Part shown: positions 1-64,000 of the stretch, piece by piece | Numbering within the stretch: the stretch's first letter is position 1 | How the letters are laid out: every line of letters begins with the position of its first letter | Assembly: GCA_964291675.2 (NCBI GenBank) | Contig: OZ219866.1 | Coordinates: 2,976,001-3,040,000, forward strand | Length of the DNA: 64,000 nt | Origin: Alphaproteobacteria bacterium | Lineage (GTDB): Bacteria > Pseudomonadota > Alphaproteobacteria > MPNO01 | Direction of reading: 5' to 3' | The notes under the pieces: model-generated | Seen by the model: the letters and a program-made list of their open reading frames with translations, nothing else | What the model was told of the DNA's origin: nothing | Database searches by the model: none | Position numbers and translations under genes: made by a program

Positions 1-216
1 CATCGCTGGAAATTCCTCCTCGCCTGGACCCGGCCGGGCATTATCGGCGGTTGACAGGTCAGGACGCGCAACTAGGTTTGCGACGCCGCCGGTATATCGG
101 CTGGCGCGGACGGCGAATGCTCCGCCCGCGAGAGCGTCGGCATTTATATCATAACCGCGGCACCGGACTTCAAGGAGGCCGGCTTCGTTCGAGCGGGCCG
201 GCGCGGAAGACGAGCG

Positions 217-1329
217 ATGAACGCCACGGTCTATCTGGACTACAACGCGAGCGCGCCGGTATGGCCCGAAGCCGCCGAGGCGGCGGCCGAGGCGATGCGC
301 GCGGGCGCCAACGCCTCGTCCATCCACGCCCCGGGCCGGGCCGCGCGGGCGCGCGTCGAGCGGGCGCGCGAGTCGGTCGCCCGGCTGGTCGGCGCGGACC
401 CGGCCGGGATCGTCTTCACCGGCGGCGGCACCGAGGCCAACAACCAGGCGATCCGCTGTTCCGGCGCCCGGCGCGTTCTGGTCTCGGCGATCGAGCACGA
501 ATCGGCGCTGTCCGCCGACGAGGGTGCGGAACGGCTCCCGGTCACGGCGGACGGCGTCCTCGACCTCGAGGCGCTCGACCGCGCGCTGGCCGCCGATCCG
601 CGTCCCGCCCTGGTTGCCGTCATGCTGGCCAACAACGAGACCGGCGTCGTCCAGCCGGTCGCCGAGGCGGTCGCGGCGGCGCGGCGCCACGGCGCCCGCG
701 TCCATTGCGACGCGGTCCAGGCGGCGGGCAAGATCCCGGTCGATGTCGCGGCGCTGGGCGCGGACAGCTACGCCCTCTCCGCGCACAAGCTGGGCGGGCC
801 GCAGGGCGTCGGCGCGCTGGTGCTGCGCGATCCCGACGGCGCGGCGCCGCTGATCCATGGCGGCGGGCAGGAGCGCGGCCGGCGCGCCGGCACCGAGAAC
901 GTCGCCGGGATCGCGGGTTTCGGCCGCGCGGCGGAGATCGCGGCCGAGCGGCTGGACGACTTCGCCCGCCTGTCCGCGCTGCGCGACCGGATGGAGGCGG
1001 ATATCCGCGCGCTCGATCCCGCCGCCTGGATGCCGGGCGCCGCCGCGCCCAGGCTGCCCAACACCTCGATGGCGATCATGCCGGGCTGCGAGAGCGCGGC
1101 GCAGGTGATCGCCATGGACCTCGACGGCATCGCGGTCAGCGCCGGCTCCGCCTGCTCCTCCGGCAGGGTGCGCCCGCCTTACGTGCTCGCCGCGATGGGC
1201 GTGGACGGGGAAGCGGCGATGTGCGCGCTCCGCGTCAGCCTCGGCTGGCGCACCACCGCCCAAGAGGTCGACCGCTTCGTCGCCGCCTGGGCGCGGCTGC
1301 GCCGCCGCACCGCGCGCCGCGTCGCCTGA
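217..1329 (+). CDS. iscS: Cysteine desulfurase (IscS/NifS family)
   Basis: YLDYNAS, FTGGGTEANN, LANNETG, HCDAVQ, SAHKLGGP (PLP Lys), SAGSACSSG (catalytic Cys). Confidence 0.93.
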   Translation: MNATVYLDYNASAPVWPEAAEAAAEAMRAGANASSIHAPGRAARARVERARESVARLVGADPAGIVFTGGGTEANNQAIRCSGARRVLVSAIEHESALSADEGAERLPVTADGVLDLEALDRALAADPRPALVAVMLANNETGVVQPVAEAVAAARRHGARVHCDAVQAAGKIPVDVAALGADSYALSAHKLGGPQGVGALVLRDPDGAAPLIHGGGQERGRRAGTENVAGIAGFGRAAEIAAERLDDFARLSALRDRMEADIRALDPAAWMPGAAAPRLPNTSMAIMPGCESAAQVIAMDLDGIAVSAGSACSSGRVRPPYVLAAMGVDGEAAMCALRVSLGWRTTAQEVDRFVAAWARLRRRTARRVA

Positions 1330-1339
1330 GGGCCGGACG

Positions 1340-1672
1340 GTGCCGCGCATCGCGTTCATATCGGCGGATGGCGGGCGCCGCGAGATCGACGCCGAGGCCG
1401 GCCGCTCGGTGCTGGAGATCGCCTGGGCGCACGGTGTCGAGGTCGAAGGCGCCTGCGAGGGCTCGATGGCCTGCTCGACCTGCCATGTGATCCTGAGCGA
1501 GGCCGATTACGACCGGCTACCGCCCTCCAGCGACGACGAGGAGGACATGCTCGACCTCGCCTGGGGGGTGACGCCGGTATCCCGCCTCGGCTGCCAGATC
1601 GTCGTCACCGAGGCGCTCGACGGGATCGAGCTCACCCTGCCCGCCGAGACCGTCAACCACATGGACGACTGA
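1340..1672 (+). CDS. fdx: 2Fe-2S ferredoxin (ISC/adrenodoxin type)
   Basis: GACEGSMACSTCHV ... SRLGCQI motif; directly follows iscS. Confidence 0.93.
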   Translation: MPRIAFISADGGRREIDAEAGRSVLEIAWAHGVEVEGACEGSMACSTCHVILSEADYDRLPPSSDDEEDMLDLAWGVTPVSRLGCQIVVTEALDGIELTLPAETVNHMDD

Positions 1673-1681
1673 GCCGTACCC

Positions 1682-2821
1682 ATGATTTCGCTCGACATCG
1701 ACAAGCCGCGCGAAGCCACCCTCGTGGCGGTCGCCATGTCGGGCGGCGTCGACAGCGCGGTGACGGCGGCCCTGGTCGCCGAGGCGGGCTACCGGGCGGT
1801 CGGCGTCACGCTGCAGCTCTATGACGACGGCACGGCGGCGTCGCGCAAGGGGGCGTGCTGCGCCGGGCAGGACATCTACGACGCCAGGCGCGCCGCCGAC
1901 GCGATCGGCATCCCGCACTACGTGCTCGACTACCGGAGCCGGTTCCGCGAGAGCGTGATCGAGCCCTTCGCCGACTCCTATGTCGCCGGCGAGACGCCGG
2001 TTCCCTGCGTGACCTGCAACCGGACGGTCAAGTTCCGCGACCTGATGGCGCTGGCGCGCGACTTCGGCGCCGATGCGCTGGCCACCGGGCATTACGCGCG
2101 CCGCCTGGCCGGGCCGGACGGGCCGGAGCTGCACCGCGCCGTCGATGCCGACCGCGACCAGAGCTACTTCCTGTTCGCGACGACGCGCGACCAGCTCGCC
2201 TTTCTGCGCTTTCCCCTCGGCGGCATGAGGAAGCAGGCAGTGCGCCGGGAAGCCCGGCGTCTCGCCCTGCCGGTGGCGGCCAAGCCGGACAGCCAGGACA
2301 TCTGCTTCGTGCCCGCCGGCGGCTATGCCCGAACCGTCGAGCGCCTGCGCCCCGGCGCCGCCGAGCCGGGCGACATCGTCGACCTCCGGGGCCGGCGTCT
2401 CGGCAGTCATGACGGGACGATAAACTTCACCGTCGGGCAGCGCCGCGGGCTCGCCATAGGCGGCACCGGCGAGCCGCTCTACGTGGTCCGCACCGAGCCC
2501 GCGAGGCGGCGCGTCGTGGTCGGCCCGCGCGATGCGCTGGCCCGCAGCGAGATCCGCATCGGCGGGCTCAACTGGCTCGCCGGCGCCCGGCCGCCGCCCG
2601 GCCCCGTCGCCGTGCGGGCGAAGATTCGCTCGATGCGCCCGCCCGCCGCGGCGACCCTGCGCGCGGGCTCGGGCGACGAAGCCACGGTCGCGCTGGATTC
2701 GCCCGAGCACGGCATCGCGCCCGGCCAGGCCTGCGTTCTCTACGACGGCGAGCGGGTGCTCGGCGGCGGCTGGATCCGCCAGACGCCCTTGGTCCTTGAC
2801 ACCGTCCGGGGCCGGCCGTAA
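1682..2821 (+). CDS. mnmA: tRNA 2-thiouridine(34) synthase
   Basis: [52 protein letters not shown]. Confidence 0.96.
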
Positions 2822-2836
2822 AGCGTCCCCTCCGGT

Positions 2837-2912
2837 GGCGGAGTAGCTCAGTTGGTAGAGCAGCGGAATCATAATCCGTGGGTCGCTGGTTCGAGTCCGG
2901 CCTCCGCTACCA
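2837..2912 (+). tRNA. tRNA-Met (CAT), probably elongator
   Basis: GGCGGAG..TAGCTCAGTTGGTAGAGC, anticodon arm GCGGA-ATCATAA-TCCGT, T arm GGTTCGAGTCC, ends in encoded CCA. Confidence 0.95.
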
Positions 2913-2982
2913 CTTATTTCCTTGAAATGGTTTACATTTTCCGCAGCCGAGTCCCCTCCGGCTTTGGCCGGGTCGGCGCAAC

Positions 2983-3285
2983 TTGCTCGGCGGCGCTGTG
3001 GATTTCCTGAGCCCAGCCGTTCTCCTGAGCCTTTTCAAATGGCTTTGGGATCAGTTTCCAATGTGGAGAATCCGGCGCTACGCTCCAAGCGCCAAAAGGG
3101 TAAGGCTTGTTGTCGCCTTGACTCGTTCAGACTACGAGGCCATCCCTTCAGACTTGAAGGAAGGCATCATGTTCCTTCAGTTACCCGACCAGCCACCAGA
3201 TCAAGGCGACCGGCCCCCCGACCCAGACGGTCACGAGAAGAACGAGCTGGACGGCACCGAGCCATCCGGGACGAAGGGGGAATGA
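2983..3285 (+). CDS. Hypothetical protein or gene fragment (lower GC, next to tRNA)
   Basis: 100-aa ORF with atypical composition; start codon uncertain. Confidence 0.4.
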   Translation: MLGGAVDFLSPAVLLSLFKWLWDQFPMWRIRRYAPSAKRVRLVVALTRSDYEAIPSDLKEGIMFLQLPDQPPDQGDRPPDPDGHEKNELDGTEPSGTKGE

Positions 3286-3755
3286 CCTCTTCGCCTCTTC
3301 GTACATGAGTTCCATGGAATCAATATAGTCTTCGTCAAGATTCTGGTAAAGCCAGTACATCGCTGGGGCAGCGTTGATCGTCGGTCACAGCCCAAGTCAC
3401 CCGGAGACCGCCAATTGCGCGCTCTGGGCGTCCATGGTCCCCCGGTTCGTCGTCCCCGACCGCCGCGCCCGCCGTACCGACAGTGTCGTACTTCGCAAGC
3501 TCCGGGCTCCCCGGCGAGGCCGGGACCCGTTCCCGTCCGATAGCGGGCGTCGACACGCATTTAAGAGAGAGTATTTGACAAGATTATCCATCCATGATAG
3601 TATTTCTAAAGGAATGTATCAATGATCCTTCATAAATACTTGAAAAGTCCTGAATTCTGTCTTAGCGTTCCCGGCCTCTGGGCGAGCGGCCCCGGCCGGG
3701 AGGGTGCTTCCGGCGAACGGCTTGACAGCGACCCCAGCGGTTCGGGAGGCATCTC

Positions 3756-3809
3756 GAACTCCCCACCCCCCGCTTTAGATTAGCCCCTCCAGCGGGGGGT
3801 GGGGGTTCT
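3756..3809. repeat. Strong inverted repeat / hairpin
   Basis: CCCCACCCCCCGCT (3761-3774) pairs with AGCGGGGGGTGGGG (3791-3804). Confidence 0.7.
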
Positions 3810-3924
3810 GAGCCGGCGACCGGCGCCGGCATTCGCGAAGCCGCCATGCCGGGCTTGCCCGGCGCCCGGCGGATCGTCAGTGTAGCCCCCCGGCGATCAC
3901 GCAACCCCTCGCTTCCCGGCCATT

Positions 3925-4995
3925 ATGGACCTGCTGCTTTCCGAAGAGCAACGCATGCTGCGCGACAGCGCCCGCCGCTTCCTCGCCGATACCGGCGGGG
4001 CGGAGCGGGTGCGGCGCCTGCGCGGGACCGAGCACGGCTTCGACCGCGAGGTCCTGCGGGCGATGGCGCAACAGGGCTGGCTCGGCGTGCTGGTGTCGGC
4101 CGACCGGGGCGGGCTCGGGCTCGGCCTCACCGAGGCGGCGCTGCTGCTGGAACAGGCGGGCCGCGCGCTCGCCCCCGAGCCGGCCGGCGCGTCGATCGTG
4201 ACGGCCGCCGCGCTCGCCGGCTGCGAGGGAACCGAAGCGCTGCTGGCGCGCGTCGTCGCGGGCGAGACGCTGGTGGTTCCGGCGCTCGCCGCCGATGGCG
4301 GTGGCGTCCGCGCGCGGCCGGAGGCGGGCGAAGTCGTGCTGCTCGACGGGTCCTGCGCCGGCGTGATCGCGGCCGGCGCCGCGGACGGGCTGCTGGTCGG
4401 CGCCGCCGGCCCCGACGGTCCGCTGCTCTGCCATGTCGAGGCCGGCGCCCGGGGGCTCGGGATCGCGCCCCGGCGCACGGTCGACGGCGCGTCGTTCGGC
4501 GACGTCGTCTTCGAGGGCGTCGCCGCGCGACCGCTGGCGGCGCGGCAGAACCGGGGGTTCGGCCGGCCGGCGGCGCTGCGCGACGGCCTGCTGGTCGCGG
4601 CCTCGGCGGAGCTTCTCGGGGCGATGGACGCGGCGCTCGACATGACGCTCGACTATCTCCGCACCCGCGAGCAGTTCGGCCGCCCTCTCGGCGCCTTCCA
4701 GGCGCTGCAGCACCGCGCCGTCGACGACTTCACCCGCATCGTCGGCACGCGGTCGCTGCTGTTCCGCATCGCCGGCGGCGACGGCGACATCGCGCCGGCG
4801 ATGGCCGCCGCGCTCAAGGCGCATGCCGCCGACTCGGCGCTCCTCGTGACCAAGTCGGCGATCCAGATGCACGGCGCCATCGGGTTCACCGACGAGCACG
4901 ATTCCGGGCTCTACCTCAAGCGCGCGATGACGCTCGCCGCCTGGCTCGGCAACCCCGCCGCCCAGCGCGCCCGCTACGCCGAGGCGATGCTGTGA
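3925..4995 (+). CDS. Acyl-CoA dehydrogenase family protein
   Basis: LSEEQRMLRDSARRF N-terminus, REQFGRPLGAFQALQHR, AIQMHGAIGFTDEHD. Confidence 0.9.
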   Translation: MDLLLSEEQRMLRDSARRFLADTGGAERVRRLRGTEHGFDREVLRAMAQQGWLGVLVSADRGGLGLGLTEAALLLEQAGRALAPEPAGASIVTAAALAGCEGTEALLARVVAGETLVVPALAADGGGVRARPEAGEVVLLDGSCAGVIAAGAADGLLVGAAGPDGPLLCHVEAGARGLGIAPRRTVDGASFGDVVFEGVAARPLAARQNRGFGRPAALRDGLLVAASAELLGAMDAALDMTLDYLRTREQFGRPLGAFQALQHRAVDDFTRIVGTRSLLFRIAGGDGDIAPAMAAALKAHAADSALLVTKSAIQMHGAIGFTDEHDSGLYLKRAMTLAAWLGNPAAQRARYAEAML

Positions 4996-5062
4996 GGGAA
5001 TGGCTGCCTGGCGGCGAAATTTGCGCTTAAATGGCGCAGGCACCCTTGGGAGGGACCGCGCC

Positions 5063-5905
5063 ATGATGATCCAGACCGCCCCGCCGGGCGAGCCCCGCTT
5101 CCTGTGCTCGATGCGCGAGCACAACGCGCTCTGCGGGCAGTTCGTGCGCGCCTTCGGCAACGACGCCTTCGAGCGCTGCGAGCCGCATGACGAGATGGTC
5201 TATGTCGTCAGCCACCACGACTACGGCTGGGACGCGTTCGACGGCAACCCGGTGCTCGACGAGCGCTCCGGCCTGCCCTGCGGCATCGGCAACGCGCCGG
5301 TGCCGGGCGGCACCGACACCGGCCGGCGCTCGGCCGAGGTCAACGAGGCGCGCCACCTCTATTGCGGGCTGCTGTCGTCGATGCATTCCTGGGGGCTCTA
5401 TCACGGGCGCTACGGCTACTCGGAGTTCCGGGTGCGGCCGGGCGGGTCGACCTCGATCCCGGTCGGGCCGGCCGACCGCGCCGACGTCGACCGCATGCTG
5501 GACGGCGAGATCGCGCGCCAGGAGCGCATCAGGGAGGCGCTCGCCGCCGACCCGGAGACCGCGCCCTGGGTGGAGGAGGCGCACCTCGTGCAGAACTACA
5601 AGCAGCTCCAGTTCTTCGACACGCTCGCGCTCTATTTCAACCTGCGCCACGAGACCGACCGCGGCGTCGAGACCTTTGTTTGCGTGCCGCGGGACGCCGA
5701 GACCGACGCCGAGGTGACGGTGACGCCGAGGGGCGGCGGCGTCTACGCGCTCGATCCGTTCCCCTTCGCCGGCGACCGGCTGGTAGCGGTGTGCAGCGGG
5801 CGCCATCTCGCCGCCTATGGCGAGGGCGAGGCGCCGGCAGACCTCGCCGCCGCGCTCGCGCTCCTGCCCGCCGAGACCCAGACCTACACCCTCGTGAAGG
5901 GCTGA
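5063..5905 (+). CDS. DUF3891-like protein
   Basis: EHNALCGQFVRAFGN, HHDYGW, GLLSSMH, LQFFDTLALYF, LDPFPF pattern; start chosen after GGAGG RBS. Confidence 0.7.
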   Translation: MMIQTAPPGEPRFLCSMREHNALCGQFVRAFGNDAFERCEPHDEMVYVVSHHDYGWDAFDGNPVLDERSGLPCGIGNAPVPGGTDTGRRSAEVNEARHLYCGLLSSMHSWGLYHGRYGYSEFRVRPGGSTSIPVGPADRADVDRMLDGEIARQERIREALAADPETAPWVEEAHLVQNYKQLQFFDTLALYFNLRHETDRGVETFVCVPRDAETDAEVTVTPRGGGVYALDPFPFAGDRLVAVCSGRHLAAYGEGEAPADLAAALALLPAETQTYTLVKG

Positions 5906-5980
5906 ATGCACGCCGAGGTTGCAGCCCCGCCCGGCCCCGGCTAGGCTCGAACCAGCGCGCGATTGCGGAGACCGGCCGGG

Positions 5981-6424
5981 ATGGCCGCTGCGTTCGATAC
6001 CCTGACCGCCGCCCGCCGCATGGAAGACGCGGGGATGAAGCGCGAACAGGCGGAAGCCGTCGCCGAAGCCGTCCGCTCGGCCGCGGAATCCGACCGCGAA
6101 GAGTTGGCGACCAAGACGGATCTGGCAGGCGTCAAAGCCGACGTGGCGGCCGTCAGGTCGGAGCTCGCCGCGCTGAGGGCGGAGGTCAAGTCGGATCTCG
6201 ACGCGCTGAGGGCGGAGGTCAAGTCGGATCTCGACGCGCTGAGGGCGGAGTTCAAGTCGGAGCTCGACGCGCACAGGACGGAATTCAAGTCCGAACTCGA
6301 GACGGGTCTTGCGGGGCTCAGGGTGGAGCTGGTGGACCGGATCCAATCGACCGAACGGCGCATGTATGCCGCCGTCTTCGGCGTTGGCGGGCTGCTGTTC
6401 GCCGCGCTCAAGCTGGTTCCCTGA
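5981..6424 (+). CDS. DUF1640/CCDC90-like coiled-coil protein with C-terminal TM, copy 1
   Basis: FDTLTAARRMEDAGMKREQAEA..LATKTDL head; 33-bp (11-aa) repeats ALRAEVKSDLD; hydrophobic tail. Confidence 0.8.
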   Translation: MAAAFDTLTAARRMEDAGMKREQAEAVAEAVRSAAESDREELATKTDLAGVKADVAAVRSELAALRAEVKSDLDALRAEVKSDLDALRAEFKSELDAHRTEFKSELETGLAGLRVELVDRIQSTERRMYAAVFGVGGLLFAALKLVP

Positions 6425-6580
6425 CGCCGGAAGCAGGCGATCCCGCCGCCGCGTTCGCGGGCCCGCCGACCGACATTCGGACCCACACACTTGTGAACGT
6501 CCGATCCTCGGATGGCATTGCGGGTGCATCCGGTCACGGCTACGCTTGCCTCAGCGCGCCGCGTAGGGACATGGGTTGGA

Positions 6581-6892
6581 ATGGCCGCCGGTTTCGACAC
6601 CCTGACCGCCGCCCGCCGCATGGAAGAGGCGGGCATGAAGCGCGAGCAGGCGGAAGCCGTCGCCGAAGCCGTCCGCACCGCTGCGGAATCCGGCCGCGAG
6701 GAGCTGGCGACCAAGACTGACGTGGCAGCTGTCAAGACGGACCTGGCGGAACTCAAGGTAGAGCTCAAGGGGGACATCTCCGCGCTCAGGGTGGAGCTCG
6801 TGGACCGGATGCAGTCCGGCGAACGGCGCATGTATGCCGCCGTCTTCGGGGTTGGCGGGTTGCTGTTCGCCGCGCTCAAGCTGGTTCCCTGA
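6581..6892 (+). CDS. DUF1640/CCDC90-like protein, copy 2
   Basis: Close paralogue of copy 1 with a shorter stalk. Confidence 0.8.
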   Translation: MAAGFDTLTAARRMEEAGMKREQAEAVAEAVRTAAESGREELATKTDVAAVKTDLAELKVELKGDISALRVELVDRMQSGERRMYAAVFGVGGLLFAALKLVP

Positions 6893-7009
6893 CGCCGACC
6901 GGTACCCGGACCCACGCAGTTGTGAAGTCATGACCGTGCGACGGCGTTGCCGGTGCATCCGGTCGCGGCTAGGCTCGCCCCATCGTCGCGAGCGCGGAGA
7001 CCGGCCGGG

Positions 7010-7302
7010 ATGGCCGCAGCCTTCGATACCCTGACCGCGGCCCGCCGCATGGAACAGGCGGGGATGAAGCGCGAGCAGGCGGAAGCCGTCGCCGAAGCCG
7101 TTCGCTCGGCTGCCGAGTCCGGCCGCGAAGAGTTGGCGACCAAGATGGACATCGCAAGATGGACATCGCGGCTCTCAAGGTGGACATGGCGGCACTCAAG
7201 GCCGAGCTCCTGGACCGGATGCAATCCGGCGAACGGCGCATGTATGCCGCCGTCTTCGGGGTTGGCGGGCTGCTGTTCGCCGCGCTCAGGCTGGTTCCCT
7301 GA
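7010..7302 (+). pseudogene. DUF1640/CCDC90-like protein, copy 3, frameshifted
   Basis: 14-bp tandem duplication CAAGATGGACATCG (7141-7154/7155-7168) shifts the frame; removing one unit restores the C-terminus ...FAALRLVP*. Confidence 0.85.
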
Positions 7303-7392
7303 CGCCCGCGCGGGGCCGCGCCCGCCGCATGCACGCGCCGCGCCGGTCTGTTACTCTCGCGCGCAACTGCAATCCGAAAGGCCGGTCGCGCG

Positions 7393-8640
7393 ATGAAGGT
7401 GCTCTGGTTCCATCTGATGCCCTACACCGAGCTCCCCGACGACTTCAAGGAGCGCCACCCGGGTGTCTGGGTCGAGATCGACCCGGCGCTGTTCGATCCC
7501 GAACGCGCGCACCTGATGTACAACGACTTCATGGACGAGCTCGAATTCGCCGCCGAGCAGGGGTTCGACGGGATCTGCGTCAACGAGCACCACTCCAACG
7601 GCTACGGGCTGATGCCGTCGCCCAATTTGATCGCCGCCAGCCTGGCGCGGCGCACCGGCGACGCGGCGATCTGCGTGATGGGGAGCTCGGTCGCGCTCTA
7701 CGACCCGCCGATCCGGGTGGCCGAGGAGTTCGCGATGATCGACTGCATATCGGGCGGGCGGCTGATCGCCGGCTTCCCGGTCGGCACGCCGATGGACACC
7801 TGCTACGCCTACAGCCGCAACCCCGGGCTCTTGCGCCCGCGCTACTACGAGGCGATCGACCTGATCACCCGCGCCTGGCGCGAGGAGAAGCCGTTCCCCT
7901 ATAACGGCCGCTTCAACCGGCTGCGCTACGTCAACCCGTGGCCGCGCCCGGTCCAGAAGCCGCGCCCGCCGGTCTGGGTGCCGGGCTCGGGCTCGGTCGA
8001 GACCTGGCGGATGTGCTACGAGAACGACTTCGTCTACGCCTACCTCTCCTACTGGGGCTACAAGGCGGGGCTCGGCGTGATGAAGGGGTTCTGGGAGGAG
8101 ATGAAGGCGATGGGGGCCGAGCCCAACCCCTACCACGCCGGCTTCCTCCAGGCCGTCGGCGTCGCCGAGAGCCGCGCCGAGGCGGTCGACCTCTATGCCG
8201 GGCCGGCGAGCTATTTCTATGACCGCTGCCTCCATCTCGACCCCAAATTCGCCCGCCCGCCGGGCTATGTGTCGGAGGCGACGGTGCGCTCGCGCATCAC
8301 CTCGCAGGTCTCCCGGGCGGCCGACCAGGCGATCGCCGCGCGGCCCTTCCATTCCGAGGACGCCAACGTCCTGGAGCAGGGCCACGTCATCGTCGGCAGC
8401 CCCGACGAGGTCGCCGACCAGCTCCGCGAGGTGGCGGTCAACCTCAATGTCGGCCACCTGATGCTGCTGCTCCATTTCGGCGACATGTCGAAGGACCTGA
8501 CCAGGTACAACACAAGGCTGTTCGCCGAGCGGGTGCTGCCGCAGATCGCCGATTTGTTCGACGACGAATGGGAAGACAAGTGGTGGCCCAGCCCGATGCC
8601 GAGCCAGAGCCGCGCGGTGCCGGAGCCGGTCGCCGTATGA
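7393..8640 (+). CDS. LLM-class (luciferase-like) flavin-dependent oxidoreductase
   Basis: GFDGICVNEHHS, PIRVAEEFAMIDCISGGRLIAG, PRPVQKPRPPVW, VGSPDEV. Confidence 0.92.
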   Translation: MKVLWFHLMPYTELPDDFKERHPGVWVEIDPALFDPERAHLMYNDFMDELEFAAEQGFDGICVNEHHSNGYGLMPSPNLIAASLARRTGDAAICVMGSSVALYDPPIRVAEEFAMIDCISGGRLIAGFPVGTPMDTCYAYSRNPGLLRPRYYEAIDLITRAWREEKPFPYNGRFNRLRYVNPWPRPVQKPRPPVWVPGSGSVETWRMCYENDFVYAYLSYWGYKAGLGVMKGFWEEMKAMGAEPNPYHAGFLQAVGVAESRAEAVDLYAGPASYFYDRCLHLDPKFARPPGYVSEATVRSRITSQVSRAADQAIAARPFHSEDANVLEQGHVIVGSPDEVADQLREVAVNLNVGHLMLLLHFGDMSKDLTRYNTRLFAERVLPQIADLFDDEWEDKWWPSPMPSQSRAVPEPVAV

Positions 8641-9428
8641 CGAGCATCGCCCAACGCTCCGCCGCGGTTTCCGGCGGCGAGCTGCGGGTATGGGAGAAGG
8701 GCGCGGGGCCGGGCGTGTGCTTCTTCGCCGGCGTCGTCGGGCTGCCCCGCTGGCTGCCGGTGCTCGACCTTCTGGCCGGGGCGCATCGCGTCGTCGCCCC
8801 GTCGCTGCCCGGCGCGCCGGGCGGGCATTCGGCGGACCTCCTCGACGAGCATGTCGACTGGCTGCTGGCCGCGCGCGACGCCCACCTTGCGGCGGAGACC
8901 GACGGCGGCGCGCTGATCGGCGCCTCGACCGGCGGCGCGCTCGCCGCCGATGTCGCGGCGGTGTGGCCGGGGGCGGTGGCGAGGCTGGTGCTGATCGCCC
9001 CGTTCGGCGTGTTCGACGAGGCCGAGCCGATCGCCGACATCTTCGCCCAGCGCCCCGCCGACCGTTCGCCGCTGCTCAGCAACCGGCCGGACGAGCTCGA
9101 CGCCTATACCGCCGCCGCCGCCGGCGACGCGGACGAGACGCTCGAATGGGACCTCGCGATGCAGCGCGCCAACAACGCGGCGGCGCGCCTGCTGTGGCCG
9201 CTCGGCGATACCAGGCTGGCGACGCGTCTCGGGCGGATCGCCTGCCCGACGCTGCTGCTCCGGGGCGCCGACGACCGGGTGATGCCGCGCTCCTACGCCG
9301 CGCGCATGGCGGATGCGATCTCCGGCCCCACCACGATCCGCGAGATAGCGGGCGCCGGCCACATGGCCGAGTTCGACCGCCCCGACGCGGTGGCGGCGGC
9401 GATCGCGGAGTTCCTCGCCGCGGCCTGA
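8637..9428 (+). CDS. Alpha/beta-fold hydrolase
   Basis: GASTGG nucleophile elbow, PTLLLRGADD, AGHMAEF; ATGA overlap with the LLM gene. Confidence 0.88.
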   Translation: MTSIAQRSAAVSGGELRVWEKGAGPGVCFFAGVVGLPRWLPVLDLLAGAHRVVAPSLPGAPGGHSADLLDEHVDWLLAARDAHLAAETDGGALIGASTGGALAADVAAVWPGAVARLVLIAPFGVFDEAEPIADIFAQRPADRSPLLSNRPDELDAYTAAAAGDADETLEWDLAMQRANNAAARLLWPLGDTRLATRLGRIACPTLLLRGADDRVMPRSYAARMADAISGPTTIREIAGAGHMAEFDRPDAVAAAIAEFLAAA

Positions 9429-9450
9429 ACCGCCCCCGGGACCGCGCGGG

Positions 9451-10884
9451 TCAGCGCTTGCCGCCGAATCCCGCGCTCAAATCCGCGCGCAGCACGACAC
9501 CGCCCATGCCCTCATGGCCCGGACCGAAGAACGCGCCGGTCACCTCCCCTGCATCGCCGCCGGTCCGGATGAAGCCGTTGCCGCGCACCTCGATCGCGTA
9601 GCCCAGGCGGCCGTCGCGCCATGTCGTCCCGCTCCCCGCCGGTCCCGGCGCCGCGCCGGCGGGCCAGCGCTCCAGCGCGGAAAAATCCAGCGCGCCCGTC
9701 AGCGAGCCCAGATCCACGGCGAGGTCGGCCGCGCCGGCGACGGACTCCGCCCCCGGCGTGAGCCCCGCGAGGCGGCCGGACCAGCTTGCGCGGCCGGAGA
9801 GCGCCGCGTTGTCCCCGAGCGGCGACCCCGGCGCGGGCCCGGCCGCCCAGGGCTGCGCGAGCCCGTTGCGCAGCGCGGCGCCGAACGCCAACTCGCCGCC
9901 CGCGACGTCGATGGCGCCGCGGATATGCATCGAGACGTCCGACCAGGACCCGAGCGCCGCCGCGATACGGTCCGGCGGGGTCCCGGGCGGCAAGTGGCGA
10001 TAGACCGCGAGCAGCGCCTCGCGATCGAGGGGGTGGAGCACGTGCGGGGTCAACGCCTCGCTGCCGCCCGAAACCATCAGCGTTGCCGGGAACCGGTTCG
10101 GGTCCACATGGCCGCGACCGAGCAAATGGATCAGCTCGTGCGCGATCACGCCCAGCCTTTCCAGCCCCTCGGTTTGCGCCGGGTCGATCCAGACCCGGCC
10201 GGCGACGATATCGATCCGCCAGGGAGCTTCCGGGTCTCCCGTGGGCTCGAGCGCGTAGCGCGGCGCCGCGAGCCCGATATCCTCCCCGCCCGGCGGCGCC
10301 GCTCCGACAGGCCAATCCGCCTGCGGCGCGAACGCGACCAGGATTTCTCCCACCGCAGCCTCCATCGCCTCGCTGGGGACGAATTCGCCGCCGAACCGGA
10401 GCTGCCAGTCTTGCGGCAGGGCCGCGTTGATCGCCTGCACCACGCGGACCGTCTCGTCGAGCAGCGCCGGCGGCGTGCCTTCGGCGACGCGAACCGCCGG
10501 CGGCGCCGCCGCGAAGCGAAGGACGAGCCCGCCGGGGATGAACTGGTCGTCCGCGTCGGCCTCCTCGCCCGGGTCCAGATACCCAGCGGCGTCCGCCCGC
10601 AGATAGGCGACCAGCTCGGCCGCGCCGACGCCGTCGGCGATCGGTCCGTGCGAGACGCGGGCCTCGCCGTGACGGGCGACCCGCGGCAGCCCGTCGGCGG
10701 GCGCGGCGACGTCCGCCCCCACATGCACAAGACCGTCGAGCTTCACGGTCGGTGCCTGGCGCGCCTGGCCGGGCGTTTGCAGCGCGACGTTCGAAGGATC
10801 CCCGGCCGGCATCCGGGCGTCTTCGGCGCAGGCGGCCAGCATGGCCGCAACCCCCACGGCCAACCCGTTGCGCAAGAGCTTCAT
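9451..10884 (-). CDS. Lipoprotein with HExxH zinc-peptidase-like domain and C-terminal TbpB-like beta-barrel
   Basis: Signal peptide MKLLRNGLAVGVAAMLAAC (lipobox); IAHELIHLLGRGH; ends with VTGAFFGPGHEGMGGVV..LSAGFGGKR. Confidence 0.7.
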   Translation of the reverse strand: MKLLRNGLAVGVAAMLAACAEDARMPAGDPSNVALQTPGQARQAPTVKLDGLVHVGADVAAPADGLPRVARHGEARVSHGPIADGVGAAELVAYLRADAAGYLDPGEEADADDQFIPGGLVLRFAAAPPAVRVAEGTPPALLDETVRVVQAINAALPQDWQLRFGGEFVPSEAMEAAVGEILVAFAPQADWPVGAAPPGGEDIGLAAPRYALEPTGDPEAPWRIDIVAGRVWIDPAQTEGLERLGVIAHELIHLLGRGHVDPNRFPATLMVSGGSEALTPHVLHPLDREALLAVYRHLPPGTPPDRIAAALGSWSDVSMHIRGAIDVAGGELAFGAALRNGLAQPWAAGPAPGSPLGDNAALSGRASWSGRLAGLTPGAESVAGAADLAVDLGSLTGALDFSALERWPAGAAPGPAGSGTTWRDGRLGYAIEVRGNGFIRTGGDAGEVTGAFFGPGHEGMGGVVLRADLSAGFGGKR

Positions 10885-11219
10885 GGCGTTTCTCCGTCGA
10901 CCCCCGCCGCGCCCGCGGCCGGCACCCCATGGTATCGCCCGGACACGCCCCGCCAATAGAGCCCGAAGGCCGGGGCCGGAAGTGCCGTTTGCCCAAAAAT
11001 CCATGCCGCGGCGGCATCGACCGGGCGAGGGCCGTCCAACCGGCAGCCGCGCCGCGCGCATCGCCGAGGCGATCTCCGGTCCCGCGACGGTCCGGGAGAA
11101 GGAGCACGTCGGCCACATGGCCGGATTCGACCCTGACGATGAGACGGGCGATGCCATCGCGGAGTTCCTGACGGGAGGCGCAAGCCGGAGTTTGGCCTCG
11201 GCGTTCGGCCGGCCCGGTG

Positions 11220-11591
11220 CAAAGGAAGTCTTGATACGCCTTGAAGACGGAGACGCGCTGGTCCCGCTGTCGTGGCACCTTGAGGTTCGCAACGGTCTCC
11301 TCGTCGCGATGCGGCGGGGGCGGACCCTCGGAACGTCTCGGTGTGCTGTCCGACCTGCCCATCCGGACCGACAGGCATGCAAACCTCGAAACCGCCTTCG
11401 CCCTGGCCGAGAGGCATGCGTTGTCGTTCTACGGCGCGGTCTATCTCGAGCTTGCGTGCCGCCACGAGGCGCCGCTCGCGACGTTCGACAACGCGCTTGC
11501 CCGGGCCGCCGCCGACGAGGGTCTGATCCCGGTCGGCGACAGGGGCTGCGGCGAGGTGGGGTGGCTGCAACAGCACGAGGACTTCGACTGA
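11220..11591 (+). pseudogene. vapC: PIN-domain toxin (VapC), 5'-truncated and frameshifted
   Basis: ALVPLSWHLEVRNGLLVAMRRGR in one frame, then LAERHALSFYGAVYLELA..PLATFDNALARAA in another; no N-terminal D motif. Confidence 0.75.
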
Positions 11592-11592
11592 C

Positions 11593-11935
11593 TGGATCAC
11601 CCCCGGACTCGTTCCGGGGGCCGGGCATGACGAGGGTGGGTGTGGGTGTTGGCGCTCCCCCCATGTCATGGCCGGACTTGTTCCGGCCACCCATGCGGCA
11701 CCCTCGCGCGCATGGCGGCCCGCCGGGAGAGGCGGCGGCGCCAGTGGGTGCCCGGATCAAGTCCGGGCATGACGGGAGGGGGTGTGGGTGTTGGCGCTTC
11801 CCCACCCCGTCATGGCCGGACTTGATCCGGCCATCCACGCGGCCTCTCCCCCGCATGACGGTCCGACGGGACGGGTGGCGGCGTCCATGGATGCCCGGAA
11901 CACTCCCGGACTCGTTCCGGGGGCCGGGCGTGACG
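11593..11935. repeat. REP-like palindrome cluster, family 1 (CGTC type)
   Basis: Units CGTCATGGCCGGACTTGATCCGGCCATCCA / TGGATGCCCGGATCAAGTCCGGGCATGACG. Confidence 0.88.
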
Positions 11936-12037
11936 GAAGAAGTGTCGTTGGCGTCCCGCTCGTCAAGTAATGGTTATGAGCCGCTATCGAAGGACGGCCT
12001 GGACCGCGTCCGCGGTTCCATCTGAAACGGACAGGCC

Positions 12038-12820
12038 CTACTTCGCGTGCGACGGGCGCCAGCGGAAGGCGCGGTGCTCCAGCCTCGCGAACACGCCGTG
12101 TTCGAGGATCAGCATCAGGATCACGAACAGGATCACCCAGGCCAGCACCTGCTCCATGCTGAACTGCTCGAACCAGAAGAAGAACATGTAGCCGATGCCG
12201 AACTTGATGCCGAAGGTCTCGGCCAGCGCGACGATCTTCCAGGTCATGCCGAAGGAGAAGCGGAAGGCGGAGAAGATATAGGGCATGAGCTGCGGCAGAT
12301 AGACCTTGCGGATCAGCGCCCGGCGGTCGGCCTTGAACGACTTCGCCATGTCGATCAGCGACTTGTCCATCGCCTTGGCGCCCTCGAAGATGTTCACCGC
12401 CACGAAGGGCGTGACCACGCCGATCACCGCGACCAGGCTGCCGACCTCGTTGAAGCCGAACCACAGCACGGCGAGAAACACCATCAGGATGGTCGGCATG
12501 GTGAGCGCCAGCGGGATCAGCGCCAGCAGCGAGTGCTCGAAGACCTTGCGCAGCCCCATGGTGAGGCCGATGCCGATGCCGGCCAGCATGGCGGCGGCGA
12601 AGGTGACGAAGATCCGCGCGAGCGAGATTCCGATGTGAAAGAACGCGGTCTGCCCCTCGGGGCCGAGCGTCGCCAGGTTGGTGAGGATGGTGGCGCCGAT
12701 CAGCAGCGGGCCCGGCAGCACCGTCTCGTCGCCCATCAGCAGCGCGGTGATCCACCAGATGACGATCAGCGCGACGATGGAGCCCGCCCGCAGCCCGACC
12801 GCTTTCCACCTCGCGCTCAT
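12038..12820 (-). CDS. ABC transporter permease (NitT/TauT/SsuC type)
   Basis: Multiple TM segments, LIDMAKSF..LIRKVYLPQ EAA-like loop, WKIVALAE. Confidence 0.9.
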   Translation of the reverse strand: MSARWKAVGLRAGSIVALIVIWWITALLMGDETVLPGPLLIGATILTNLATLGPEGQTAFFHIGISLARIFVTFAAAMLAGIGIGLTMGLRKVFEHSLLALIPLALTMPTILMVFLAVLWFGFNEVGSLVAVIGVVTPFVAVNIFEGAKAMDKSLIDMAKSFKADRRALIRKVYLPQLMPYIFSAFRFSFGMTWKIVALAETFGIKFGIGYMFFFWFEQFSMEQVLAWVILFVILMLILEHGVFARLEHRAFRWRPSHAK

Positions 12821-12821
12821 G

Positions 12822-13650
<829 letters not shown>

Positions 13651-13661
<11 letters not shown>

Positions 13662-14424
13662 ATTTGTGCCTCCAGACGAATGTGCGCTTCTCCCACAGGC
13701 GGAAGATCAGCAGGTCGATCAGGGTCATGATGATCATGAAGCTGATGCCCCAGGCGAGCATCATGTCGACGCGGGTGTCCTCGAACCAGTAGATGAGCCG
13801 CTGGCCGACGCCGCTGGCGACGCCGAACGCCTCGCCGACCAGGACGATCTTCCACGACAGCGAGAGCGCGATCCTGAGCGCCGAGAACAGATAGGGCATG
13901 AGCTGCGGGATGATCACCTTGCGGATCACCAGCGAACGGTCCGCCCGGTAGACATGGGCCATGTCGATCAGCGCCTTCTCGACCGCCTTGGTGCCTTCCC
14001 ACACATTCATCGAGACGAAGGGGAAGACGATCAGCAGGACCGTCAGCAAGGGCGCGATCTCCGACAGGCCGAACCAGAGCACCGCGAGGAACGCCCAGCA
14101 GATCGCCGGGAAGGTCAGCAGCACCATGATCCAGCTGTCGAGGAACGCCTCCAGGTCGCGCCTGAGGCCCATCATCAGGCCGATCGCGGTGCCGATCAGC
14201 ATCGACAGCACCAGCCCCTGGAAGATCCGCGAGACCGTCTGCCAGACCACCAGATAGGTCTCGGCCTCGCCATAGACCTCGATCACCCGGTCGAGCAGCA
14301 CCAGCGGGCCCGGCAGGAAGACCGGCAGGAACAGGAGCGAGACCAGCTGCCAGAGGATCAAGGCGGCGACGACGGTCATCAGCCCGGGCAGGAAGCCGGG
14401 CCGGAACAGCTCCCATTCCCTCAT
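13651..14424 (-). CDS. ABC transporter permease (NitT/TauT/SsuC type)
   Basis: TM segments, [24 protein letters not shown]; start MREWELF after GGAGG. Confidence 0.9.
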
Positions 14425-14649
14425 GGCGCGCCTCCCGGGCCGGGGCGCGCTGCGCCGGGCCGCTCGGGCCGGCGTCGACGGGTTGCAGTCATGGGCGTCT
14501 CGCTGCCATGGGAACGCCGCAATATGGCACAGCGCGACCGGCGGGTGTAACCCCGCCGGTAGGCTCGCGAAATTGTGGGCGCGGTGTGGTCTTGAATGGC
14601 GCCAAGCGGCGGCCCATAGTCGGCGGGGCTCGACAGGGAGCGACAGGCG

Positions 14650-14910
14650 ATGGAACTGTCCCTGCGCGAGGCCAGGGCGCGGCTCTCCGAGCTCGTCGCC
14701 GCCGCGCGGGCGATCGTCACCCGGCACGGCGGCATCGACTTCGACAGGCTGGAGAAGACCCGCCGGCGCCTCGGGATCGAGGACGGGGACGGCTGGCCGG
14801 AGGCGTTCGACGATCCCGCCTTCAGCCGGCGCGTGCTCTGTCTCGACGACGAGTAGCCCGCCCGAAGATGCGCCTCAAGCTCAACGCCCGCCATCCCTCC
14901 GGCGCGCGCA
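14650..14910 (+). pseudogene. Degenerate copy of phd/vapC pair (internally deleted antitoxin plus toxin fragment)
   Basis: MELSLREARARLSELVAAARAIVTRHGGIDF is 15079 ORF with deletions; 14867-14910 matches the vapC segment GATGCGCCTCAAG..CCATCCCTCCGGCGCGCGCA. Confidence 0.8.
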
Positions 14911-15078
14911 GCTCCCAGCCCCTCATGGCGCGTCCCCCATGGCTCGGCGAACCCCGCACCATCGCACAGCGGGGCAGGCGATCCCCGACGGCGCTTTCGC
15001 GCAATTGTGATCACAACGTACGCTTGATTCGGAGCCTGCCGCAGCCGATAGTCCGACCACCGGATCGGGAGCGAGTCC

Positions 15079-15360
15079 ATGGAGCTTTCCTTGCGCGAGG
15101 CCAAGGCACGGCTTTCCGAACTCGTCAGCGCCGCGCGCAACGGCGAGCGGGTGGTCATCACCCGGCACGGCCGGCCGGCCGCCGAACTGGTGCGCTGCGA
15201 CCGGAGCGGCGGCATCGACTTCGACAAGCTGGAGGAAACCCGCCGGCGCCTCGGGATCGAGGACGCGCCGCCCGAAGAGGTTGCGGCGATGGAGGCCGCG
15301 TTCCACGATCCCGCGTTCAGCCGCCAGGCGCTCGGGCTGGAGGACGAAGAGGACGGCTGA
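15079..15360 (+). CDS. Phd/YefM-family antitoxin
   Basis: SLREAKARLSELVSAARNGERVVITRHGRPAAEL. Confidence 0.9.
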   Translation: MELSLREAKARLSELVSAARNGERVVITRHGRPAAELVRCDRSGGIDFDKLEETRRRLGIEDAPPEEVAAMEAAFHDPAFSRQALGLEDEEDG

Positions 15361-15363
15361 CCG

Positions 15364-15759
15364 GTGCGCGTCCTCCTCGACACGACCTATCTCTACCGGC
15401 TGATGGAGGCGCTGGGGACGCTGCCCGCGGCAGACCGGGAATTCCTCGCCGCGAACGAGGCCCGGCTCTATGTCAGCGCGGTGTCGATCTGGGAGATGCG
15501 CCTCAAGTTCAACGCCCGCCATCCCTCCGGCGCGCGCAAGAGCCCGTTCGACCCCAATGACGCGATCGCCGCGCTCGAAGGCCAGGAGGTGACCTTCCTG
15601 CCGCTCACCATGGCGCATGCCGCGGCGGCGCTGGAGACGCCGCTCGAACACCGCGACCCGTTCGACGAGTTGCTGCTTGTCCAGGCCCAGGTCGAGGGCC
15701 TCAGCCTGCTCACCGCCGACCGCCGCCTCGCCGCCCACCCGCTGGCGGTCACGGCGTAG
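15364..15759 (+). CDS. vapC: PIN-domain toxin
   Basis: VLLDT, SAVSIWE, HRDPFDELLLVQA, LLTAD. Confidence 0.9.
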   Translation: MRVLLDTTYLYRLMEALGTLPAADREFLAANEARLYVSAVSIWEMRLKFNARHPSGARKSPFDPNDAIAALEGQEVTFLPLTMAHAAAALETPLEHRDPFDELLLVQAQVEGLSLLTADRRLAAHPLAVTA

Positions 15760-15774
15760 GGCGGGCGACTGCAA

Positions 15775-15970
15775 ATGTCCGACCTGACGCGATCTTCCAT
15801 CCAGGCCGCCCGAACGACCGCCGAGGGCGAACGGCCCCGGATGCGGAGGCGAAACGACGATCTCCACGACTTTCTGGCCCGGGTAACGCCGGACAACCTT
15901 CATCCCGAGCAGGACACCGGCGAGCCCCGGGGCAACGAGGAATGGTAGCGGCCCAGGCGATCTTCCTAAA
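15775..15970 (+). pseudogene. mazE: MazE-like antitoxin remnant (57 aa, 15775-15948) plus possible first codons of MazF
   Basis: C-terminus LHDFLARVTPDNLHPEQDTGEPRGNEEW* is typical of MazE; overlapping ATG GTA start is cut off by a REP; AbrB N-domain absent. Confidence 0.65.
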
Positions 15971-15979
15971 CGTTCCCCC

Positions 15980-16215
15980 CTCCGTCATGGCCGGAATTGA
16001 TCCGGCCACCCATGCGCGGACTTGATCCGCGCAACCACTGGCGCCACCGGTACAACGCCCCGTCGGGAGGAGCGGCGGCGCCAGTGGATGCCCGGATCAA
16101 GTCCGGGCATGACGATGGGGGGAGGCATGGTGATGGGGCGGGAAACGCCGGGCGCGACGCGCGTCGAAGGCTAAACCGGACAGCAGTGGACTCGATCCGG
16201 CCATCCATGCAGCCC
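15980..16215. repeat. REP family 1 composite cluster
   Basis: Nested CGTC-type palindromes with the GGCGCCACCGGTACAACGCCCCGTCGG linker and an AAACCGGACAGCAGT module. Confidence 0.85.
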
Positions 16216-16334
16216 CTCTGCCCGCACGGCAGTGGACCGGGGAGCGCAGACCCGTCGAAGTCGGCTTGACAATCTGTTCTTACAACTTGTAAATATAGTC
16301 TCCGGGCCGCGCTGCGAAAAGACGGGGTTCCCGA

Positions 16335-16898
16335 ATGGCTGCACGGAGCGAACGCGGACCGGACAGCGGAGCGATCCATGCGGAGGTCCTCGCGGCTGCC
16401 CGACGTCTCTGCTCCCCGCCGGGCTGGAGCTTCAGGCTGATCGACGTGGTCCGCGACCTGCCCCATCTGAAGGAAGGCTCGGTCCGCACCCATATCGTCA
16501 GCCGGTGCTGCGTGAACGCGCCGGCCAACCATCCCCATCGCTGGCCGTATTTCCGCCGCGTGGGCCGGGGCCGCTACGAGCTCCTTCCGGCATTCCGCCC
16601 CTCCGAGATGGAGGAACCGCGCTCTCCCTTGGAGACCGCCGACGGGGATCGGCGGCACGCCCCGGCACCCGATTCGCGGTCCGCGATCCATGCGGTGATC
16701 TCCGAGAGCGAGGGGTGGTACGTGGCGGAATGCCTCGAAGTCGCCGTCGTCACCCAGGGCCGGTCGCTGGACGAGACCCTGGCGAACCTGCGCAGCGCGC
16801 TCGCGCTGCACCTCGACGACGAGGAGCTGGCGCGGGCCGGGCTGCAGCCGGCGCCGCGGCTCGTGGTCAACTACGAGACCGCCGCCGTCTCCCCCTGA
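16335..16898 (+). CDS. hicB: HicB-family antitoxin with extra N-terminal (winged-helix-like) domain
   Basis: C-half EGWYVAECLEVAVVTQGRSLDETLANLRSALALHL; N-half SVRTHIVSRCCVNAPANH..RRVGRGRYEL. Confidence 0.75.
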   Translation: MAARSERGPDSGAIHAEVLAAARRLCSPPGWSFRLIDVVRDLPHLKEGSVRTHIVSRCCVNAPANHPHRWPYFRRVGRGRYELLPAFRPSEMEEPRSPLETADGDRRHAPAPDSRSAIHAVISESEGWYVAECLEVAVVTQGRSLDETLANLRSALALHLDDEELARAGLQPAPRLVVNYETAAVSP

Positions 16899-17143
16899 TG
16901 CCCCGCCTGAAGCGGCTGACATCGCGGGCCGTCGTGCGGATTTTCCGGCGCTTCGGGTTCGAGGTCGTCTCGACCCGGGGCAGCCACGCGAAGCTCGTCC
17001 GCATGACCGCGTCCGGCGAACGGCAGGTTCTTACCGTGCCCATGCACACAGAGCTCGCTCCCGGCACACTGCGCGCGATCTACCGCCAAGCGTCCCGTTT
17101 CGTCGCTTCCGCGGAGCTGCGGCGCGCGTTCTATTCCGAGTGA
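16898..17143 (+). CDS. hicA: HicA-family mRNA interferase toxin
   Basis: FGFEVVSTRGSHAKL, LTVPMH, LAPGTLRAIYRQA; TGATG coupling. Confidence 0.9.
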   Translation: MPRLKRLTSRAVVRIFRRFGFEVVSTRGSHAKLVRMTASGERQVLTVPMHTELAPGTLRAIYRQASRFVASAELRRAFYSE

Positions 17144-17153
17144 GTCCCCGCCC

Positions 17154-17648
17154 TCACCGCGTCGGCGCGCGGCTGAACTCGTTGTTGGCGGCGACGAGCG
17201 CCGCGAGGCTTCGCATCAGCCGGGCGCGGTCGGGCTCGCTCAGCGGCGCCACCAGGCGCTCCTGGGCGCGCAGCATGGCGGCCTCCATCCGCGCGGTCAG
17301 CGCCGCGCCGTCCGGCGTCAGATAGGCGAGGCGCACGCGCCGGTCCTCATCCCCCCGGCGGCGTTCGATCAGCCCGCGCTGGGCGAGGCGTTGCAGCACG
17401 TCGGCGACATTGGTGCGGTCGATCCCGGCGTCCCGCGCCAGCGTGATCTGGTCCCGCCCGGGCGCGATCGCGAGCGCCGTCAGCACCGCGTACTGCACCG
17501 GCGTCACGTCGAACCCGCGGCACTCTTCGAGGAACAGCGCGACATGGATCTGGTGCAGCCGGCGGATCAAAAACCCCGGCCGGTCCCACAGCCGCGCCTC
17601 GATCTCGGCTTCCGGCGCCGCCTGGCCGTCCTCCCGGCCTCCGCTCAT
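17154..17648 (-). CDS. MarR-family transcriptional regulator
   Basis: PGFLIRRLHQ, VTPVQYAVL, IDRTNVADVLQRL, DRRVRLAYLT. Confidence 0.92.
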   Translation of the reverse strand: MSGGREDGQAAPEAEIEARLWDRPGFLIRRLHQIHVALFLEECRGFDVTPVQYAVLTALAIAPGRDQITLARDAGIDRTNVADVLQRLAQRGLIERRRGDEDRRVRLAYLTPDGAALTARMEAAMLRAQERLVAPLSEPDRARLMRSLAALVAANNEFSRAPTR

Positions 17649-18619
17649 CCCGCCGGACCGCCGAGCAGCAGCCCGTTATTGCCGCCCAGGATGCCGTCCC
17701 CCGCATCGCCGAGGGCGCGGATGCCGTCGACGAAGGCCCTGACGGCCGCGGGCTTGCGGATCTCCTGCGGGTAGTCGCTCGCGAACACGATGCGCTCGGC
17801 CGGAAGCTCGACCAGCGAGGTCGCGACCGAGCGCGCATCGCCGCAGAACCCGGCGGTGTCGAACACCATGCGCTCGGCGAGGTAATCGTCGAAGTCGCGC
17901 TCGGGATTGCGGCCGTGCCGGTCGTTGCCCGCCGTGCCCCAGAACGCGCGGTCCTGGTAGCTGCGGATGCGCCCCAGCACCGAGGCGATGCCGCCGCCGA
18001 GATGGGCCATCTGGACGGTGAGGTCCGGGTGGCGGTCGAACACGCCGCCATTGACCAGGCGGATCGTCGCCTGGATCAGCGAGAACTCGCGCCCGACCGC
18101 GCGGGCGAGGTCGTAGGCGTCGAACTGCCGCGCATGGGTGAGGCGGAGCGCCGGGTGGACGAAGACGTAGAGCCCGAGCCTGGACGCCTCGGCCCAGAAC
18201 GGGTCGAGCTCGGGCGCGTCGAGCCCGATGCCGTCGAACTCCGACGTGATGACCACGCCCGGGAAGCCGAGCTCGCCCGCGCAGCGCGCGAGCTCGCGCA
18301 TCGCCTCGGCTCCGCCCAGCGGGTGGGCGTGCGCGGTGCCGGCGAAGCGGCCGGGATAGGCGCGCTCCGCCGAGCTGGCGGCGTCGTTGCAGAGCCTCGA
18401 CTTCTCGATCCCGGCGCACATCCCCTCGGCGCAGGAGAGCATCGCGGTCCCGATGCCGGCCGCGTCCATCATCTCGACATGGGCGTCGAGGTCGACCAGC
18501 AGGTTGTGGAAGCTGTAGGACGGCACGCCGTTCTCGTCGTAGCGGGTGAACGGCGCGTCGCCTGCGCCGTCCGGCAGCAGCTCGCGCGGCAGGAAGTGGT
18601 GCTGGAAGTCGACGATCAT
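17645..18619 (-). CDS. Amidohydrolase-family protein (ACMSD/decarboxylase-like)
   Basis: IVDFQHH, LYVFVHP, MAHLGGG, FASDYP. Confidence 0.88.
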   Translation of the reverse strand: MIVDFQHHFLPRELLPDGAGDAPFTRYDENGVPSYSFHNLLVDLDAHVEMMDAAGIGTAMLSCAEGMCAGIEKSRLCNDAASSAERAYPGRFAGTAHAHPLGGAEAMRELARCAGELGFPGVVITSEFDGIGLDAPELDPFWAEASRLGLYVFVHPALRLTHARQFDAYDLARAVGREFSLIQATIRLVNGGVFDRHPDLTVQMAHLGGGIASVLGRIRSYQDRAFWGTAGNDRHGRNPERDFDDYLAERMVFDTAGFCGDARSVATSLVELPAERIVFASDYPQEIRKPAAVRAFVDGIRALGDAGDGILGGNNGLLLGGPAG

Positions 18620-19641
18620 TGCGGCACCGCCTCCAGCCCGACGATGCGCGCCGGGTTGAGCACCGAGACCCGGCGGATCTCGTCCTCGTCCAGCCCGAAC
18701 GCCGCCATGTAGCCGCGGATCAGGCGGATGCACTCGACCGAGTTGGGGAACAGCGGCTCGCCGGCATCCGACGACAGCGTGCAATGGGCCGGCCCCACTG
18801 CGCGGATCGCCTCGTACATCCGCGCCGGGTCGACGCCGAGCAGCGGCGACAGCTCGTCATAGGTGAAGTTGAGCGTAATCCCGGCGCCCGCCAGGCGCTT
18901 CATGTGCTCGATCTCGAGGTCGACGAAGGGGCTGAACGGGTGGTCGATCACCGCCTTCCCGAAGCCGAGCGCGGCGACCAGCTCGGCGAGGCGGTCGATC
19001 TCCCCATGGGTCGCGTGGCCGAAGAACAGCGCGATGCCGCGCTCGGCGCAGAGCCTCACGATATCCGCCACCTCGTCCTTCAGGCGTCCGTCCTCGCCCA
19101 GCAGGTAGTGGCCCTTCTCCAGCGCCTCCTCCCAGGGCAGCGGCTCGGAATGCGCCGCCGGGTCGGCGTCGGGGTCCCACCAGATCTCGCGCCCGCCCAC
19201 CTTGAAGTAGGTGTTGGCGTGGTTGAACACGGGCAGCCAGAGCGCGACCGCGCCCGAGGCGATCTGGTCCTCGCACCAGCGCCTGGTCGGCGCCGAGCCG
19301 TCGAACCCCATCAGCGCGCCGGCCCAGCACTCGACCGGCCGCACCCCCTCGGCGTCGGCCCATTCGGCGAGCGCGTCGCGGATGCGCCCCACCGCGTCGG
19401 CCGGGCGGGCGAAATCGGTGATGGTCTTGAACAGGATCCCCCGCATGCCCGAGCGCGAGGCGAATTTGGCGAGCGCCAGCGCGTCCTGCTGGCCGCCATG
19501 GGCGTGGCAGTGGATGTCGATCGCATCCGTCACGTTGGGCGCCTCGGGCGGGAAGAACACGCCCGGCGCATAGCCGCGCCGCGCCGGGTAGGAGGTGACG
19601 CAGCGCTCCTCGGTCGGGGTCGCGGGTGTGGTCCTCGCCAT
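18616..19641 (-). CDS. DUF6282-like metallohydrolase-fold protein
   Basis: AIDIHCH, FGHAT, IDHP, LSSDAG, NPARIVGL. Confidence 0.7.
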   Translation of the reverse strand: MARTTPATPTEERCVTSYPARRGYAPGVFFPPEAPNVTDAIDIHCHAHGGQQDALALAKFASRSGMRGILFKTITDFARPADAVGRIRDALAEWADAEGVRPVECWAGALMGFDGSAPTRRWCEDQIASGAVALWLPVFNHANTYFKVGGREIWWDPDADPAAHSEPLPWEEALEKGHYLLGEDGRLKDEVADIVRLCAERGIALFFGHATHGEIDRLAELVAALGFGKAVIDHPFSPFVDLEIEHMKRLAGAGITLNFTYDELSPLLGVDPARMYEAIRAVGPAHCTLSSDAGEPLFPNSVECIRLIRGYMAAFGLDEDEIRRVSVLNPARIVGLEAVPQ

Positions 19642-19848
19642 CGCCTGTCCTCGGATAGGGGTGCCGGGGGCAGACTACATCAGAAGGGCGGGCGTTGGGA
19701 TCAGAAGGGCGGGCGTTGGGCAGGCGGGGCGGTTGTCGCTTCGGGCGGGGCGGGAATGCGCTCTCCCCACCGTCCCCACCCGCGCCGGCCTTGAACCGAG
19801 CGTCCGGTTTTCTTACGTTTCTTTTATCGATTGGAAAAGGTTACGACC

Positions 19849-20061
19849 ATGTCAAGGACAGCAACCCTGTCGTCCAAGTTCCAGATCTCGATCCCGAAGG
19901 CGGTGCGAACGGCTCGGCAATGGGAAGCCGGGCAGGTCTTCGCCTTCATCCCCAAGGGAACCGGCGTCCTCCTCGTTCCGGTCCCGGATCGCGACGCGCT
20001 CGCCGGCATCGCCGATGGCGCCGCGACGGACGGCTACCGCGATCGCTCGGATCGGCGCTGA
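19849..20061 (+). CDS. AbrB/MazE-family antitoxin
   Basis: ATLSSKFQISIPKAVR..W.AGQ. Confidence 0.88.
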   Translation: MSRTATLSSKFQISIPKAVRTARQWEAGQVFAFIPKGTGVLLVPVPDRDALAGIADGAATDGYRDRSDRR

Positions 20062-20435
20062 TGCGCCTCGTCGACAGCTCGGCCTGGATCGAGTGGCTGA
20101 TCGGCTCGCCCGTGGGAGAGGCCGTTGCGGAGCGCCTTCCGGAACAGCCTGCCTGGCTGGTTCCGACCATCGTCCAGCTCGAGCTCGCGAAGTGGCTCAC
20201 CCGGGAGCGTGGCGAGGACGAGGCCGATCGGGCGATCGCCTTCACCCAGGTCTGCAGCGTCGCCCCCCTGGACACGGAGATCGCTCTCGCCGCCGCCGAG
20301 GCCTGCCGTACGCACGGCCTCGCAACCGCGGACGCCATCGTCTTCGCCACCGCCCGTGCGCATGAGGCCGACCTGCTGACCTGCGATCGCCACTTCGAAG
20401 GCCTCCCCGGCACGATCCTCATCCCCAAGACCTGA
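20061..20435 (+). CDS. vapC: PIN-domain toxin
   Basis: LVDSSAWIE, VPTIVQLE, LATADAIVFATA, LLTCD; TGATG coupling. Confidence 0.9.
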   Translation: MRLVDSSAWIEWLIGSPVGEAVAERLPEQPAWLVPTIVQLELAKWLTRERGEDEADRAIAFTQVCSVAPLDTEIALAAAEACRTHGLATADAIVFATARAHEADLLTCDRHFEGLPGTILIPKT

Positions 20436-20517
20436 GCCGGCGCCATTTTCCCCTCCGGGCGGCGCGTCGCTTCGGGCGGGGCGGAGAACGCCGGCGAGGC
20501 CCGCCCCGCCATCCCCG

Positions 20518-20733
20518 CCCCGTCATGGCCGGCCCCCGGATCGAGTCCGGGGGCGATCCGGCCATCCATGCCGCCTCGCGGCCCGCGAGGCGGTGGGTCG
20601 GGAGGGGCGGCGGCGCCAGTGGGTGCCCGGATCAGCCCCCTTCGTCATGGCCGGACTTGATCCGGCCATCCACGCGGCCTCTCCGCCCGCACGACGGTCC
20701 GACGAGAGGGGCGGCGGCGCCAGTGGGTGCCCG
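20518..20733. repeat. REP family 1 cluster (last unit interrupted by IS)
   Basis: CGTCATGGCCGG..GATCCGGCCATCCA units; final GTGGGTGCCCG continues at 22095. Confidence 0.85.
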
Positions 20734-20812
20734 ATGGAGTGGACGCCCCCTCCGACGGCATCTGTGTGCCAAAGTGGCGGTGTCATCAACCCACTTGGAG
20801 GAGGGAGCATCC

Positions 20813-21844
20813 ATGGCCGAGGTTAGCATGATCGGGATCGATCTTTCGAAGCGGAGTTTTCAGCTGCACGGGATGTGCGCGGACGGCTCGGTGGGTTTCC
20901 GCCGGACGCTGAGCCGCGGCAGGCTGCTCGCCTTTGTGGCGCGTCAGCCGCGCTGCGTGGTGGCGATGGAGGCGTGCGGGGGTGCGCATCACTGGGGTCG
21001 CGAGATCCTCGATCTGGGCCATGAGGTGCGGCTGGTGCCGCCGGTCTATGTGAAGCCCTTCGTGAAGCGCCAGAAGAACGATGCGGCGGATGCGGCGGCG
21101 ATCTGCGAGGCGGCGTCGCGGCCGACCATGAGCCTGGTTGCGGTGAAGACGGCCGAGCAGCAGAGCCGCGGCATGCTGTTCCGGGTGCGCGATCTCCTGG
21201 TGCGCCAGCGCACCCAGGCGCTCGACGCGCTGCGCGGCCATCTGGCGGAGTTCGGGCTGGTGGCGCCGAAGGGTCCGGCGAGTGTCGGCAAGCTCGCGGT
21301 GGCGCTGGAGGCTGCGCGGGCCGGTCTGCCGGACCGGGTGGGCGAGCTCGCCGGGGTGCTGCTGGAGCAGATCGCCGGGCTGGACGAACAGGTCGCCGAG
21401 CTCGACAAGGAGCTGCGCGCCGAGGCGCGGCGGGATGCGGATGCGCGCCGGCTGATGACCATACCGGGGGTCGGGCCGGTCACCGCGATGGCGATCCAGG
21501 CCTTCGCGCCGCCGCTCGACGGGTTCCGCCGCGGGCGCGACTTCTCGGCCTGGCTCGGGCTGGTGCCGCGCCAGCACACGACGGCCGGCAAGCCGCGGCT
21601 GGGCAGGATATCGAAGATGGGCCAGCGCGATCTCAGGCGGCTCTTGGTGCTCGGCGCCATGTCGGTGGTCCGCAGCGCCGGGCGCCACGACACGGTGCGC
21701 GACCCGTGGCTGGCCGGGATGCTGGCCACCAGGAAGCCGAAGAAGCTGATCGCCGTGGCGCTGGCCAACCGCACCGCGCGCATCGCCTGGGCGATGACCA
21801 CGAGACAGCAGAGCTACCGGGCGCCCGCGCCGAACACCGCCTGA
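20813..21844 (+). CDS. IS110/IS1111 recombinase (DEDD)
   Basis: GIDLSK, VAMEACG, KNDAADA, TIPGVGP, AWLGLVP, VALANR. Confidence 0.95.
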   Translation: MAEVSMIGIDLSKRSFQLHGMCADGSVGFRRTLSRGRLLAFVARQPRCVVAMEACGGAHHWGREILDLGHEVRLVPPVYVKPFVKRQKNDAADAAAICEAASRPTMSLVAVKTAEQQSRGMLFRVRDLLVRQRTQALDALRGHLAEFGLVAPKGPASVGKLAVALEAARAGLPDRVGELAGVLLEQIAGLDEQVAELDKELRAEARRDADARRLMTIPGVGPVTAMAIQAFAPPLDGFRRGRDFSAWLGLVPRQHTTAGKPRLGRISKMGQRDLRRLLVLGAMSVVRSAGRHDTVRDPWLAGMLATRKPKKLIAVALANRTARIAWAMTTRQQSYRAPAPNTA

Positions 21845-22075
21845 GCGCGGCGGATGCGGGCCGCCGTCGGCAGTGCGGGCGAGGTCTGAGGACGGGTAAG
21901 GACAAACGGTCGATGAGACGGGATCGGGAAAACCAGTTTGATCCGGCGCGCCGAAGAGCACGCGTGCCCGTATGCCATACAGGCCCGCGGCGCCGCATAG
22001 GCCGCAAGCAGAGGCCGCATAGACGACAGCACCTGACCGCACTGTCCGAACCGTTCGAAAAAAAACCTTGCACCG
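21845..22075 (+). ncRNA. Putative bridge/seek RNA of the IS1111 element
   Basis: Long 3' non-coding end containing TTGATCCGG, GTGCCCG and CATAGACG, which match target and donor; RNA ends unknown. Confidence 0.65.
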
Positions 22076-22094
22076 CCGGGGGCGTCCATAGACG

Positions 22095-22575
22095 GATCAA
22101 GTCCGGGCATGACGAGGGAGGGCCGGGGGCGACGGCGGCATGCGACGACGCGTCGCGCGTGTCGCGATCCGTGTCCCGATCCGGCGGATGGGCCGGAAAT
22201 TCGCGCGTACCGAGGCTTTGCGCCCGGTCCAGCTCATCCAAACCGGACAGCAGTGGCCTCGATCCGGGCATCCACTGGCGCCGCCGCTCCTCCCGACGGG
22301 GCGTTGTACCGGTGGCGCCAGTGGTTGCGCGGATCAAGTCCGCGCATGGGTGGCCGGATCAAGTCCGGCCATGACGGGGTGGGGGTGGCGGTGGAGGAGT
22401 ACGGGAGCCGGGGGCGGACCGCCCCACCCGTGGGTGCCCGGAACGAGGCCGGGGTGACAACGGAGGGGCAGGGACGGCAAGTGCGGGCGTGCGGCGATCC
22501 GTGTCCCGATCCGGCGGATGCGCCGATATCCCGCCCGGATCAAGGCTTTGCGCCCGGTCCAGCTCATATAAACCG
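22095..22575. repeat. REP family 1 cluster plus two copies of a ~80-95 bp non-REP module
   Basis: GCGATCCGTGTCCCGATCCGGCGGATG..GGCTTTGCGCCCGGTCCAGCTCAT..AAACCG at ~22164-22246 and ~22494-22575. Confidence 0.8.
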
Positions 22576-22659
22576 TCATGGTCTCGGCGGTGCTGAGCCA
22601 CCCCGTGGCATGAAACTCGGGGCGTTCGGCTGAGGGTTTGCCGATCGTCGCGCGGGTCT

Positions 22660-22870
22660 GCCGTGGCAGGATGGGAATGGTGGAGGCGGCGACGCGTGAG
22701 CGTTCCGTTTATCGGTGATGTGGTTCCCGAGATATAAACTGCTTCCGGCGGTCGGCTCCGCACCCCGTACTGTGCCCGGCCCGCGGCCGTGGACGCGCGG
22801 CAAATCGAACCGCACCCGCTCGACGGGTGCGTGTCCTTCCGACCGCTGTCCCCGCCTCCACCGTGGCGAT
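22660..22870 (+). ncRNA. Putative bridge RNA of the second IS110
   Basis: 5' non-coding end containing ATATAAAC (target-left), CGGCAAA (donor-left) and GACGG (donor-right, reverse complement); bracketed by GGTGGAGGCGG/CCGCCTCCACC stem. Confidence 0.6.
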
Positions 22871-22923
22871 GCCACGGCGCGATCCTACGCCGCCGTGGCG
22901 AGAGCGCAACGAGGAGGACAGCG

Positions 22924-24174
22924 ATGAAGACGGAAGGCTTGCACGTCGTGCGGCCGCGCGCGGCGGGTCTGGACGTGCACAAGATGGAGATCACCGCGAC
23001 GGTTCGCCTGTGCGAGGGCGAGGGCGAGCCGGTGGTGGAGACGCGCTGCTTCAGCTCGCTTCCGAGCGGTCTGGCGGAGATGGTCGCCTGGCTGACCGGT
23101 CGCCGCGTCGAGGCCGCTGTCATGGAAGGGACCGGGATCTACTGGCAGGCGCCCTTCGCGGCGGTGGAGGCGGCGGGGATCGAAGCGATCCTGGTGCACG
23201 CGCGTCAGGTCAAGCAGTTGAAGGGGCGCAAGACCGATGTCGCCGACAGCGTGTGGCTGGCCTGCGTGTGCCAGTTCGGGCTCTGCACGCCTTCCCATGT
23301 TCCCCCCGAGCCGTTCCGGGAGCTGCGCTCGCTGAGCCGCCAGCGGCGTACCCTGGTCAGGCAGCGCTCGACCGTGCGCAACCGGGTGCAGAAGATCGTC
23401 GACCGCGCCGGCCTGCGCATCGGCGGCATCCTCTCCGACGTCTTCGGCGTCAACGGCCGCAAGATCCTCGACGGGCTGGCGCAAGCCACGCCGCGCGCGG
23501 TCATCCTCGCCTCGCTCACCGGCCACGTCGCCAACAAGCTGGAGGGGCTCGGCGAGGCGCTCTCCCTGAGCCTGGGCGACAACGACCGCTTCATGCTCGG
23601 CGATCTGCTGGACGAGCATGACGCGCTCGAGGCGCGCATCGCGTCCTACGGCGAGAAGATCGACCGGCAGATGACGCCGTGGCAGGAACAGCTCCGCCTG
23701 CTGACCACCATCCCCGGCATCGACCGCATCGCCGCCTCGACCATCCTGATCGAGATCGGCCCGGATATCGAGGCGTTCGCCTCCAAGCAGCACTTCGCCG
23801 CCTGGGCCGGGCTCTGCCCCGGCAACAACGAAAGCGGCGGAAAGCGCCGCAACGCGCGCACCCGAAGGGGCTCCAAGACGCTGCGCGCCAGCCTCGTCGA
23901 ATGTGCCCACGGCGCGGCCCGAACCAAGGGGTGCCAGTTCGAGGCCCACCACCGCGCGCTCGCCGCCCGGCGCGGATACAAGCGCGCCATCGTGGCCGGC
24001 GCACACAAGATGCTGCGCATCGTTTATGTCGTGCTCAAGACCGGCAGGCCCTACTACGACCGCACCGCCGACTACGACGCGCTGATGGTCAAGCGCAACG
24101 CCCCGCGCTGGATCCGAATGCTCCGCCGCTACGGCTACATCCAACCCCGGCGCGCCGAACCCAAGGCCACCTGA
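22924..24174 (+). CDS. IS110 recombinase (DEDD)
   Basis: GLDVHK, VMEGTGIYW, KTDVADS, TIPGI, AGLCPGNNESGGK. Confidence 0.95.
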   Translation: MKTEGLHVVRPRAAGLDVHKMEITATVRLCEGEGEPVVETRCFSSLPSGLAEMVAWLTGRRVEAAVMEGTGIYWQAPFAAVEAAGIEAILVHARQVKQLKGRKTDVADSVWLACVCQFGLCTPSHVPPEPFRELRSLSRQRRTLVRQRSTVRNRVQKIVDRAGLRIGGILSDVFGVNGRKILDGLAQATPRAVILASLTGHVANKLEGLGEALSLSLGDNDRFMLGDLLDEHDALEARIASYGEKIDRQMTPWQEQLRLLTTIPGIDRIAASTILIEIGPDIEAFASKQHFAAWAGLCPGNNESGGKRRNARTRRGSKTLRASLVECAHGAARTKGCQFEAHHRALAARRGYKRAIVAGAHKMLRIVYVVLKTGRPYYDRTADYDALMVKRNAPRWIRMLRRYGYIQPRRAEPKAT

Positions 24175-24525
24175 CCGGCCCGCATAACGCCGGACCGCCG
24201 CGCGGGACCGCTTCGGGCCACATCGGGGAAGTCCACCGCTCGTCTCCGCCGCCCCCTTCCGGCGATCTCAGCCAACTCCCTCCCGGCGTTGGATGGGGCC
24301 CTCGCGCGCCCCCACCGAAACTGTTTCACGGCAAACCGGACAGCAGTGGACTCGATCCGGGCATCCATGCCGCCTCGCGGCCCGCGAGGCGGTGGGTCGG
24401 GAGCGCTGCCGGCGACCCCACGGCGGTTTCGTCGTCGCCGCGCGACGGCGTCTTATTAAACTTTTGCCCTGTAATCCTAATAGCGCCAAGCCTAGCTACG
24501 TTTCGTTTAATTGGGGCGCCCGTCC

Positions 24526-24770
24526 ATGTACCGGGGCGAGACCGGCCGATACGAAGCGACCGTCGTGGGCGGCGAGACGGTGCGGGCCTTCGTTCCGGCC
24601 GCCCTGCCCCCGGCGCCCCCGCTCGACTATCCTTCCCGGCGGCGTCGGCGGCAATGGAGATCCTCGAAAACTCGGGCATCGCGCGCGAGTTGACGGGCAA
24701 GAAGCGCAACCGCCGGTTCGGCTATGCCCGCTATGTCGCCATCCTCGGCGAGGGAACCGAACCGCTGTGA
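24526..24770 (+). pseudogene. Fic-family protein remnant (N- and C-termini joined, core deleted)
   Basis: N-terminus GRYEATVVGGETVRAFVPAALPP; C-terminus GIARELTGKKRNRRFGYARYVAILGEGTEPL* in another frame; no Fic HPFxxGNGR. Confidence 0.75.
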
Positions 24771-24792
24771 GCGGCCGGGCGCCTTTCGCCCC

Positions 24793-25116
24793 TCAGCACC
24801 CCAGCACCCGCACATGCCCTTCCGCGCCGTAGTCGAGCAGGAGGCGGTCGCGCGTGACCAGCGTATAGCCGAACGCCCGCGCGGTGGCGGCGAGGATGCG
24901 ATCCGCCGGGTCGGCGGGCGGCGAGCCGGGCAGGGCGCAGGAGGCGATCGGCACCGAGGGCGGCATCTCGGCCAGCGCCACCCCGGGCAGCGCGCAGAAG
25001 CGCTCGAACCATGCCCCGGGCGCGAGCGACAGGGCGATCCGGCCCTGTCGCTCCAGCATGGCGAGCTCCCACGCGGTCACCGGGGAGACGGCGAGCCCCG
25101 CGCCCGGCCCCGTCAT
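24793..25116 (-). pseudogene. vapC: PIN-domain toxin, N-terminally truncated, no antitoxin
   Basis: VSPVTAWELAML, DPADRILAATAR, LVTRD; lacks the LLDT start. Confidence 0.7.
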
Positions 25117-25120
25117 CCCC

Positions 25121-25345
25121 CTACCGCAGCACCGTCTCCAGCACCGCGCCGAGCAGGCCGAGGGCGACCGAAGCCATCATGCCGTAGGCGATCAGCATCA
25201 CCGGGCGGAAGCTCTCCTTGGTGACGAACTCCTCCAGCCGGTCGTGGATCGCCCTGGTGCGCTCGTCGAGCCGGGCGAGCAGCACCCGGTCCTCGCCGTT
25301 GAACGGCCGGGCGGATGCGGTGTAGCGCTCGTCGGTGCGGTCCAT
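25121..25345 (-). CDS. Small coiled-coil + TM protein (holin/XhlA-like)
   Basis: LLARLDERT..FVTKESFRPV then one TM; last gene of the virion operon. Confidence 0.55.
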   Translation of the reverse strand: MDRTDERYTASARPFNGEDRVLLARLDERTRAIHDRLEEFVTKESFRPVMLIAYGMMASVALGLLGAVLETVLR

Positions 25346-25348
25346 GGC

Positions 25349-25735
25349 TCAGCCCCGGCGCCGGCGATACGCGGCGAGCCGGCCGGCGCGCGCCGCCTCG
25401 ACGAAGCGCTCGATCGCCGCCAGGGCCGAGCGCGGCGGACCGCCCGCGGCGGCGGGCGGCGGGAGCGCCGGGAACGGCACCCGGGGCGGCGGGGAGGCGG
25501 GCATCGGCGGCGCCGGCCGGCCGGGCCGCGGCATCGCCGCGCCGCCCGCCGGCAGCCGCGGCGGCGCCGGCATCGGCGTCCGCCCCTTCACCGGCTCGGC
25601 TCCGGCGGTCAGGAAATCGGCGAGCAGGCGGAGCGCGACGGCCCGGTAGTCCGGGTCCCCGGGCGGGTGGGTCATGCGCGGCGTGCGGGCGGACGCGCTG
25701 CCGCGCCGGAAGGTGGATATCGGGTGCTTCTCCAT
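25349..25735 (-). CDS. Proline-rich hypothetical protein (possibly a decayed ejection protein)
   Basis: GGAG RBS + ATG; operon position; low complexity. Confidence 0.4.
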   Translation of the reverse strand: MEKHPISTFRRGSASARTPRMTHPPGDPDYRAVALRLLADFLTAGAEPVKGRTPMPAPPRLPAGGAAMPRPGRPAPPMPASPPPRVPFPALPPPAAAGGPPRSALAAIERFVEAARAGRLAAYRRRRG

Positions 25736-25755
25736 CTCGGTTCTCCGGTTCGGGT

Positions 25756-26865
25756 TCAGGCGGCCGCGTCGAGGCGCTCGGCCAGCGCGTCGACCCGGGC
25801 GGCGAGCCCCTTGACCGCCGACATGGTGGCGCCGATGGCGTCCATCGCGTCGATGGTCCGCCCGTCGCCGGCGAACGCGGCGGCGAAGTCCTCGGCGTAG
25901 GGGCCGATATGCGGCGTCGGGTCGCCGCGGTAGCGCCAGCGCTCGACGTCGAGGCCGCGCAGCCTGGCGAGGCTGTCCGCATGGTCCGCCGGGCGGTTGT
26001 CCGTCTTCACCGCCCGGCTGGAGGCGAACAGCGCCGCGGTGCCGAGCGCCTGGCCGAGCCCCTGGCGGAACTGGTTCCACTGCCCGAGCCGGGCGTTGTA
26101 GCGGTTGAGCCCGGCCCGCTGCGACAGCGCGTGGGCGCCGAGCACGTCGAGCGGCGCCGCCGGGGCGAAGCCGGGCAGGCCGACCGGCGCCACCTGCTGG
26201 CCGCCGAGCAGGGCGGCGAGCTCGTTGAACTGCTGCTGGCGCAGCGCCGCGCGCTCGGCGAAGCCCTGCCGGCGGGCGGCGGAGCGCCGGGCGAAGGCGC
26301 GGTCCGCCTCGGCCCCGCCCTCCGCCACCGCCGCCCAGGCCGCATCCTGGCGGGCGCGGTTGCCGGCATCGAGCAGGCGGTCGAACTCCGCGCCGCCGGC
26401 GCTGCCCTCGGCGATCGGCAGGCCGCGATTGGCGAGGCTCTGGCGCAGCCGGCGCTCCTGGCGCTCGATCTCCGGGTCGAGCAGGCCGAGCGCCCGCTGG
26501 TAGGAAGCCCGCTCGGCGCGGCCGCGCAGCGCCTCCAGCCCGGCGGCGTCGAACGCGGGCGGCAGGCCGGCGGTATCCAGCCCGCCGAATCGCAGCCCCC
26601 GCGCCCGGTCCAGCGCCTGGCCGGCGAGCGTCCGGCCGATCGCCTCCTGGCGGGCGCGGAAGTCCTGCTGGTAGGGCGTCTCGACCACCCGCGTCGCATG
26701 GCGCGACGCGCCGGGGTCGAAGACGAACTGCCCGTCATCGCCCACCGTTCCGTAGAGCAGATTGCCCTGCGGGGTGAACTGGCTGATCCGGTTGGCCGCG
26801 GCCTGGGCCTCGATCAGCTTCGCCGGGTCGGGTACGGGGGGCGGTTTGGGGGGTCGTTTTCCCAT
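25756..26865 (-). CDS. Phage ejection/DNA-pilot-like protein with C-terminal peptidase S74-like (intramolecular chaperone) domain
   Basis: MGKRPPKPPPVPDP..NRISQFTPQGNL.Y N-terminus; Q/A-rich helices; SSRAVK..VERWRY..HIGPYAEDF tail. Confidence 0.7.
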   Translation of the reverse strand: MGKRPPKPPPVPDPAKLIEAQAAANRISQFTPQGNLLYGTVGDDGQFVFDPGASRHATRVVETPYQQDFRARQEAIGRTLAGQALDRARGLRFGGLDTAGLPPAFDAAGLEALRGRAERASYQRALGLLDPEIERQERRLRQSLANRGLPIAEGSAGGAEFDRLLDAGNRARQDAAWAAVAEGGAEADRAFARRSAARRQGFAERAALRQQQFNELAALLGGQQVAPVGLPGFAPAAPLDVLGAHALSQRAGLNRYNARLGQWNQFRQGLGQALGTAALFASSRAVKTDNRPADHADSLARLRGLDVERWRYRGDPTPHIGPYAEDFAAAFAGDGRTIDAMDAIGATMSAVKGLAARVDALAERLDAAA

Positions 26866-27286
26866 GTCGGTCTCCTGTCCAGCGGCATTCGCGCCGCAGC
26901 ATCGAATAGATTGCGGCGTCCTCGCCGGTCGGCCAGGCTTCGCGGGCCATGCCCTCGTAGCGGAAGCCCAGCCGTTCGACGAAGCGCCTGGCGGTCCGGT
27001 TGCCGCGCCTGATCGTGGCCTGCACCCGGCGCGCGCCGAGCTGCTCGAACGGGTAGCGGAACGCGGCCTCGAGCACCCAGCGCCGGCACCAGCGCGGCGA
27101 GGTGCTCGCGATCGACATCTCCAGCGCGCCGGGCCGGTCGCGCCAGCCGCTATAGACGATGCCGGCGACCAGGCTTCCGTCCTCGACCACGCCGATCGCC
27201 GCGGCCGGGCCGAAATCCTCGATCCCCAGCCGGCGGCCGACCCAGCGGGCGATCTCCGCGTCGCTTCCCAGCGCGAGGCTCGGCAT
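26735..27286 (-). CDS. Phage-associated GNAT N-acetyltransferase
   Basis: AIGVVEDGSLVAGIVY, FRYPFEQLG, N..ARRFVERLGFRYEG, YSMLRRECRW; runs 130 bp into the next gene. Confidence 0.8.
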   Translation of the reverse strand: MPSLALGSDAEIARWVGRRLGIEDFGPAAAIGVVEDGSLVAGIVYSGWRDRPGALEMSIASTSPRWCRRWVLEAAFRYPFEQLGARRVQATIRRGNRTARRFVERLGFRYEGMAREAWPTGEDAAIYSMLRRECRWTGDRHGKTTPQTAPRTRPGEADRGPGRGQPDQPVHPAGQSALRNGGR

Positions 27287-27382
27287 GGCGTGTTTCCCGT
27301 GTTGGTTCGATTTTCGACGCGCGCCGCCCGCGCGGCCTCTCCGCTTGCGAGGCGGACGGCAGGGAGGCGCGCACTCCCCGCC

Positions 27383-27660
27383 CCGTCATGGCCGGACTTG
27401 ATCCGGCCACCCATGCGCGGACTTGATCCGCGCAACCACTGGCGCCACCGGTACAACGCCCCGTCGGAAGGAGCGGCGGCGGCAGTGGGTGGCCGGATCA
27501 AGTCCGGCCATGGGTGCCCGGATCAAGTCCGGGCATGACGAGGGCAGCATGACGAGGGGCGTGTTGGCGCTCCCCCACCACGTCATGGCCGGACTTGTTC
27601 CGGCCATCCAGGCGGCCTCTCCGCTTGCGAGGCGGCGGGTCGGAGGGCCGTATCGAAAAC
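27383..27660. repeat. REP family 1 composite cluster inside virion operon
   Basis: Same ~110-bp composite as 15983-16110. Confidence 0.85.
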
Positions 27661-27664
27661 CGGG

Positions 27665-28609
27665 CTACGTCTTGACGATCCAGTTCAGCACCACGGTCGG
27701 CTGCACGTTGTTGTGCGCCCGGCCGCTGCCCACGCGGCCGGTGTAGCCGCGGATGGCGTGGCTGTGCGATCCGCCCGATGCGGTGCTCTGCGTGCCGGAC
27801 GCGTTGTTGTTGCCCCAGCTCAGCCTGGAGTAGTTGCCGCTGGTGTGGAACGCGCCGGTGTTTATCGAGTGGTTGTGGCTGCCGGCGGACGCCGTGGCGA
27901 GGGTGCCCCGCGCGTGCGAATGCGACGGCATCTGGGACGAGCCGAGGGTATGCGTCTCCGCGCCGCCGGCCGCGCCGAGCGTGTCGCCGTCGACGCCGCC
28001 CGACTGGCCGGTCAGCCGGTTCGCCGCGCTGCCGCCCATGTCGTCCTTGCCGGCGACGGCGCGGCCGCGCAGATCGGGCAGGTTGAAGCTGGTCGAGCCG
28101 TCGCCCGCGCCGTGGGTCGTGCCGATCGCCGCGAACAGGGCGGGGTAATCGTCGCGCGACACCGCCTGGCCGTAGCACAGCAGCCAGCCGGCCGGCGCGG
28201 CGGCGCCGGCGAAGGGCGCCAGCATCCCGGCCGGCAGGGCCGACGGGGCCGACAGCCCGGCGACGGTGGCGCCGTCCTCGACGGCGAGCGAGGCGCCGCT
28301 CTCCAGCCTCAGCGTCGAGCCCGACAGAATTTCCAGCGCGTCCGCGCGGAAGCGGAAATCCACCGCGCCGGCGAGCTTCACGTCGATCCGGTCGTCCTCG
28401 GCGGCGGCGATCGAGGTGTCGCCGTCGCCGTCGAGCACCAGCTCGTGCCCGGCGAGCGAGACCCGGTCGGTGGCGAGCAGGAGCGCGCTCGGCGTGCCCT
28501 CGCCGTCCTCGACCGGGCGCGGCACGCCGTCGATCCCGCGGTTCGCGTTGGAGACCTGCAGCAGGTCCTTGTAGGTGTCCTTGGGCTTCTTGCCCGTCAA
28601 TGCGGTCAT
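27665..28609 (-). CDS. Tail fibre protein with tail-collar domain
   Basis: PAGMLAPFAG..APAGWLLCYGQAVSR..LFAAIGTTHGAGDGSTSFNLPDLRGR; HSH repeats; HNNVQPTVVLNWIVKT. Confidence 0.88.
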   Translation of the reverse strand: MTALTGKKPKDTYKDLLQVSNANRGIDGVPRPVEDGEGTPSALLLATDRVSLAGHELVLDGDGDTSIAAAEDDRIDVKLAGAVDFRFRADALEILSGSTLRLESGASLAVEDGATVAGLSAPSALPAGMLAPFAGAAAPAGWLLCYGQAVSRDDYPALFAAIGTTHGAGDGSTSFNLPDLRGRAVAGKDDMGGSAANRLTGQSGGVDGDTLGAAGGAETHTLGSSQMPSHSHARGTLATASAGSHNHSINTGAFHTSGNYSRLSWGNNNASGTQSTASGGSHSHAIRGYTGRVGSGRAHNNVQPTVVLNWIVKT

Positions 28610-30162
28610 CAGATCAGTCCTCGCCCGGTTTCGAGCTGAAAGGTCAGCGTTTCCCATTCGAGTTCGTCGCTGGTCTCGGAGGTGAGCCTCGCGCCCAGCG
28701 CGTAGCCGAGCCCGTCGGCGGCGCGCCATTCGGCGATCGTCGTCTGCTCGCCGCCCTGCCAGACCAGGTCGCCCCAGATCTCCCAGACCGTATCGGCGCC
28801 CTCCCAGCCGTCGCCCGCCGGGCCGAAGCCGGTGACCACGGCCGGCGCGCCGGCGCTGCGGAAATCGGCCAGCGCGGCGAGCCCGATCCGCGCCTCCGCC
28901 TTGCCGCGCAGCACCGGGCGCAGGCAGATGCAGCGCTTCATCAGGTCGCGCCGGCCGAAGGCGTTGAACGCGGTCTGCGCATCGCCGGCGATGGTCCTGC
29001 CCGCGTCGGTGGTGCCGCCGATCCGGTTGACCGTCCCCGAGGCGGCGCCGAAATGGGCGTTCTCGTCCCACACCGCCCAGGCATGGGCGTCGATCCCGGT
29101 CCAGCGCGCCCAGGCGCCGGTCCGCGTGTCCATCACGTATTGCTCGAACCGGCCGCCGCCGAGCGGGGCGTTGACGATGGCCCGCCCGGCCCGCGCATGC
29201 ACCACGACCTGCCAGCCGGCGTTGGGCCCGTGGCGCCGCACCGCCTCGACCAGGGTCGGGCGGATCTTGTCGGACACCACCCCGCTGGGGGTGAGCGAGC
29301 CCTCGCTGACCAGCCGGGCGATCGAGATCAGCCCTTCCGAGGTCAGCACCACCAGATCGGAGCCGCGCCGGGCCACGCCGCGCACGTCGACCGGGGCGCC
29401 GGCGCGGAACACGCCGACCAGGCGCCAGTCGGAGCCCGGGTCGTCGCCGCGATAGACCACGATGTCGCCGGACGACATGCAGAACACCGCGAGGTCCTCG
29501 CCGATGCCGCCGCCGCCCCAGACGTCTGACCCGCCCTCGACGTTCCACGAGCCCATGCAGACCAGGTTGCCGCCGAACTGGCCGACCCGGGACAGCGGGA
29601 AGCGCGCCAGGCTTCCGCCCAGCGCGTCGGTCTCCGAGTACCAGAAATCCTGGCTGTCGCGCTCGAAGAAATAGGTGCGCGAGCGGTGGGTCATGATGCC
29701 GAGCAGCCGTTGCGGCGCCAGCCCGTCGCCCGAGACCGTCATCGCCGCGACGGCGCGGCCGTCGAAGATCTGCGGCGCGTCGGTGCCGTTGACCAGACCC
29801 ATGCGGCCGTTGAAGCTGACGCCCTGCCAGCGGTTCTCCGCGAAACCGGTCGCCAGCCGGGCCGGCGCGCCGGAGATCTCGTAGATGCCGCCATCGGCCG
29901 CCGCGACGGTCTTGCGCACGCTGCCGGCGTGGAACGCGGCCAGGGTCTCGACCGGCCCCGAAGCGAAGCCCGACACCAGCGGCTGGAAGCCCTCGCGCAC
30001 CGCGAGCGCGGCGATCCCCGGGTTCCAGTTGTCCAGCCTCACCGCGTCGGTGGGCGGCATCAGGTTGAGCGAATCGCGGGTGTTCAGCCCGCCCACCGGG
30101 GCCGGCACGGTGACCGTCATGGTGGCGGCGCGGCGCCGCCTGGCGCGCCGTCGCCTCAGCAT
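28609..30162 (-). CDS. Tail nozzle / DNA stabilization protein (P22 gp10 / tubular B-like)
   Basis: PAPVGGLNTRDSL N-terminus, beta-propeller-like composition, operon position. Confidence 0.7.
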   Translation of the reverse strand: MLRRRRARRRRAATMTVTVPAPVGGLNTRDSLNLMPPTDAVRLDNWNPGIAALAVREGFQPLVSGFASGPVETLAAFHAGSVRKTVAAADGGIYEISGAPARLATGFAENRWQGVSFNGRMGLVNGTDAPQIFDGRAVAAMTVSGDGLAPQRLLGIMTHRSRTYFFERDSQDFWYSETDALGGSLARFPLSRVGQFGGNLVCMGSWNVEGGSDVWGGGGIGEDLAVFCMSSGDIVVYRGDDPGSDWRLVGVFRAGAPVDVRGVARRGSDLVVLTSEGLISIARLVSEGSLTPSGVVSDKIRPTLVEAVRRHGPNAGWQVVVHARAGRAIVNAPLGGGRFEQYVMDTRTGAWARWTGIDAHAWAVWDENAHFGAASGTVNRIGGTTDAGRTIAGDAQTAFNAFGRRDLMKRCICLRPVLRGKAEARIGLAALADFRSAGAPAVVTGFGPAGDGWEGADTVWEIWGDLVWQGGEQTTIAEWRAADGLGYALGARLTSETSDELEWETLTFQLETGRGLI

Positions 30163-30872
30163 CGGCCGGACCCCGGGAAGCCGCCATCCGGCAGGGCGGC
30201 GGCGAGCGCGGCGGGCGCGGCGCCGTCCAGCCGCAGCGTGGGCCGCCCGCCGTCGCGCGCGATCGCGCGGGCGAGCACCGAGAGGTACTCGTTGAGGTCG
30301 TCGTCATAGGCCAGCCCCACGGCCTTCTTGAAACGCCATTTCACCCCCATGGCGGCGATCTCCTCGGACAGGGCGAAGCGGTCGTCGTCGGCCTCCCAGC
30401 CGCGCCGCCTGGCGCCCGAGGCGGCGATCACGATGTCCGCCGTGACGTATTCGAAGGCAAGCTCGCCGCCCGCCCGGGCGGGCGCCGGGTAGAGGTGGAA
30501 GCCGCCGCCGTGGATGCGGAAGCAGCGACCCACGCCCCCGGCTCCGCCGCGCGCGGCCAGCAGCGCCTGCCATTGCGGGCCGGACAGCGGGCCGTCGAGC
30601 CGCCGCCCGGCGGTCCGGTCCCAGGCGGTGCCGTCGACGATATGGCCGAAATCCGCGGGCAGGCCGTCCGGCTGCGCGGTCGCGGCGGCGGCGGCGAAGA
30701 CGTGCTCGCGCACCAGCGCGGTCCACTCCGCGGCCCCGGACATCGAGAAGATCTCCTGGCGCGCGGCGGCGAGCAGGCGGATCGCGGCGGTCTCCGGGTT
30801 GCCGGTGACCGCGGCGGGCGGCGCCACCCCGGCCTCGGCGGCGGCTTCGCGGCAGATATCGAGCAGGCTCAT
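30156..30872 (-). CDS. Head-tail adaptor / tail tubular protein A-like
   Basis: MSLLDICREAA, LPADF, WDRT, GPLS..W..L, GVKWRFKKAVGLAY. Confidence 0.7.
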   Translation of the reverse strand: MSLLDICREAAAEAGVAPPAAVTGNPETAAIRLLAAARQEIFSMSGAAEWTALVREHVFAAAAATAQPDGLPADFGHIVDGTAWDRTAGRRLDGPLSGPQWQALLAARGGAGGVGRCFRIHGGGFHLYPAPARAGGELAFEYVTADIVIAASGARRRGWEADDDRFALSEEIAAMGVKWRFKKAVGLAYDDDLNEYLSVLARAIARDGGRPTLRLDGAAPAALAAALPDGGFPGSGRC

Positions 30873-31447
30873 CGGCGGCGCTCCCGCCTTCCCTGCCCGG
30901 CCTGGCGCAGCCGCGCGTTGTCGCCCTCCAGCCGCGCGACCTCGCGCTTGAGGCGGGCGATCTCGGCGCGCAGCGCCGTCTCGGTCTCGGTCTGCGGCTG
31001 CAGGAACTGGCGCGCGCGCTCGGCGAGGGCGGCGGCGGTCTCGCCGATCCGCTCGCGCAGCGCCTCGTCGGCGCCGGCCACCTGCTCGACGGTGAACACT
31101 TCCAGCGCCTTGAGCTCGGCCACCCCCGCCACGGTGAGATAGGGCCAGTGCTCGATCGGCGTGCCGGACGGGCGCTCGCGCCTGGCCTCGAAGGCGGCCC
31201 AGCGGCCGGGCCAGCGCGCGCGGTCGGCATCCGAGGCGCGGCGGTCGACGACGCTGTTGCGGTCGCCCGGCACCAGCACGCGGACATAGGCGATCTCGTC
31301 GAACACCGGCCGGCCGCGCTCCTCGCTGCGCGCCGGGTTCCGCACCGCGCGCATGTAGAAATGCGGGATGCAGTCGTCGCGCCCGCCATTCTGCTGCTCG
31401 GCGGCGAAATTCTCCCAGTAGCCGGAATCGTCGGGAACCGGTTGCAT
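30869..31447 (-). CDS. Conserved phage protein
   Basis: SEERGRPVF..YVRVLVPGD, GTPIEHWP, ELKALEVFTVEQ pattern seen in podophage head-tail regions. Confidence 0.7.
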   Translation of the reverse strand: MQPVPDDSGYWENFAAEQQNGGRDDCIPHFYMRAVRNPARSEERGRPVFDEIAYVRVLVPGDRNSVVDRRASDADRARWPGRWAAFEARRERPSGTPIEHWPYLTVAGVAELKALEVFTVEQVAGADEALRERIGETAAALAERARQFLQPQTETETALRAEIARLKREVARLEGDNARLRQAGQGRRERRR

Positions 31448-31484
31448 GGCTCGTCCTTTCTGGTTGGTGGGGGCCTGCCCCCTT

Positions 31485-31940
31485 CCGTCATGCCCGGCTC
31501 CCGGAACGAGTCCGGCGGCCGGGCATCTCGCTCCACCGGGCGCGGTGCCGGCGGCGCCCATGGGTGCCCGCTTCCCCCGCCCCCCTCCCCCCCGCCCCCT
31601 CGTCATGGCCGGACTTGATCCGGCCACCCATGCGCGGACTTGATCCGCGCAACCACTGGCGCCACCGGTACAACGCCCCGTCGGGAGGGGCGGCGGCGCC
31701 CTCCCTTCCGTCATGCCCGGCCCCCGGAACGAGTCCGGGGGCCGGGCATCTCCCTCCACCGGGCGCAGTGCCGGCGGCAGGCCCGGTGGATGGCCGGAAC
31801 GAGTCCGGCCATGACGATGGGGGCGGGCAGGGCGCGTCCTTCGATACGCCGCTTCGCGGCTACTCAGGATGAGGGAAAGTCTCTTGGTCCAACAAAAGAC
31901 CCTCATCCCGAGTAGGCCCCGCAGGGGCCGTATCGAGGGA
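31485..31940. repeat. REP family 1 cluster followed by REP family 2 pair
   Basis: Family 2: CTTCGATACG..CTACTCAGGATGAGGG ... CCCTCATCCCGAGTAG..CGTATCGAGG (31838-31940). Confidence 0.85.
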
Positions 31941-32417
31941 CTACCCCGCCCGCGGGTGGGCGACGATGGCCGGGCGGGCGGCGGCGGCGCTGCCGGCGGC
32001 GGCGGTGATGGCGATGCCGGCGACCCGGCTCTGGCCGGTCTTCGCGTCGTCGAGCTTGCCGGCCTCGGCGGTGGTGTAGAGCGCCGAGTCCCTGGCGCAG
32101 CGCGCGAGCACGTTGACCTTGAGCGCGGCGCCCTGGCCGGCGGTCGCGACCCAGCCGTACTCGCCCTCGGCGAAGGCGGCCTGGGCGACGGCGATGGCGT
32201 GGCCGGCATCGACCGCCGTCTTGGTGCCGGCGGAGGCGTCGAAATCCTCGTCGACGGTGACGTAGTCGTGGCGCGCGATCGCGCCGGCGGCCCGGACATA
32301 GATCCATTCGGTGCCGTCGGTGCCGGCGACCCGGGTGCCGGGGGCGTGCTCGGCGGCGGCGCCGGGCGAATCGATGCGCGCGCCGGCGAGCGGCGCGGTG
32401 GCGTGGTGGATGGACAT
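31941..32417 (-). CDS. Capsid decoration/cement-like protein
   Basis: PGTRVAGTDGTEWIYVRA, YGWV, LYTTAEAGKLDD; directly after the major capsid gene. Confidence 0.6.
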   Translation of the reverse strand: MSIHHATAPLAGARIDSPGAAAEHAPGTRVAGTDGTEWIYVRAAGAIARHDYVTVDEDFDASAGTKTAVDAGHAIAVAQAAFAEGEYGWVATAGQGAALKVNVLARCARDSALYTTAEAGKLDDAKTGQSRVAGIAITAAAGSAAAARPAIVAHPRAG

Positions 32418-32448
32418 GGCGGTTTCCTTCGGTCGGAGCGTTGGGCGG

Positions 32449-32563
32449 TCCTTCGATACGCGCCCTGCGGGCGCTACTCAGGATGAGGGGTGGGTGCTGG
32501 ACCCGAGAAGAACTCCCTCACCCTGAGTAGCCCCCGGACCGAGTCCGGGGGCGTATCGAAGGG
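32449..32563. repeat. REP family 2 pair
   Basis: TCCTTCGATACG..CTACTCAGGATGAGGG ... CCCTCACCCTGAGTAG..CGTATCGAAGG. Confidence 0.85.
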
Positions 32564-32571
32564 GCGCAGGG

Positions 32572-33537
32572 TCAGGCGTGGATCACGCCCTGGCGGGCGG
32601 CGTTCGACATCGTCAGGTTGCCCATGAAGATGATCGGGATCACGGTCGCGTCCTGGTTGACCGATTGCCGCTTCTCCAGGGGCTCCATGTTGGCGTCCTT
32701 GTGCGGGCGCCAGAACAGGTAGTCGGTGTTCAGCATGTACATGTGCGATTCGGGGCACTTGTCGTCGTACATCACCGGGGCCGACCCGCCGGGGCCGTAA
32801 TACTGGATCGAGCGGAACCCGGCGCCCGCGTCCTCCTCGGACGAGATGCGCTGGATCGCCTGCAGCGACTGCCAGTAGTGGTTGAAGTAGACCGTGTCGG
32901 CGACGATCAGGCTCGGCGCGTCGGCGCCGCGCAGGCATTTGAGCCAGAGCGCGTTCATCGCCTTCTGCACGGTGTCGGCGCCCGGCGTCACGCCGGCCTC
33001 GGAGAAGTCGTAGACCTGGTTGCGCCAGAACGAGAACGCGGCGCGGTCGATGCCGCCGACGGTGCCGGTGGACGGGTCGTCGGCGACCAGCGCGCGCAGC
33101 CCGCCGATCTGCTTGCCCGACGCGCCGGTGCCGTCGGAGTACACCCCGATCGACAGGTTGTTCATCATCGTCTTCTCGGCGTTCTTGATGCGCCGGTCGA
33201 CCAGGCGGAGGGACTGCTCCTTGCCGGCGTTCTTGCGCTCCTCGGCGCCGGAGACCGAGACCACGACGGCGGCCTGCTTCCACTCGTACTCGGCGGAGTC
33301 GAAGACGTCCGAGGGCGAGATGTCGAGCACCTCGTAGCCGGAATAGTACTTGAAGGTCTGGTTCTCGGCGTATTCCAGCTCCTCCACCAGGGTCCGCCCG
33401 CCATCGGCGGGGTCGACCTGGCCCTCCTTGTTGAGGTAGCGCAGCACCGCGTTGTGGTTGAGGATGTTGTCGGCGAGCTGGCCGCGGCGGTTGCGCAGCG
33501 TGGTGGTGACCAGGTCGCCCAGATTGGCGTTTGCCAT
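32572..33537 (-). CDS. Major capsid protein
   Basis: LVTTTLRNR..LADNILNHNA, GGRTLVEELEY, YSGYE, GGIDRAAFSFWRNQ, GNLTMSN..RQGV. Confidence 0.88.
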   Translation of the reverse strand: MANANLGDLVTTTLRNRRGQLADNILNHNAVLRYLNKEGQVDPADGGRTLVEELEYAENQTFKYYSGYEVLDISPSDVFDSAEYEWKQAAVVVSVSGAEERKNAGKEQSLRLVDRRIKNAEKTMMNNLSIGVYSDGTGASGKQIGGLRALVADDPSTGTVGGIDRAAFSFWRNQVYDFSEAGVTPGADTVQKAMNALWLKCLRGADAPSLIVADTVYFNHYWQSLQAIQRISSEEDAGAGFRSIQYYGPGGSAPVMYDDKCPESHMYMLNTDYLFWRPHKDANMEPLEKRQSVNQDATVIPIIFMGNLTMSNAARQGVIHA

Positions 33538-33562
33538 GTTTCGGTTCCTTGCTTGTCCGTGG

Positions 33563-34537
33563 TTACGCGCCGACCATCCGGTCCCAGACGCGCTCGAGCT
33601 CCTCGCGATGCGACCGGGCGGGCGGCAGCGCGGAGCCCGCCGGTTCGGCGCCGCCCAGAGCGGCCCGTCCGGCGTTCCTCGCCTTCGCAACCTCGGCCTT
33701 GCGGGCGCTCTCGCGGCGTTCCGCCAGCTCGGCATCGCGCGCCTGGAGCGCCTTCTGCCTGGTGGCGGGATCGGCCCAGACGGCCTGTTCGTATGCGTCC
33801 TCGAAGCTCGTCGCGGCACCGGCCCGGATCAGCGCCGAGAGCCTGGGCCGGACCGCGTCGAAATGCGGGAAGCGCGGCCTGCCGTCGGAATCGGCGGCGC
33901 GCGCCCGGGCGTCGAGCTCGGCCTCCATCGCGGCCAGCAGGCGGAGCTCGTGCTGCTCGGCGGCGTAGCGCTCCAGCGTGTCCAGCATCTCGTCCGGGCG
34001 CGCCGGCGCGCCGGGCGGGGCGGCGCCGGCGTCGGGCGGAGCGTCGCCGGCGTCGGGCGCGAGACCGTAGGACTCGGCGAACAGCGCGAGCGCCGCCCCG
34101 GGGTCCTGCTCGATCAGCGCATGCGCCTCCAGCAGCCGCGCCACCGCCTCGCCGTCGGAGATCCCCTGCGCGCGCATCGACTCGCGCCACGGCGCGAGCG
34201 CCGCATCGACCGCCTCCAGCCCGGCGAGCGCCTTCTCGCGCTCGGCGAGCGTCTGCGAGCGTTCGGAATGCGCCGTCTCCAGCTCGCGGTGCAGGTCGAG
34301 CGCATACTCGCGCGCGTCTTCGGGCAGCGCCTGGAAGCGCTCGCGCCACGCCGCCGGCCAGTGCCCGGGCGGGGGCTCGGCGTCGGCGTCGTCGGCAGGC
34401 TCGGCGGGCTCGGCGGGCTCGGCCGGCTCCTCCGCGCCGGGCTCCGTCTCCTCCCCGGCGGGCTCGCTGTCCTCGGCCGCGAGGCTGTCCCACGCCGCCT
34501 CCAGATCCTCGCGCAGGCTGTTGGTTTCGTCGGTCAT
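33563..34537 (-). CDS. Scaffolding-like protein
   Basis: Acidic N-terminus, PPGHW, SLREDL/SHREEL terminal motifs, LEDAYEQAVW-like; directly before capsid. Confidence 0.72.
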   Translation of the reverse strand: MTDETNSLREDLEAAWDSLAAEDSEPAGEETEPGAEEPAEPAEPAEPADDADAEPPPGHWPAAWRERFQALPEDAREYALDLHRELETAHSERSQTLAEREKALAGLEAVDAALAPWRESMRAQGISDGEAVARLLEAHALIEQDPGAALALFAESYGLAPDAGDAPPDAGAAPPGAPARPDEMLDTLERYAAEQHELRLLAAMEAELDARARAADSDGRPRFPHFDAVRPRLSALIRAGAATSFEDAYEQAVWADPATRQKALQARDAELAERRESARKAEVAKARNAGRAALGGAEPAGSALPPARSHREELERVWDRMVGA

Positions 34538-34708
34538 GGTTCCTCCGAAGGGGTTGGATTCGTGGATGGGTGGGCTCGCCACGCGCCCTTGCCGCCACCC
34601 CGGATCGAGTCCGGGGCGACAGGAGAAGCCCGCTTCGGCCGGGCGCCTAGCGAAAATAAGCGGCCTCGAAACGGGCCGCCATCGAAGTCGATTATCGGGC
34701 GTTGCGCC

Positions 34709-35176
34709 TCAGGCGGCGAGCCTGTACCCGGGCGGTCCGCTCCCGTCGATGACGATATCCGGGCGGCTGCCGCCCGGAACGCATCTGGCGGCGATCTGCT
34801 CGATCGAGCCGCGCTCGCCGAGATCCAGCTTCTCGACCGCCAGCAGCCGGACGACGATCTCGGACGCGGCCTGGATCGGCGTTCGGTTCTTCTCCCATCG
34901 GGCAACCGACTGGGCGTCGCGATGGACGTGCCTTGCGAGCTCCGCCTGGGTGAAGCCCATCATCGTCCGCAGGAACCTGAGCTCCTGCCCGGACATCGCC
35001 GATTCGCGCTCCACGATGCCCCGAGCGATGGTCTTGTGCAGCTCGTTGACCGCCGGGATGTACAGCACTTCTTCACCGCTGTCGTCGACCCGCACGCCGA
35101 TTCCCTCGATGAATACGTTGTCCAGTCCGCATTCGGTGTAGCGGTATCTGGTGCGCTCCCCGGAAGCAGCCTTCAT
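34709..35176 (-). CDS. HigA/MqsA-like HTH antitoxin
   Basis: YRYTECGLDNVFIEG, SGQELRFLRTMMGFTQAELA, VARWE. Confidence 0.8.
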   Translation of the reverse strand: MKAASGERTRYRYTECGLDNVFIEGIGVRVDDSGEEVLYIPAVNELHKTIARGIVERESAMSGQELRFLRTMMGFTQAELARHVHRDAQSVARWEKNRTPIQAASEIVVRLLAVEKLDLGERGSIEQIAARCVPGGSRPDIVIDGSGPPGYRLAA

Positions 35177-35191
35177 GCCTTGCAGCCTTCT

Positions 35192-35539
35192 TCAACCGCG
35201 TTGTATCGGTTCGTCAGCCCACATTGCCGTCACAATCGTCGCTTCCCTCTTCTCTGTCGACGGGACTACGACAACTCTCAACGTGCGTCTCCCGGAGTTC
35301 GGTGTCTTGCACTCCATCTTGTACCTGAAATAGCCCGGCCGGGCCGACGGCTCCCCTTTTTCATAAACAAATCCACGTTTCAGGACATAAAGTACGTCAT
35401 CCAATATCAGGTCACGCTGCTTTATCTGCTCAATCGCATGTTTGCTCATGAAGACTCCGAAATCGTCGCGTAGGGCCATTTCCCTGATCGAGTCCGTGGC
35501 CCGGGCCGCGGATAGCGGTTCTTCGCCGGGCTTCGTCAC
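35192..35539 (-). CDS. DUF4258/HigB-like putative RNase toxin
   Basis: SKHAIEQIKQRDLILDDVLYVLKRG, TIVTAMW. Confidence 0.78.
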   Translation of the reverse strand: MTKPGEEPLSAARATDSIREMALRDDFGVFMSKHAIEQIKQRDLILDDVLYVLKRGFVYEKGEPSARPGYFRYKMECKTPNSGRRTLRVVVVPSTEKREATIVTAMWADEPIQRG

Positions 35540-35699
35540 GCCGACACCACTCCGCCCGCACCTATCACGGTGATAGGTACAGCGGATCGCGGCGGATCGT
35601 CAAGACCTATCGGCGCGGGCACCGGCGATGTCGAGATCGCTTTCGGCCTCGTCGGTCATGCTTGCTCCGAAGGGGTTGGATTCGTGGATGGGTGGGCTC

Positions 35700-35808
35700 G
35701 TCCTTCGATACGCCCGCCTGCGGCGGTCTACTCAGGATGAGGTGTCTTGTTGGAGGGCGCTCAACCCCGCCCTCATCCTGAGTAGCGGCGAAGCCGCGTA
35801 TCGAAGGA
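35700..35808. repeat. REP family 2 pair
   Basis: TCCTTCGATACG..CTACTCAGGATGAGG ... CCTCATCCTGAGTAG..CGTATCGAAGGA. Confidence 0.85.
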
Positions 35809-35815
35809 CGCACCC

Positions 35816-36229
35816 CTATTTCGTCCTGCCGCCCATCTTCTCGAACGTCCTGAGCCCGCCGAGGCCGAGCAGGCTCAGCAGCACCGTCAGCAGGTGCTCG
35901 AGCTGGAGCGCCGCCGGGACCGGGGTGCCGGGCGCCCAGACCGAGAACCCCCAGACCAGCAGATCGCGCAGGATGAAGTTCCAGGCGAGCGCGGCGCCGC
36001 AGATCCAGCCGATGAAGGGCCGCCAGCCGGCGACGAACACAGAGCGGTGCTGCGCCTCAATGCGGTTGACCTCGATCTGGGCCAGCGCCGGGCGCTGCGC
36101 GAGGCGGGCGAGCAGGGCCTCCTTGCCGAGCCGTTCGTCGTCGCTGGTGAACAGATCGTCGATCACCCGGCCGATCGCCGCGACCGGCTCGGCCGCGCCG
36201 CGGCCGAACAGCATGTCGAGCAGGGGCAT
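35816..36229 (-). CDS. Holin of 3 TMs (GTA-holin family)
   Basis: DDLFTSDDER, NRIEAQHRSVFVAGWRPFIGWICG, LLGLGGLRTFEK. Confidence 0.88.
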   Translation of the reverse strand: MPLLDMLFGRGAAEPVAAIGRVIDDLFTSDDERLGKEALLARLAQRPALAQIEVNRIEAQHRSVFVAGWRPFIGWICGAALAWNFILRDLLVWGFSVWAPGTPVPAALQLEHLLTVLLSLLGLGGLRTFEKMGGRTK

Positions 36230-36242
36230 CAGCCGCGCCCCG

Positions 36243-36435
36243 TCCCTCGATACGGCCCTTCGGGCCTACTCGGGATGAGGGCGGGGTTGGGGCGGCCGGC
36301 ATCCTTTCTCATCCATTCTCTCCTCATCCTTCGGGGGCTACTCAGGATGAGGGTGGGGTTGGGGCGGCCGGCATCCTTTCTCATCCATTCTCTCCTCATC
36401 CTGAGTAGCCCGCCGCAGGCGGGCGTATCGAAGGA
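36243..36435. repeat. REP family 2 pair with internal 72-bp-period tandem duplication
   Basis: 36266-36330 is repeated at 36338-36402. Confidence 0.85.
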
Positions 36436-36647
36436 CCGACCGCGTCGTTGCCGATCTCGACCATGCCGTTGGCCCGCAGATGCTCGTCCCAGTCGCGGCG
36501 CGAGCGGTAGCGGCGGCCGTCGGCGGGGCTGGCGATGCCGTGCTCGAAGGGGGCGTCGCGGTTGACGAGCTGCGGCCCGGCGGCCGGGCGGGGCGGCGCC
36601 AGCGGGACCCAGCGGGCCTGCGCCTTGCTCCAGGCGTAGCGGGTCAT
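36396..36647 (-). CDS. Small conserved phage protein after portal
   Basis: SPADGRRYRSRRDWDEHLRANGMVEIGND; stop codon supplied by the REP. Confidence 0.7.
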   Translation of the reverse strand: MTRYAWSKAQARWVPLAPPRPAAGPQLVNRDAPFEHGIASPADGRRYRSRRDWDEHLRANGMVEIGNDAVGPSIRPPAAGYSG

Positions 36648-38425
36648 CGCGGCCTGCCCTCGGCCGGGCCCGGCGGCGGCGCGGCGGCGGCCGCCTCGGC
36701 CTGGCGGATCAGCGCGTCCGAGGTGCGCCCGATCACCTCCTCCAGCCGGCGGCCGGGCTTGAAGCTGCGCGCGGCGGTGCGGAACATTTCGAGGAACATC
36801 GGCGCAGATTGCGGCGCCGCCCCGATCAAGGGCGCGATGCCGGTAAAGAAGCCGGTCGCGGCGGTCAGGAACTCGACCGCGTTGCGCCGCTCGGCCTCGG
36901 CGTCGGGCTGGACCGTCGATTCGGTCTCGATGTCGATGCGGAAGCCGCGCAGCCGCTCGTCGCGCAGCAGCGCAGCGACCGCCGGCGGCACCGGCCGCCC
37001 GGTCATCCGGGCCAGCGTCTCGGGGCGGAAATGCTCGGCGATCACCTCCGCCTTGAGGCGCAGCGCGTCGCGCACGAAGCGCTGCATCGGGCGCTGGCGG
37101 GGCTGCATCCGCATGGTGCCGAAGGAGCCCTTGAGGCGCTGCGCGGTGGCGGTCTCGGAGGCCTGGGTGGAGCCGCGCACGATGTCCGACAGGCCGGTGA
37201 TCTCGAAGATCTCGGCCTTGAGCTGCGCCATGTGGCCGTTGAGCGAGACGATCACCTGGGCGATGCGCTCGATCGGCAGCCACTCGATGGCCGCCGCCAG
37301 CCCGCCCTTGTCGCGGAACTGGTCCCAGTCCTTGACCGGGATCATCTCGTTCTCGCCGGCCTCGGTGAGCAGCCGCTCGATCTCGCCCAGCACCCCGGCA
37401 TAGACGCCGCGCGCCCTGAGCGCGGCGATCAGATGCCGCTTGCGGTCGGCGAGCTCGTCGAGCTCCAGCGCCTGGTCCTGGTAGAGGGTGAATTCCGGGA
37501 TCGGCACCCGCGAGTCCGACGTCCTGACCGCATAGATCGGCTCCGGCACCGGGAAGAAGCCGGCGAGCCCGAGCGGGTCGGGGGTCTCCTCGACGACGCG
37601 GTCGAAGCCGTCGGCGATGACGATGCGCCTGCGCCCCGGCTTGTCCCAGATCTCCCACAGGACGGCGCGCCTCGCGCCTTCCGGCGCGACCTCCGGCGCG
37701 GCGCCCGCGCGGTCGCGCCCGTCATAGGCGCGCACCGCGCCCTCCAGCGGGATGTCGCGGCCGATCGCGCCGAAGCGCTCGACCAGCTCGCCGCGCGCGA
37801 GCGCGTGGCGGAAGGCGATCCAGCCCACCTCGTCCCAGCAGCGCGCGGGCTGCTCGCGGTAGTCCTTCCAGAACACGTGGCGGCAGCGGACCCGCTCGTC
37901 GGCCACCTCCTCGACCCAGGCGTCCTCGCCGTCGAACCCGTCGGGCTCGACCGGCCGGCCGTCGAGCAGGAAGACCGGCGCGCCATCGGGGCCTTCGGCG
38001 CGCTCCAGGGCGCGCCTCGCGATCACCGGCTCGTAGACGATGCGCGCGACGCCGCGCCCGGGCAGCAGCATGTCGTCGCGCACCGCCTCCATCGCCCGGT
38101 CGAAGCCGTCGTCGTCGAGCAGGTAGGAGAGCGCGCGCTCCAGCACCAGCGCGGCCTCGCGCCCGACCGGGTCGTCGTCGAGATAGCGCCGGCGCACGTC
38201 CGGCGCCGGGGTCTGCGAGTAGATCACCGGCTTCAGGATCTCGGTATTGGCCCACAGGATGTTGACCTGGCGGCGGGCGGACTGGCGCTTCTCGGCGCGG
38301 TAGCGCTCGACCACCTTGTCGGCGCGCTGCATCCAGTCGCGCCCGGCCCGCCCCGCCCGGTCGAGCTCGGCCCGCCAGTGGCGCACCGTCCCGTCCGGCC
38401 CGGGAGTTTCGGTCTCGGTCTTCAT
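36644..38425 (-). CDS. Portal protein
   Basis: NILWANTE.LKP..Y..TP.PDVRRR, LLPGRG, LWEIWDK, GFFPVPEP, IFEITGLSDIVRG, ETATAQ, FRIDIETEST. Confidence 0.88.
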   Translation of the reverse strand: MKTETETPGPDGTVRHWRAELDRAGRAGRDWMQRADKVVERYRAEKRQSARRQVNILWANTEILKPVIYSQTPAPDVRRRYLDDDPVGREAALVLERALSYLLDDDGFDRAMEAVRDDMLLPGRGVARIVYEPVIARRALERAEGPDGAPVFLLDGRPVEPDGFDGEDAWVEEVADERVRCRHVFWKDYREQPARCWDEVGWIAFRHALARGELVERFGAIGRDIPLEGAVRAYDGRDRAGAAPEVAPEGARRAVLWEIWDKPGRRRIVIADGFDRVVEETPDPLGLAGFFPVPEPIYAVRTSDSRVPIPEFTLYQDQALELDELADRKRHLIAALRARGVYAGVLGEIERLLTEAGENEMIPVKDWDQFRDKGGLAAAIEWLPIERIAQVIVSLNGHMAQLKAEIFEITGLSDIVRGSTQASETATAQRLKGSFGTMRMQPRQRPMQRFVRDALRLKAEVIAEHFRPETLARMTGRPVPPAVAALLRDERLRGFRIDIETESTVQPDAEAERRNAVEFLTAATGFFTGIAPLIGAAPQSAPMFLEMFRTAARSFKPGRRLEEVIGRTSDALIRQAEAAAAAPPPGPAEGRPR

Positions 38426-38479
38426 GGCTTTCCTTTCGGCTCGCATGGCGGTCCTTCGATACGTGCCCTGCCGCCCCCA

Positions 38480-38590
38480 CCCGTCATGCCCGGACTTGAT
38501 CCGGGCACCCACTGGCGCCGCCGCCTCTCCCTGCAACCCCCTTGCGCGCGGCGGCCGCATGGGTGCCCGGATCAAGTCCGGGCATGACGG
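38480..38590. repeat. REP family 1 pair
   Basis: CGTCATGCCCGGACTTGATCCGGGCACCCA ... TGGGTGCCCGGATCAAGTCCGGGCATGACG. Confidence 0.88.
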
Positions 38591-38616
38591 AGGGAGCGGG
38601 GCGGCGCGCCCCGCGG

Positions 38617-39933
38617 TCAGATCAGCCCGTGCCCGGCGCGGCGGCGCTCGGCGAGGTGGCGGCGCCATTGGCCCTCGAAGCTGTCCGCGCGCGGCGCCGG
38701 CGGGGCGAAGCGGTCGCCGATCCCCATCGCCAGGTAGCGGAACGCGTCCGCGCCGTGGCTGAAGCGGTCGTGCACCGGCCGGTCGCCGAGCCCGCCGGTG
38801 GCGGGGTCGATTTCCGCCCGGTAGCGGCGCAGGCACTCGATGCCGGCCTCGGCGCGCTCGGCGTCGAACCAGCAGCGCGGCAGGATCGCGCGCACCGCGT
38901 TGATGCCGTCCTCGATGCGGTGGCGCGGCACGATGGCGAACCGGATGCCGAGCCGCCGCGCCTGCTCCTCGCGCGTCCGCCCGGTGCCGAGCTCGCGGGC
39001 CAGCGCGTCGGGCGGCGCGTAGTGGCGGCCATAGACATAGCCGCGCTCGGCGGCGCGTTCCTGCAGCAGCCCGGCATAGTGGTCGAGCCCCTCCCCCTCC
39101 GCCTCGTAGTAGTCGAGCAGGTGGATCTCGGGCCCGGCGAGCTGGGCGAACCAGATCGCCGTCGGGTCGCCGATGCCGAGATCCCAGGCGGTGTCGACCG
39201 GCAGCGCCGGGTCGTGCGGCACCGCGCGGATACGCCCCGAGCGCCGGGCGTCGGCCATCGCCCGGCCGTAATAGGCGCCCTTGACCGCCGCCTCGAAGGA
39301 GCACTCGAACTCCTGGGCGTACTCCTCGCGCGTCATGTCGCGGCGCGCGGCGGCGAGCTCCTGCGCCGGCAGCACGCCACTCGCCGATGCCGGGAACAGC
39401 GCCGCGTACCAGGTCGCATCGGCGCGGGCCGCGCGGTACATGCGCCAGAACGCGTCATGCCCCTTGGGCGTGCCGATGAAGATCGCCCAGCCCTCGCGGT
39501 CGGCGAGCGCCGGGCGGATCACCTCGCCCCACATGTCGGGGTTCATCTGCGCGTACTCGTCGAGCACCGCGCCGTCGAGATAGATGCCGCGCAGCGAATC
39601 CGGGTTGTCGGCGCCGTAGAGCTGGATGCGCGCGCCGTTGGGGAGGTCGACCCGGAGCTCGGTCTCGCTCACCTTGCGGCCCGGCACCGCGGACGTGTAG
39701 TGCTTGAGATAGTCCCACGCGACCCGCTTGGCCTGGCGGTAATAGGGCGCGATATAGGCAAACCGCGGGCGCGGGCGCCGCGCGCGGATGGCGTGGTCGA
39801 TCAGCTCGTTGACGCAGAGCACCGTCTTGCCGAAGCGGCGGTGGCAGACCAGCACGCTGAACCGGGCGAGGCTGCGGTGGATGTCGGCCTGCAGCGGGCG
39901 CGACCGGTAGCCGGTGCTAATTTTCTCGGTCAC
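38617..39933 (-). CDS. terL: Terminase large subunit
   Basis: CHRRFGKT (Walker A), LRGIYLDGAVLDEYA (Walker B), IGTPKG, AWDLGIGD, SHGADAFRY. Confidence 0.95.
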   Translation of the reverse strand: MTEKISTGYRSRPLQADIHRSLARFSVLVCHRRFGKTVLCVNELIDHAIRARRPRPRFAYIAPYYRQAKRVAWDYLKHYTSAVPGRKVSETELRVDLPNGARIQLYGADNPDSLRGIYLDGAVLDEYAQMNPDMWGEVIRPALADREGWAIFIGTPKGHDAFWRMYRAARADATWYAALFPASASGVLPAQELAAARRDMTREEYAQEFECSFEAAVKGAYYGRAMADARRSGRIRAVPHDPALPVDTAWDLGIGDPTAIWFAQLAGPEIHLLDYYEAEGEGLDHYAGLLQERAAERGYVYGRHYAPPDALARELGTGRTREEQARRLGIRFAIVPRHRIEDGINAVRAILPRCWFDAERAEAGIECLRRYRAEIDPATGGLGDRPVHDRFSHGADAFRYLAMGIGDRFAPPAPRADSFEGQWRRHLAERRRAGHGLI

Positions 39934-40246
39934 GTTCGATCCCCGTATCGACGATCTCGGCCAGCCGGTCGGCGGCGATGCCCCCGTCCCCGCCCTGGCC
40001 CAGGATCAGCCGGCCCAGCAGGCCGGCCATGGTGGCGTTGCGCTCGGCGAGCGCGAATTGCGAGCGCCGGATGCGCACCCGCCCGCACAGCGCGCCGTCG
40101 GCCCAGGCGCGCCGAAGCGCCGGGTCGGCGAGCGCGCGGGCGAACGCATCCGCCGGCACGCCGAGCCAGGCGGCCGCCTCGGCCTCGGTGCAGCCGATCG
40201 CCGCCAGCTCGGCGAGCGCGTCGGCGTCGATGCTCGAACCCGTCAA
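39917..40246 (-). CDS. Terminase small subunit-like protein
   Basis: HTH-like LAAIGCTEAEAAAWLGV, RIRRSQFALA..NATM..LLGRLILGQ; TTG start after GAGGA; overlaps terL. Confidence 0.7.
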   Translation of the reverse strand: MTGSSIDADALAELAAIGCTEAEAAAWLGVPADAFARALADPALRRAWADGALCGRVRIRRSQFALAERNATMAGLLGRLILGQGGDGGIAADRLAEIVDTGIERDREN

Positions 40247-40280
40247 GATCGCGTCCTCGTTCGGTTGTCGGGATGTCGGG

Positions 40281-40425
40281 CCACGAAAAAGGGCGCCGGT
40301 CTCTCCGGCGCCCCATTTCGCGACTGTGGCAAATCTACCCCAAAACGCGTCCCATGTCAAGCGAAAAATACGTTATAGGGAAATTTTTTCGGAACCCCTT
40401 GGAATCCCGGGGGTTTCTTGCCGGT
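40281..40425 (-). promoter_or_regulatory. Promoter + intrinsic terminator unit R1
   Basis: -35 TTGACA (40360-40355), 17 bp, -10 TAGATT (40337-40332), then GGGCGCCGG-AGAGA-CCGGCGCCC-TTTTT. Confidence 0.88.
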
Positions 40426-40469
40426 GCCAATTCGGGCGGCGGAGCGGGCGGTTGTCCCTCGATACGCCC

Positions 40470-40756
40470 CGTCATGCCCGGACTCGTTGCACCGCTGCCC
40501 GGTTCAGCCTTCGATGCGGGCCGAACCCGGCCCTCTTCGCCCCGCCCCTCGACGCCCGGATCGAGTCCGGACATGACGGGAGGCGGAGTGATGGCGATGG
40601 GGCGGGCCGCGCCCGGCTCTCCCTGCTCCTCCTCCGCCACCACCCCGTCATGGCCGGACTCGATCCGGCCATCCACACGGCCTCTCCGCCCGCATGACGG
40701 TCCGACGGGAGGGTGGCAGCGCTCATGGATGCCCGGATCGAGTCCGGGCATGACGG
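40470..40756. repeat. REP family 1 cluster between R1 and R2
   Basis: Two CGTC-type pairs. Confidence 0.82.
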
Positions 40757-40784
40757 GGGAGGAGGCCGGTTGCCCCCCGTCTCC

Positions 40785-40928
40785 GCCACGAAAAAGGGCG
40801 CCGGTCTCTCCGGCGCCCCATTTCGCGACTGTGGCAAATCTACCCCAAAACGCGTCCCGTGTCAAGAAAAAATACGTTAAAGGGAAAATTTTTGCCAAAC
40901 CCCCTGGAATCCCGGGGGTTTCTTGCCG
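40785..40928 (-). promoter_or_regulatory. Promoter + terminator unit R2
   Basis: TTGACA 40865-40860, 17 bp, TAGATT 40842-40837, same hairpin and T tract. Confidence 0.88.
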
Positions 40929-41012
40929 CCTCCGAAGCGCCACCGGACCGACGCCGGAGCAGCGAACGGCGATTACCCGGGAGGCGTCCGGAAGCGGTGG
41001 CGGAACCGTGAT

Positions 41013-41663
41013 CTACGAAAACAGGCGTTCTAGTTCTTCGAGCACCTGCAAGTGTCGTTTCGTCGTCAATGGCGCTGAACAGAAATAGCGTTCAGCCTCC
41101 ACGGACGTCCCCTCGCGACGTTCAATGATGAATTTCGGGATTGCCTCGGATTTTGATGCGAATTCAATTGTGAGCGCGCTGAACGCTGCTGCACTCACGT
41201 CCCGGTGTTCGTTCACGCCGGATAAAATGACATTTGCAATCTTGTCGTACTTGGCGAGCATATTCGCTGCCGGTTTCTCGAATTCGACAACGACCTCGCT
41301 CGAGTAGAGCGACTTCTTATGGATCCGCCTGCATCCGTAATGCTGGACCAGCCAGTCTATCAGGTCCGCGAAAAATGCTTCCGCATGCCCTGTCTCGTAT
41401 GCTCGAACGACTACTCCGTCATTGTGGATAGACAAGCGGTGGATCGTGGCTTCTCCCAACTCTGTCTGGAAGAACCCCAACTCGTACACAAGCCCGTTTC
41501 TTTCCAGTTCGGTGTGGGACGACAGCCTGGGCAAGGTGCCGAAATTGTATCGTTGGCCGATGGCAATGAGAATTTGGCGTTCATTTAGCCCGTCCATGGG
41601 GGTGAACGACTCAAGAGGGAAAAGCGATACCAAGGTTCCGGACGAGAAAGCTATGATTTTCAC
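41013..41663 (-). CDS. Hypothetical protein (cargo, lower GC)
   Basis: 216-aa globular-looking ORF, GTGA overlap with the upstream HTH gene. Confidence 0.7.
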   Translation of the reverse strand: MKIIAFSSGTLVSLFPLESFTPMDGLNERQILIAIGQRYNFGTLPRLSSHTELERNGLVYELGFFQTELGEATIHRLSIHNDGVVVRAYETGHAEAFFADLIDWLVQHYGCRRIHKKSLYSSEVVVEFEKPAANMLAKYDKIANVILSGVNEHRDVSAAAFSALTIEFASKSEAIPKFIIERREGTSVEAERYFCSAPLTTKRHLQVLEELERLFS

Positions 41664-42166
41664 GGAGCTGACCTTGCGATACTCGGCAACCTTGCCGCAT
41701 CGGCCTGCGACGGTTTAGGCGGTATTTCCGCCAACGCACTGTTGGGCCGAATCCGCCGATCCCTCACTCCTTCTTCGTGCTTCACCGCTCTTGAGCGCTG
41801 CGCGGGGGCGAGGGATCGGACCAGATCCTCAGATCGGTAATTCCTCGCGGCGCGCTGCAAGTACGGCTCGGATCGAGGCCGCAACTCCTCGCGACAGATA
41901 CCGACCAGCAGCTCGCTGACGGTATCCAGCGTCCAGTTGCCCGGCGATCCGAGCAGCCTGGTGACGCGAGCCGGCTCGAGCCCGAGGCGCCGCGCGAGCT
42001 TTGCCTTGGTCAACCCGTCCCGTTCGGCCGCCTCGTGGAACCGCCGCAGAACGTAGTCGTAGAAGCTGTTCCTCACCCGCTCGTTGAGATAGCCGAGCGC
42101 GTAGTCCGAGAGCGGCTCGTCGCCCGCGATCTCAGATTTCACTGGAATTTGTCGAAACGTAGTCAC
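41660..42166 (-). CDS. XRE-family HTH protein (antitoxin-like)
   Basis: GLTKAKLARRLGLEPARVTRLLGSPGNWTLDTVSELL. Confidence 0.8.
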   Translation of the reverse strand: MTTFRQIPVKSEIAGDEPLSDYALGYLNERVRNSFYDYVLRRFHEAAERDGLTKAKLARRLGLEPARVTRLLGSPGNWTLDTVSELLVGICREELRPRSEPYLQRAARNYRSEDLVRSLAPAQRSRAVKHEEGVRDRRIRPNSALAEIPPKPSQADAARLPSIARSAP

Positions 42167-42674
42167 GGCAGCTTCCTCCTGTCAGCGGCACCGCGCCGGG
42201 AAGGGCGGCATTCCAGCGCTCGTTCGTCTCGATGAGGGCCAGCTCGTACTCCAGCGAATCCCGCTTGCCGAGCGGCCTCCGGCCGCCGAACCGAACCGAC
42301 CTGGGCTCCCACGAGAGGGCAACGAACGTGTCGGCGCAGGGAAACCTTCCAAACACGCGCAAGCCGGGGTTCGGGTCGCGGCTCCTGATTTCCCAGGTTC
42401 CGTCCGCGGGCGGATCCATGAGCGCCAGGAATGCGCTTCCGTGCTCGAACGGCGTCATGCTCAGCGTCACGTGCTCGCCTTTGACAAACGATTCCAGGTC
42501 TCCCTGAAGCCGGCCGACCCGCCGCCCCCAAGCCTCGACCCGCTCGGAAATGTCATCGGCGAGCCGAGGATGGAGAAGCACGGAACGGACCGCCTCGTCA
42601 CTGTCGAACTCCGGCACGAATGCGCGAAGGCGACCCGTTACGATCGCAGCCTCGATACTCTCTGCTATTGACAT
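42132..42674 (-). CDS. RelE/Gp49-like toxin candidate
   Basis: GTWEIRS..PGLRVFGRF..DTFVAL; upstream of HTH gene. Confidence 0.6.
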   Translation of the reverse strand: MSIAESIEAAIVTGRLRAFVPEFDSDEAVRSVLLHPRLADDISERVEAWGRRVGRLQGDLESFVKGEHVTLSMTPFEHGSAFLALMDPPADGTWEIRSRDPNPGLRVFGRFPCADTFVALSWEPRSVRFGGRRPLGKRDSLEYELALIETNERWNAALPGAVPLTGGSCRDYVSTNSSEI

Positions 42675-42784
42675 TTAAGTCAACTGGATCGCGCTTGGCC
42701 TGGACCGCCGAACAAGGTAGCACGATGGATGAGCGGACGCCGAAGCCCGCCTCGTCCGCCCGGGCCCCCCCGTTCCCCCGCCAG

Positions 42785-42928
42785 CAAAAAGGGCGCCGGT
42801 CCCTCCGGCGCCCCATTTGTCGACTGTGACAAACCTACCCCAAAACGCGTCCCATGTCAAGCGAAAAATGCGTTAAAGGGAAATTTTTTGCGTAACCCCC
42901 TGGAATTCCGGGGGTTTCTTGCCGGTGC
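42785..42928 (-). promoter_or_regulatory. Promoter + terminator unit R3
   Basis: TTGACA 42860-42855, 17 bp, TAGGTT 42837-42832, hairpin GGGCGCCGG-AGGGA-CCGGCGCCC-TTTTT. Confidence 0.86.
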
Positions 42929-43058
42929 CGACTCGGGCTGCGGGGCGGGCGACTGTCCCTCGATACGCCCCCATCGGCATTTCGACCAAGCGGAGCGAGC
43001 CCCGGCACTGACAAATCCGGCGACAGGGCAGGAAGATATCCACAGATCGAACGGCAAG

Positions 43059-43304
43059 CTAGCCAAACAGCTTGATGAGCGTGATTGCGAGCCCGATCCC
43101 GATAACGGAGGCGGCAACGACGCCGCCGAGCACCCATGCCTTGGTCGCCATGGTGTTTTCGATACCCCTGATCCGTTCGTCAATCCGGGCTAGCTGGATT
43201 TCCAATGCCCGCAAGCGAGCGTCGATGCCATCTCCGTTCGACCCGCCGGCATGCACCAAGGATGCCGATGGAGTCGCCGTGGGATGTGGACGGACCGACG
43301 CCAT
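43059..43304 (-). CDS. Small coiled-coil + C-terminal TM protein (cargo)
   Basis: IDARLRALE..LARIDERIRGIE..MATKAW then TM; TGATG coupling. Confidence 0.7.
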   Translation of the reverse strand: MASVRPHPTATPSASLVHAGGSNGDGIDARLRALEIQLARIDERIRGIENTMATKAWVLGGVVAASVIGIGLAITLIKLFG

Positions 43305-43570
43305 CACGCCCTGACCTTGGAGAGCCATTCCCAAAGGTCGTTTCGATTGAATCCGAAATAGGCAGAGATCTCGAGAACGATACCGAGACGACTGTCGGCG
43401 TCCGTGGCAACCCCGACGGTCCTGGCCACGTCCGATGTCAGGACGATCCCTTCGGGTGCGACGAATGCCACCCTCTCGTCCAGAATGAAGTGCCTGCCGG
43501 GCCAGTTCTGCTTTATCGCTTCCCATGCGCCGGCGTCCGGCTGATTGAGATAGACGGCGAAGGTACTCAT
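43304..43570 (-). CDS. Small hypothetical protein (cargo)
   Basis: 88 aa MSTFAVYL..YFGFNRNDLWEWL; alpha/beta pattern. Confidence 0.7.
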   Translation of the reverse strand: MSTFAVYLNQPDAGAWEAIKQNWPGRHFILDERVAFVAPEGIVLTSDVARTVGVATDADSRLGIVLEISAYFGFNRNDLWEWLSKVRA

Positions 43571-43710
43571 CCGGCGACCCTTTCCCGTCGGCGCGTAAAC
43601 CCTAGATAGGGGCCGTTTCGCGGTCAACAACCCTGGCTGGCACCGGAGGTCGAAGCCGCCTCGATGTGTACGGTGCGCGGTGCGCGCCTTCGTCTCCGCT
43701 CCCCGCCCGG

Positions 43711-43851
43711 CAAAAAGGGCGCCGGTCTCTCCGGCGCCCCATTTGTCGACTGTGACAAATCTACCCCAAAACGCGTCCCATGTCAAGCAAAAAATGCGTT
43801 AAAGGGAAATTTTTTGCGGAACCCCCTGGAATCCCGGGCGTTTCTTGCCGG
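43711..43851 (-). promoter_or_regulatory. Promoter + terminator unit R4
   Basis: TTGACA 43786-43781, 17 bp, TAGATT 43763-43758, same hairpin. Confidence 0.88.
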
Positions 43852-43924
43852 CTGCGATTGGGGACGTTCCGTCGCTATCCAGGGTGAGGGCTCTATCGAG
43901 CGGCGGCCCGATCGAGGAGGGGGC

Positions 43925-44395
43925 CTACGCGCTCGTCCGGACTTGGGGGCGAGGCGGGTCCGGGAGGGCGATGGATACCGACCCCGTCATCCCGTTGTAG
44001 AGCATCGTCACATGGCGCAGGAGCGCGCGGCCGATGAGTGCGCCGTGCGGCTGCCCGCCCGCATGGAGGTGCACGCCCGCGAACCTGCCGGAGACGGCCA
44101 GGTCCAGGATGGGGATGAATATCTGGGCCAGATGGACATTGACCTCTCCGGCCCCGTGCACCCCGGATACTTGCACACGATCGATGGCCGGCAAGCCGAC
44201 CGCCGCCGCGATGGAAGAGTCTATGCAGCTTTCCCCTGCCCCCGTATCGACCAGAGCACGGTGCTCGGCCTGCGGCAGGTTCGGGTTCCCGCCGGCACGG
44301 TAGTCGGGATCGAAGCCGATCCGCACCCGGAGCGTGGGGCCGAACCTGACCAGGGCATAGGGTTGCCCTGCGAACCCGCACTCAGCTTGCGGCAT
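43925..44395 (-). CDS. Retropepsin-like (clan AA) aspartyl protease (cargo)
   Basis: ALVDTGA catalytic motif, ALIGRALL. Confidence 0.85.
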   Translation of the reverse strand: MPQAECGFAGQPYALVRFGPTLRVRIGFDPDYRAGGNPNLPQAEHRALVDTGAGESCIDSSIAAAVGLPAIDRVQVSGVHGAGEVNVHLAQIFIPILDLAVSGRFAGVHLHAGGQPHGALIGRALLRHVTMLYNGMTGSVSIALPDPPRPQVRTSA

Positions 44396-44651
44396 CCACC
44401 GCAACCGGGTTGTAGAGCGCCGAGGCGGGTAGCGTGATCGGCGGAGCGCCGATCTCCCTGATCAAGTACGGCCCTGCCCCGAACCGCTCGACCGCCTGCG
44501 CGGCGGCGTCCTCGAACGTGTCGTAGAGGCCCGCCAGCTCCCCGCCATGCACGATCGCCCACTTGCCCAGGTGATCCGTCTCGAGCGCGTTGCGCATGCC
44601 TTCATAGGCAGCGATCTCCCTGGTCAGCGCAGGTGCCTCCGCATCCGCCAT
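44382..44651 (-). CDS. DUF5678-like small protein (cargo, partner of the protease)
   Basis: EIAAYE..L..DHLGKWAIVHGGELAGLYDTFEDA..A..RFG.GPYLIREIG. Confidence 0.72.
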   Translation of the reverse strand: MADAEAPALTREIAAYEGMRNALETDHLGKWAIVHGGELAGLYDTFEDAAAQAVERFGAGPYLIREIGAPPITLPASALYNPVAVDAAS

Positions 44652-44763
44652 ACGAGCCCTCCTTCCGGGACTGCGGGGAAGACCGCAACCCCTTGGCACG
44701 GGAAAACAATAGGATATCGCGGGGCACAAGCATATCCCGCCGTGAAGCCGACCGGGCACCCGC

Positions 44764-44850
44764 CCACGAAAAAAGGCGCCGGTCCCTCCGGCGCCCCATT
44801 TCTCGACTATGAAAAATATAGTCGAAAACGCGTCCCGTGTCAAGCAAAAA
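44764..44850 (-). promoter_or_regulatory. Promoter + terminator unit R5 (short, abuts regulator stop codon)
   Basis: TTGACA 44843-44838, 17 bp, TATATT 44820-44815, hairpin GGCGCCGG-AGGGA-CCGGCGCC-TTTTTT. Confidence 0.86.
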
Positions 44851-45438
44851 TTATCCGAAGTCGTCGTTCTCCTGCTCCTCCTCGTCCGTCCGCTCTGCCG
44901 GGTCCATGCGCACGGCCGAGGAATTGCGGGTCTCGGGGTACGGCGCGTCGACCCAGCCGGCAAGCTCGGCGTAGCGGTGCAGCGCGGCCCGGACGTGCTC
45001 GACCGCCGAGCCGTGGCGCATGCGGTACCAGCCCTCGACCTGGCGCAGCCCGTGATTGTCGATCACCACGTCGAGGATGAGCTGGAGCCGCGTGGTGCGC
45101 ACCGCGCCGGCGGCGACGGTGACCGCCATCTCGCGCGCCCAGGGCCGGTAGCGCAGCCGCCAGGCCAGCTCCTCCGCCGGGGTGAGCCGGTCGATGGGGT
45201 CGGTGAACATGGCGCGGCGCCGGCGCTGGGCGATGGGCGCGGCCGGGCGCGCGGCGGGGAACAACCCGCGGCCGAACGCCTCCCAGACCCGGCGGATCTC
45301 GAGCGCCGCGCGGAGCTGGCCGGCGCAGAGCCGGCCGTCGCGCCCCAGCCGGGCGACGATGTCGCGGCGCAGCTTGCGCAGCGTCTCGGGGGTCGGCCCG
45401 GCATCCCGGGGTGCGGCGGCTTCGGTTTCGGGTTCCAT
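44851..45438 (-). CDS. DUF6456-like protein, candidate Q/GafZ-type antiterminator
   Basis: IVARLGRDGRL..GQLRAA; C-terminal sigma4-like LILDVVIDNHGLRQVE..R.G.A..VRAALHRYA; lies right before a promoter-terminator. Confidence 0.6.
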   Translation of the reverse strand: MEPETEAAAPRDAGPTPETLRKLRRDIVARLGRDGRLCAGQLRAALEIRRVWEAFGRGLFPAARPAAPIAQRRRRAMFTDPIDRLTPAEELAWRLRYRPWAREMAVTVAAGAVRTTRLQLILDVVIDNHGLRQVEGWYRMRHGSAVEHVRAALHRYAELAGWVDAPYPETRNSSAVRMDPAERTDEEEQENDDFG

Positions 45439-45460
45439 GCTGTGCTCCTTCTGCGAATTG

Positions 45461-45907
45461 TCAGCCGGCGCGGCGGCGGGCCGGCGGGCGGACGCTCGGC
45501 CCGGCCGCGAAGGCGCCCGGCAGCGGGTCGATCCCGGGATAGCGGATGCGGGTGCCGGCCGCCCGGGCGGCGCGGATCAGGTCGGGGATCGACGCCGGCG
45601 CGCCGTCGAGCGCGTAGCCGGCGACGGTCGCGGTGACCCTCCCGCCGAGCGTCTCCAGCGCCCGGCGCAGCGGCGGCGAGGGCAGCGGCGGCGCCTCGCC
45701 CTCGCCGTCGTCCTCCGGCCAGGCCATATCCGGCGCCGGCGCCGGCGGGGCGGCGCAGCGCCATTCGTCCAGCGCCGCTTCGAGCGCCGCGGCGGGGCGC
45801 GCGAAGGTCCATTCGAGGAAGCCGAGCTCGATGCCGCTCGCCGCCAGCAGGAGGAGACGCCGGCGCTCCCCCGGGGAGAACGGAAGGCGCTTGCGATCTT
45901 CTTCCAT
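45461..45907 (-). CDS. Hypothetical protein, possible DNA-binding co-regulator
   Basis: AGGAG RBS; N-terminal FSPGERRRLLLLAASG helix pattern; first gene of the divergent operon. Confidence 0.55.
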   Translation of the reverse strand: MEEDRKRLPFSPGERRRLLLLAASGIELGFLEWTFARPAAALEAALDEWRCAAPPAPAPDMAWPEDDGEGEAPPLPSPPLRRALETLGGRVTATVAGYALDGAPASIPDLIRAARAAGTRIRYPGIDPLPGAFAAGPSVRPPARRRAG

Positions 45908-46008
45908 ATGCGCTATCTCCTTCTCATATCTGACGCCTGTAGTTTGCATGAAAAGAAAACTCTGTCAAGTAGCAATACGCCGAAGGATGCAATTTCTGGG
46001 TGAGGACC
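45908..46008. promoter_or_regulatory. Divergent promoter/operator region
   Basis: AT-rich; minus-strand TTGACA (45968-45963); inverted TTGCAT (45944-45949) / ATGCAA (45987-45992). Confidence 0.55.
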
Positions 46009-46641
46009 ATGGCCGAAAGACCTGACGGAATCGCGATCTCCAACCGTATCCGGCAATGGCGCAAGCGGCGCGGGCTGACGCTCCAGGTGCTGGCCGGGCG
46101 GCTCGGCACCTCGGCCGGCCATCTGCACAAATGGGAGACCGGCAAGGTGTCGATCACGCTCGACCGGCTGGGCGAGGTGGCCACCGCGCTGGAGTGCAAC
46201 GTGCTCGACCTGGTCGAGGGGCTGGCCAACGTGCCGGTGGTCGGCCGGGTCGGCGCGGGCTCCGAGGTGCATGCCGTCGACGACCACGCGATGGGCCAGG
46301 GAACCCGCCAAGTGCGCTGCCCCAACGGGCTCGACGCCCAGCAGACGGTGGCGGTCGAGGTGGTCGGCGATTCGATGCTGCCGATCGAGGAGGGCTGGCT
46401 GCTGTTCTACACCCGCGACTACCAGGGGGTGCCGACGGAATGCCTCGGCAAGCTGTGCGTGGTGCAGCTCGCCGAGGACGGGCCGCGCTACGTCAAGCGG
46501 CTCAAGCCGGGGCGGCAGAACGGGCTGTTCAACCTGTACAGCACCAACGCCCGCGAGATGGAGGACATGGCGCTCGCCTGGGCCGCGCCGGTGCTGGACG
46601 CGCGCCCGCCCGTGCCCGGCGAGAGCGGCGCCCGGGGCTGA
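46009..46641 (+). CDS. CI/LexA-like repressor (XRE HTH + S24 peptidase)
   Basis: NRIRQWRKRRGLTL..LA..LGTS..WETG; VGRVGAG cleavage site, GDSM Ser, YVKR Lys. Confidence 0.92.
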   Translation: MAERPDGIAISNRIRQWRKRRGLTLQVLAGRLGTSAGHLHKWETGKVSITLDRLGEVATALECNVLDLVEGLANVPVVGRVGAGSEVHAVDDHAMGQGTRQVRCPNGLDAQQTVAVEVVGDSMLPIEEGWLLFYTRDYQGVPTECLGKLCVVQLAEDGPRYVKRLKPGRQNGLFNLYSTNAREMEDMALAWAAPVLDARPPVPGESGARG

Positions 46642-46747
46642 AAGGAATTCCCGGAAAGCGTAAATCGGGCATCGCGGGATTTATTCGATAGGGGAATTCG
46701 CCCCGCCGCGACGGCCGCGCGGGCCGGGCGAATCGGCTCGCCCCCGC

Positions 46748-47030
46748 CCGTCATGCCCGGACTTGATCCGGGCACCAACAGGTGCCGCCGGCACAACGCC
46801 CCGTCGGTTGAGGCGGCGGCACCAGTGGGTGGCCGGATCGAGTCCGGCCATGGGTGCCCGGATCACCCCCGGACTTGATCCGGGGGCCGGGCATGGCGAT
46901 GGGGGAGCCGGGGCGGTGGAACAAGACGACGCGGCGGGCGCGCCGCGATCCCTGCCCCGATCCAGACCGGACAGCAGTCGAACCGGCCCGGCCATGACGT
47001 GGCGGGGCAGGGCGCGTATCGAGAGACGCC
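46748..47030. repeat. REP family 1 cluster
   Basis: Nested CGTC-type units with an ACCGGACAGCAGT module. Confidence 0.82.
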
Positions 47031-47137
47031 TCGCCGCGACGGTTCCATGCGGCGCGCATATGCTCTAAGACGAAGCGCCGGAACCGCGCGGCACGGCGCG
47101 GCCGGGCGAGGGCACGGTTTCCGCGAGGGGGAGGGAC

Positions 47138-48418
47138 ATGAGCGAACTCTGGCAGCTCACCGCGGCCGAGGCGGGCCGGCGCATCGCCGCCGGCGAGATT
47201 CTTTCGGAGGCGCTGGTCCGGTCCTGCCTGGAGCGGATCGAGGACCGCGACGCCGACATCGAGGCCTGGGCCCATCTCGATCCCGACTACGCCATGGCCC
47301 AGGCGCGGGCGGCCGATTCCCAGGCGCCCAGGGGCCCGCTGCACGGCGTGCCGTTCGCGGTGAAGGACGTGATCGACTCGGGCGAGCTGCCGACCGAGTA
47401 CGGCGCGCCGGCGATCCATGGCGGCCACCGGCCGCAGCGCGACGCGGCCTGCGTGGCGGCGATGCGCCGGGGCGGCGCGGTGCTGCTGGGCAAGACCGTC
47501 TCCACCGAGTTCGCCACCTTCCAGCCCGGCAAGACCCGCAACCCGCACAACGCGGGCCACACCCCGGGCGGCTCGTCGAGCGGCTCGGCCGCCGCGGTCG
47601 GCGCCTCGATGGTGCCGATCGCCTTCGGCAACCAGACCGCCGGGTCGCTGATCCGCCCGGCCGCGTTCTGCGGCGTGGCCGGGCTCAAGCCGACCCACGG
47701 CACGGTGGACCTCGCCGGCATTCTCGCGCTCGAGCCGGTCTTCGACACGCTGGGCTACATGGCCCGGTCGGTCGACGATCTGGGGCTGTTCTACGACATC
47801 GTGCGCGGCGCCGAGCCCGCGGTCCCGGCGGACGGGCTCGGCCGCGCGCCGAAAATCGGGCTGTGCCGCACCCATCACTGGAGCAGGGCCGAGGACGAGA
47901 CCCGCGAGGCGGTCGAGCGCGCGGCGGCGAGATTCGCCGATCTCGGCGCCGAAGTCGCCGATCTCGACCTGCCGGACGCGTTCGCCGCGATCCCCGACAG
48001 CCACCGGGTGCTCCTCAACGCCGGGCTGACCCAGAGCCTCGCCCGGCAATACGCCGATCACCGCGACCGGCTGAGCGAGCGGCTGCGCGGCATGATCGAG
48101 GAGGGGCTGGGCTATGACGAGGCGACGGTCGAGGCCGCCCGCACCCATGCCAGGGCGTGCCGCGCGCAGGCCGACGAGGCGTTCGGCGGGTGCGACGCGC
48201 TGCTCACCCCGAGCGCGCCCGGCGAGGCGCCGGAGGGGCTCGGCATGACCGGCGATCCGATCTTCCAGACCACCTGGACGCTCTTGCATCTGCCCTGCGT
48301 GACGCTGCCCTTCGCGACCGGGCCGCGCGGGCTCCCGGTCGGCGTGCAGCTGATCGGCAGGCGCGGCGCGGATGCCGCCCTGCTCGCCGCCGCCAAGTGG
48401 TTCCACCGGCGGGTGTGA
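47138..48418 (+). CDS. Amidase signature family enzyme
   Basis: GPLHGVPFAVKD, TPGGSSSGSAAAV, GNQTAGSLIRPA. Confidence 0.93.
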   Translation: MSELWQLTAAEAGRRIAAGEILSEALVRSCLERIEDRDADIEAWAHLDPDYAMAQARAADSQAPRGPLHGVPFAVKDVIDSGELPTEYGAPAIHGGHRPQRDAACVAAMRRGGAVLLGKTVSTEFATFQPGKTRNPHNAGHTPGGSSSGSAAAVGASMVPIAFGNQTAGSLIRPAAFCGVAGLKPTHGTVDLAGILALEPVFDTLGYMARSVDDLGLFYDIVRGAEPAVPADGLGRAPKIGLCRTHHWSRAEDETREAVERAAARFADLGAEVADLDLPDAFAAIPDSHRVLLNAGLTQSLARQYADHRDRLSERLRGMIEEGLGYDEATVEAARTHARACRAQADEAFGGCDALLTPSAPGEAPEGLGMTGDPIFQTTWTLLHLPCVTLPFATGPRGLPVGVQLIGRRGADAALLAAAKWFHRRV

Positions 48419-49221
48419 GCGAGCCGCCAGGCCCCGCCGCCGGCCGCATTGCGCGCATCGCCGCGCCGCTCGCGATCGGCATCGCCGTGCTCGCCCTCTG
48501 GGAGGGCGCGGTCCGCGTCCACGAGGTCGCGCACTATGTCCTGCCCGGGCCGCTGCTGATCCTGGAGACCCTGGCGAAGGACTGGCAGACCCTGCTGGTC
48601 TCGCTCGCGCACACCATGAAGACGGCGCTCGGCGCGTTCCTGCTGGCGGCGGCGGGCGGGCTCGGCATCGCCATCCTGTTCGCCCGCTCGCGCTGGCTGG
48701 AGGCGAGCCTGTTCCCCTACGCGGTGATCGTCCAGGTGACGCCGGTGGTCTCGATCGCCCCGCTGATCATCATCTGGGTCAAGGACATCGAGATCGCGCT
48801 CTTGATCTGCGCCTGGATCGTCGCCTTCTTCCCGGTCGTCGCCAACACCACGCTCGGGCTGAAGAGCGCCGACCACAATCTGCGCGACCTGTTCGAGCTC
48901 TACGGCGCGAGCCCGCGCCAGATCCTGTGGCGGCTCCGCCTGCCGAGCGCGCTGCCCTACTACCTGTCCTCGCTCAGGATCGCCGGCGGGCTCGCGCTGA
49001 TCGGCGCGGTGGTGGCGGAGTTCGTCGCCGGCACCGGCGGCGCCGCCTCGGGGCTCGCCTGGCGCATCCTCGAATCGGGCTACCGGCTCAACATCCCGCG
49101 CATGTTCGCCGCGCTGCTGCTGATCTCGCTCGCCGGCATCGCCGTGTTCGCCGCGCTCGGCTGGCTGCAGCACGCCCTGCTGCGCCGCTGGCACGAGAGC
49201 GCGGTGGCCAGGGAGGGGTAG
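48415..49221 (+). CDS. ABC transporter permease (NitT/TauT type)
   Basis: LFPYAVIVQVTPVVSIAPL, LRLPSALP, ALIGAVVAEF; GTGA overlap. Confidence 0.9.
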   Translation: MSEPPGPAAGRIARIAAPLAIGIAVLALWEGAVRVHEVAHYVLPGPLLILETLAKDWQTLLVSLAHTMKTALGAFLLAAAGGLGIAILFARSRWLEASLFPYAVIVQVTPVVSIAPLIIIWVKDIEIALLICAWIVAFFPVVANTTLGLKSADHNLRDLFELYGASPRQILWRLRLPSALPYYLSSLRIAGGLALIGAVVAEFVAGTGGAASGLAWRILESGYRLNIPRMFAALLLISLAGIAVFAALGWLQHALLRRWHESAVAREG

Positions 49222-49320
49222 GGGGTCCGCATGGCCCAGCAACCGTCCATGCACTAACATCCGGAGCGAACCGCTCAGGGGTGCCGGTCGCAGCGACACC
49301 CGCGTGACGGAAACAGCGAA

Positions 49321-50559
49321 ATGAACGCGATGACGATGACCGGCGAGGCGCCACCGCGGATCGAACGCCTCAAGGTGCAGAACTTTCGTGCCCTGCGGGA
49401 CGTCGAGCTGACGCGGATCACGCCGCTTACCGTGCTGCTGGGCCCCAACGGCAGCGGCAAGACGACGGTGTTCGACGTCTTCGCCTTTCTCGCCGAATGC
49501 TTCGAGAGCGGGCTGCGCCGAGCTTGGGAAAAGCGCGGCAGGGCGCGCGAGCTGAAATCGCGCGGCGCGGACGGACCTGTCCTGATCGAGATCGCCTATC
49601 GCGAACGGCCGAAGACACCCCTGATCACCTATCGCCTCGAAGTGGACGAGACCAACGGCAGACCCGTCGTGGCCCAGGAATGGCTTCGGTGGAAGCGGGG
49701 GAGCCATGGAGCACCGTTCAGGTTTCTCGACTACGCCGACGGAGTGGGGCGGGTCATCCCGGGTGAACTGCCCGACGCGCGGGATGAGGGGATGGAGGTC
49801 CCCCTGAGTTCACCGGACACGCTCGCGGTCAACGCGCTCGGCCAGCTCGCGGAGAACCCCCGTGTGGTCGCGCTCCGGGACATCATCATGGGATGGCACA
49901 TGTCCTGTCTCTCGTTCGAGGACGCGCGGGGACAGCCGGAGGCGGGGCCACAGGAGCGCCTGAGCAAGACCGGGGACAACCTCGCCAACGTGATCCAGTA
50001 TCTGTCCGAAGAGCATCCCGAACGCTTGGAGTCGATCTTCGGCAGGCTCCGCGAACGGGTCCCCAGGATCGAGAACGTCACCGTCGACCTGACGAGGGAC
50101 GGCAGGCTGTTACTCCGAGTCAAGGACGCCCCGTTCGCCGAGCCCGTCATGGCCCGCTCCGTGTCCGAAGGCACGCTCAAAATGCTCGCCTACCTGACGC
50201 TGCTGCACGACCCGGTTCCGCCGCCCTTCATCGGCATCGAGGAGCCCGAGAACTTCCTGCATCCCCGCGTGCTCCACGGGTTCGCCGAGGAGTGCCGGGA
50301 AGCGGCCCGGGCGACCCAGATCCTCGTCACCACCCATTCGCCGTTCTTCCTCGACACGCTGCGACCGCGCGAAGTGCGCGTGCTTTGGCGCGACGAGTCC
50401 GGCTACACGCGATGTCACGCCTTGGACGGAAACGACAAGGTCAAGGCGTTCATGGAGGCCGGCGCCCAGCTTGGCGATCTCTGGATGGAAGGGCATTTCG
50501 GTGTCGGAGACCCGCTGACCGGGGGCGGAATGCCGGCGCGGGGCAGTGTCGGAACCTGA
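49321..50559 (+). CDS. AAA_21-type (ABC-like) ATPase
   Basis: [39 protein letters not shown]. Confidence 0.9.
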
Positions 50560-50560
50560 C

Positions 50561-51178
50561 ATGCCCGCCTGCCATTTCGAGTTCCACGTGGAAGAAGTCT
50601 CCATGGAGGCGTTTCTCAGGACCTGGCTGCCCGGTTTCCTGCCGGCGGGCTGCACCTTCGGAACCTACCCCTACCCGGGCAAGGGCGCGCTGTTGCGCAG
50701 GATCGGGGATCGCCTCAGGGGCTACGCGGCATGGATGCCGGCGGAGTACCGCATCGTGGTGGTCGTGGATCGCGACGCAGACGACTGCATGGAGCTCAAG
50801 TCCACGCTCGATCAATTCTGCGAGAGCGCCGGGCTCCGTTCGAGACGAGCCGCGGGCGGCGCCGGCTGGCAAGTCGTGACGAGGATCGCCATCGAAGAGC
50901 TTGAAGCCTGGTATTTCGGCGACTGGACGGCGGTGCGCGCGGCGTATCCGCGCGTATCGGCGAATATTCCCGGTCGCGCCGCCTACCGGGACCCGGATGC
51001 GATCCGCGGCGGCACTTGGGAGGCGTTCGAACGAGTCCTGCGGAAGCACGGCTATTTCAGGCAGGGATTGGCCAAGGTACAGGCCGCCACCGACATCGGT
51101 CGAAATATCGACCCCGCGCGCAACCGGTCCCGCAGCTTCGCGGTATTCCGCGATGCGATCGCCGAGGCCGCCGCGTAA
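50561..51178 (+). CDS. DUF4276-family (TOPRIM-like) protein
   Basis: HVEE.SMEAFL, VVVDRDADD, IEELEAWYFGD, NRSRSF. Confidence 0.82.
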   Translation: MPACHFEFHVEEVSMEAFLRTWLPGFLPAGCTFGTYPYPGKGALLRRIGDRLRGYAAWMPAEYRIVVVVDRDADDCMELKSTLDQFCESAGLRSRRAAGGAGWQVVTRIAIEELEAWYFGDWTAVRAAYPRVSANIPGRAAYRDPDAIRGGTWEAFERVLRKHGYFRQGLAKVQAATDIGRNIDPARNRSRSFAVFRDAIAEAAA

Positions 51179-51226
51179 AGGTTTTCGGGACCGTCGCCGC
51201 TTTCGCCTCCGCCCTCGGCGTAAGGG

Positions 51227-52417
51227 TCAGCACGCCGCCGCGGCGCCCTGGCTCATCAGGCCGCGATAGATCTCGTCGTCGCCGATCACGCCGACCAGGC
51301 GGCCGTCCTCGACCATCAGCACCGGGCGGCCGGTGCGGTGGCGCAGCTCGATCGCCGCCCGCATCCGCAGATCCGGCGCCGCGGCGCAGATCGTGCCGGC
51401 GTCGAGCGCGGCCGGGTCCGTGTCCGGCGTGTGGTGGCGGATCGCGGCGGGGGCGGGCTCGATGCTGGCCTCGACCGGCTCGCCCGCCTCGTTCAGGCTC
51501 AGCCGGTTGAGCCCCGACCAGTCGAGCAGCAGCTTGCCGCCGCCGCGCCTGATCTCGGCCACCGGCGTCATCAGCGAGCCGCAGCGCAGCACGTTGAGCG
51601 CGTCCATGTGGGCGATGAACTCGGCGACATAGGCGTTGGCCGGCTTGAGGACGATCTCTTCCGGCTCGCCGAACTGGACGATGCGGCCGGCCTCCATGAT
51701 GGCGATGTGGCGGCCGAGCTTGAGCGCCTCGTTGAGGTCGTGGCTGACGAACAGGATGGTCTTGCCGAGCCGGCGTTGCAGGTCGAGCAGCTCGTCCTGC
51801 AAATGCTCGCGGATCAGCGGGTCCAGCGCCGAGAACGGCTCGTCCATCAGCAGGATGTCGGAATCGGTGGCGAGCGCGCGGGCGAGCCCCACGCGCTGCT
51901 GCATGCCGCCGGAAAGCTCGTGGACGAACCGGTCGGCCCAGCGGTCGAGATCGACCAGCTTCAGCTTCTCCGCCACCAGGGCGTCGCGCTCGGCCCGTCC
52001 GGTGCCGCGCAGCTCCAGGCCGAAGCTCACATTCTCGTGCACCGTGCGCCAGGGCAACAGGGCGAATTGCTGGAACACCATGGCGATGTGCTGCATGCGC
52101 ATGCGCCTGAGCGTGGCGGCATCGCAGAGGGTCATGTCCAGCATCTCGCCGCCGTCGCGCACCAGGACCCGTCCGCGGGTGACCGGGCACAGCCCGTTGA
52201 CCGCGCGCAGCAGCGTCGACTTGCCGGAGCCCGACAGGCCCATCAGCACGCAGATCTCGCCCGGGCGGACGGCGAGCGACGCCCCGGCGACGCCGACCAC
52301 CGCGCCGGTCGCGTCGTGGATCTCCTGGCGCCCGGCGCCGCCATCCAGCATCGCGAGCGCGGCCCCGGCGTCGCCGCCGAACAGGATGTCCACGTCGTTG
52401 AGCTCGATCGCGCGAAT
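51227..52417 (-). CDS. choV: Choline/betaine ABC transporter ATP-binding protein
   Basis: [34 protein letters not shown]-like tail; start either ATT 52417 or GTG 52393. Confidence 0.88.
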   Translation of the reverse strand: MRAIELNDVDILFGGDAGAALAMLDGGAGRQEIHDATGAVVGVAGASLAVRPGEICVLMGLSGSGKSTLLRAVNGLCPVTRGRVLVRDGGEMLDMTLCDAATLRRMRMQHIAMVFQQFALLPWRTVHENVSFGLELRGTGRAERDALVAEKLKLVDLDRWADRFVHELSGGMQQRVGLARALATDSDILLMDEPFSALDPLIREHLQDELLDLQRRLGKTILFVSHDLNEALKLGRHIAIMEAGRIVQFGEPEEIVLKPANAYVAEFIAHMDALNVLRCGSLMTPVAEIRRGGGKLLLDWSGLNRLSLNEAGEPVEASIEPAPAAIRHHTPDTDPAALDAGTICAAAPDLRMRAAIELRHRTGRPVLMVEDGRLVGVIGDDEIYRGLMSQGAAAAC

Positions 52418-52420
52418 CGA

Positions 52421-53269
52421 TCAGCTCCGCCGGTTGTCGCCGCCGCGCTGCTTGCAGATGCGGTCGAGCAGGATGGCGACGATGACGATGGCGAGCCCGG
52501 CCTCGAACCCCTTGGCGATGTTGACCGTATTGAGCGCGCGCAGCACCGGGACGCCGAGCCCCGGCGCGCCCACCATCGCCGCGATCACCACCATGGAGAG
52601 GCTGAGCATGATGCACTGGGTCACGCCCGCCATGATGGTCGGCATGGCGTGCGGCAGCTCGACCTTCCACAGGAGCTGGCCGCGCGTCGCGCCGAACGCC
52701 TCGCCGGCCTCCACCAGCGGCCGCGGCACGCTGGAGATGCCGAGATGGGTGAGCCGGATCGGCGCCGGGATGGCGAAGATCACCGTCGAGATCAGCCCCG
52801 GCACCACGCCGAGGCCGAACATGATCATGGTCGGGATCAAATAGACGAAGGTCGGGATGGTCTGCATCAGGTCGAGCACCGGCCGGATGGCGTTGTACAG
52901 CCAGGGCCGGTGCGCCGCCGCGATGCCGACCGGCACGCCGGCGGCGATGCAGATCACGGTCGAGAACAGGATCAGGGTGAGCGTCTGGACCGTGTTCTCC
53001 CAGTAGCCCAGATTGATCACCAGCAGCAGCGTCAGCACCACCGCCGCCACCAGCTTCCACGAGCGGTGCAGAAAGAAGGCGAGCGCCGCGAGCAGCGCCA
53101 CCAGCACCAGCGCGGGCAGCGCCAGCGCGAGCCCGGTGACGCCCTCGATGACGAATTTCAGGATCTCGGACAGGTAGTCGAAGAACCAGGCCCCGTGGTC
53201 CAGCAGGACGTCCACGAAGGACTCGATCCACCTGCCGAGCGGGATCTTCTCGTCCGTCAGCCAGTCCAA
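52421..53269 (-). CDS. choW: Choline ABC transporter permease
   Basis: RPVLDLMQTIPTFVYLIP, EAGEAFG, MLSLSMVVIA. Confidence 0.9.
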   Translation of the reverse strand: MDWLTDEKIPLGRWIESFVDVLLDHGAWFFDYLSEILKFVIEGVTGLALALPALVLVALLAALAFFLHRSWKLVAAVVLTLLLVINLGYWENTVQTLTLILFSTVICIAAGVPVGIAAAHRPWLYNAIRPVLDLMQTIPTFVYLIPTMIMFGLGVVPGLISTVIFAIPAPIRLTHLGISSVPRPLVEAGEAFGATRGQLLWKVELPHAMPTIMAGVTQCIMLSLSMVVIAAMVGAPGLGVPVLRALNTVNIAKGFEAGLAIVIVAILLDRICKQRGGDNRRS

Positions 53270-53324
53270 GACCTACCCCGCGGCGTTGCCCGCCCTCCCT
53301 GGCGGCGGTCCCGGGGCGAGGCGG

Positions 53325-54278
53325 CTACAGCCCCAGCGCCTTGTCGACCGCGGCCATGGAGTCGCCCCCGCCCATCGTCGTCACCCCGGCGAGCCAGGTC
53401 TTCAGGATGGCCGGGTTCTGCTTGAGCCACGCCGCCGCCGCCTTCTGCGGCTCCTGCTTGTCCTCCAGGATCGCGGTCATGATCTCGTTCTCCATCGCCA
53501 GGGTGAATTGCAGGTTCTTCAGCAGCCTGCCGACATTCGGGCACTGCCCGGCATAGCCCTTGCGGATGTTGGTGTAGACCTCGGCGCCGCCGAAATTCGG
53601 TCCGAACACGTCGTCGCCGCCGGCGAGATAGGTCATCTCGAACCTGGCGTTCATCGGATGCGGCTCCCAGCCCAGGAACACGATCCACTGCTTCTTGCGG
53701 TTGGCGCGCACCACCTGGGCCAGCATGCCCTGCTCGCTCGATTCGACCAGCTTGAAGCCCTTCAGGCCGAACGCGTTCTTGGCGATCATGTCCTGGATCA
53801 GGCGGTTGCCGTCGTTGCCGGGCTCGATGCCGTAGATCTTGCCTTCGAGCCGGTCGCGGTACTTGGCGATGTCGCCGAAGCTCTTGATGCCGCCGTCGGC
53901 CGCCAGCTTGTTGACCGCGAGCGTGTATTTCGCCCCGGTCAGGTTCTTCGCCACCGTCTCGACCGACCCGTCGTCGCGGTAGGGCTTGATGTCGGCCTCC
54001 ATGGTCGGCATCCAGTTGCCGAGGAAGACGTCGATATCGCCGTTCTTGAGGCTGCGATAGGTGACCGGCACCGACAGCACCTTCGCGGTGGGATCGTAGC
54101 CGAGCGCCTTGAGCACCACCGAGGTTGCCGCGGTGGTCGCGGTGATGTCGGTCCAGCCGACATCGGAGAAGCGGACCGACTTGCACGAATCGGGATCGGC
54201 CGCCGATCCGGCGGACGAAAACAGCACGGCAAAAGCCGCGCCGATGGCCGCTATGCGCAGGCATTTTGTCATTGACAT
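53325..54278 (-). CDS. choX: Choline ABC transporter substrate-binding protein
   Basis: VRFSDVGWTDITATT, FLGNWMP, YGIEPGNDGN, FLGWEPHPMN. Confidence 0.93.
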   Translation of the reverse strand: MSMTKCLRIAAIGAAFAVLFSSAGSAADPDSCKSVRFSDVGWTDITATTAATSVVLKALGYDPTAKVLSVPVTYRSLKNGDIDVFLGNWMPTMEADIKPYRDDGSVETVAKNLTGAKYTLAVNKLAADGGIKSFGDIAKYRDRLEGKIYGIEPGNDGNRLIQDMIAKNAFGLKGFKLVESSEQGMLAQVVRANRKKQWIVFLGWEPHPMNARFEMTYLAGGDDVFGPNFGGAEVYTNIRKGYAGQCPNVGRLLKNLQFTLAMENEIMTAILEDKQEPQKAAAAWLKQNPAILKTWLAGVTTMGGGDSMAAVDKALGL

Positions 54279-54385
54279 GTCCTCCCCTTGGCTACCCCAT
54301 GCGCGTCCCGACCGGAAAGCCCGGGCCGGATACCGCTGGAATGGCGGGTATATTGCCACAACGGTCGCAGTGGCGGGACACCCGG

Positions 54386-56044
54386 ATGAACGCAAACCAG
54401 GCTTTCGATTACGTCGTGGTCGGCGCGGGATCGGCCGGCTGCGTGCTGGCCAACCGGCTGACCGAGGACGGCGCCTCGACCGTGCTGCTGATCGAGGCCG
54501 GCGGCAGCGACCGCAGCGTGTTCCTGCAGATGCCGTCCGCGCTGGCGATCGCGATGACCCACCGGCGCTACGGCTGGCATTACTGGTCCGAGCCCGAGCC
54601 CGGCCTGGGCGGGCGGCGCCTGCATTGCCCGCGCGGCCGGGTGCTCGGCGGCTCGTCCTCGGTCAACGGCATGGCCTATGTGCGGGGCAACGCGCTCGAC
54701 TACGACTCCTGGGCCGAGGGCGGCGCGACCGGCTGGTCCTATGCCGAGGTGCTGCCCTATTTCCGCAAGGCCGAGACTTGCGCCGCCGGCGGCGATGCCT
54801 ATCGCGGCGATTCGGGCCCGCTGCATACCAGCCGCGGGGCCATGGCGAACCCGCTCTACGAGGCCTTCATCGAGGCCGGGACCGAGGCGGGCTACGCGCG
54901 TACCGACGACATGAACGGCTACCGGCAGGAGGGTCTGGGGCCGATGGACATGACGGTGCACCGCGGCCGGCGCTGGAGCACGGCGAACGCCTATCTCAAG
55001 CCGGCGGCGGCCCGAGCCAACCTCGCCGTCGAGTCGGGCGCGCTGGCCACCCGTATCCTGCTCGACGGAAGGCGCGCCCGCGGCGTCGAGTACCGCAAGG
55101 GCGGCGCGCTGCTGAGCGTCGAAGCGCGGCGCGAGGTGGTGCTGTCGGGCGGGCCGATCAACGCGCCGCAGCTCCTGATGCTGTCGGGAATCGGCCCGGC
55201 GGGGCATCTGCGCGAGCACGGCATCGAGGCGGTGCACGACCTGCCCGGCGTCGGCGGCAATTTGCAGGACCATCTGGAGCTCTACGTCCAGCGGGCCTGC
55301 ACCAGGCCGATCACGCTCTACGCCGCGACCGGGCTGGTGCAAAGGGCGCTGATCGGGCTGCGCTGGATGGCGTTCAGGACCGGCCTCGGCGCGACCAACC
55401 ATTTCGAATCCGGCGGCTTCATCCGCTCGCGCCCGGGCATCCGCTGGCCCGACATCCAGTATCACTTCCTGCCGCTCGCGGCGTCCTACGACATGCAGAA
55501 CCGGATTCGCCGCCACGGCTTCCAGGCGCATGTCGGCCCGATGCGCTCCCGCTCGCGCGGCACAATCCGCCTGGCCTCCGCCGACCCCGCTTCGCCGCCC
55601 GAGATCCGCTTCAACTACATGAGCCATCCCGACGACTGGGCCGACATGCGGGCCTGTGTCCGCCTGACCCGGGAGATCTTCGCCCAGCCCGCCTTCGACC
55701 CCTATCGCGGCGCCGAGCTGGCGCCCGGCGAGGCGGTGCGGAGCGACGCGGAGATCGACGCCTTCGTGCGCGAGACGGTGCAGAGCGCGTACCACCCCAC
55801 TGGCACCTGCAAGATGGGGACCGACGCCATGGCGGTGGTCGATCCGGCCTGCCGGGTGCATGGCGTCGACGCACTCCGCGTGGTCGACAGCTCGGTCATG
55901 CCGACGATCACCACCGGCAACCTCAACGCGCCGACCATCATGATCGCCGAGAAGGCGGCCGATGCGATCCGCGGGCGCCAGCCCCTGCCGGCGTCGGACG
56001 CGCCGGCCTATGCCGCCCCCGGCTGGCAGCGCACCCAGCGCTGA
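54386..56044 (+). CDS. betA: Choline dehydrogenase
   Basis: VVGAGSAG, PRGRVLGGSSSVNGM, TNHFESGGF, AYHPTGTCKMG, GNLNAPTIM; divergent from choXWV. Confidence 0.93.
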   Translation: MNANQAFDYVVVGAGSAGCVLANRLTEDGASTVLLIEAGGSDRSVFLQMPSALAIAMTHRRYGWHYWSEPEPGLGGRRLHCPRGRVLGGSSSVNGMAYVRGNALDYDSWAEGGATGWSYAEVLPYFRKAETCAAGGDAYRGDSGPLHTSRGAMANPLYEAFIEAGTEAGYARTDDMNGYRQEGLGPMDMTVHRGRRWSTANAYLKPAAARANLAVESGALATRILLDGRRARGVEYRKGGALLSVEARREVVLSGGPINAPQLLMLSGIGPAGHLREHGIEAVHDLPGVGGNLQDHLELYVQRACTRPITLYAATGLVQRALIGLRWMAFRTGLGATNHFESGGFIRSRPGIRWPDIQYHFLPLAASYDMQNRIRRHGFQAHVGPMRSRSRGTIRLASADPASPPEIRFNYMSHPDDWADMRACVRLTREIFAQPAFDPYRGAELAPGEAVRSDAEIDAFVRETVQSAYHPTGTCKMGTDAMAVVDPACRVHGVDALRVVDSSVMPTITTGNLNAPTIMIAEKAADAIRGRQPLPASDAPAYAAPGWQRTQR

Positions 56045-56062
56045 GCCGGGTCGCCGCCGGCG

Positions 56063-56407
56063 TCACCCCGCCCCGGTCGCCGCCGGCAGGTCGCCGAGGC
56101 GCGCGCGGACCTCGCCACGGAATTCCGAGAACTCGCGGGCGAGGCCCTGGTGATCCTTCGCGAGATCGTCGACCTTCTCTTCCAGCCGAACGAACTTGTC
56201 CTCCAGCCGGTCGAACCGGTCCTCCAGCCGTTCGAATCTGTCCTCAAGCCGTTCGAACCTGCCCTCCAGCCGGCCGAACCTGTCCTCAAGCTGGGCGAAA
56301 TTGTCCTGAAGCCGGCCGTACAGGCGCAACAGGAACATGGCGAAGGTACCGCCCGACGCCAGCAGCGTCGCCCCGACGCCGAGCACGGTGACGATCTCGG
56401 CGCTCAC
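56063..56407 (-). CDS. Small TM + heptad coiled-coil protein, 114 aa
   Basis: GTG start overlapping upstream TGA; RLEDRF-type 21-bp repeats. Confidence 0.78.
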   Translation of the reverse strand: MSAEIVTVLGVGATLLASGGTFAMFLLRLYGRLQDNFAQLEDRFGRLEGRFERLEDRFERLEDRFDRLEDKFVRLEEKVDDLAKDHQGLAREFSEFRGEVRARLGDLPAATGAG

Positions 56408-56685
56408 CGGGCCGCGCTTTCCGCGGGAAGGTCGCCGAGGCGCGCGCGGACCTCGCCACGGAATTCCGAGAACTCGCGGGCGAGGGCCTGGTGGTCCCTG
56501 GCGAGTTCGTCGACCTTCTCTTCCAGCCGAACGAACCTGTCCTCCAGCCGTTCGAACCGGTCCTCCAGCCGGGCGAAATTGTCCTGAAGCCGGCCGTACA
56601 GGCGCAACAGGAACATGGCGAAGGTCCCGCCCGTCGCCAGCAGCGTCGCCCCGACGCCGAGCACGGTGACGATCTCGGCGCTCAC
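56404..56685 (-). CDS. Small TM + heptad coiled-coil protein, 93 aa
   Basis: Tandem paralogue; GTGA coupling. Confidence 0.78.
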   Translation of the reverse strand: MSAEIVTVLGVGATLLATGGTFAMFLLRLYGRLQDNFARLEDRFERLEDRFVRLEEKVDELARDHQALAREFSEFRGEVRARLGDLPAESAAR

Positions 56686-56921
56686 CGGGCCGCGCTTTCC
56701 GCGGGAAGGTCGCCGAGGCGCGCGCGGACCTCGCCACGGAATTCCGAGAACTCGCGGGCGAGTGCCTGGTGATCCTTCGCGAGATCGTCGACCTTCCCTT
56801 CCAGCCGGTCGAACCTGTCCTCCAGCCGGCCGTACAGGCGGAACAGGAACAGGGCGCAGGTCCCGCCCGACGCGAGCAGCGTCGCCCCGACGCCGAGCAT
56901 GGTGACGATTTCGTTGCTCAT
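56682..56921 (-). CDS. Small TM + heptad coiled-coil protein, 79 aa
   Basis: MSNEIVTMLGVGATLL..; first gene of the tandem array. Confidence 0.78.
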   Translation of the reverse strand: MSNEIVTMLGVGATLLASGGTCALFLFRLYGRLEDRFDRLEGKVDDLAKDHQALAREFSEFRGEVRARLGDLPAESAAR

Positions 56922-57047
56922 GCTCCCAATATAGTAGCACGTGTCGAGTGCTTCACTACCAAAGAGAGAGTTGCGGCGAGCCGCTCGCCTATCGCCCCGG
57001 CGCGGGGAGCGGCCTAGAATATGCCCGCCGCAACGGGAGGACGCGAC

Positions 57048-57494
57048 ATGGCCGGCAGCATCGACGTCGCGCAGGTCGACCATATCGGCATCCGGGTCTC
57101 CGACGCCGGGCGCGCGCTCGCCTTCTACCGCGCGCTCGGCTTCGAGCTCGAACGCGAGGTCGAGTTCGACGCGGTGATCATCATCCGCAATGCGCAGGGG
57201 GTGGAGATCAACCTGGTGGTCAACGCCAATGACGACCATGGCGGGCGCAACGTGCTGATGGACGTGGACGGCACCAAATACGCCGGCATCACCCATGTCG
57301 CGCTACGCGTCGCCTCGGTCGCGGATACCGTCGCGGCGCTCAACGAGAACGGCATCGAGATCCGCCAGGGCCCGGTCAGGTTCGGCGAGGACGGCAACGT
57401 GTCGGTGTTCGTGCGCGACCCCGACCTCAACGTGATCGAGCTGCGCGGCCGCGACGAGGACCTCGACGGCGTCGAGCATTACGCGCCGGGTTGA
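57048..57494 (+). CDS. VOC/glyoxalase-family protein
   Basis: [32 protein letters not shown]. Confidence 0.9.
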
Positions 57495-57548
57495 GCGCCG
57501 GCGGCCGGCACCCGGGCATTCGTTTGCAGTCCCGAAGCGGCGACGGGC

Positions 57549-57794
57549 TCACTTCGCGGCTGGGAGCTCCCCGCGGATGAAGCCCTGCAACAGCCCCTCG
57601 AGCCGGGCCATGCGTTCGCGGAGTTCGGATATCTCGCCGGCCAGGCTCCGGTGGTCGGCCGCCAGGCTCCGGATGTCATCCGCGAGACGGTCGATCTTCT
57701 CGTCCAGGCGGCGTTCCATGCCGGCGCTGGTACGCCAGTTGAACAAGGCCAGCGCGATCCCGACGCCCAGCATGGTGAGGATTTCGTCGCTCAT
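57549..57794 (-). CDS. Small TM + coiled-coil protein
   Basis: MSDEILTMLGVGIAL..LRERMARLEGLLQG. Confidence 0.75.
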   Translation of the reverse strand: MSDEILTMLGVGIALALFNWRTSAGMERRLDEKIDRLADDIRSLAADHRSLAGEISELRERMARLEGLLQGFIRGELPAAK

Positions 57795-57988
57795 CGCGCA
57801 CCGGTCCCCGCGGGCATTTCGCCGAGGCGCCCGCGGATTTCGCCGCGAAGCTCCGAAAGCTCCCGGGCCAGGGACCGATGATCCTTGGCCAGGGCGTCGA
57901 TCTTGCGGTCGAGCCGGTCGGTTACCCGCCAGATGAACAGGCCCAGCGCGACCCCGACGCCCAGCATGGTGAGGATCTCGTCGCTCAT
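57791..57988 (-). CDS. Small TM + coiled-coil protein
   Basis: MSDEILTMLGVGVAL..LAKDHRSLARELSELRGEIRGRL; homologous to the 56063-56921 array. Confidence 0.75.
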   Translation of the reverse strand: MSDEILTMLGVGVALGLFIWRVTDRLDRKIDALAKDHRSLARELSELRGEIRGRLGEMPAGTGAR

Positions 57989-58130
57989 GTGCCCAATATA
58001 GTTGAATCGATCGGGTCTTTCACGACCTATCGTCGGTGATCTGCGACGCCGGGCAGGGATCGCCCCGCGCCTTGTGAGCCCCCGCCCCATTCGCTAGCGT
58101 GCCGCCGGCAACCACCGGCGAAGGCGAGAC

Positions 58131-59489
58131 ATGGCCCAGGACCTCCCCTCCTTTCTCGAACGCGTGCGCGCGGAACGGCCCGACGAGCTCGTGACCGTCG
58201 CCCGCGAGATGGACCCCGGCCACGAGGTGACCGCCGCGGTGGTCAAGATCGAGAAGGAGGCGAAGCGCCGCCCGGTTCTCCTGTTCGAGAACGTCAAGGG
58301 CAGCGCCTTCCCGGTGCTCACCAACCTCCATGCCAGCCGCTCGCGCCTCGCCATGGCGATGGGCGCGCCGCCGCGCGAGATGCTGAAGAAATACCTCGAG
58401 GCGATGGACGAGCCGGTCGCGCCGCGCGAGATCAATACCGGGCCGTGCAAGGACGTGGTGCTGAAGGGCGCCGACATCGACCTGGCGCTGTTGCCCCAGC
58501 TCGAACACCACCAGGGCGACGGCGGGGCCTATATCACCGCGGCGATCTCGTTCGCCAGGGACCCCGACGGCGAGATGTGGAACTGCGCCTATAACCGGCT
58601 GATGATCACCGGCCGGGACACCACCTCGATCCACCTGACGCTCGGCAAGCATCTCTGGGAGTACTACCAGGTCGCCGAGTCGCGCGGCGAGGCGCTGCCG
58701 GTCGCCTTCGCCATCGGCGTCCACCCGGCGATCGCGCTCGGCTGCCTCGCCATCGGCTCGATCGACGAGGACGAGCGCGGAATTATGGGCGGGCTCCTGG
58801 GCGAGCCGCTGGAGCTGGTGCGCTGCGAGACCTCCGACGTGCTGGTGCCGGCCCAGGCGGAGATGATCCTGGAGGCCGAGATCCTGCCGCGCGCGCGCAT
58901 CGCCGAGGGGCCGTTCGGCGAGTTCACCGGCTACAGCCTCGGCGCGCGCGACCGCGAGGTGGTGCAGGTCAACGCGCTCACCCACCGCGAGGGCGCGATG
59001 TTCCACGACATCACCGTCGGCCATCTCGACCACATGCTGCTGTCGACCGTCCCGATGGAGGCCAATCTCTACCGCGCCGTGCGGGCGATGATCCCCTCGG
59101 TCAGGGCGGTGCGGGTGCCGAGCCCGTTCACCTGCTTCGTCTCCATCGAGCAGCGCCTCGAAGGCCAGGCCAAGAACGCGATCTTCGCCGTGCTCGGCGC
59201 CGACCTCTACATGAAGCGGGTCGTGGTGGTGGACCACGACATCGACGTGTTCTCCGACCGCGAGGTGAACTGGGCGATCGCCACGCGCTGCCAGCCCGAC
59301 CGCGACATCATGGTGGTCTCGGGCGCGCGCGGCTCCGATCTCGACCCCTCGACCGCGGGCAAAGACGGGTTCACCGCCAAGTGGGGGGTCGACGCGACGG
59401 CCAAGCCCAGCCTCGACGCCTTCACCCCGCGGCACAGCTTCCCCGACGCCGTCTGGGACGGCATCGACGTGGAGGCGCTGCTGCGCTAG
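58131..59489 (+). CDS. UbiD-family decarboxylase
   Basis: LLFENV, DGGAYIT, YNRLM, EGPFGEFTGY, VVVDHDIDVF, KWGVDAT. Confidence 0.92.
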   Translation: MAQDLPSFLERVRAERPDELVTVAREMDPGHEVTAAVVKIEKEAKRRPVLLFENVKGSAFPVLTNLHASRSRLAMAMGAPPREMLKKYLEAMDEPVAPREINTGPCKDVVLKGADIDLALLPQLEHHQGDGGAYITAAISFARDPDGEMWNCAYNRLMITGRDTTSIHLTLGKHLWEYYQVAESRGEALPVAFAIGVHPAIALGCLAIGSIDEDERGIMGGLLGEPLELVRCETSDVLVPAQAEMILEAEILPRARIAEGPFGEFTGYSLGARDREVVQVNALTHREGAMFHDITVGHLDHMLLSTVPMEANLYRAVRAMIPSVRAVRVPSPFTCFVSIEQRLEGQAKNAIFAVLGADLYMKRVVVVDHDIDVFSDREVNWAIATRCQPDRDIMVVSGARGSDLDPSTAGKDGFTAKWGVDATAKPSLDAFTPRHSFPDAVWDGIDVEALLR

Positions 59490-59494
59490 CCGCG

Positions 59495-60901
59495 ATGGCC
59501 GTCCATCTCGCGCAATCGCTGGAAGAGCAGGCCCGGCGGCGTCCCGGCAAGCGGGTTCTCGACTCGGGCGGGACGGCCTTAGCGTGGCGCGAGGTCGAGG
59601 GCAGGGCGGGGGCGCTCGCGGCCGCGCTCGCGGGCGCGGGCATCGGGCGCGGCAGCCGGGTTGCGCTCGGCCTCGACGACCCGGCCGAGCTCGTCGTCGC
59701 GCTGTTCGGCGCGCTCAAGACGGGCGCCACCGCGCTGCCGCTCAACCCGCTTCTCACCGCCGGCGAGCGCGCCCGCATCCTCGCCGATTTCGCGCCCGAC
59801 CGGACGGTCGAGGCGCCGGCCCCGGGCGAGGCCGACTTCCCCGCCGTCTCGACCGAACCCGGCGATATCGCGATCGTGCTCTACACCTCGGGCAGCACCG
59901 GCGACCCCAAGGGGGTGCTGCTGTCCCAGGCGGCGGTCGCCTGGGCGCTGGAATCCTGGCGCGGTCCGGTGATGGACTTGCGGGAGGACGACGTCTCGCT
60001 GTCGGCGCTGCCGCTCGCCCATTCGCTCGGCATCTTCGGCTCGGTGCTGGCGCCGCTGCTGTCGGGCGGCTCGGTCGCCTTCCTCGCGCGCTTCGATCCC
60101 GGGGACGCGCTCGCCGCCATCGCGCGCCACCGGGTGAGCGTGTTCCCGGGCGTCGCCACCATGTTCCGGCGCATCCTCGACAGCCCGGCGCTCGCCGGCA
60201 GCGATCTCGCCAGCCTGCGCTACGCGCTGTCGGGCGCGGCGCCCTGCCCGTGGGAGCTCGCGAGACACTGGCGCGAGAAGACCGGGGTGCGCATCGTCCG
60301 CGGCTACGGCATGACCGAGCTGTTCCGGCCGATCTCCTACCGCGCGGCGGAGCCCGCCGACCTGCCCGACGCGATCGGGCGCGCCGTGCCGGGGGTCGCG
60401 CTGCGCGTGGTCGACGAGTCCGGGCGGGCGCTCGCGGCGGGCGAGACCGGCGAGCTCTGGATCGCGAGCCCGGCGCGGATGTCCGGCTATCTCGGCCGGC
60501 CGGACGACACCGAAGAGGCGTTCGAGGGCGCCTGGTTCAGGACCGGCGACCTCGCGACGCTCTCCCCCGACGGCCATGTGCGCATCGTCGGCCGCCGCAA
60601 GGACATGATCCTGCGCGGCGGCTATACCGTGGCGCCCGGCGAGGTGGAGGCGGTGCTGCTGTCGCATCCGGCGGTCGCCGAGGCGGCGGTGATCGGCGTG
60701 CCCGACGACGATCTCGGCGAGGACATCGCGGCCTTCGTCAGCCTCAATCGGCCCGACGCCGCGGCGGCCGAGGACATCGTCGCGTTCTGCCGCGACCGCA
60801 TGGCGGGCTACAAGTACCCGCGCCATGTCCGCATCGAGCCCGCCCTGCCCAGGGGCCCGGCCGGCAAGATCCTCAAGGCGCGGCTGCGGTTTCAGGCTTG
60901 A
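59495..60901 (+). CDS. AMP-dependent acyl-CoA ligase
   Basis: YTSGSTGDPKG, GYGMTE, FRTGD, GRRKDMI, GKILK. Confidence 0.92.
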   Translation: MAVHLAQSLEEQARRRPGKRVLDSGGTALAWREVEGRAGALAAALAGAGIGRGSRVALGLDDPAELVVALFGALKTGATALPLNPLLTAGERARILADFAPDRTVEAPAPGEADFPAVSTEPGDIAIVLYTSGSTGDPKGVLLSQAAVAWALESWRGPVMDLREDDVSLSALPLAHSLGIFGSVLAPLLSGGSVAFLARFDPGDALAAIARHRVSVFPGVATMFRRILDSPALAGSDLASLRYALSGAAPCPWELARHWREKTGVRIVRGYGMTELFRPISYRAAEPADLPDAIGRAVPGVALRVVDESGRALAAGETGELWIASPARMSGYLGRPDDTEEAFEGAWFRTGDLATLSPDGHVRIVGRRKDMILRGGYTVAPGEVEAVLLSHPAVAEAAVIGVPDDDLGEDIAAFVSLNRPDAAAAEDIVAFCRDRMAGYKYPRHVRIEPALPRGPAGKILKARLRFQA

Positions 60902-60964
60902 TGGCGCGCTGCGCGGCCCCTATGTGAAGAGCCGGAATACCATCCGTCCGACGGACACGACGCC

Positions 60965-61918
60965 ATGAACGCGCTGCGCACAGCCATGCTGATGGCCGCC
61001 ATGGCCGGCGTGCTCGGGGTGTGCGGCTTCCTCGTCGGCGGCGAGGCCATGATGCTGTTCGCGCTCCTGATCGCGGGCGCCGGCAATCTGTTCGCCTTCT
61101 GGAACGCCGACAAGATCGTGCTCAGGATGCACAACGCGCGCGAGGTCGACCGGCGCGGCTCGCCCGAGCTTTTCGGCACGGTCGAGGAGCTGGCGCGGCG
61201 CGCCGGGCTGCCGATGCCGAAGGTCTATGTCATCGACACCGCGCAGCCCAACGCCTTCGCCACCGGGCGCAACCCCGACAACGCCGCCGTCGCCGCGACG
61301 ACGGGCCTGTTGCGCATGCTGAGCCGCGACGAGCTCGCCGGGGTGATGGCGCACGAGCTCGCCCATGTGAGGAACCGCGACACGCTCACCATGACGATCA
61401 CCGCGACCATCGCGGGCGCCGTCTCGGCGCTCGCCGGCATCGCCATGTTCTCCGGCATGTTCGGCGGCAGCCGCAACAGCCCGCTCGGCGGCATCGGCGT
61501 GCTGCTGGTGATGATCCTCGGCCCGGTCGCGGCGGCGCTGGTGCAGATGGCGATCTCCCGCACCCGCGAGTATTCCGCCGACCGGGCCGGGGGCGAGATC
61601 TGCGGCAACCCGCTATGGCTCGCCTCGGCGCTGGAAAAGCTGCAAGCCGGCGCCGCGCGCACCGACTACGAGGCGGCGGAACGCAACCCGGCGACGGCGC
61701 ACATGTTCATCGTCAACCCGCTGCACGCCAACAGGATGGACGGGCTGTTCACCACCCACCCGCGGACCGCGAACCGGGTGGCGGCGCTGGTCGAGCAGGC
61801 CGGGGCGATGGGCATCGGCGGCGGCCGGGCGGCGCCGCGACCGGCCGCCGGATCGCCGAGGCGCAAGGCAAGCGGGTCGCGCATCCCGGTCACCCGCAAA
61901 CCCGGCCCCTGGCAATAG
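60965..61918 (+). CDS. htpX: Zinc metalloprotease HtpX
   Basis: [36 protein letters not shown]. Confidence 0.95.
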
Positions 61919-61957
61919 GGCGAATAGGATTTCGACGCCGCCGCCGCGGTGCGGCGT

Positions 61958-62480
61958 CCCCCGATACGCCCCCTGCGCCCCCACCACGTCATGGCCGGCC
62001 CCCGGAACGAGTCCGGGGGTGATCCGGCCACCCATGCAGCCGTTCCGCGCGCATGTCGGCCGGCGGGAGGAGCGGCGGCGCCAGTGGGTGCCCGCCCCTC
62101 CCGTCATGGCCGGACTTGTTCCGGCCATCCACTCCTCCCACCGCGCCCGGCCCATGGATGGCCGGAACACCCCTGGACTCGTTCCGGGGGCCCGGCATGA
62201 CGGGAGGGGGTGCTGGCGCTTCCCCCGCCCACCCCGTCATGGCCGGACTTGATCCGGCCACCCATGCGCGGACTTGATCCGCGCAACCTCTGGCGCCACC
62301 GGTACAACGCCCCGTCGGGAGGGGCGGCGGCGGCAGTGGGTGCCCGGATCACAGTCCGGGGCTCGATCCGGCCACCCATGCGGCACCTCCGCGCGTATGG
62401 CGGCCGGCCGGGACGGGCGGCGGCGCCCATGGGTGCCCGGATCGTCCCCGGACTCGTTCCGGGGGCCGGGCATGACGGGT
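61958..62480. repeat. REP family 1 composite cluster
   Basis: Several nested CGTC-type units incl. the GGCGCCACCGGTACAACGCCCCGTCGG composite. Confidence 0.88.
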
Positions 62481-62502
62481 TGAGGAAAGGGACGCGCCGC
62501 TT

Positions 62503-63171
62503 CTATTCGGCGGCGTCGCGGTCGCCTTCCGGCCGGTTCGCCGCGCTGCGCTGGATGAACTCGTCGACATTCATGACATGCGCCGTTGACACGCCGAGGA
62601 TGCCGAGCGACACCCGGTGCACCTCCGCGGCGGGGATCGCGCCGAAGCCGATATCGGGATAATCGAACGTGCCCGTGGCGTCGGAGATGAACGCGACCTT
62701 GTAGCCGTTGAACATCGCGTCCCGGGCGGTGGCGTGGCAGCAGTTCTCGGTGGTCACGCCGGTCACCGCGACGGTCTCGATCTTCTCCGTGCGCAGGATC
62801 ATGTCGAGATCGGTGCCCATGAACCCGCTATAGCGGTGCTTCTTGATCACCGGCTCGTTCTCCGCCGGGGCGATCTCGTCGTAGATCTCGATGCCGGGCT
62901 CGCCGTCGACCAGCCCGGCGCGGCTCGCGATGGGCGGCCAGATCTCGCCGTAGAGCCCCATATCCGAGCCGTCGCGCCGGTGTACGTGGGTGGTGTAGAT
63001 CACCCGCATGCCGGTCTTGCGGGCGTGCTCCAGGAGGCGCTTGAGACCGGGCAGGATGTCGCGCCCCATCGGGGTCTCCAGCGCCCCGTCCGGCGCGACG
63101 AAGTCGTTCTGCATGTCCACCACGATGACGGCGGTGCGCTTGGGGTCGATATAGTCGAGAACCAGAGGCAT
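62503..63171 (-). CDS. Isochorismatase-family cysteine hydrolase
   Basis: VIVVDMQNDF, IKKHRYSGF, GVTTENCC, ISDAT. Confidence 0.92.
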   Translation of the reverse strand: MPLVLDYIDPKRTAVIVVDMQNDFVAPDGALETPMGRDILPGLKRLLEHARKTGMRVIYTTHVHRRDGSDMGLYGEIWPPIASRAGLVDGEPGIEIYDEIAPAENEPVIKKHRYSGFMGTDLDMILRTEKIETVAVTGVTTENCCHATARDAMFNGYKVAFISDATGTFDYPDIGFGAIPAAEVHRVSLGILGVSTAHVMNVDEFIQRSAANRPEGDRDAAE

Positions 63172-63345
63172 CGGTGTGTCCTCCCTTCGGGTCCGGCCGG
63201 GCCGGATCGCGGGTCGCCCGGCCGGATGTCGCCCGGGTCGCCCGCGCTTCGAAATGAATTCTGACTCCACGATCCGCAGGAAATCAACGAATTGGACGAT
63301 CCACGCGTGCCGGCCCGCCCGCTCGCCGATCCCGCGCCGCGCGGA

Positions 63346-64000
63346 TCAGCCCCCCAGCGCGATCCGGTGGCTGTCGAGCAGGCCGGGCGCGCGGGACGGG
63401 TCGCCGCGGCCCCAGCCGCATTCGGTGGCGATGCCGAAATCGCCCACCGCGCGCGAAGCCGCCGCGATGCGGCGCCGGTCGCCGTCGCGGTCGTCGTGGT
63501 GGATCAGCCCGAGATAGAGCTCGCACGCCTCGGGCAGGCGAAGCCCGGCGAGCGGCGCGTAATAGGCCGCGTCGTCCCGGTGCTTCGGCGCCGGGACGTG
63601 GAGGAACTGCAATGACCGCCCGAGCCGGCCGAGCACGCCGTGGGCGATCTCGACCGCGTTGGCGAGATCTTCGGGCATCACCACGTGCTCGTCGTTGGGC
63701 GTGCCGTAGCACAGGTGGTAGCCGAGCTCGGCCGGCTCCGGCACCGCGTCGCCGAGCCTCGCCAGCATGCCGCAGATGTCCGCCTTGTAGGTCTCCGGCC
63801 GGTTGGGGAAATAGTTTTCCCAGGCCAGCACCTCCTGGCACACGTCCCACTGAATCGCGAGGTCGCCGTGCGGGATGGCGGCGCAGATCTTCGCGAGGTC
63901 GGACTTGAAGGCGCGTTCGTAGGCGGCGAAGAAATCGGGCCGGGAGCCGGGCGCGACGAACCAGTAGCCGACCGCCATCGGCGTCGGCAGGCAGACCTGG
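63346..64000 (-). CDS. MetE/UROD-like TIM-barrel protein (5' end outside window)
   Basis: LAIQWD, LGYHLCYG, FLHVP, LYLGLIH, GIATECGWGR. Confidence 0.75.
   Translation of the reverse strand, partial: QVCLPTPMAVGYWFVAPGSRPDFFAAYERAFKSDLAKICAAIPHGDLAIQWDVCQEVLAWENYFPNRPETYKADICGMLARLGDAVPEPAELGYHLCYGTPNDEHVVMPEDLANAVEIAHGVLGRLGRSLQFLHVPAPKHRDDAAYYAPLAGLRLPEACELYLGLIHHDDRDGDRRRIAAASRAVGDFGIATECGWGRGDPSRAPGLLDSHRIALGG

Follow-up and report, generated by a model that had tools for sequence, protein, structure and literature searches.

How genes come to lie between long duplications of their target is a question that has stood since 2000, and Nobusato et al. 2000 is reportedly the earlier reference for such insertions. 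The insertion with long target duplication is described for restriction-modification (RM) genes (Furuta, Abe and Kobayashi 2010, PMC2853133). In the sections of that paper drawn on here, the insert is shorter than 20 kb, the direct repeats are variable, unique and longer than 30 bp, the empty site holds one copy and no mobile-element gene is present. The repeats often span a start or stop codon, the species are mostly naturally competent, and the presence of R and M genes together is the authors' search filter and stands outside the definition of the scar. In an E. coli assay of homology-facilitated illegitimate recombination (HFIR), 56 of 60 clones carried duplications, ascribed to recircularisation followed by a single crossover (PMC3240628).

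The window analysed here is a stretch of 64,000 nucleotides from contig OZ219866.1 of an alphaproteobacterium; the host organism is uncultured. A sequence-only reading of the window had described six loci at which accessory genes are flanked by duplicates of the adjacent host gene end. Sequence comparison within the window locates all six flanking repeats where they had been placed; a gene end is copied at only four of the loci, as the 19-bp repeat is intergenic and so are all five promoter copies. The repeat is direct, unique and longer than 30 bp at five of the six (72, 120, 45, 52 and 90+ bp), the exception being the 19-bp one, and the cargo has a median length of 1.4 kb, i.e., well within inserts of less than 20 kb. 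The insertions are like those in the sections of PMC2853133 drawn on here in insert size, unique repeats, one-copy empty sites, lack of a mobile-element gene and repeats that span gene boundaries. They are unlike them in cargo, which is mostly toxin-antitoxin pairs, coiled-coil genes and genes of no assigned function instead of RM genes, and in that the genus has tens of sites per genome, repeats of up to 980 bp that include whole genes, stacking, refreshing and one foreign target allele. Eleven congeners are available with empty and filled alleles. No R plus M gene pair is found within the window cargos; one locus outside the window has a cargo with an N6/N4 methylase and an ORF without assignment. 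The repeats are scars of integrase-free gene gain, of the kind known as insertion with long target duplication. This type of scar is already known, and what is new is the evidence on mechanism.

A genome-wide count of gene-end copies within non-coding DNA, no more than 10 kb from the gene, gives 34 direct-outward cases versus 7 direct-inward, 3 inverted-outward and 4 inverted-inward (p 2.5e-5 and 1e-7), the 34 being uncurated and including some paralogue or integrase-fragment cases and a few that involve integrase or IS genes. The set is not a product of chance. An unbiased set of low-copy pairs (at least 88% identity and at least 35 bp) has 38 direct versus 3 inverted pairs. The duplicate copies are 35–980 bp long. 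Their description as usually diverged is accurate for old cases only, as young repeats are 96–99% identical. Recombinases and transposases are absent, in agreement with the reading, from 16 cargo ORFs at 11 loci and from the window cargos, and no integrase adjoining an att repeat with a conserved att core was found at the loci examined. The cargo ends show no common terminal motif by eye. Cargo GC is 0.54–0.66 in 14 of 17 cases versus 0.694 for the genome, and most cargos are unique.

In nine of ten chosen young 3' pairs the repeat ends 2–19 nt past the stop codon, at no more than 20% of L (combined p 6e-5, or 0.005 under a stricter null), two young pairs with a repeat ending before the stop being excluded from this statistic. 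Repeat ends just past the stop are expected if the donor cargo starts where homology stops. Among differences that arose in displaced copies, 15 of 31 are synonymous versus 27–32% expected under pure decay (p 0.009–0.04), and 13 of 29 when the pair having an intact duplicate gene is left out (p 0.03–0.10). A mismatch gradient along the repeats (51, 22, 17 and 52 by quartile) is not used; one pair dominates it and alignment edges inflate it.

The DUF3891 locus has the following features:
5063..5905, plus strand: DUF3891 host gene (Pfam PF13030), its 3' end being the duplicated target
5981..7303, plus strand: CCDC90-like coiled-coil cargo (PF07798), three tandem genes (5981-6424, 6581-6892 and 7010-7303, the last frameshifted)
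6433..6504, plus strand: decayed DUF3891 3'-end copy 1 (versus 5833-5905, 53/72 matches; 0/300 shuffles as good)
6894..6927, plus strand: decayed DUF3891 3'-end copy 2 (24/34 matches; 1/300 shuffles as good)

A third candidate copy, before the LLM gene, is non-significant (173/300 shuffles as good). Ten of the 11 congeners have one to three CCDC90-like genes at this site, in one case degenerate. The empty site is seen in G003, where the DUF3891 gene adjoins the LLM gene at 7 bp and is present as a single copy. In G001 the DUF3891 copy diverges at its edges and is the same as that genome's own allele over a core of 129 bp. The inner spacers of the array are alike across the genome under study (G000), G009 and G010. 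The array, like the promoter copies described below, looks like the amplification of a pre-existing unit. It resembles the S. aureus lpl clusters, made up of 3'-ORF/spacer/5'-ORF units, in growing and shrinking as a spacer-plus-gene unit, and is unlike what is described there in that the spacer is derived from the end of the neighbouring host gene (PMC2568036, as far as the portion drawn on extends). No source locus was found for the CCDC90-like cargo at C1:674 kb.

At the hydrolase locus the order is as follows:
8637..9428, plus strand: alpha/beta hydrolase host gene (PF12697)
9451..10884, minus strand: cargo, a 477-aa gene without a Pfam match, labelled by reading as having a lipoprotein-like N-terminus
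11050..11218, plus strand: displaced hydrolase 3' end and old downstream flank (77% to the resident, 75% to the G010 end and flank)
~11207-11591: vapC remnant after the displaced hydrolase end

The repeat itself (9296-9415 versus 11050-11169) is 120 bp with 77% identity. The 477-aa cargo is in the same position in G009 and behind phd-vapC in G010, and is unmatched in the regions compared of the other nine congeners. One codon state of the displaced end is common to 7/7 clade-B genomes and 0/5 others; a foreign origin was not adopted on this basis, as tree placement did not resolve.

The permease locus is a composite of two lineages:
14408..14856, unstranded: native permease 5' end, native promoter and decayed alpha-type phd (14650-14856), grouping with G009 and G010; the permease gene is at 13651-14424, minus strand
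14866..14910, plus strand: vapC duplicate of 45 bp (vapC nt 131-175), 44/45 to 15494-15538, ending at a non-homologous join
14910..15360, unstranded: foreign segment with a second permease 5' end (23 bp), diverged promoter and beta-type phd (15079-15360)
15364..15759, plus strand: mosaic vapC, 5' third beta-type and the rest of the native lineage

The permease 5'-end repeat is only 23 bp (14408-14430 versus 14910-14932, 21/23) and is followed by the diverged second promoter and phd; the 45-bp vapC duplicate (98%) is part of the same event. The second promoter is 62–72% identical to all 10 rows compared and lies on a long branch, and the beta-type phd groups with clade-B alleles (support 98/99). 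Compared with G010, the mosaic vapC has 68–70% identity at nt 1-132 and 92–96% at nt 133-396. The switch point lies between about nt 105 and 190, an interval that encloses the 45-bp duplicate. At the other junction, vapC nt 175 is joined to the truncated permease start with 2 nt shared. These alignments support the addition, next to the native allele, of DNA from a diverged relative that carries the start of the permease gene, its promoter, the antitoxin and the 5' third of the toxin. A deletion common to the second promoter and three clade-B genomes was rejected as a donor marker, since short repeats bound it and these sequences do not group in the tree. The donor is therefore called unsampled. 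The 45-bp duplicate has two G000-specific states although the mosaic vapC is also in G009, which calls for either a second event or a conversion.

At this site donor and recipient diverge sufficiently to put the crossover inside the duplicate, an indication that kin DNA was captured by homology on one side. The reading had proposed homologous recombination on one side and non-homologous joining on the other; permease/phd-vapC shows this, and elsewhere the repeats do not decide it. This one site suggests that the integrase-free scars are left by kin DNA whose recombination with the chromosome uses homology at just one of its sides. One-sided homology is also a feature of the E. coli events, with duplications of 109–950 bp in the 14 sequenced there versus 35–980 bp here. 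The E. coli substrate is a laboratory plasmid linearised after conjugation, with natural insertions not proposed in the sections drawn on, whereas the present events are reconstructed from genomes alone (PMC3240628).

The abrB-vapC cargo (19849-20435) lies within exact 19-bp intergenic repeats:
19735..20484, plus strand: cargo and repeats (repeats at 19735-19753 and 20466-20484)

When the window was simulated 200 times with an order-3 Markov model, an exact 19-mer repeat no more than 1 kb apart arose in 1 simulation. The cargo is 93% identical to a G007 copy at an unrelated locus without the 19-bp repeat.

The two remaining loci lie within a phage-like cluster:
25121..46641, unstranded: domesticated podovirus-like head/tail cluster, a GTA candidate, hosting the scaffold and promoter loci
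34527..34578, minus strand: working scaffold RBS/start (gene 33563-34537)
34709..35539, minus strand: DUF4258 + HTH cargo pair, toxin-antitoxin-like
35605..35700, minus strand: displaced scaffold 5' end, keeping the longer N-terminus of congeners that is lost in the working copy
40280..40470, minus strand: promoter and hairpin copy adjoining the small terminase
40785..40935, minus strand: promoter and hairpin copy 2
42770..42971, minus strand: promoter and hairpin copy 3
43696..43857, minus strand: promoter and hairpin copy 4
44759..44853, minus strand: promoter and hairpin copy adjoining a 195-aa putative activator

The scaffold start repeat (34527-34578 versus 35649-35700) matches at 50/52 positions. 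Its DUF4258 + HTH cargo is found, whole or in part, at the same site in G006, G008, G002 and G007 (77–82%); the scaffold-start duplicate was not found in G006 or G008, and G001 has the empty site with a single copy. The five promoter copies are non-coding and 84–93% alike across a 90-bp core, with four predicted sigma-70-like sites and four predicted terminator-like hairpins. The activator-side and terminase-side copies are the pair present in five congeners, and the extra copies cluster by genome.

One-copy empty sites are found at three loci outside the window in 10/11, 11/11 and 5/5 congeners. They show duplication without loss, i.e., insertion and not deletion. The proposal that the old gene end is pushed outward holds, as it is this end that forms the outer copy, with the native junction to the next gene retained. 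Growth of arrays by stacking is seen in G010, where the youngest unit adjoins the intact gene (after the gene come a new cargo, a 508-bp copy of 99% identity, an older cargo and a 39-bp copy of 87%); the CCDC90-like array and promoter copies look amplified instead. The stacked orphan arrays of V. cholerae and, reportedly, the displacement of rhs C-terminal ends are related systems. In the T6SS immunity arrays of that species a new module likewise lies beside a conserved anchor with old parts displaced outward, and an orphan antitoxin remains at the permease locus here; the anchor there, in the portion of the source drawn on, is one dedicated toxin locus, unlike the many unrelated housekeeping genes, 3' and 5' ends and promoters used here (PMC5361080).

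Displaced copies had been expected to be closer to alleles of other strains. Most young ones cluster with the genome's own allele and not with that of another lineage, an outcome that the reading had named as grounds for refutation, the G010 young copy having 2 differences from the resident allele in 495 coding bp; near-clonal donors or later conversion explain this equally well. The match implies that donors were mostly near-clonal or that copies have been refreshed. G000 and G009 have identical junctions, yet their copies are homogenised within each species. Because copies are refreshed, repeat identity is a poor clock. No conspecific strains were found in metagenomes, the best matches of the 80 loci kept having 62–74% identity. 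G000 has 34 direct-outward cases in 4.8 Mb, G010 has 3 in 0.8 Mb and 50 of the 80 short metagenome loci have 1 in 0.63 Mb, and the single outgroup G040, from another family, has 4 per 0.4 Mb that are uninspected and look like paralogue or phage repeats. An exceptional scar rate in the genus is not supported by these values.

The best explanation as a whole, with about an even chance of being correct, is that kin DNA arrives in linear form, closes into a circle and integrates through one crossover, after which the repeats drive stacking. Cargo would already lie just past the stop or before the start of the gene in some strain or sister lineage. A linear piece, which may come from the resident GTA candidate or from transformation, would enter; a portion of the host gene would form one of its ends, and the other would lie in or beyond the cargo. 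Homology would then exist on one side only, and the ends would be joined into a circle, a step shown only in E. coli. The circle would integrate by a single homologous crossover within the stretch held in common, a step that the permease locus supports, and this would duplicate the stretch (35–980 bp) around the cargo. As congener comparison shows, the inner copy completes the gene and the outer copy keeps the old junction and decays; the survivors would be only those events in which the repeat spans a gene boundary. The repeats would later recombine mutually and with incoming kin DNA, giving the observed pattern of unit amplification (CCDC90-like array, promoter copies), new cargo stacked beside the intact gene and refreshed old copies. 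The origin of the gene-cargo adjacency is thereby shifted to an earlier event. Stretches of 35–47 bp are short for RecA, and no Ku gene was found in this genome (93.7% complete); a ComEC-family gene is present and counts in favour.

Strict HFIR, in which the linear donor crosses over in the host gene and is joined illegitimately to the chromosome by its far end, at a point still inside that gene, is unlikely. It gives the same map as the circle and agrees with the mosaic at the permease locus, with the tracking of stop codons and with the excess of synonymous differences. The ComEC-family gene counts in its favour too, and this route has been put forward for the Vibrio arrays of stacked orphan immunity genes (PMC5361080, portion drawn on). 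However, HFIR in this sense, as invoked in the sequence-only reading, generally deletes recipient DNA, contrary to the congener empty sites. In the sections of PMC3240628 drawn on, its products usually carry a deletion of similar size and 3–10 bp of microhomology, and duplications, from circles, are about 10 times commoner. Only 2 nt are shared at the permease join; the DUF3891 join has a 7-nt match, and no second copy of that CCDC90-like gene end was found elsewhere in the genome for comparison. The inner copy would be wholly donor and the outer wholly recipient, so chimeric versus pure copies are a sharp discriminator; at every locus here the products of the two routes are indistinguishable. 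Rather unlikely is break repair or replication template switching without target homology, in which a fork copies past the end of the gene, jumps to a foreign template and comes back at a position behind the one it left, gene ends being only what survives selection. Near-identity of young copies to the resident allele and the unique, GC-poor cargos agree with it, and double-strand breakage is invoked for the RM cases (PMC2853133, sections drawn on). It predicts repeat ends spread from 0 to L past the stop, unlike the clustering observed, and leaves the foreign same-locus allele at the permease site and the synonymous excess unexplained.

Local tandem duplication followed by deletion and decay accounts for the CCDC90-like array, the genome-clustered extra promoter copies and the change in gene order seen at the hydrolase locus and at the YeeE-like one, where genes are swapped, and explains resident-like young copies without any donor. 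It provides no source for unique low-GC cargo absent from empty sites, needs 2 or 3 more deletions per locus, and sits poorly with the YeeE-like gene cargo, which in G000 is 80% identical to the G009 and G010 copies while those are 90% identical to each other. It is quite improbable for the set and, as a general cause, is excluded by the empty-site comparisons. A transposase or integrase acting in trans, with many att sites or the long variable target duplications of IS1634-type behaviour, is very improbable. IS and repeat elements abound in the genome and the 19-bp repeat is TSD-like; against this stand the motif-free cargo ends and recombinase-free cargo ORFs, and abrB-vapC and DUF433 cargos that G007 and G011 carry at other sites, where no matching repeats flank them. 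G008 has what we take to be an IS1634-like gene, and no direct repeat of at least 34 bits was found around this element.

The GTA candidate is a plausible source of donor DNA for the insertions. A wider proposal, which is unlikely, takes the conserved podovirus-like cluster for a GTA not described before. Its fragments, with random ends, would close into circles and integrate through a single crossover, and long-target-duplication insertion would be a main integrase-free route of gene gain. If it were true, the genus would gain, stack and swap toxin-antitoxin and defence genes at any gene end, the GTA cluster included. The cluster is syntenic in G001, G004, G005, G006 and G008 and partly in G010; terminase and portal are also present in G002, G003, G007 and G011, and were not found in the fragmented G009 assembly. 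No integrase or replication gene is found among its scanned proteins. From its gene content and conservation, this phage structural cluster is vertically kept under purifying selection and fits what is expected of a GTA. The dN/dS values are 0.12–0.67 with dS of 0.21–0.57, compared with 0.11–0.34 and 0.21–0.43 for core genes.

All six of the repeats that a sequence-only reading of the window described are present. Their description as duplicates of gene ends holds at four loci (DUF3891, hydrolase, permease, where the copy is 23 bp only, and scaffold). At the other two the repeats are intergenic, i.e., the 19-bp repeat around abrB-vapC and five promoter-plus-hairpin copies. Local self-alignment of the whole host genome (G000), proposed as a check, reveals 34 host genes with a direct outward copy of their end in non-coding DNA, an uncurated set, as well as 7 direct-inward, 3 inverted-outward and 4 inverted-inward cases. 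A stricter earlier filter gave 26, 4, 1 and 3, respectively, and an unbiased list of low-copy pairs (at least 88% identity, at least 35 bp) has 38 direct versus 3 inverted. Repeat length is 35 to 980 bp with a median of 116 (25 3' cases), and the longest encloses an entire clpP-like gene. The cargo, i.e., the accessory genes between the host gene end and its displaced copy, has a median size of 1.4 kb; GC content is 0.54–0.66 in 14 of the 17 that were curated. Families in 16 cargo ORFs from 11 loci are toxin-antitoxin, methylase, AAA, peptidase, MOSC and unknown.

The phenomenon is real, general and already known in kind. The scar matches the 'insertion with long target duplication' (PMC2853133), where repeats may likewise span starts or stops and there is a bias to competent species. 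In a literature search that covered few subscription papers, no match was found for target duplication combined with transformation anchors, circularisation, orphan antitoxins or GTAs. What is of value here is that the permease mosaic and the statistics render the mechanism testable.

The host genome is 4.8 Mb with a GC content of 69%; our own codon-bias gene caller gives 4,236 genes (84% coding). Comparison was with 11 genomes of the same genus (G001–G011), and a three-gene tree, midpoint-rooted, has the topology G003,(G001,((G010,(G000,G009)),clade B)). The names tig, clpP, YeeE, motB, pyruvate kinase, MFS and lrp are presumptive, read off protein sequences by eye, unlike the Pfam labels, which come from Pfam searches.

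The old gene end was said to be displaced outward, and this is borne out: it is the outer copy that still joins the next gene as in the native arrangement, which makes it the old end. In G003, DUF3891 adjoins the LLM gene in an empty site with a single copy. Outside the window, the site at C2:1.43 Mb is empty in 10 of 11 congeners, that at C2:1.385 Mb is single-copy in 11 of 11, and C1:0.824 Mb is a single-copy empty site in all five congeners searched. The displaced scaffold start retains a longer N-terminus that is missing from the working copy, and in old insertions common to G000, G009 and G010 the displaced copies have decayed as a separate lineage.

Stacking, also claimed, is plain in G010. 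There the YeeE-like gene is followed by a new 3.7-kb cargo and then by a 508-bp copy (99%); an older cargo and a 39-bp copy (87%) come after it, before the next gene. Stacking by homology-facilitated illegitimate recombination (HFIR) is proposed for Vibrio immunity arrays in PMC5361080. The YeeE-like-gene cargo family (loci L085, 2071–2880, L201 and L202) lies upstream of the gene in G000, with a 5'-end duplicate, and downstream in G009 and G010, with 3'-end duplicates; identity between the G000 copy and the other two is only 80%. The motB-like gene end is a recurrent target. In G003 a displaced copy of the 3' end is found past two core genes (locus L200, 2148–2220 and 4380–4451), and G000 and G009 hold different cargos at this gene end. 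At the clpP-like locus (C2:3366143–3372695, L380) gene duplication arises as a by-product: a 980-bp duplicate of 99% identity leaves two intact clpP-like genes flanking a 4.6-kb low-GC cargo. A second hairpin family is seen at insertion sites and often begins right after the working copy's stop (G010 YeeE-like gene, clpP pair).

The displaced copies mostly carry the genome's own allele. The 508-bp pair of G010 has 2 differences in 495 coding sites, and extra promoter copies group by genome (97% G004, 92% G006, 86% G008). At C2:1.43 Mb both junctions are common to G000 and G009, yet in each genome both copies hold that genome's own states. The displaced DUF3891 end of G001 has the junction found across the genus; its first 21 nt contain 5 differences, and the next 129 nt are identical to the gene of G001 itself. 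On its face this is the clustering with the resident allele that had been named as counting against the kin-DNA reading and for simple local duplication, yet the shared-junction cases show that copies get refreshed, so that identity can neither date them nor exclude a near-clonal donor.

The repeat terminates 2–19 nt past a stop codon in 9 of 10 young 3' pairs. The ten comprise the G010 pair and nine from G000 with at least 88% identity; for the clpP pair the distance was taken from the clpP stop, and two young pairs ending before the stop (C2:2599057 and a 46-bp pair in G010) were left out. Random target duplication would spread the repeat end over the whole repeat length, and against it the combined p is 6e-5, or 0.005 if only half of the range is detectable. 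When changes in ten pairs are polarised with up to five congener loci, displaced copies have 15 synonymous and 16 non-synonymous changes and working copies 12 and 7, with 6 unresolved. Pure decay predicts 27–32% synonymous (p 0.009–0.04; 0.03–0.10 without the clpP pair). The synonymous excess lends modest support to two alleles that were both functional at one time.

The permease locus, like the repeat ends and the synonymous excess, speaks for incoming DNA from kin. There are two phd-vapC allele classes in the genus (phd tree, 98/99 support), and G000 and G009 have both, the native alpha antitoxin by the permease and then the beta antitoxin. In G000 a second permease start and promoter precede the beta unit; this promoter has 62–72% identity to all 10 rows compared and a long branch, and the first permease promoter groups with G009 and G010. 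The vapC toxin is a mosaic relative to G010, with 68–70% identity at nt 1–132 and 92–96% thereafter. The change of allele falls somewhere from about nt 105 to nt 190, a range that takes in the 45-bp duplicate (nt 131–175), whose right end joins a truncated foreign permease start with 2 shared bases. Recombination that is homologous on one side and illegitimate on the other, as had been suggested for all loci, thus fits the permease locus, where one junction is homologous and the other is not. Two G000-specific states in the 45-bp piece count against incoming kin DNA; the piece is either younger than the G000/G009 split or converted.

Incoming DNA with one-sided homology has two possible fates. 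In the first, trimmed, recircularised kin DNA would enter by a single crossover. Circle integration of this type is the favoured route, at even odds, because the duplication size range in E. coli matches. In PMC3240628, an E. coli assay built for HFIR yielded duplications instead in 56 of 60 clones (109–950 bp in 14 sequenced clones); these were ascribed to trimmed recircularised DNA and a single crossover, and were about 10 times commoner than HFIR. Strict HFIR is the second fate, and no locus tells it apart from circle integration, but according to the same paper its products as a rule lose about as much DNA as they gain, and it is considered unlikely. Homology-free break repair is likewise an unlikely origin. 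Tandem duplication and loss is quite improbable. A recombinase acting in trans is very improbable, and none is encoded in the 16 cargo ORFs from 11 loci. The genome has a ComEC-family gene; Ku was not found.

Once it lies between repeats, a unit can multiply through unequal crossing-over, and this is the best account of the CCDC90-like array and the promoter copies. The array has 1–3 copies in 10 of 11 congeners, with inner spacers alike across species. Two more tandem arrays of small membrane-anchored coiled-coil genes are at window positions 56063–56921 and 57549–57988, and similar arrays are at C1:149 kb, C2:840 kb and C2:3213 kb. The repeats at 40280–44853 consist of a sigma-70-like promoter and, within about 20 nt, a terminator-like hairpin, an arrangement we liken to the lambda late promoter that needs antitermination. 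The copies set this cassette upstream of cargo genes.

The window also contains a head/tail cluster:

25121–46641, podovirus-like cluster (SU10-type capsid, adaptor; repressor, putative activator), genus-wide, under purifying selection, without integrase

The cluster (25–47 kb) shows synteny in five congeners, with part deleted in G010, and is matched in four more; it was not found in the fragmented assembly of G009. Its genes have dS near that of core genes and dN/dS of 0.12–0.67, and no integrase or replication family matches the cluster proteins scanned. On these sequence properties it is a fair candidate for an undescribed GTA. Nothing links this candidate to the insertions, and a surplus of such scars in this genus over other groups is not demonstrated.

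Other elements are found in the window. REP/MITE-like hairpin repeats are abundant (11594–11935, 15974–16241, 20508–20733, 27364–27650 and 61974–62487). Two IS110-family transposase genes (20813–21844 and 22924–24174) have between them a hairpin element bracketed by a 92-bp direct repeat (22154–22245 and 22484–22575). The abrB-vapC pair (19786–20456) is 93% identical between clades to that of G007 (locus L360), where its surroundings differ; core genes are 88% identical, which points to recent transfer.

Follow-up and report, generated by a model that had tools for sequence, protein, structure and literature searches.

An IS1111-type insertion sequence in the REP repeats of an alphaproteobacterial genome, and the probable guide RNA of its 3′ non-coding region

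Results

Structure of the element and its transposase

The window, that is, the whole 64,000-nucleotide stretch of DNA that was analysed, contains at positions 20734 to 22094 an insertion sequence of the IS1111 group of the IS110 family. The element and its flanks are made up as follows.

20720–20733, + strand: left half of the REP target, ending in GTGCC and the CG core (20732–20733); uninterrupted sites read ...gcccg/gatcaag...
20734–22094, + strand: IS1111-type insertion sequence, 1361 bp; four genome copies with identical ends, empty sites, no target duplication
20734–20739, + strand: left terminal extension ATGGAG, which in the circle junction makes up the right donor half
20740–20750, + strand: left subterminal inverted repeat TGGACGCCCCC, 11 bp, found perfectly inverted at 22078–22088
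20813–21844, + strand: transposase gene, 343 aa, with a DEDD/RuvC-like N-terminal and an IS110-family C-terminal domain
21845–22094, + strand: 3′ non-coding region (NCR), 250 nt in the window copy and 267 nt in full-length copies
22078–22088, + strand: right subterminal inverted repeat GGGGGCGTCCA, pairing with 20740–20750 (11 bp, perfect)
22089–22094, + strand: right terminal extension TAGA and CG core, from the element ends and the core comparison
22095–22108, + strand: right half of the REP target, GATCAAGTCCGGGC, from copy flanks and uninterrupted sites

The transposase contains the PF01548 (E 2.3e-12) and PF02371 (E 4.5e-22) domains, and its length falls in the range of about 330–350 aa that is found in IS1111 elements. 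It matched NF033542 with 318 bits (cut-off 140) over profile positions 2–342 of 343. At residues 249–258 it reads GLVPRQHT-TA, the rarer TA form of the GL-P----S/T-G motif, and the TA position aligns with the SG of ISCro4. The protein could be aligned to the ISCro4 and IS621 transposase structures, and its C-terminal half to PDB 8wt6 (IS621).

The other parts also follow the IS1111 plan. A long NCR of 250 nt lies downstream of tnp, against 79 nt at the left end. The subterminal repeats are 11 bp long here and 11–14 bp in relatives, with about 11–13 bp expected for the group. The terminal extensions are asymmetric, 7 bp on the left (CGATGGA + GTGGAC...) and 3 bp on the right (...GTCCAT + AGA), when the core is assigned to the left and the repeat is taken as 12 bp; the outermost pair of this 12-bp repeat is mismatched in the window element and perfect in most relatives. 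The boundary is ambiguous by the CG core, and can be given as 20734–22094 or, if the core is counted to the left as is customary for IS1111, as 20732–22092. The left end was core + AT[G/A]G... in every analysed element, a pattern which also served to call the element ends.

Insertion within the REP repeats

The earlier note had asked whether other copies insert at the same REP position. This was the case for four of the four genome copies, all in the same orientation at one specific site, GTGCC-CG-GATCAA within the REP, and without target duplication. The rejoined target GGGTGCC-CG-GATCAAG was confirmed from the flanks, and the same site was found uninterrupted elsewhere in the genome. There are 67 exact empty 14-mer sites (GTGCCCGGATCAAG) left, and 248 BLAST hits span the rejoined junction. 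The whole 275-nt flank was found empty four times at about 96% identity, again with no target duplication. The REP is also the source of the top-ranked 16-mers of the genome (157 and 155 copies), which agrees with its description as the most abundant repeat of the host. REP clusters in the genome serve at least two distinct families of RNA-guided IS as landing pads.

Guide segments in the 3′ NCR

Three motifs of the NCR had been read as guides, and TTGCAC as a possible promoter element; all four strings are present in the sequence where they had been placed. The segments of the NCR are the following.

21908–22038, + strand: guide-RNA domain (seekRNA / bridge RNA), closed by helix 1 (GGTCG 21908–21912 with TGACC 22034–22038)
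21921–21936, + strand: 5′ strands of helix 2 (GGATCGGG, 21921–21928) and helix 3 (CCAG, 21933–21936), whose 3′ partners are deleted in the window copy
21938–21946, + strand: right-target guide TTGATCCGG, complementary to top-strand C-CG-GATCAA
21964–21970, + strand: left-target guide GTGCC + CG, identical to the top strand and hence pairing with the bottom strand
21968–21971, + strand: site of an 18-nt deletion, which has taken out the 3′ strands of helices 2 and 3; full-length copies have CGATTTGGACCCGATCCG here
21974–21978, + strand: degenerate right-donor guide GCCAT (family consensus CTCCAT, complementary to the left end ATGGAG)
21982–22016, + strand: helix 5 (GGCCC 21982–21986 with G.GGCC 22011–22016) and helix 6 (GCGGC 21987–21991 with GCCGC 22001–22005), a hairpin of the consensus fold between the two donor guides
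22018–22026, + strand: left-donor guide CATAGACGA, made up like the right end, the CG core and the left end's first base in succession

The donor match had been described as 8 nt, CATAGACG at 22018–22025, equal to the donor end at 22087–22094. The match stands, but its true length is 9 nt (CATAGACGA, 22018–22026), one base past the circle junction. To assess chance, we generated 2000 dinucleotide shuffles from the NCR and matched them against the 24 nt at the centre of either the target or the circle junction. By this test the 9-mer target match TTGATCCGG had p ~0.0175 and the donor match p ~0.0145, while the 7-mer GTGCCCG gave p ~0.24 and is therefore not significant by itself. None of the 2000 shuffles had all three matches jointly.

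The order of the guides is that of a seekRNA, with the top-strand complement TTGATCCGG (21938–21946) lying 5′ of the bottom-strand match GTGCCCG (21964–21970). The two guides are complementary to both strands of the target and overlap at the insertion point.

Covariation of guides with targets and donor ends

Related elements were compared, each with its own target and ends. Of 80 loci fetched, 22 had ends that the pattern did not recognise and were left out, and another 4 were excluded for NCRs that were long or mis-called. The covariation was counted in 37 elements with 34 distinct targets and 11 distinct end variants; since only pattern-recognised ends were analysed, these counts describe the well-behaved part of the family.

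For the left-target guide, 158 of 170 positions agreed with the element's own target (permutation mean 50.4), and for the right-target guide 165 of 204 (permutation mean 101.7); neither value was reached in 10000 permutations. The left-donor guide matched at 6/6 positions in 37/37 elements. In other members the right-donor guide changes together with the left end (CGCCAT, for instance, accompanies ATGGCG); in the lineage of the window element it is degenerate and makes four Watson-Crick pairs. The donor covariation, with 11 end variants, is weaker evidence than the target covariation, with 34 targets, because relatives share ancestry. Both guides and the left junction agreed in having CG or TG as the core in 37/37 elements, and the proposed CG core was upheld. 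The three motifs of the earlier note thus fall on positions that covary with target and donor across the 37 relatives, and its IS1111 assignment, target guides, donor guide and REP target all survived testing. With about 34 different targets in one transposase clade, this is a natural example of guide RNA retargeting. One relative is inserted within the right subterminal repeat of a sibling IS.

The closest relative (L088), with 86% nucleotide identity, is found in a sister species of the same genus, and its guides are altered to fit the REP variant of its own host. The L088 guides GACCC/TTGTTCCGG correspond to GACCC-CG-GAACAA, and the guides GTGCC/TTGATCCGG of the window element to GTGCC-CG-GATCAA. 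The REP variant of the L088 host has 108 copies there vs 0–2 in the window genome, and that of the window host has 67 copies here vs 0 in the sister-species genome. Near-identical elements in two sister species therefore carry guides for the REP variant of their own host.

These data bear on whether the protein alone might recognise the REP, by sequence or by hairpin, the NCR matches being incidental REP-like sequence. The target is indeed a palindromic REP which the guides resemble, and GTGCCCG by itself is not above chance. However, transposases 58–75% identical to that of the window were found at 34 different targets, most of them not REP-like, and the NCR positions change with the targets. 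In addition, the 86%-identical sister-species element differs at exactly the guide positions that fit its host's variant, and recognition by protein alone is contradicted by published reprogramming (PMC11187229). We regard it as extremely improbable.

Consensus fold of the RNA

A consensus fold computed from 35 relatives has six helices and 31 pairs, with 98.1% of cells paired and compensatory changes in 13 pairs. None of 500 shuffles was as good, and slid controls were 22–45% paired. Helix 1 was 99.4% paired with compensatory changes in 2 pairs, while helices 2 and 3 showed such changes in 7 of their 12 pairs. The guides are located in loops of this fold.

Single-sequence folds of the window NCR were no better than shuffles (z −0.35 for 21845–22094 and z −0.58 for 21900–22060), and a full-length copy reached only z −1.73. 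The predicted fold of the window copy does not place the 9-nt guide in an internal loop, but pairs it with the helix-2 strand that has lost its partner. The suggestion that folding would put the guides in internal loops therefore failed for the window sequence folded singly; the comparative fold of relatives, which alone was informative, places them in loops. An Rfam scan of 20000–25000 with E up to 1 gave nothing in the NCR and two chance-level matches elsewhere.

The 18-nt deletion

The 18 nt are present in two of the four genome copies (L003 and L004) and absent from the other two (L001 and L002), which are identical and include the window copy. They are also present in all 36 other unique aligned NCRs and in both congeneric elements. 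All four copies carry identical guides; the conserved stem scaffold around the guides is broken in the window copy and is kept in L003, L004 and the relatives. The deleted form occurs at two different loci, whose flanks differ at 10 positions. As identical deleted copies are found at two loci, they have moved or been copied since the deletion, a point against a defective copy. The reading that we think likely is that, with the 3′ strands of helices 2 and 3 lost, the RNA of the window copy would misfold, and that this copy would rely on the RNA of the full-length copies.

The window copy might instead be fully autonomous, the deletion being tolerated and the remaining RNA presenting both target guides and the whole donor domain. 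Both target guides and helices 1, 5 and 6 are in fact intact, and the two identical deleted copies at different loci suggest movement after the deletion. But the bases deleted are those kept in the 36 other unique NCRs and both congeneric elements, the lost helices are the ones with compensatory changes in 7/12 pairs, and the strand left single by the deletion is predicted to pair with the 9-nt guide. The mobility could also be accounted for if the two full-length copies, whose guides are identical, supplied the RNA; in the seekRNA study the RNA was supplied apart from a mini-IS (PMC11187229). Full autonomy is therefore considered unlikely.

It is less likely still, and we give it little credit, that the deletion is an assembly or polishing artefact and that all four copies are truly full length. 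In X3, the one non-RNA run in which the element occurs, the sole contig listed across the site has the 18 nt. Contigs, however, show presence and not absence, and drop variants. The deleted form occurs twice in the assembly and is linked to a haplotype of its own, with three substitutions and a one-base A-run difference separating L001/L002 from L003/L004.

A further question is whether it was not transposition but homologous recombination or gene conversion among the ~275-nt repeat copies that gave rise to L002. The flanks common to L001 and L002 amount to some 91 nt on the left and 178 nt on the right, and the 275-nt unit is uninterrupted four more times, with homology on both sides. This origin is rather improbable, given that all four copies lie exactly at the guide-specified position, that L003 and L004 share much less right flank (about 21–34 nt), and that the guides predict exactly such a transposition into two members of one repeat subfamily. 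A segmental duplication of L001/L002 was rejected, as the similarity stops within the dispersed 275-nt repeat, some 91 nt out on the left and 178 nt on the right.

Returning to the reading of a window copy served by the others, two full-length and two scaffold-deleted copies with the same guides form a natural test set for the need for the helices and for RNA action in trans. Because the guides are identical, both matters can be asked in the native host.

Proposed mechanism

The anatomy, the site specificity, the covariation of the guides with target and donor and the consensus fold are, taken together, best explained by an IS1111 element whose DEDD recombinase is aimed by RNA from the 3′ NCR. 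We hold this explanation to be very probable, and its defective-copy part to be likely. By analogy with the published mechanism of the family, the RNA would be made, bound by the transposase and required, and circles would form on which the junction promoter would fire.

In full-length copies the RNA domain would be closed by helix 1, with helices 2 and 3 closing an internal loop within it. The 5′ side of this loop (TTGATCCGG) would pair with the REP top strand at C-CG-GATCAA and, past a small hairpin, its 3′ side (GTGCC-CG) would pair with the bottom strand of the left target half. GCCAT (consensus CTCCAT) and CATAGA-CG-A, flanking a second hairpin in the multiloop, would correspond to the two ends as they abut in the excised circle. 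By exchange at the CG core, the element would insert without duplication, in one orientation, into the commonest repeat of the genome. The joining of the ends would build a promoter of TTGCAC, 17 bp, and GACGAT across the junction.

22068–22073, + strand: putative −35 TTGCAC of the circle-junction promoter, followed after 17 bp by GACGAT (22091–22094 + 20734–20735)

This TTGCAC, which the earlier note had named as a possible circle-junction −35, sits at a conserved position, since 33 of 40 unique NCRs have TTG at a distance of 27 nt from the end; it may serve as a promoter element. The junction hexamer after the 17-bp spacer has A at position 2 and AT at positions 5–6 in most cases. In the linear copy, a scan of 20600–22300 found no promoter-like (sigma-70-like) and no terminator-like sites.

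A run search gave two RNA libraries with the label "sponge metagenome", at small shares of 0.10 and 0.09, together with a run whose kind is not recorded, at 0.66; all were examined as Logan contigs. Most X1 pieces are only 90–95% alike and therefore come from relatives. In X2 a few short contigs lie on 21849–21970, one of them 88 nt long and without differences, and one runs on into the full-length-type scaffold of a related element; contigs of this kind cannot show transcription, ends or strand, they allow no firm conclusion on expression or habitat, and stretches that they leave uncovered carry no weight.

Discussion

The earlier note had spoken of a natural programmable recombinase. The RNA-guided targeting of REPs is supported, but it is no new principle (PMC11187229, PMC11208160). 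Both the mechanism and the REP targeting have already been published in the seekRNA and bridge RNA papers, for ISPa11 and IS621, and the present element adds no new principle to them. IS1111 seekRNAs are required and co-purify with the transposase, and in them the top-strand complement lies 5′ of the bottom-strand match (PMC11187229). For 93% of IS1111 elements a bridge RNA has been predicted, located in the right end and with its donor nucleotides in a multiloop (PMC11208160).

ISPa11 of Pseudomonas aeruginosa targets REPs and has a 96-nt seekRNA from the NCR downstream of tnp (PMC11187229); it was among six elements whose predicted loops were inspected by Durrant et al. (PMC11208160). Likened to it from the published description and not from sequence, the window element is also of IS1111 type, has a host REP as target and an RNA of the downstream NCR, and shows the same guide order, whereas the host clade, the REP and the guides are different. 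ISEc11 and ISXne4 are a natural retargeting pair, with the stem conserved and the guide segments replaced for a different target (PMC11187229). The window element and L088 (86% nt) behave alike. However, the target of ISEc11 is a short linear site and not a REP, while the retargeting described here is between two variants of a single REP, found in two hosts of the same genus.

IS621, of the IS110 group in E. coli, inserts into REPs according to Choi et al. 2003, a source available in part. The window element resembles it in the DEDD recombinase, the two-part guide RNA directed at both strands of target and donor, and the 2-nt core. In IS621 the RNA is in the left end, upstream of tnp, a simple internal loop holds the donor guides, and subterminal repeats measure only 2–3 bp (PMC11208160). 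In contrast, the window element has its RNA in the right end, a reversed guide order, donor guides in the helix-1 multiloop and 11-bp subterminal repeats. It works like a bridge RNA system, but is the IS1111 form and not the IS621 type.

In IS4321 and IS5075 there are subterminal inverted repeats, along with asymmetric terminal extensions of published lengths (PMC11187229). By a source that was available in part, they insert into the inverted repeat of another mobile element. The window element is like them in its repeats and extensions, and its relative L062 lies inside the repeat of a sibling IS; the window element itself differs in having a REP and not a transposon end as target. ISPpu9 and ISPpu10 of Pseudomonas putida likewise target REPs, but are IS110-group elements without subterminal repeats. 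In the part of the source that was available (PMC12288879), ISPpu9 is described as forming circular intermediates of several kinds, in which alternative ends are joined, and ISPpu10 as having a junction promoter. Modular sub-element behaviour like that of ISPpu9 is only hinted at here, by a tandem array in a congeneric genome.

The array may be connected with the guide-coding DNA. With CG-AT after it, the left-target guide looks like the left junction, which consists of target, core and left end. Our tentative suggestion, which we think doubtful, is that the recombinase and its RNA may act on this DNA of the element itself. If true, RNA-guided IS elements would carry a built-in self-target that leads to sub-element circles, arrays and decay of the guide RNA gene. 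Recombination at the left-target guide core would explain both the array, in which four tandem 142-nt units run from exactly this core to the right end, and the 18-nt deletion of the window copy, which starts at the same core and ends at another CG.

The element and its insertion site

Our analysis showed that the element in the window is a member of the IS1111 group. It is 1361 bp long, and its limits are ambiguous (20734-22094, or 20732-22092 by the IS1111 convention) because one CG precedes the left end and another closes the right end.

Features of the element (window coordinates)
20740-20750 and 22078-22088, perfect 11 bp subterminal inverted repeats
20813-21844, transposase ORF, 343 aa
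21845-22094, 3′ non-coding region (NCR), carrying the putative seekRNA or bridge RNA
21908-21912 with 22034-22038, helix 1 of the consensus fold, enclosing all other helices
21938-21946, right-target guide
21964-21970, left-target guide
21974-21978, fourth (right-donor) block, degenerate GCCAT
22018-22026, left-donor guide

The transposase contains PF01548 and PF02371, scores 318 bits against NF033542 ("IS110 family RNA-guided transposase") with the whole profile covered, and can be aligned over its C-terminal half to the solved ISCro4 and IS621 transposases. At the family's GL-P----S/T-G position it has GLVPRQHT-TA; the TA form of this C-terminal motif is described as occasional in IS1111 elements (PMC11187229). 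The left end measures 79 nt against 250 nt for the NCR. If the core is counted at the left and the repeat is taken as 12 bp, the element has terminal extensions of 7 bp and 3 bp, the same lengths as those stated for IS1111 elements (PMC11187229).

Every string cited by the earlier note was found in the sequence where it had been placed. The flanks rejoin as GGGTGCC-CG-GATCAAG, as had been proposed, and this site exists uninterrupted in the genome. The host genome contains four copies: the window copy, which is identical to one other, and two of 1378 bp that are 98% identical. All four lie between GG[G/A]TGCC-CG and GATCAAGTCCGGGC in one orientation relative to the REP, so the other copies do occupy the same REP position. 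The empty target GTGCCCGGATCAAG has 67 exact sites in the genome (rank 39), and 248 BLAST hits cross the junction of the rejoined flanks. Four uninterrupted copies of the whole 275-nt flanking unit (~96% identity) read ...gcccg-gatcaag..., without duplication. The genome's two commonest 16-mers come from the REP hairpin (157 and 155 copies), as do most of the top 25, which makes the earlier description of the target as the host's most abundant repeat a fair one.

The insertion is surrounded by a REP cluster (20500-20733 and 22095-22400) with two subtypes, …CCGGGCATGAC and …CCGGCCATGAC. This cluster is embedded in the longer dispersed unit of ~275 nt mentioned above, whose uninterrupted copies elsewhere (~96% identity) number at least four.

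Guide blocks and their covariation with targets

The matches within the NCR were compared with 2000 dinucleotide shuffles of the same NCR. The 9-nt match TTGATCCGG gave p ~0.0175, and the 7-nt GTGCCCG, taken alone, p ~0.24. The donor match noted before is real (p ~0.0145), but it covers 9 nt, CATAGACGA at 22018-22026, rather than 22018-22025, and its ninth base crosses the junction of the joined ends, not into the flank. None of the 2000 shuffles contained all three matches jointly.

We then fetched 80 loci with transposase relatives at 58-75% identity. A conserved-end pattern recognised both ends in 58 of these, and the other 22 (divergent ends or cut contig) were left out, as were four whose right ends were long or mis-called and two whose flanks were cut. 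The resulting set, including the four own copies, held 38 unique NCRs of 240-310 nt with full flanks. In their alignment the three motifs correspond to three short variable blocks between conserved blocks.

Covariation was tested in 37 elements with 34 distinct targets, the window copy being omitted owing to its gap. The block homologous to GTGCC agreed at 158 of 170 positions with the five bases that precede its own core (permutation mean 50.4, maximum 79; 0/10000 as high as observed), and for the block homologous to TTGATC, 165 of 204 positions agreed with its own right flank, read as the reverse complement (permutation mean 101.7; 0/10000). The CATAGACG-homologous block matched its own right end at 6/6 positions in 37/37 elements. 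The core dinucleotide in both guides equals that of the left junction throughout (37/37; 26 CG, 11 TG). The homologous blocks thus track target or own end, which bears out the proposal that the three motifs are target and donor guides. A fourth block, CTCCAT in the family consensus, is the complement of the left end ATGGAG and covaries with it in some lineages, e.g. CGCCAT with ATGGCG.

In four of the 37 elements (L036, L044, L058, and L066) the left junction and both guides have CG, but the right junction has CA, perhaps left over from an exchange in which the core was mismatched.

Consensus structure and junction promoter

The structure was computed from an alignment of 35 sequences; of the set of 38, it omitted the window copy, L004, and L070, the latter two being near-duplicates. 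The RNAalifold consensus has 31 pairs in six helices, with 98.1% of cells paired, as against 22–45% with partners slid by 1–3 columns. Compensatory changes occur in 13 pairs, and none of 500 column shuffles was as good as the real alignment. In this fold, helices 2 and 3 close an internal loop whose 5′ side is the right-target guide and whose 3′ side is the left-target guide, with a small hairpin (helix 4) between them. The hairpin of helices 5 and 6 has a donor block on either side, and the donor blocks therefore lie in a multiloop. The expectation that guides sit in internal loops thus holds for the target guides in the consensus fold, but in the window copy's own predicted fold a guide is paired.

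The guide order is the same as in the IS1111 seekRNAs of PMC11187229, where the top-strand complement comes first, and the donor placement fits the many IS1111 bridge RNAs whose donor-binding nucleotides are in a multiloop (PMC11208160). In full-length copies the predicted helix-1 and helix-2 domains (149 and ~70 nt) are close in size to the reported RNA species of 145–170 and 70–100 nt (PMC11187229).

TTG occurs 27 nt from the element end in 33 of 40 unique NCRs. After the −35-like hexamer comes a 17-bp spacer and then a hexamer in which four bases of the right end are followed by the left end's AT (CACGAT, CATGAT, or TACGAT; GACGAT in the window element). No sigma-70-like promoter was found in the linear copy. 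The suggestion that TTGCAC could be a circle-junction −35 thus agrees with a conserved position, and by analogy with published family behaviour (PMC11187229; PMC12288879) it would form part of a junction promoter.

The overall interpretation offered earlier is right, and the system is of a known kind. RNA-guided targeting by IS1111 elements (PMC11187229; PMC11208160), REP targeting by ISPa11 (PMC11187229), IS621 (Choi et al. 2003), and ISPpu9 (PMC12288879), and natural retargeting of ISEc11 and ISXne4 (PMC11187229) have been published. What is particular here is that the window copy has lost part of the RNA scaffold.

An 18-nt deletion in the window copy

The 18 nt following 21968 (CGATTTGGACCCGATCCG in full-length copies) are absent from the window copy and its identical twin. 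They are present in the two other own copies, all 36 other unique NCRs aligned, and both congeneric elements read. The lost stretch corresponds to the 3′ strands of helices 2 and 3, where compensatory change is seen at 7 of 12 pairs. On one side the deletion abuts the CG that ends the left-target guide and on the other a second CG, which leaves both target guides intact. The full-length RNA is predicted to form helices 1 and 2 of the consensus (−56.6 kcal/mol, z −1.73). For the deleted RNA (z −0.26), the predicted fold has GGAUCGGG, which has lost its partner, paired with the 9-nt guide. On these grounds the window copy's RNA is rather likely to be defective.

The haplotype of the deleted form has three substitutions (one of them V42L) and a one-base A-run difference. 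This form occupies two loci, with 10 differences between their flanks, and so probably moved after the deletion arose. Full-length copies might have supplied the RNA, which is possible because the guides are identical. Alternatively, gene conversion via the shared 275-nt repeat, not movement, could have put the deleted form at its second locus. One run, of unrecorded kind, gave a contig with the full-length form, compatible with the deleted form being also present.

Natural retargeting and relatives

In a set of 40 genomes related to the host's, the nearest element (L088, congeneric sister species, 86% nucleotide identity) was inserted at GGACCC-CG-GAACAAGTCCGGGG. It has TTGTTCCGGGG and GACCCCG in place of the window element's TTGATCCGG and GTGCCCG, with the donor guide unchanged and the scaffold intact. 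Its own host has 108 occurrences of its 14-nt target and the window host 2; for the window element's target the counts are 67 in the window host and 0 in the other. Other relatives also insert into this REP family, either at a second CG, 11 nt beyond the first (AACAAGTC-CG-GGCATGAC), or into a variant at the same REP place (GGGCCC-CG-GATCAAG).

In L089, from another genome of the genus (reverse strand, ~2741-3321), a 75%-identical element ends in four tandem 142-nt units. Each unit begins with the base that follows the core of the left-target guide (ATTTGGACCC...) and extends to the right end (...GTCCACACACG). Since the guide DNA plus CG-AT resembles a left junction, the array looks like a product of recombination at an internal pseudo-end. 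The window's 18-nt deletion begins at the homologous core. The insertion site of another relative, L062, is CCGGGGG-CG-TCCATAGACG, which belongs to the right subterminal repeat of a second IS in the family. The L062 right-target guide, TCTATGGAC, matches that sequence; here one IS targets the end of a sibling.

A second, unrelated IS110-family element lies ~480 bp downstream:
22576 to ~24340, plus strand, second IS110-family element (transposase gene 22921-24174)

Its transposase has 417 aa (PF01548 and PF02371; NF033542, 265 bits) and its left end is 345 nt, as in the IS110 group. It has five genome copies, each at TAAACCG-GACAGCAGTGG within a different dispersed repeat of ~276 nt, whose 16-mer AACCGGACAGCAGTGG has 68 copies. 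The left end also holds ATATAAAC (22732-22739), identical to the left target.

Record titles of the 67-75%-identical transposases (L008-L087) include Alphaproteobacteria, Vicinamibacterales, Longimicrobiales, Binatia, Nitrospinota, Gemmatimonadetes, Gammaproteobacteria, and Chloroflexota. Where an NCR was aligned, the RNA scaffold hardly differs, which suggests recent spread across phyla. A single Hoeflea record holds at least 13 copies. In the host genome, a locus (L005, G000:C2:1586610-1586936) that matches part of the transposase gene at 66% identity suggests a further diverged IS1111-type element or remnant.

Follow-up and report, generated by a model that had tools for sequence, protein, structure and literature searches.

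A co-diverged locus of podovirus-type virion genes in Defluviicoccus, a candidate host-controlled particle operon

Does a set of virion genes in the chromosome of an alphaproteobacterium belong to a recent prophage, or to a particle that the host has kept for its own use? This question is raised by an operon of Mx8/Brucella-Pr-clade podovirus genes, which runs along the minus strand from ~24.8 to 45.9 kb of the window, i.e., the whole stretch of 64,000 nucleotides analysed here (contig OZ219866.1 of assembly GCA_964291675.2), to which all positions refer. The host genome (G000) is a Defluviicoccus MAG, and the genus sample comprised 12 species, MAGs throughout. An initial sequence-only reading had preferred long residence with selection to a recent prophage, and had proposed a gene transfer agent (GTA) or other co-opted particle. 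The locus is a single chromosomal one that has co-diverged with its host, and purifying selection acts on its genes for packaging, head, tail and holin. Judging from its genes, it is probably the old, no longer mobile remainder of a temperate podovirus of the Mx8/Pr clade, kept by Defluviicoccus as a host-controlled particle operon, for which a GTA function is plausible.

The virion operon and its surroundings

Genes were called by Pfam and PHROG family scans and by tblastn against Mx8 proteins, with AF2 and Foldseek for the nozzle, and all operon features given below lie on the minus strand. The large terminase gene terL (38617-39933; phrog_2, 3.1e-40; Terminase_6N, 2.5e-8) is single copy in the G000 genome and shows 77-84% identity in nine relatives. 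Upstream of terL and overlapping it lies a probable small terminase gene, terS (39917-~40285), which had been described as intact-looking: its position and a conserved HTH-like core agree with this call, whereas the Pfam and PHROG scans gave no family match and the start is uncertain, the first ~25 codons of the ORF being part of a promoter-terminator unit. The portal (36644-~38440; phrog_12082, 4.6e-170) keeps 80-88% identity in 9 of the 11 other species and 34-36% with those of Mx8, Mx9 and ppBjS10J-1. The scaffold (33563-34582; 58-72% in eight relatives) was recognised by its position and by tblastn to Mx8 p47 (3.7e-13), and the major capsid protein (32572-33540; 91-96% in eight relatives) by phrog_9953 (1.7e-98) and SU10_MCP (26.3 bits). 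The capsid of classical GTAs is too small for their own locus; here, capsid and scaffold have the lengths of those of 44-50 kb phages, with no sign of a capsid too small for a locus of 17-22 kb. Further along, an Mx8 p50-like head or neck protein (30869-31400; phrog_20268, 2.5e-17; tblastn to Mx8 p50, 1.4e-23) is preceded by a gene previously named as cement protein (31941-32417), which gave a weak match to the Mx8 p49 virion protein (phrog_29386, 8.7e-5; tblastn, 6.5e-6) and is common only to G000 and G001 among the relatives compared. A tRNA-Gly called by ARAGORN at 31960-32046 had no Rfam support.

The short tail begins with an adaptor or tail tubular protein A (30156-30872; PF24175 SU10_adaptor, 33.1 bits for a cut-off of 27; phrog_6013, 8.3e-38), followed by the nozzle or tail tubular protein B (28609-30162). 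The AF2 model of the latter (pLDDT 86.5) matched the Pa223 tail in a Foldseek search of the PDB (E 2.4e-21, TM 0.70), along with P22 gp10, Sf6 gp8, SU10 and T7 gp12; the PHROG label of 'amidase' for this gene is a misnomer. Next come a tail collar fibre (27665-28600; PF07484 Collar, 2e-24; phrog_8763, 1.3e-41; 56-72% identity in relatives) and an Mx8 p53-like GNAT acetyltransferase (26735-27286; phrog_4470, 4.1e-41, and tblastn to Mx8 p53), which scored 23.9 bits against Pfam Acetyltransf_3, under the cut-off of 25.4. The holin (35816-36229) is a 3TM protein of the GTA-holin family (PF11351, 52.9 bits for a cut-off of 24.8; phrog_3427, 4.8e-28), present as the sole copy in the G000 genome and absent from all the 82 related viral or MAG loci compared. 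The single operon of structural genes initially described is thus confirmed by family, position or fold for terL, portal, holin, scaffold, capsid, adaptor, nozzle, collar fibre and GNAT.

One of its assignments had to be changed. The gene at 25756-26740, taken for an ejection protein, encodes an Mx8 p54-like virion protein (phrog_6121, 7.2e-24) with a C-terminal Peptidase_S74 chaperone domain (PF13884, 5.3e-6), which points to a distal fibre- or needle-like product. No other gene of the cluster varies as much, and its occurrence among relatives is patchy. In Mx8 and ppBjS10J-1, the late proteins encoded downstream of p54 are likely internal virion (ejection) proteins, according to passages of PMC10386132. 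The search for ejection genes elsewhere in the genome, as had been proposed, turned up nothing in G000 that is homologous either to Mx8 p55-p57 or to the five large late ppBjS10J-1 proteins, which makes DNA delivery doubtful.

Other genes have less to do with the virion. A DUF4258 and HTH pair (34709-35539), resembling a toxin-antitoxin insert, is flanked by a 62-nt direct repeat (34517-34578 and 35639-35700) and is present in only some relatives. At the distal border, a 74-aa small gene and a weak PIN-like gene (24793-25345; PIN, 20.1 bits, under the cut-off of 23.6) are conserved in the genus, with 77-91% identity in relatives, and this pair has no viral homologues and occurs in none of the 82 viral or MAG loci. 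Beside the cluster, and in G000 only, lie two IS110 transposase genes (20525-21844 and 22789-24174).

As first suggested, family scans of the cluster and its surroundings gave no match to integrase, replication, recombination or tape-measure families, although several small ORFs at 40.4-44.8 kb, without assigned function, could conceivably hide a replication function. No att pair was found, the repeats common to both borders being only REP copies. The claim of a host-like composition holds (0.728 versus 0.694 for the genome) except at 40361-44850 (0.627). That host REPs had entered many spacers was also borne out, with genome-wide REP-type repeats occupying seven of 14 tested spacers (peak hit depth 77-311; from 691 down to 104 non-self blastn hits for each spacer).

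Regulators, promoter-terminator units and a possible programme of release

The initial gene list was incomplete in its control elements, since it lacked a repressor, two regulators at the head of the operon and five promoter-terminator units, as well as the DUF4258 and HTH cassette. The repressor (46000-46641, plus strand; HTH_3, 4.8e-10; Peptidase_S24, 3e-7; phrog_4, 2.1e-20) is of the CI/LexA type, is transcribed divergently from the operon and is 86-95% identical to those of relatives, with its Ala-Gly site, GDSM serine and VKR lysine invariant across nine species. The divergent control region (45908-45999) shows 74% mean column identity in a seven-species alignment and contains an invariant TTGACA on the minus strand (45966-45961), facing the operon. 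The first operon gene, e45461 (45461-45907), encodes 148 aa with an HTH-like N-terminal part and averages 70% identity in the orthologue alignment; it had no Pfam, PHROG, NCBIfam or PADLOC match, and no named family in the Atlas at ≥0.9. The second, e44851 (44851-45438, 195 aa; Atlas 0.93-0.94), was found in 10 of the 11 other species, at ~0.5-1 kb from terS in G005 and G008, and none of its 78 homologues is named. Its AF2 model (pLDDT 77.8) has a fold like sigma region 4: among the best 12 rows of VIA-align, 11 were sigma factors or region 4 (Z 5.7-6.8), and the comparison with Q21 (6jnx_P) gave Z 5.3 over 107 residues. All the fold matches of this protein lie below Z 8. A weak likeness to DUF6456, the family under which GafA is annotated (passages of PMC9638019 and PMC9765227), was given by hhalign (probability 65%, E 6e-5, 110 columns; 0.5% for e45461 as a control), while only 1 of 27 family members matched the Pfam DUF6456 model (E 0.072) and no match above the cut-off occurs in the G000 genome. 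We regard e44851 as a candidate activator or antiterminator, weakly GafA/GafZ-like, so that the early remark on the GafA/GafYZ switch of alphaproteobacterial GTAs was apt for a gene within the cluster itself. The repressor and both regulators are absent from the 82 related loci.

The first promoter-terminator unit (44753-44920) combines TTGACA-17-TATATT with a GC hairpin of 10 bp that is followed by a run of T (hairpin -24.4 kcal/mol, z -4.1). Three further units (43696-43863, 42770-42937 and 40775-40942) lie in a low-GC stretch (0.63) of small genes without assigned function (40438-44752), an insertion common only to the G001 and G010 clade, and the fifth (40270-40437; hairpin -31.3 kcal/mol, z -6.35) is directly 5' of terS. 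A promoter scan gave six promoter-like sites, against 0.9 ± 1.0 expected, and in the units the hairpin begins 18 nt past the -10 hexamer. Nine of ten terS-bearing genomes have a unit immediately before terS, which marks this as the ancestral position. There are 15 copies in the G000 genome, 10 of them outside the cluster, some before ordinary-looking genes (UbiD, Rieske oxygenase, a CysN-like gene). The proposed search for an endolysin elsewhere in the genome was more rewarding than that for ejection genes, as a phage-type amidase was found on the other contig (PF01510, 4.8e-13; phrog_822, 2.7e-36; 23.9 bits with the AmpD model, far under its cut-off of 143), with a unit upstream of it in nine of ten amidase-bearing genomes. 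G009 retains the unit before the amidase, and no e44851 was found in that genome.

From these elements a programme can be proposed. The repressor, its self-cleavage site intact, would keep the divergent promoter silent; on an SOS-type signal, the HTH protein and the sigma-region-4-like protein would be made. Both might then act on the promoter-then-terminator unit, allowing the polymerase to read through into the genes from terS to the fibres, past the REP hairpins in the spacers. The same unit would drive the remote amidase, which together with the 3TM holin would lyse the cell. Because the locus would not be replicated, terminase would fill the heads with chromosomal DNA, and the short-tailed particles, once released, would thus behave as a gene transfer agent does.

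Control of the SOS type, as in pyocins and PBSX, is also what one would see if the same domesticated, host-controlled locus made particles that deliver no DNA: killer or defective particles of the PBSX kind, an SOS-triggered altruistic lysis that frees DNA, or capsids and tails lent to mobile elements. In this line, ejection-protein homologues are lacking from the cluster and from the rest of the genome, and the fibres evolve fast, the distal one being swapped between species, as expected of surface binding. We nevertheless hold such uses to be unlikely: terS, terL and portal are under purifying selection, which indicates that DNA packaging matters, and we know of no killing by podovirus-like defective particles.

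Inheritance, selection and decay in the genus

The synteny, tree and selection checks suggested at the outset bear directly on a DNA-packaging particle operon of long residence. In five other species (G001, G004, G005, G006 and G008) the same host genes flank the cluster, an amidase-signature gene next to the repressor and luciferase-like monooxygenase and hydrolase genes at the fibre end, and rpoB lies ~88-125 kb from it in G000, G001, G004, G005 and G008. The capsid gene is present in 8 of the 11 other species. The head-module tree has the topology of the rpoB tree for the nine shared taxa, and those of the tail and regulators are congruent with it at all well-supported nodes. Moreover, for each species pair the synonymous divergence of the cluster matches that of the flanks and of rpoB: between G006 and G007 it is 0.14 for the head, 0.09 for the tail and 0.12 for the regulators, versus 0.09 for the flanks and 0.095 for rpoB, and between G000 and G003 it is 0.378 for the head versus 0.366 for rpoB.

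Pairwise dN/dS, estimated by NG86 and therefore approximate only (genome GC3 >0.9), has a median of 0.16 for the capsid, is ~0.3 for portal, terL and nozzle and 0.4-0.6 for scaffold, fibre and terS (0.49 for the collar fibre, 0.61 for terS), with 0.45 for e45461; omega ranges over 0.23-0.51 with bootstrap upper bounds ≤0.64, the youngest pair included. Core ORFs are intact in 7 of the 12 species (G000, G001, G002, G004, G005, G007 and G008), with stops at natural gene ends only, and the nozzle gene of G006, from which a loop is deleted in frame, is likewise intact. Altogether, synteny, congruent trees, selection and intactness argue for long residence under selection and not for a recent prophage, as the sequence-only reading had held.

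Caution is called for by a decayed copy at the same site in G010, with the head module deleted, a scattered element in G003, with portal, terL and nozzle broken, and no cluster found in G009. G010, G003 and G009, with G000, include the closest relatives. These losses, the splitting of the G004 copy by insertions of ~37 kb and 10 kb, and the invasion of the locus by IS110 copies, toxin-antitoxin-like cassettes and REPs are what an ordinary defective prophage in slow decay would leave, one without present function whose signs of selection are a legacy or reflect a few useful genes. We consider this quite improbable, given that in seven of the 12 species at least 12 genes remain open while their synonymous sites have diverged as far as those of rpoB, that head-gene omega is 0.26 (0.21-0.33) even in the youngest pair, G006-G007, and that the capsid is so conserved across the genus. 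An active temperate phage entering the same site in each species, with unrecognised integration and replication functions, to which the CI-type repressor, the small early ORFs and the temperate nature of Mx8 (passage of PMC10386132) would lend themselves, is close to refuted by the rpoB-like trees and host-like synonymous divergence, the lack of any integrase or att pair found, the REPs within spacers, loci of only ~17 kb with almost no early region in G005 and G008, and IMG/VR, which has no near-identical free viral contig (capsid matches of 92-94% in two short contigs, then 65%, the rest ≤60%).

Comparison with known particle systems

The host-kept particle operon that we favour shares with RcGTA and CcGTA a vertical inheritance, the lack of replication and integration genes, a compact head-tail core operon of ~17 kb, a PF11351 holin with the gene for the lysis enzyme at another site of the genome, a pair of small activator genes (here one weakly DUF6456-like) and a terminator close to the cluster promoter. 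In those agents this terminator must be bypassed (passages of PMC11150451 and PMC9662315), and GafY/GafZ control combines terminator bypass with accessory genes elsewhere in the genome (PMC11150451, in part). The differences lie in the structural genes, of Mx8/Pr-clade podovirus type here and of HK97-type siphovirus in the RcGTA type, in the regulators and CI/LexA-type repressor encoded in cis, and in a capsid with no sign of reduction and no ejection proteins found; GTA_TIM was not found in the G000 genome.

Gene order (terL, portal, scaffold, capsid, p49, p50, tubeA, tubeB, GNAT, p54) is that of Mx8 p44-p54, ppBjS10J-1 and the Brucella Pr/Tb phages, with 25-50% protein identity. Those phages, however, are of 38-50 kb and carry integrase, replication and recombination genes and large late proteins (Mx8 p55-p57), none of which is present here, whereas the holin, the repressor and the two regulators of Defluviicoccus are in none of the 82 related loci. 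PBSX and the R/F pyocins (PrtR) are likewise chromosomal, immobile, kept by selection and switched by an S24-type repressor, but pyocins have no heads or packaging genes and PBSX is myovirus-derived, while the present cluster retains the entire podovirus head together with its packaging motor and short tail.

In lambda-type late control, the Q gene lies just upstream of a strong promoter (PR') with an intrinsic terminator (tR') directly after it, before the lysis and morphogenesis genes. The place of e44851 directly upstream of a promoter-terminator unit and its weak Q21 fold match recall this arrangement, although it lacks sequence homology to Q and the unit recurs across the genome, also before non-phage genes. 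With genus-wide inheritance and selection, and no genes for self-copying or moving, the locus is a good candidate for a new host-owned DNA-carrying particle and, if that function holds, would be a podovirus-derived, SOS-type-controlled counterpart to the known GTA-like domesticated particle loci.

A podovirus-type late operon in Defluviicoccus

The Defluviicoccus genome that carries the window (G000) comprises 4.8 Mb in two contigs, with a G+C content of 69.4%. Family scans upheld the sequence-only reading of a podovirus-type virion cluster, which appears as a late-gene run on the minus strand at about 24.8-45.9 kb. Its genes, all on that strand, encode a probable TerS, TerL (phrog_2, Terminase_6N), a portal (phrog_12082, 4.6e-170), a 3TM holin of the GTA-holin family (PF11351, GTA_holin_3TM, with 52.9 bits, above the curated cut-off of 24.8), a scaffold, the major capsid protein (phrog_9953, 1.7e-98), two small head proteins, an SU10-type adaptor, a nozzle of 517 aa, a tail collar fibre, a GNAT and a p54-like protein that carries a Peptidase_S74 chaperone domain. 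This last protein had been taken for an ejection protein, and is actually fibre- or needle-like. The nozzle was recognized from its AF2-type predicted fold (pLDDT 86.5), for which Foldseek returned the tail of Pa223 (E 2.4e-21, TM 0.70) together with P22 gp10, Sf6 gp8, SU10 and T7 gp12. Since this predicted fold is that of a tail nozzle, the PHROG label of the same protein, 'amidase (lysis)', was rejected. A tRNA-Gly candidate inside the cluster, which falls within an ORF and lacks Rfam support, was likewise discarded.

The nearest phages by portal are the Bradyrhizobium phage ppBjS10J-1, the Myxococcus phages Mx8 and Mx9 and the Brucella Pr/Tb group, with identities below 60% in all 51 matching records. 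The gene order of the cluster is that of Mx8 p44-p54, and the structural module of the Mx8/Pr-clade podoviruses (terL, portal, scaffold, capsid, tubeA and tubeB), as defined from the available text of PMC10386132, is syntenic with it and shows detectable homology. In the same available text, the internal virion proteins of this clade sit at the syntenic positions where Mx8 has p55-p57 and ppBjS10J-1 has five large late proteins, so that ejection proteins would be expected downstream of the tail genes. None were found there, and a tblastn search of the whole G000 genome with these late proteins gave no match at E <= 1e-3. A second structural locus was also considered and rejected: when 1231 ORFs from 82 loci (related viral and MAG loci plus Mx8 and ppBjS10J-1) were searched against the genome, 434 matches fell within the cluster and only 8 were scattered elsewhere.

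Inheritance, selection and insertions

Real matches to the portal occur in nine of the 11 other species of the genus that were compared (G001-G011), at 80-88% identity. Outside the genus, such a match was seen in one of eight other genomes of the family and in none of the 41 genomes sampled from four further families of the same order. Of the 11 species, eight have the capsid and ten have e44851, the second gene of the operon (195 aa, 44851..45438). IMG/VR contains just two short contigs whose capsid is 92-94% identical; the next match is at 65%. The long residence that had been proposed from the sequence was borne out by both synteny and phylogeny. In five species (G001, G004, G005, G006 and G008), the host genes on both sides of the cluster are those seen in the window, a decayed copy occupies the same locus in G010, and rpoB lies about 88-125 kb from the cluster in five genomes. 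For terL, portal, holin, scaffold and capsid taken together (9 taxa), maximum likelihood recovered the rpoB topology, and the trees of the tail genes (8 taxa) and of the regulators (9 taxa) agree with rpoB at all well-supported nodes. Moreover, the synonymous divergence of the cluster follows that of the host pair by pair: dS values for head, tail and regulators were 0.14, 0.09 and 0.12 between G006 and G007 (flanks 0.09, rpoB 0.095) and 0.20, 0.21 and 0.23 between G004 and G008 (flanks 0.24, rpoB 0.21), and for the head 0.378 between G000 and G003 (rpoB 0.366). Locus, trees and dS thus show the vertical transmission expected of a GTA or viriform under the criteria in the available text of PMC9662315.

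Analysis of dN/dS and of inactivating mutations pointed to selection on the structural genes. Median pairwise dN/dS rose from 0.16 in the capsid and 0.24 in the holin to about 0.3 in portal, terL and nozzle, lay at 0.35-0.49 in adaptor, scaffold, GNAT and fibre, and reached 0.61 in terS; host control genes gave 0.11-0.40. No bootstrap upper bound exceeded 0.64. Stop codons in the alignments are confined to natural gene ends, G003 excepted, and the nozzle of G006 has an in-frame loop deletion. The core set is intact in seven of the 12 species; in several of these, the gene for the distal fibre has been replaced or has diverged strongly. Some results point the other way, with decay taking different forms elsewhere in the genus. 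In the complete genome of the close relative G010, the repressor, the two regulators and the genes of the tail remain, and the whole segment that runs from the p50-like gene through terS is gone. What G003 has left is dispersed over three sites, one each for the regulators, a nozzle with a frameshift and a remnant of the head module, with an internal stop in the portal and a truncated terL. None of the cluster genes were found in the fragmented assembly of G009, which the rpoB tree places as sister to G000; this absence could be an assembly gap, because the contig with the left-flank gene ends after only 6195 bases. The assemblies of G002 and G011 were only partial in the data used. The operon for packaging, head, tail and holin is immobile, vertically inherited, podovirus-derived and maintained under purifying selection across most of the genus. 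A tailocin, in which head and packaging genes are lost, is ruled out by the presence of terL, portal, scaffold and capsid under selection.

A functional temperate prophage would carry an integrase, att repeats and a replication module, and none of the three was found in the cluster. As the sequence-only reading had stated, family scans matched no integrase, replication, recombination or tape-measure family in or beside it, and a repeat comparison of its two borders yielded no att pair; the only repeats common to both, such as 24329-24392 and 46963-46995, are copies of a genome-wide REP family and were rejected as att sites. This lack of a replication or integration module is what characterizes a GTA or viriform, with the reservation that several small ORFs at 40.4-44.8 kb carry no family. 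PADLOC and NCBIfam gave no assignment for these small early ORFs or for e44851 and e45461, the first operon gene (148 aa, 45461..45907).

The accumulation of REPs in the spacers was likewise confirmed, with REP-type repeats in 7 of the 14 spacers tested (peak hit depth 77-311). They follow a palindromic pattern, CGTCATGGCCGGA...TCCGGCCATG, which corresponds to a CGTC-tagged hairpin, and are found in window spacers 27375-27635, 31592-31840, 38473-38613 and 40543-40779, among others. The claim of a host-like composition held for most of the cluster (72.8% G+C) but not for the stretch 40361-44850, with 62.7% G+C, whose genes recur almost only in G001 and G010, and one of them in G004, among the relatives compared. 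A DUF4258 and HTH pair (34709-35539), inserted between holin and scaffold, had been overlooked. This cassette is flanked by a direct repeat of 62 nt (34517-34578 and 35639-35700, 90% identical), which looks like the footprint of its entry. Each arm of the repeat carries the scaffold gene's ribosome-binding site and start, which are thereby duplicated around the cassette. In G004, the operon is split by two insertions, of about 37 kb between holin and scaffold and about 10 kb between e44851 and terS (loci L018, L019 and L045), and since they occupy the same two intergenic spots as the cassettes of the window, both sites appear to be insertion hot spots.

Two IS110-family transposase genes on the plus strand (20525-21844 and 22789-24174) adjoin its distal end only in G000 among the genomes compared. 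A match to the candidate defence system HEC-01 (49321-51178, plus strand), composed of an AAA-ATPase and a DUF4276 protein (PADLOC HEC-01A 2e-152, HEC-01B 1.7e-79), is missing from the corresponding place in all relatives compared. Paralogous ABC-transporter sets of permease, ATPase and permease flank the region at 12038-14727 and 51227-54395; the left one recurs only in G001 and G010, and the second includes an OpuAC-type binding protein.

Regulators, promoter-terminator units and lysis genes

A divergent gene upstream of the operon (46000-46641, plus strand), which had escaped the sequence-only reading, encodes a CI/LexA-type repressor with HTH_3 and Peptidase_S24 domains, the latter with 30.6 bits over a Pfam cut-off of 23.3. 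The features of S24 self-cleavage, namely VGAGSE with the Ala-Gly site, the serine of GDSM and the lysine of VKR, are invariant in nine species, and the protein is predicted to be a repressor of the self-cleaving LexA/CI type. The 90-bp region between it and e45461 is conserved, with an invariant TTGACA pointing to the operon.

The product of e45461 belongs to no family, and against PDB chains its sequence gave two chance-level rows only (E 0.13 and 0.6); the nozzle and e44851 sequences gave none. The family of e44851 comprises 78 unnamed proteins, and a Pfam scan of nine orthologues at E <= 1 returned chance-level matches only. Its structural model had no Foldseek match in the PDB at E <= 0.001. 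The C-terminal domain of the model is most like region 4 of sigma factors, which, alone or within whole sigma factors, make up 11 of the 12 best rows of VIA-align (Z 5.7-6.8), and there is a weak structural match to the antiterminator Q21 as well. In the available literature, GafA is annotated as DUF6456. In this regard, e44851 adjoins mostly viral clusters in the Atlas, some of them with DUF6456 (0.93 to clusters with this domain in 10% of their members), and hhalign of its family against ten DUF6456 domains gave a probability of 65% (E 6e-5, 110 of 134 columns), compared with 0.5% for the e45461 control. With hmmscan, DUF6456 (PF20057) matched weakly in one of 27 family members (E 0.072), and the e44851 of the window itself was negative.

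Directly after e44851 lies a promoter-plus-terminator unit, made of TTGACA-17-TA(G/T)ATT with a conserved spacer and, 18 nt on, a 10-bp G+C hairpin followed by a T run; the hairpins of these units reach -24 to -31 kcal/mol (z -4.1 to -6.4). Of the five units in the window, one precedes terS, and every low-GC cassette is likewise preceded by one; the position directly upstream of terS is kept in nine of the ten genomes having that gene. Ten further copies occur in G000 outside the window, on contigs C1 and C2 (for example C1:543707, C2:3354910 and C2:2585821). Three of them precede paralogues with a phrog_27742 N-terminal domain, one with a C-terminal HTH_3, and a further copy, on the other contig, stands 77 nt ahead of the gene for an Amidase_2 protein of 161 aa. 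The remaining ones precede ordinary-looking genes (UbiD, Rieske oxygenase, CysN-like) or no obvious gene. Because several copies stand before such ordinary-looking genes, the unit is not exclusive to particle genes, and it might represent a dispersed regulon, a family of small-RNA genes or a mobile promoter cassette.

The remote amidase is of phage type (PF01510, 4.8e-13; phrog_822 'amidase, lysis', 2.7e-36) and falls far below the cut-off of the AmpD model. It occurs in 9/11 other species, and the unit precedes it in nine of the ten genomes having it. A search of the genome for Phage_lysozyme returned zero matches; the same result for Glyco_hydro_108 is uninformative, as its control was silent everywhere.

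A candidate gene transfer agent and its known counterparts

The genome of the host encodes packaging, head and tail genes of a putative tailed-virus-like particle, another feature of GTAs and viriforms. An RcGTA-like (type I) cluster would have HK97-type siphovirus head-tail genes with GTA_TIM (PF13547) among them; this identity was rejected, since PF13547 was not found in G000 (93.7% complete), and its control matched in Caulobacter. By the criteria of PMC9662315, GTA particles would also contain mainly random DNA of the host and no more than part of their own locus, be induced in a small fraction of the population and bring DNA into recipient cells. The capsid and scaffold have the lengths of those of 44-50 kb phages, and on this ground the head may have room for more than the 17-22 kb of the locus. 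GTA function is the leading but unproven reading of this domesticated phage-derived particle locus. Under the proposed mechanism, SOS-type derepression would open the operon, e45461 and e44851 would activate and antiterminate at the promoter-terminator units, unreplicated chromosomal DNA would be packaged, and the holin and the remote amidase would lyse the cell.

The available text of PMC9662315 recognizes three GTA groups with an established genetic basis, and in the portions of the literature consulted we found neither a podovirus-derived GTA nor a description of the present element. A tentative joint reading, which we consider possible but somewhat doubtful, would make it a fourth independently domesticated GTA and the first with a known genetic basis from a short-tailed phage. 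Podovirus-like particles of Defluviicoccus would carry chromosomal DNA, and their production would be controlled by SOS-type repressor cleavage and by a GafY/GafZ-like activator-antiterminator pair allowing read-through of the unit at the operon and at the remote endolysin, in an architecture either converged on that of RcGTA/CcGTA or reflecting a deep shared ancestry. If the element is a GTA, the domestication of phages as DNA carriers does not depend on a single tail type, the logic of activator plus antiterminator recurs, and dominant wastewater bacteria, the glycogen accumulators, may exchange DNA via these particles. Vertically inherited and spread genus-wide, the podovirus head-tail operon is equipped with a repressor of its own, a candidate antiterminator of GafZ-like type and, at a remote site, a candidate co-regulated endolysin.

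Among known agents, Dd1 of Desulfovibrio reportedly has a short-tailed morphology. At the level of control, phage lambda Q offers a classical layout, where a strong promoter is followed at once by a terminator, with a small regulator gene adjacent. The control of GafZ in Caulobacter is described with a promoter-then-terminator layout in the available text of PMC11150451. A promoter and terminator beside a small regulator gene are thus common to lambda Q control, to Caulobacter GafZ and to the unit with e44851 in Defluviicoccus.
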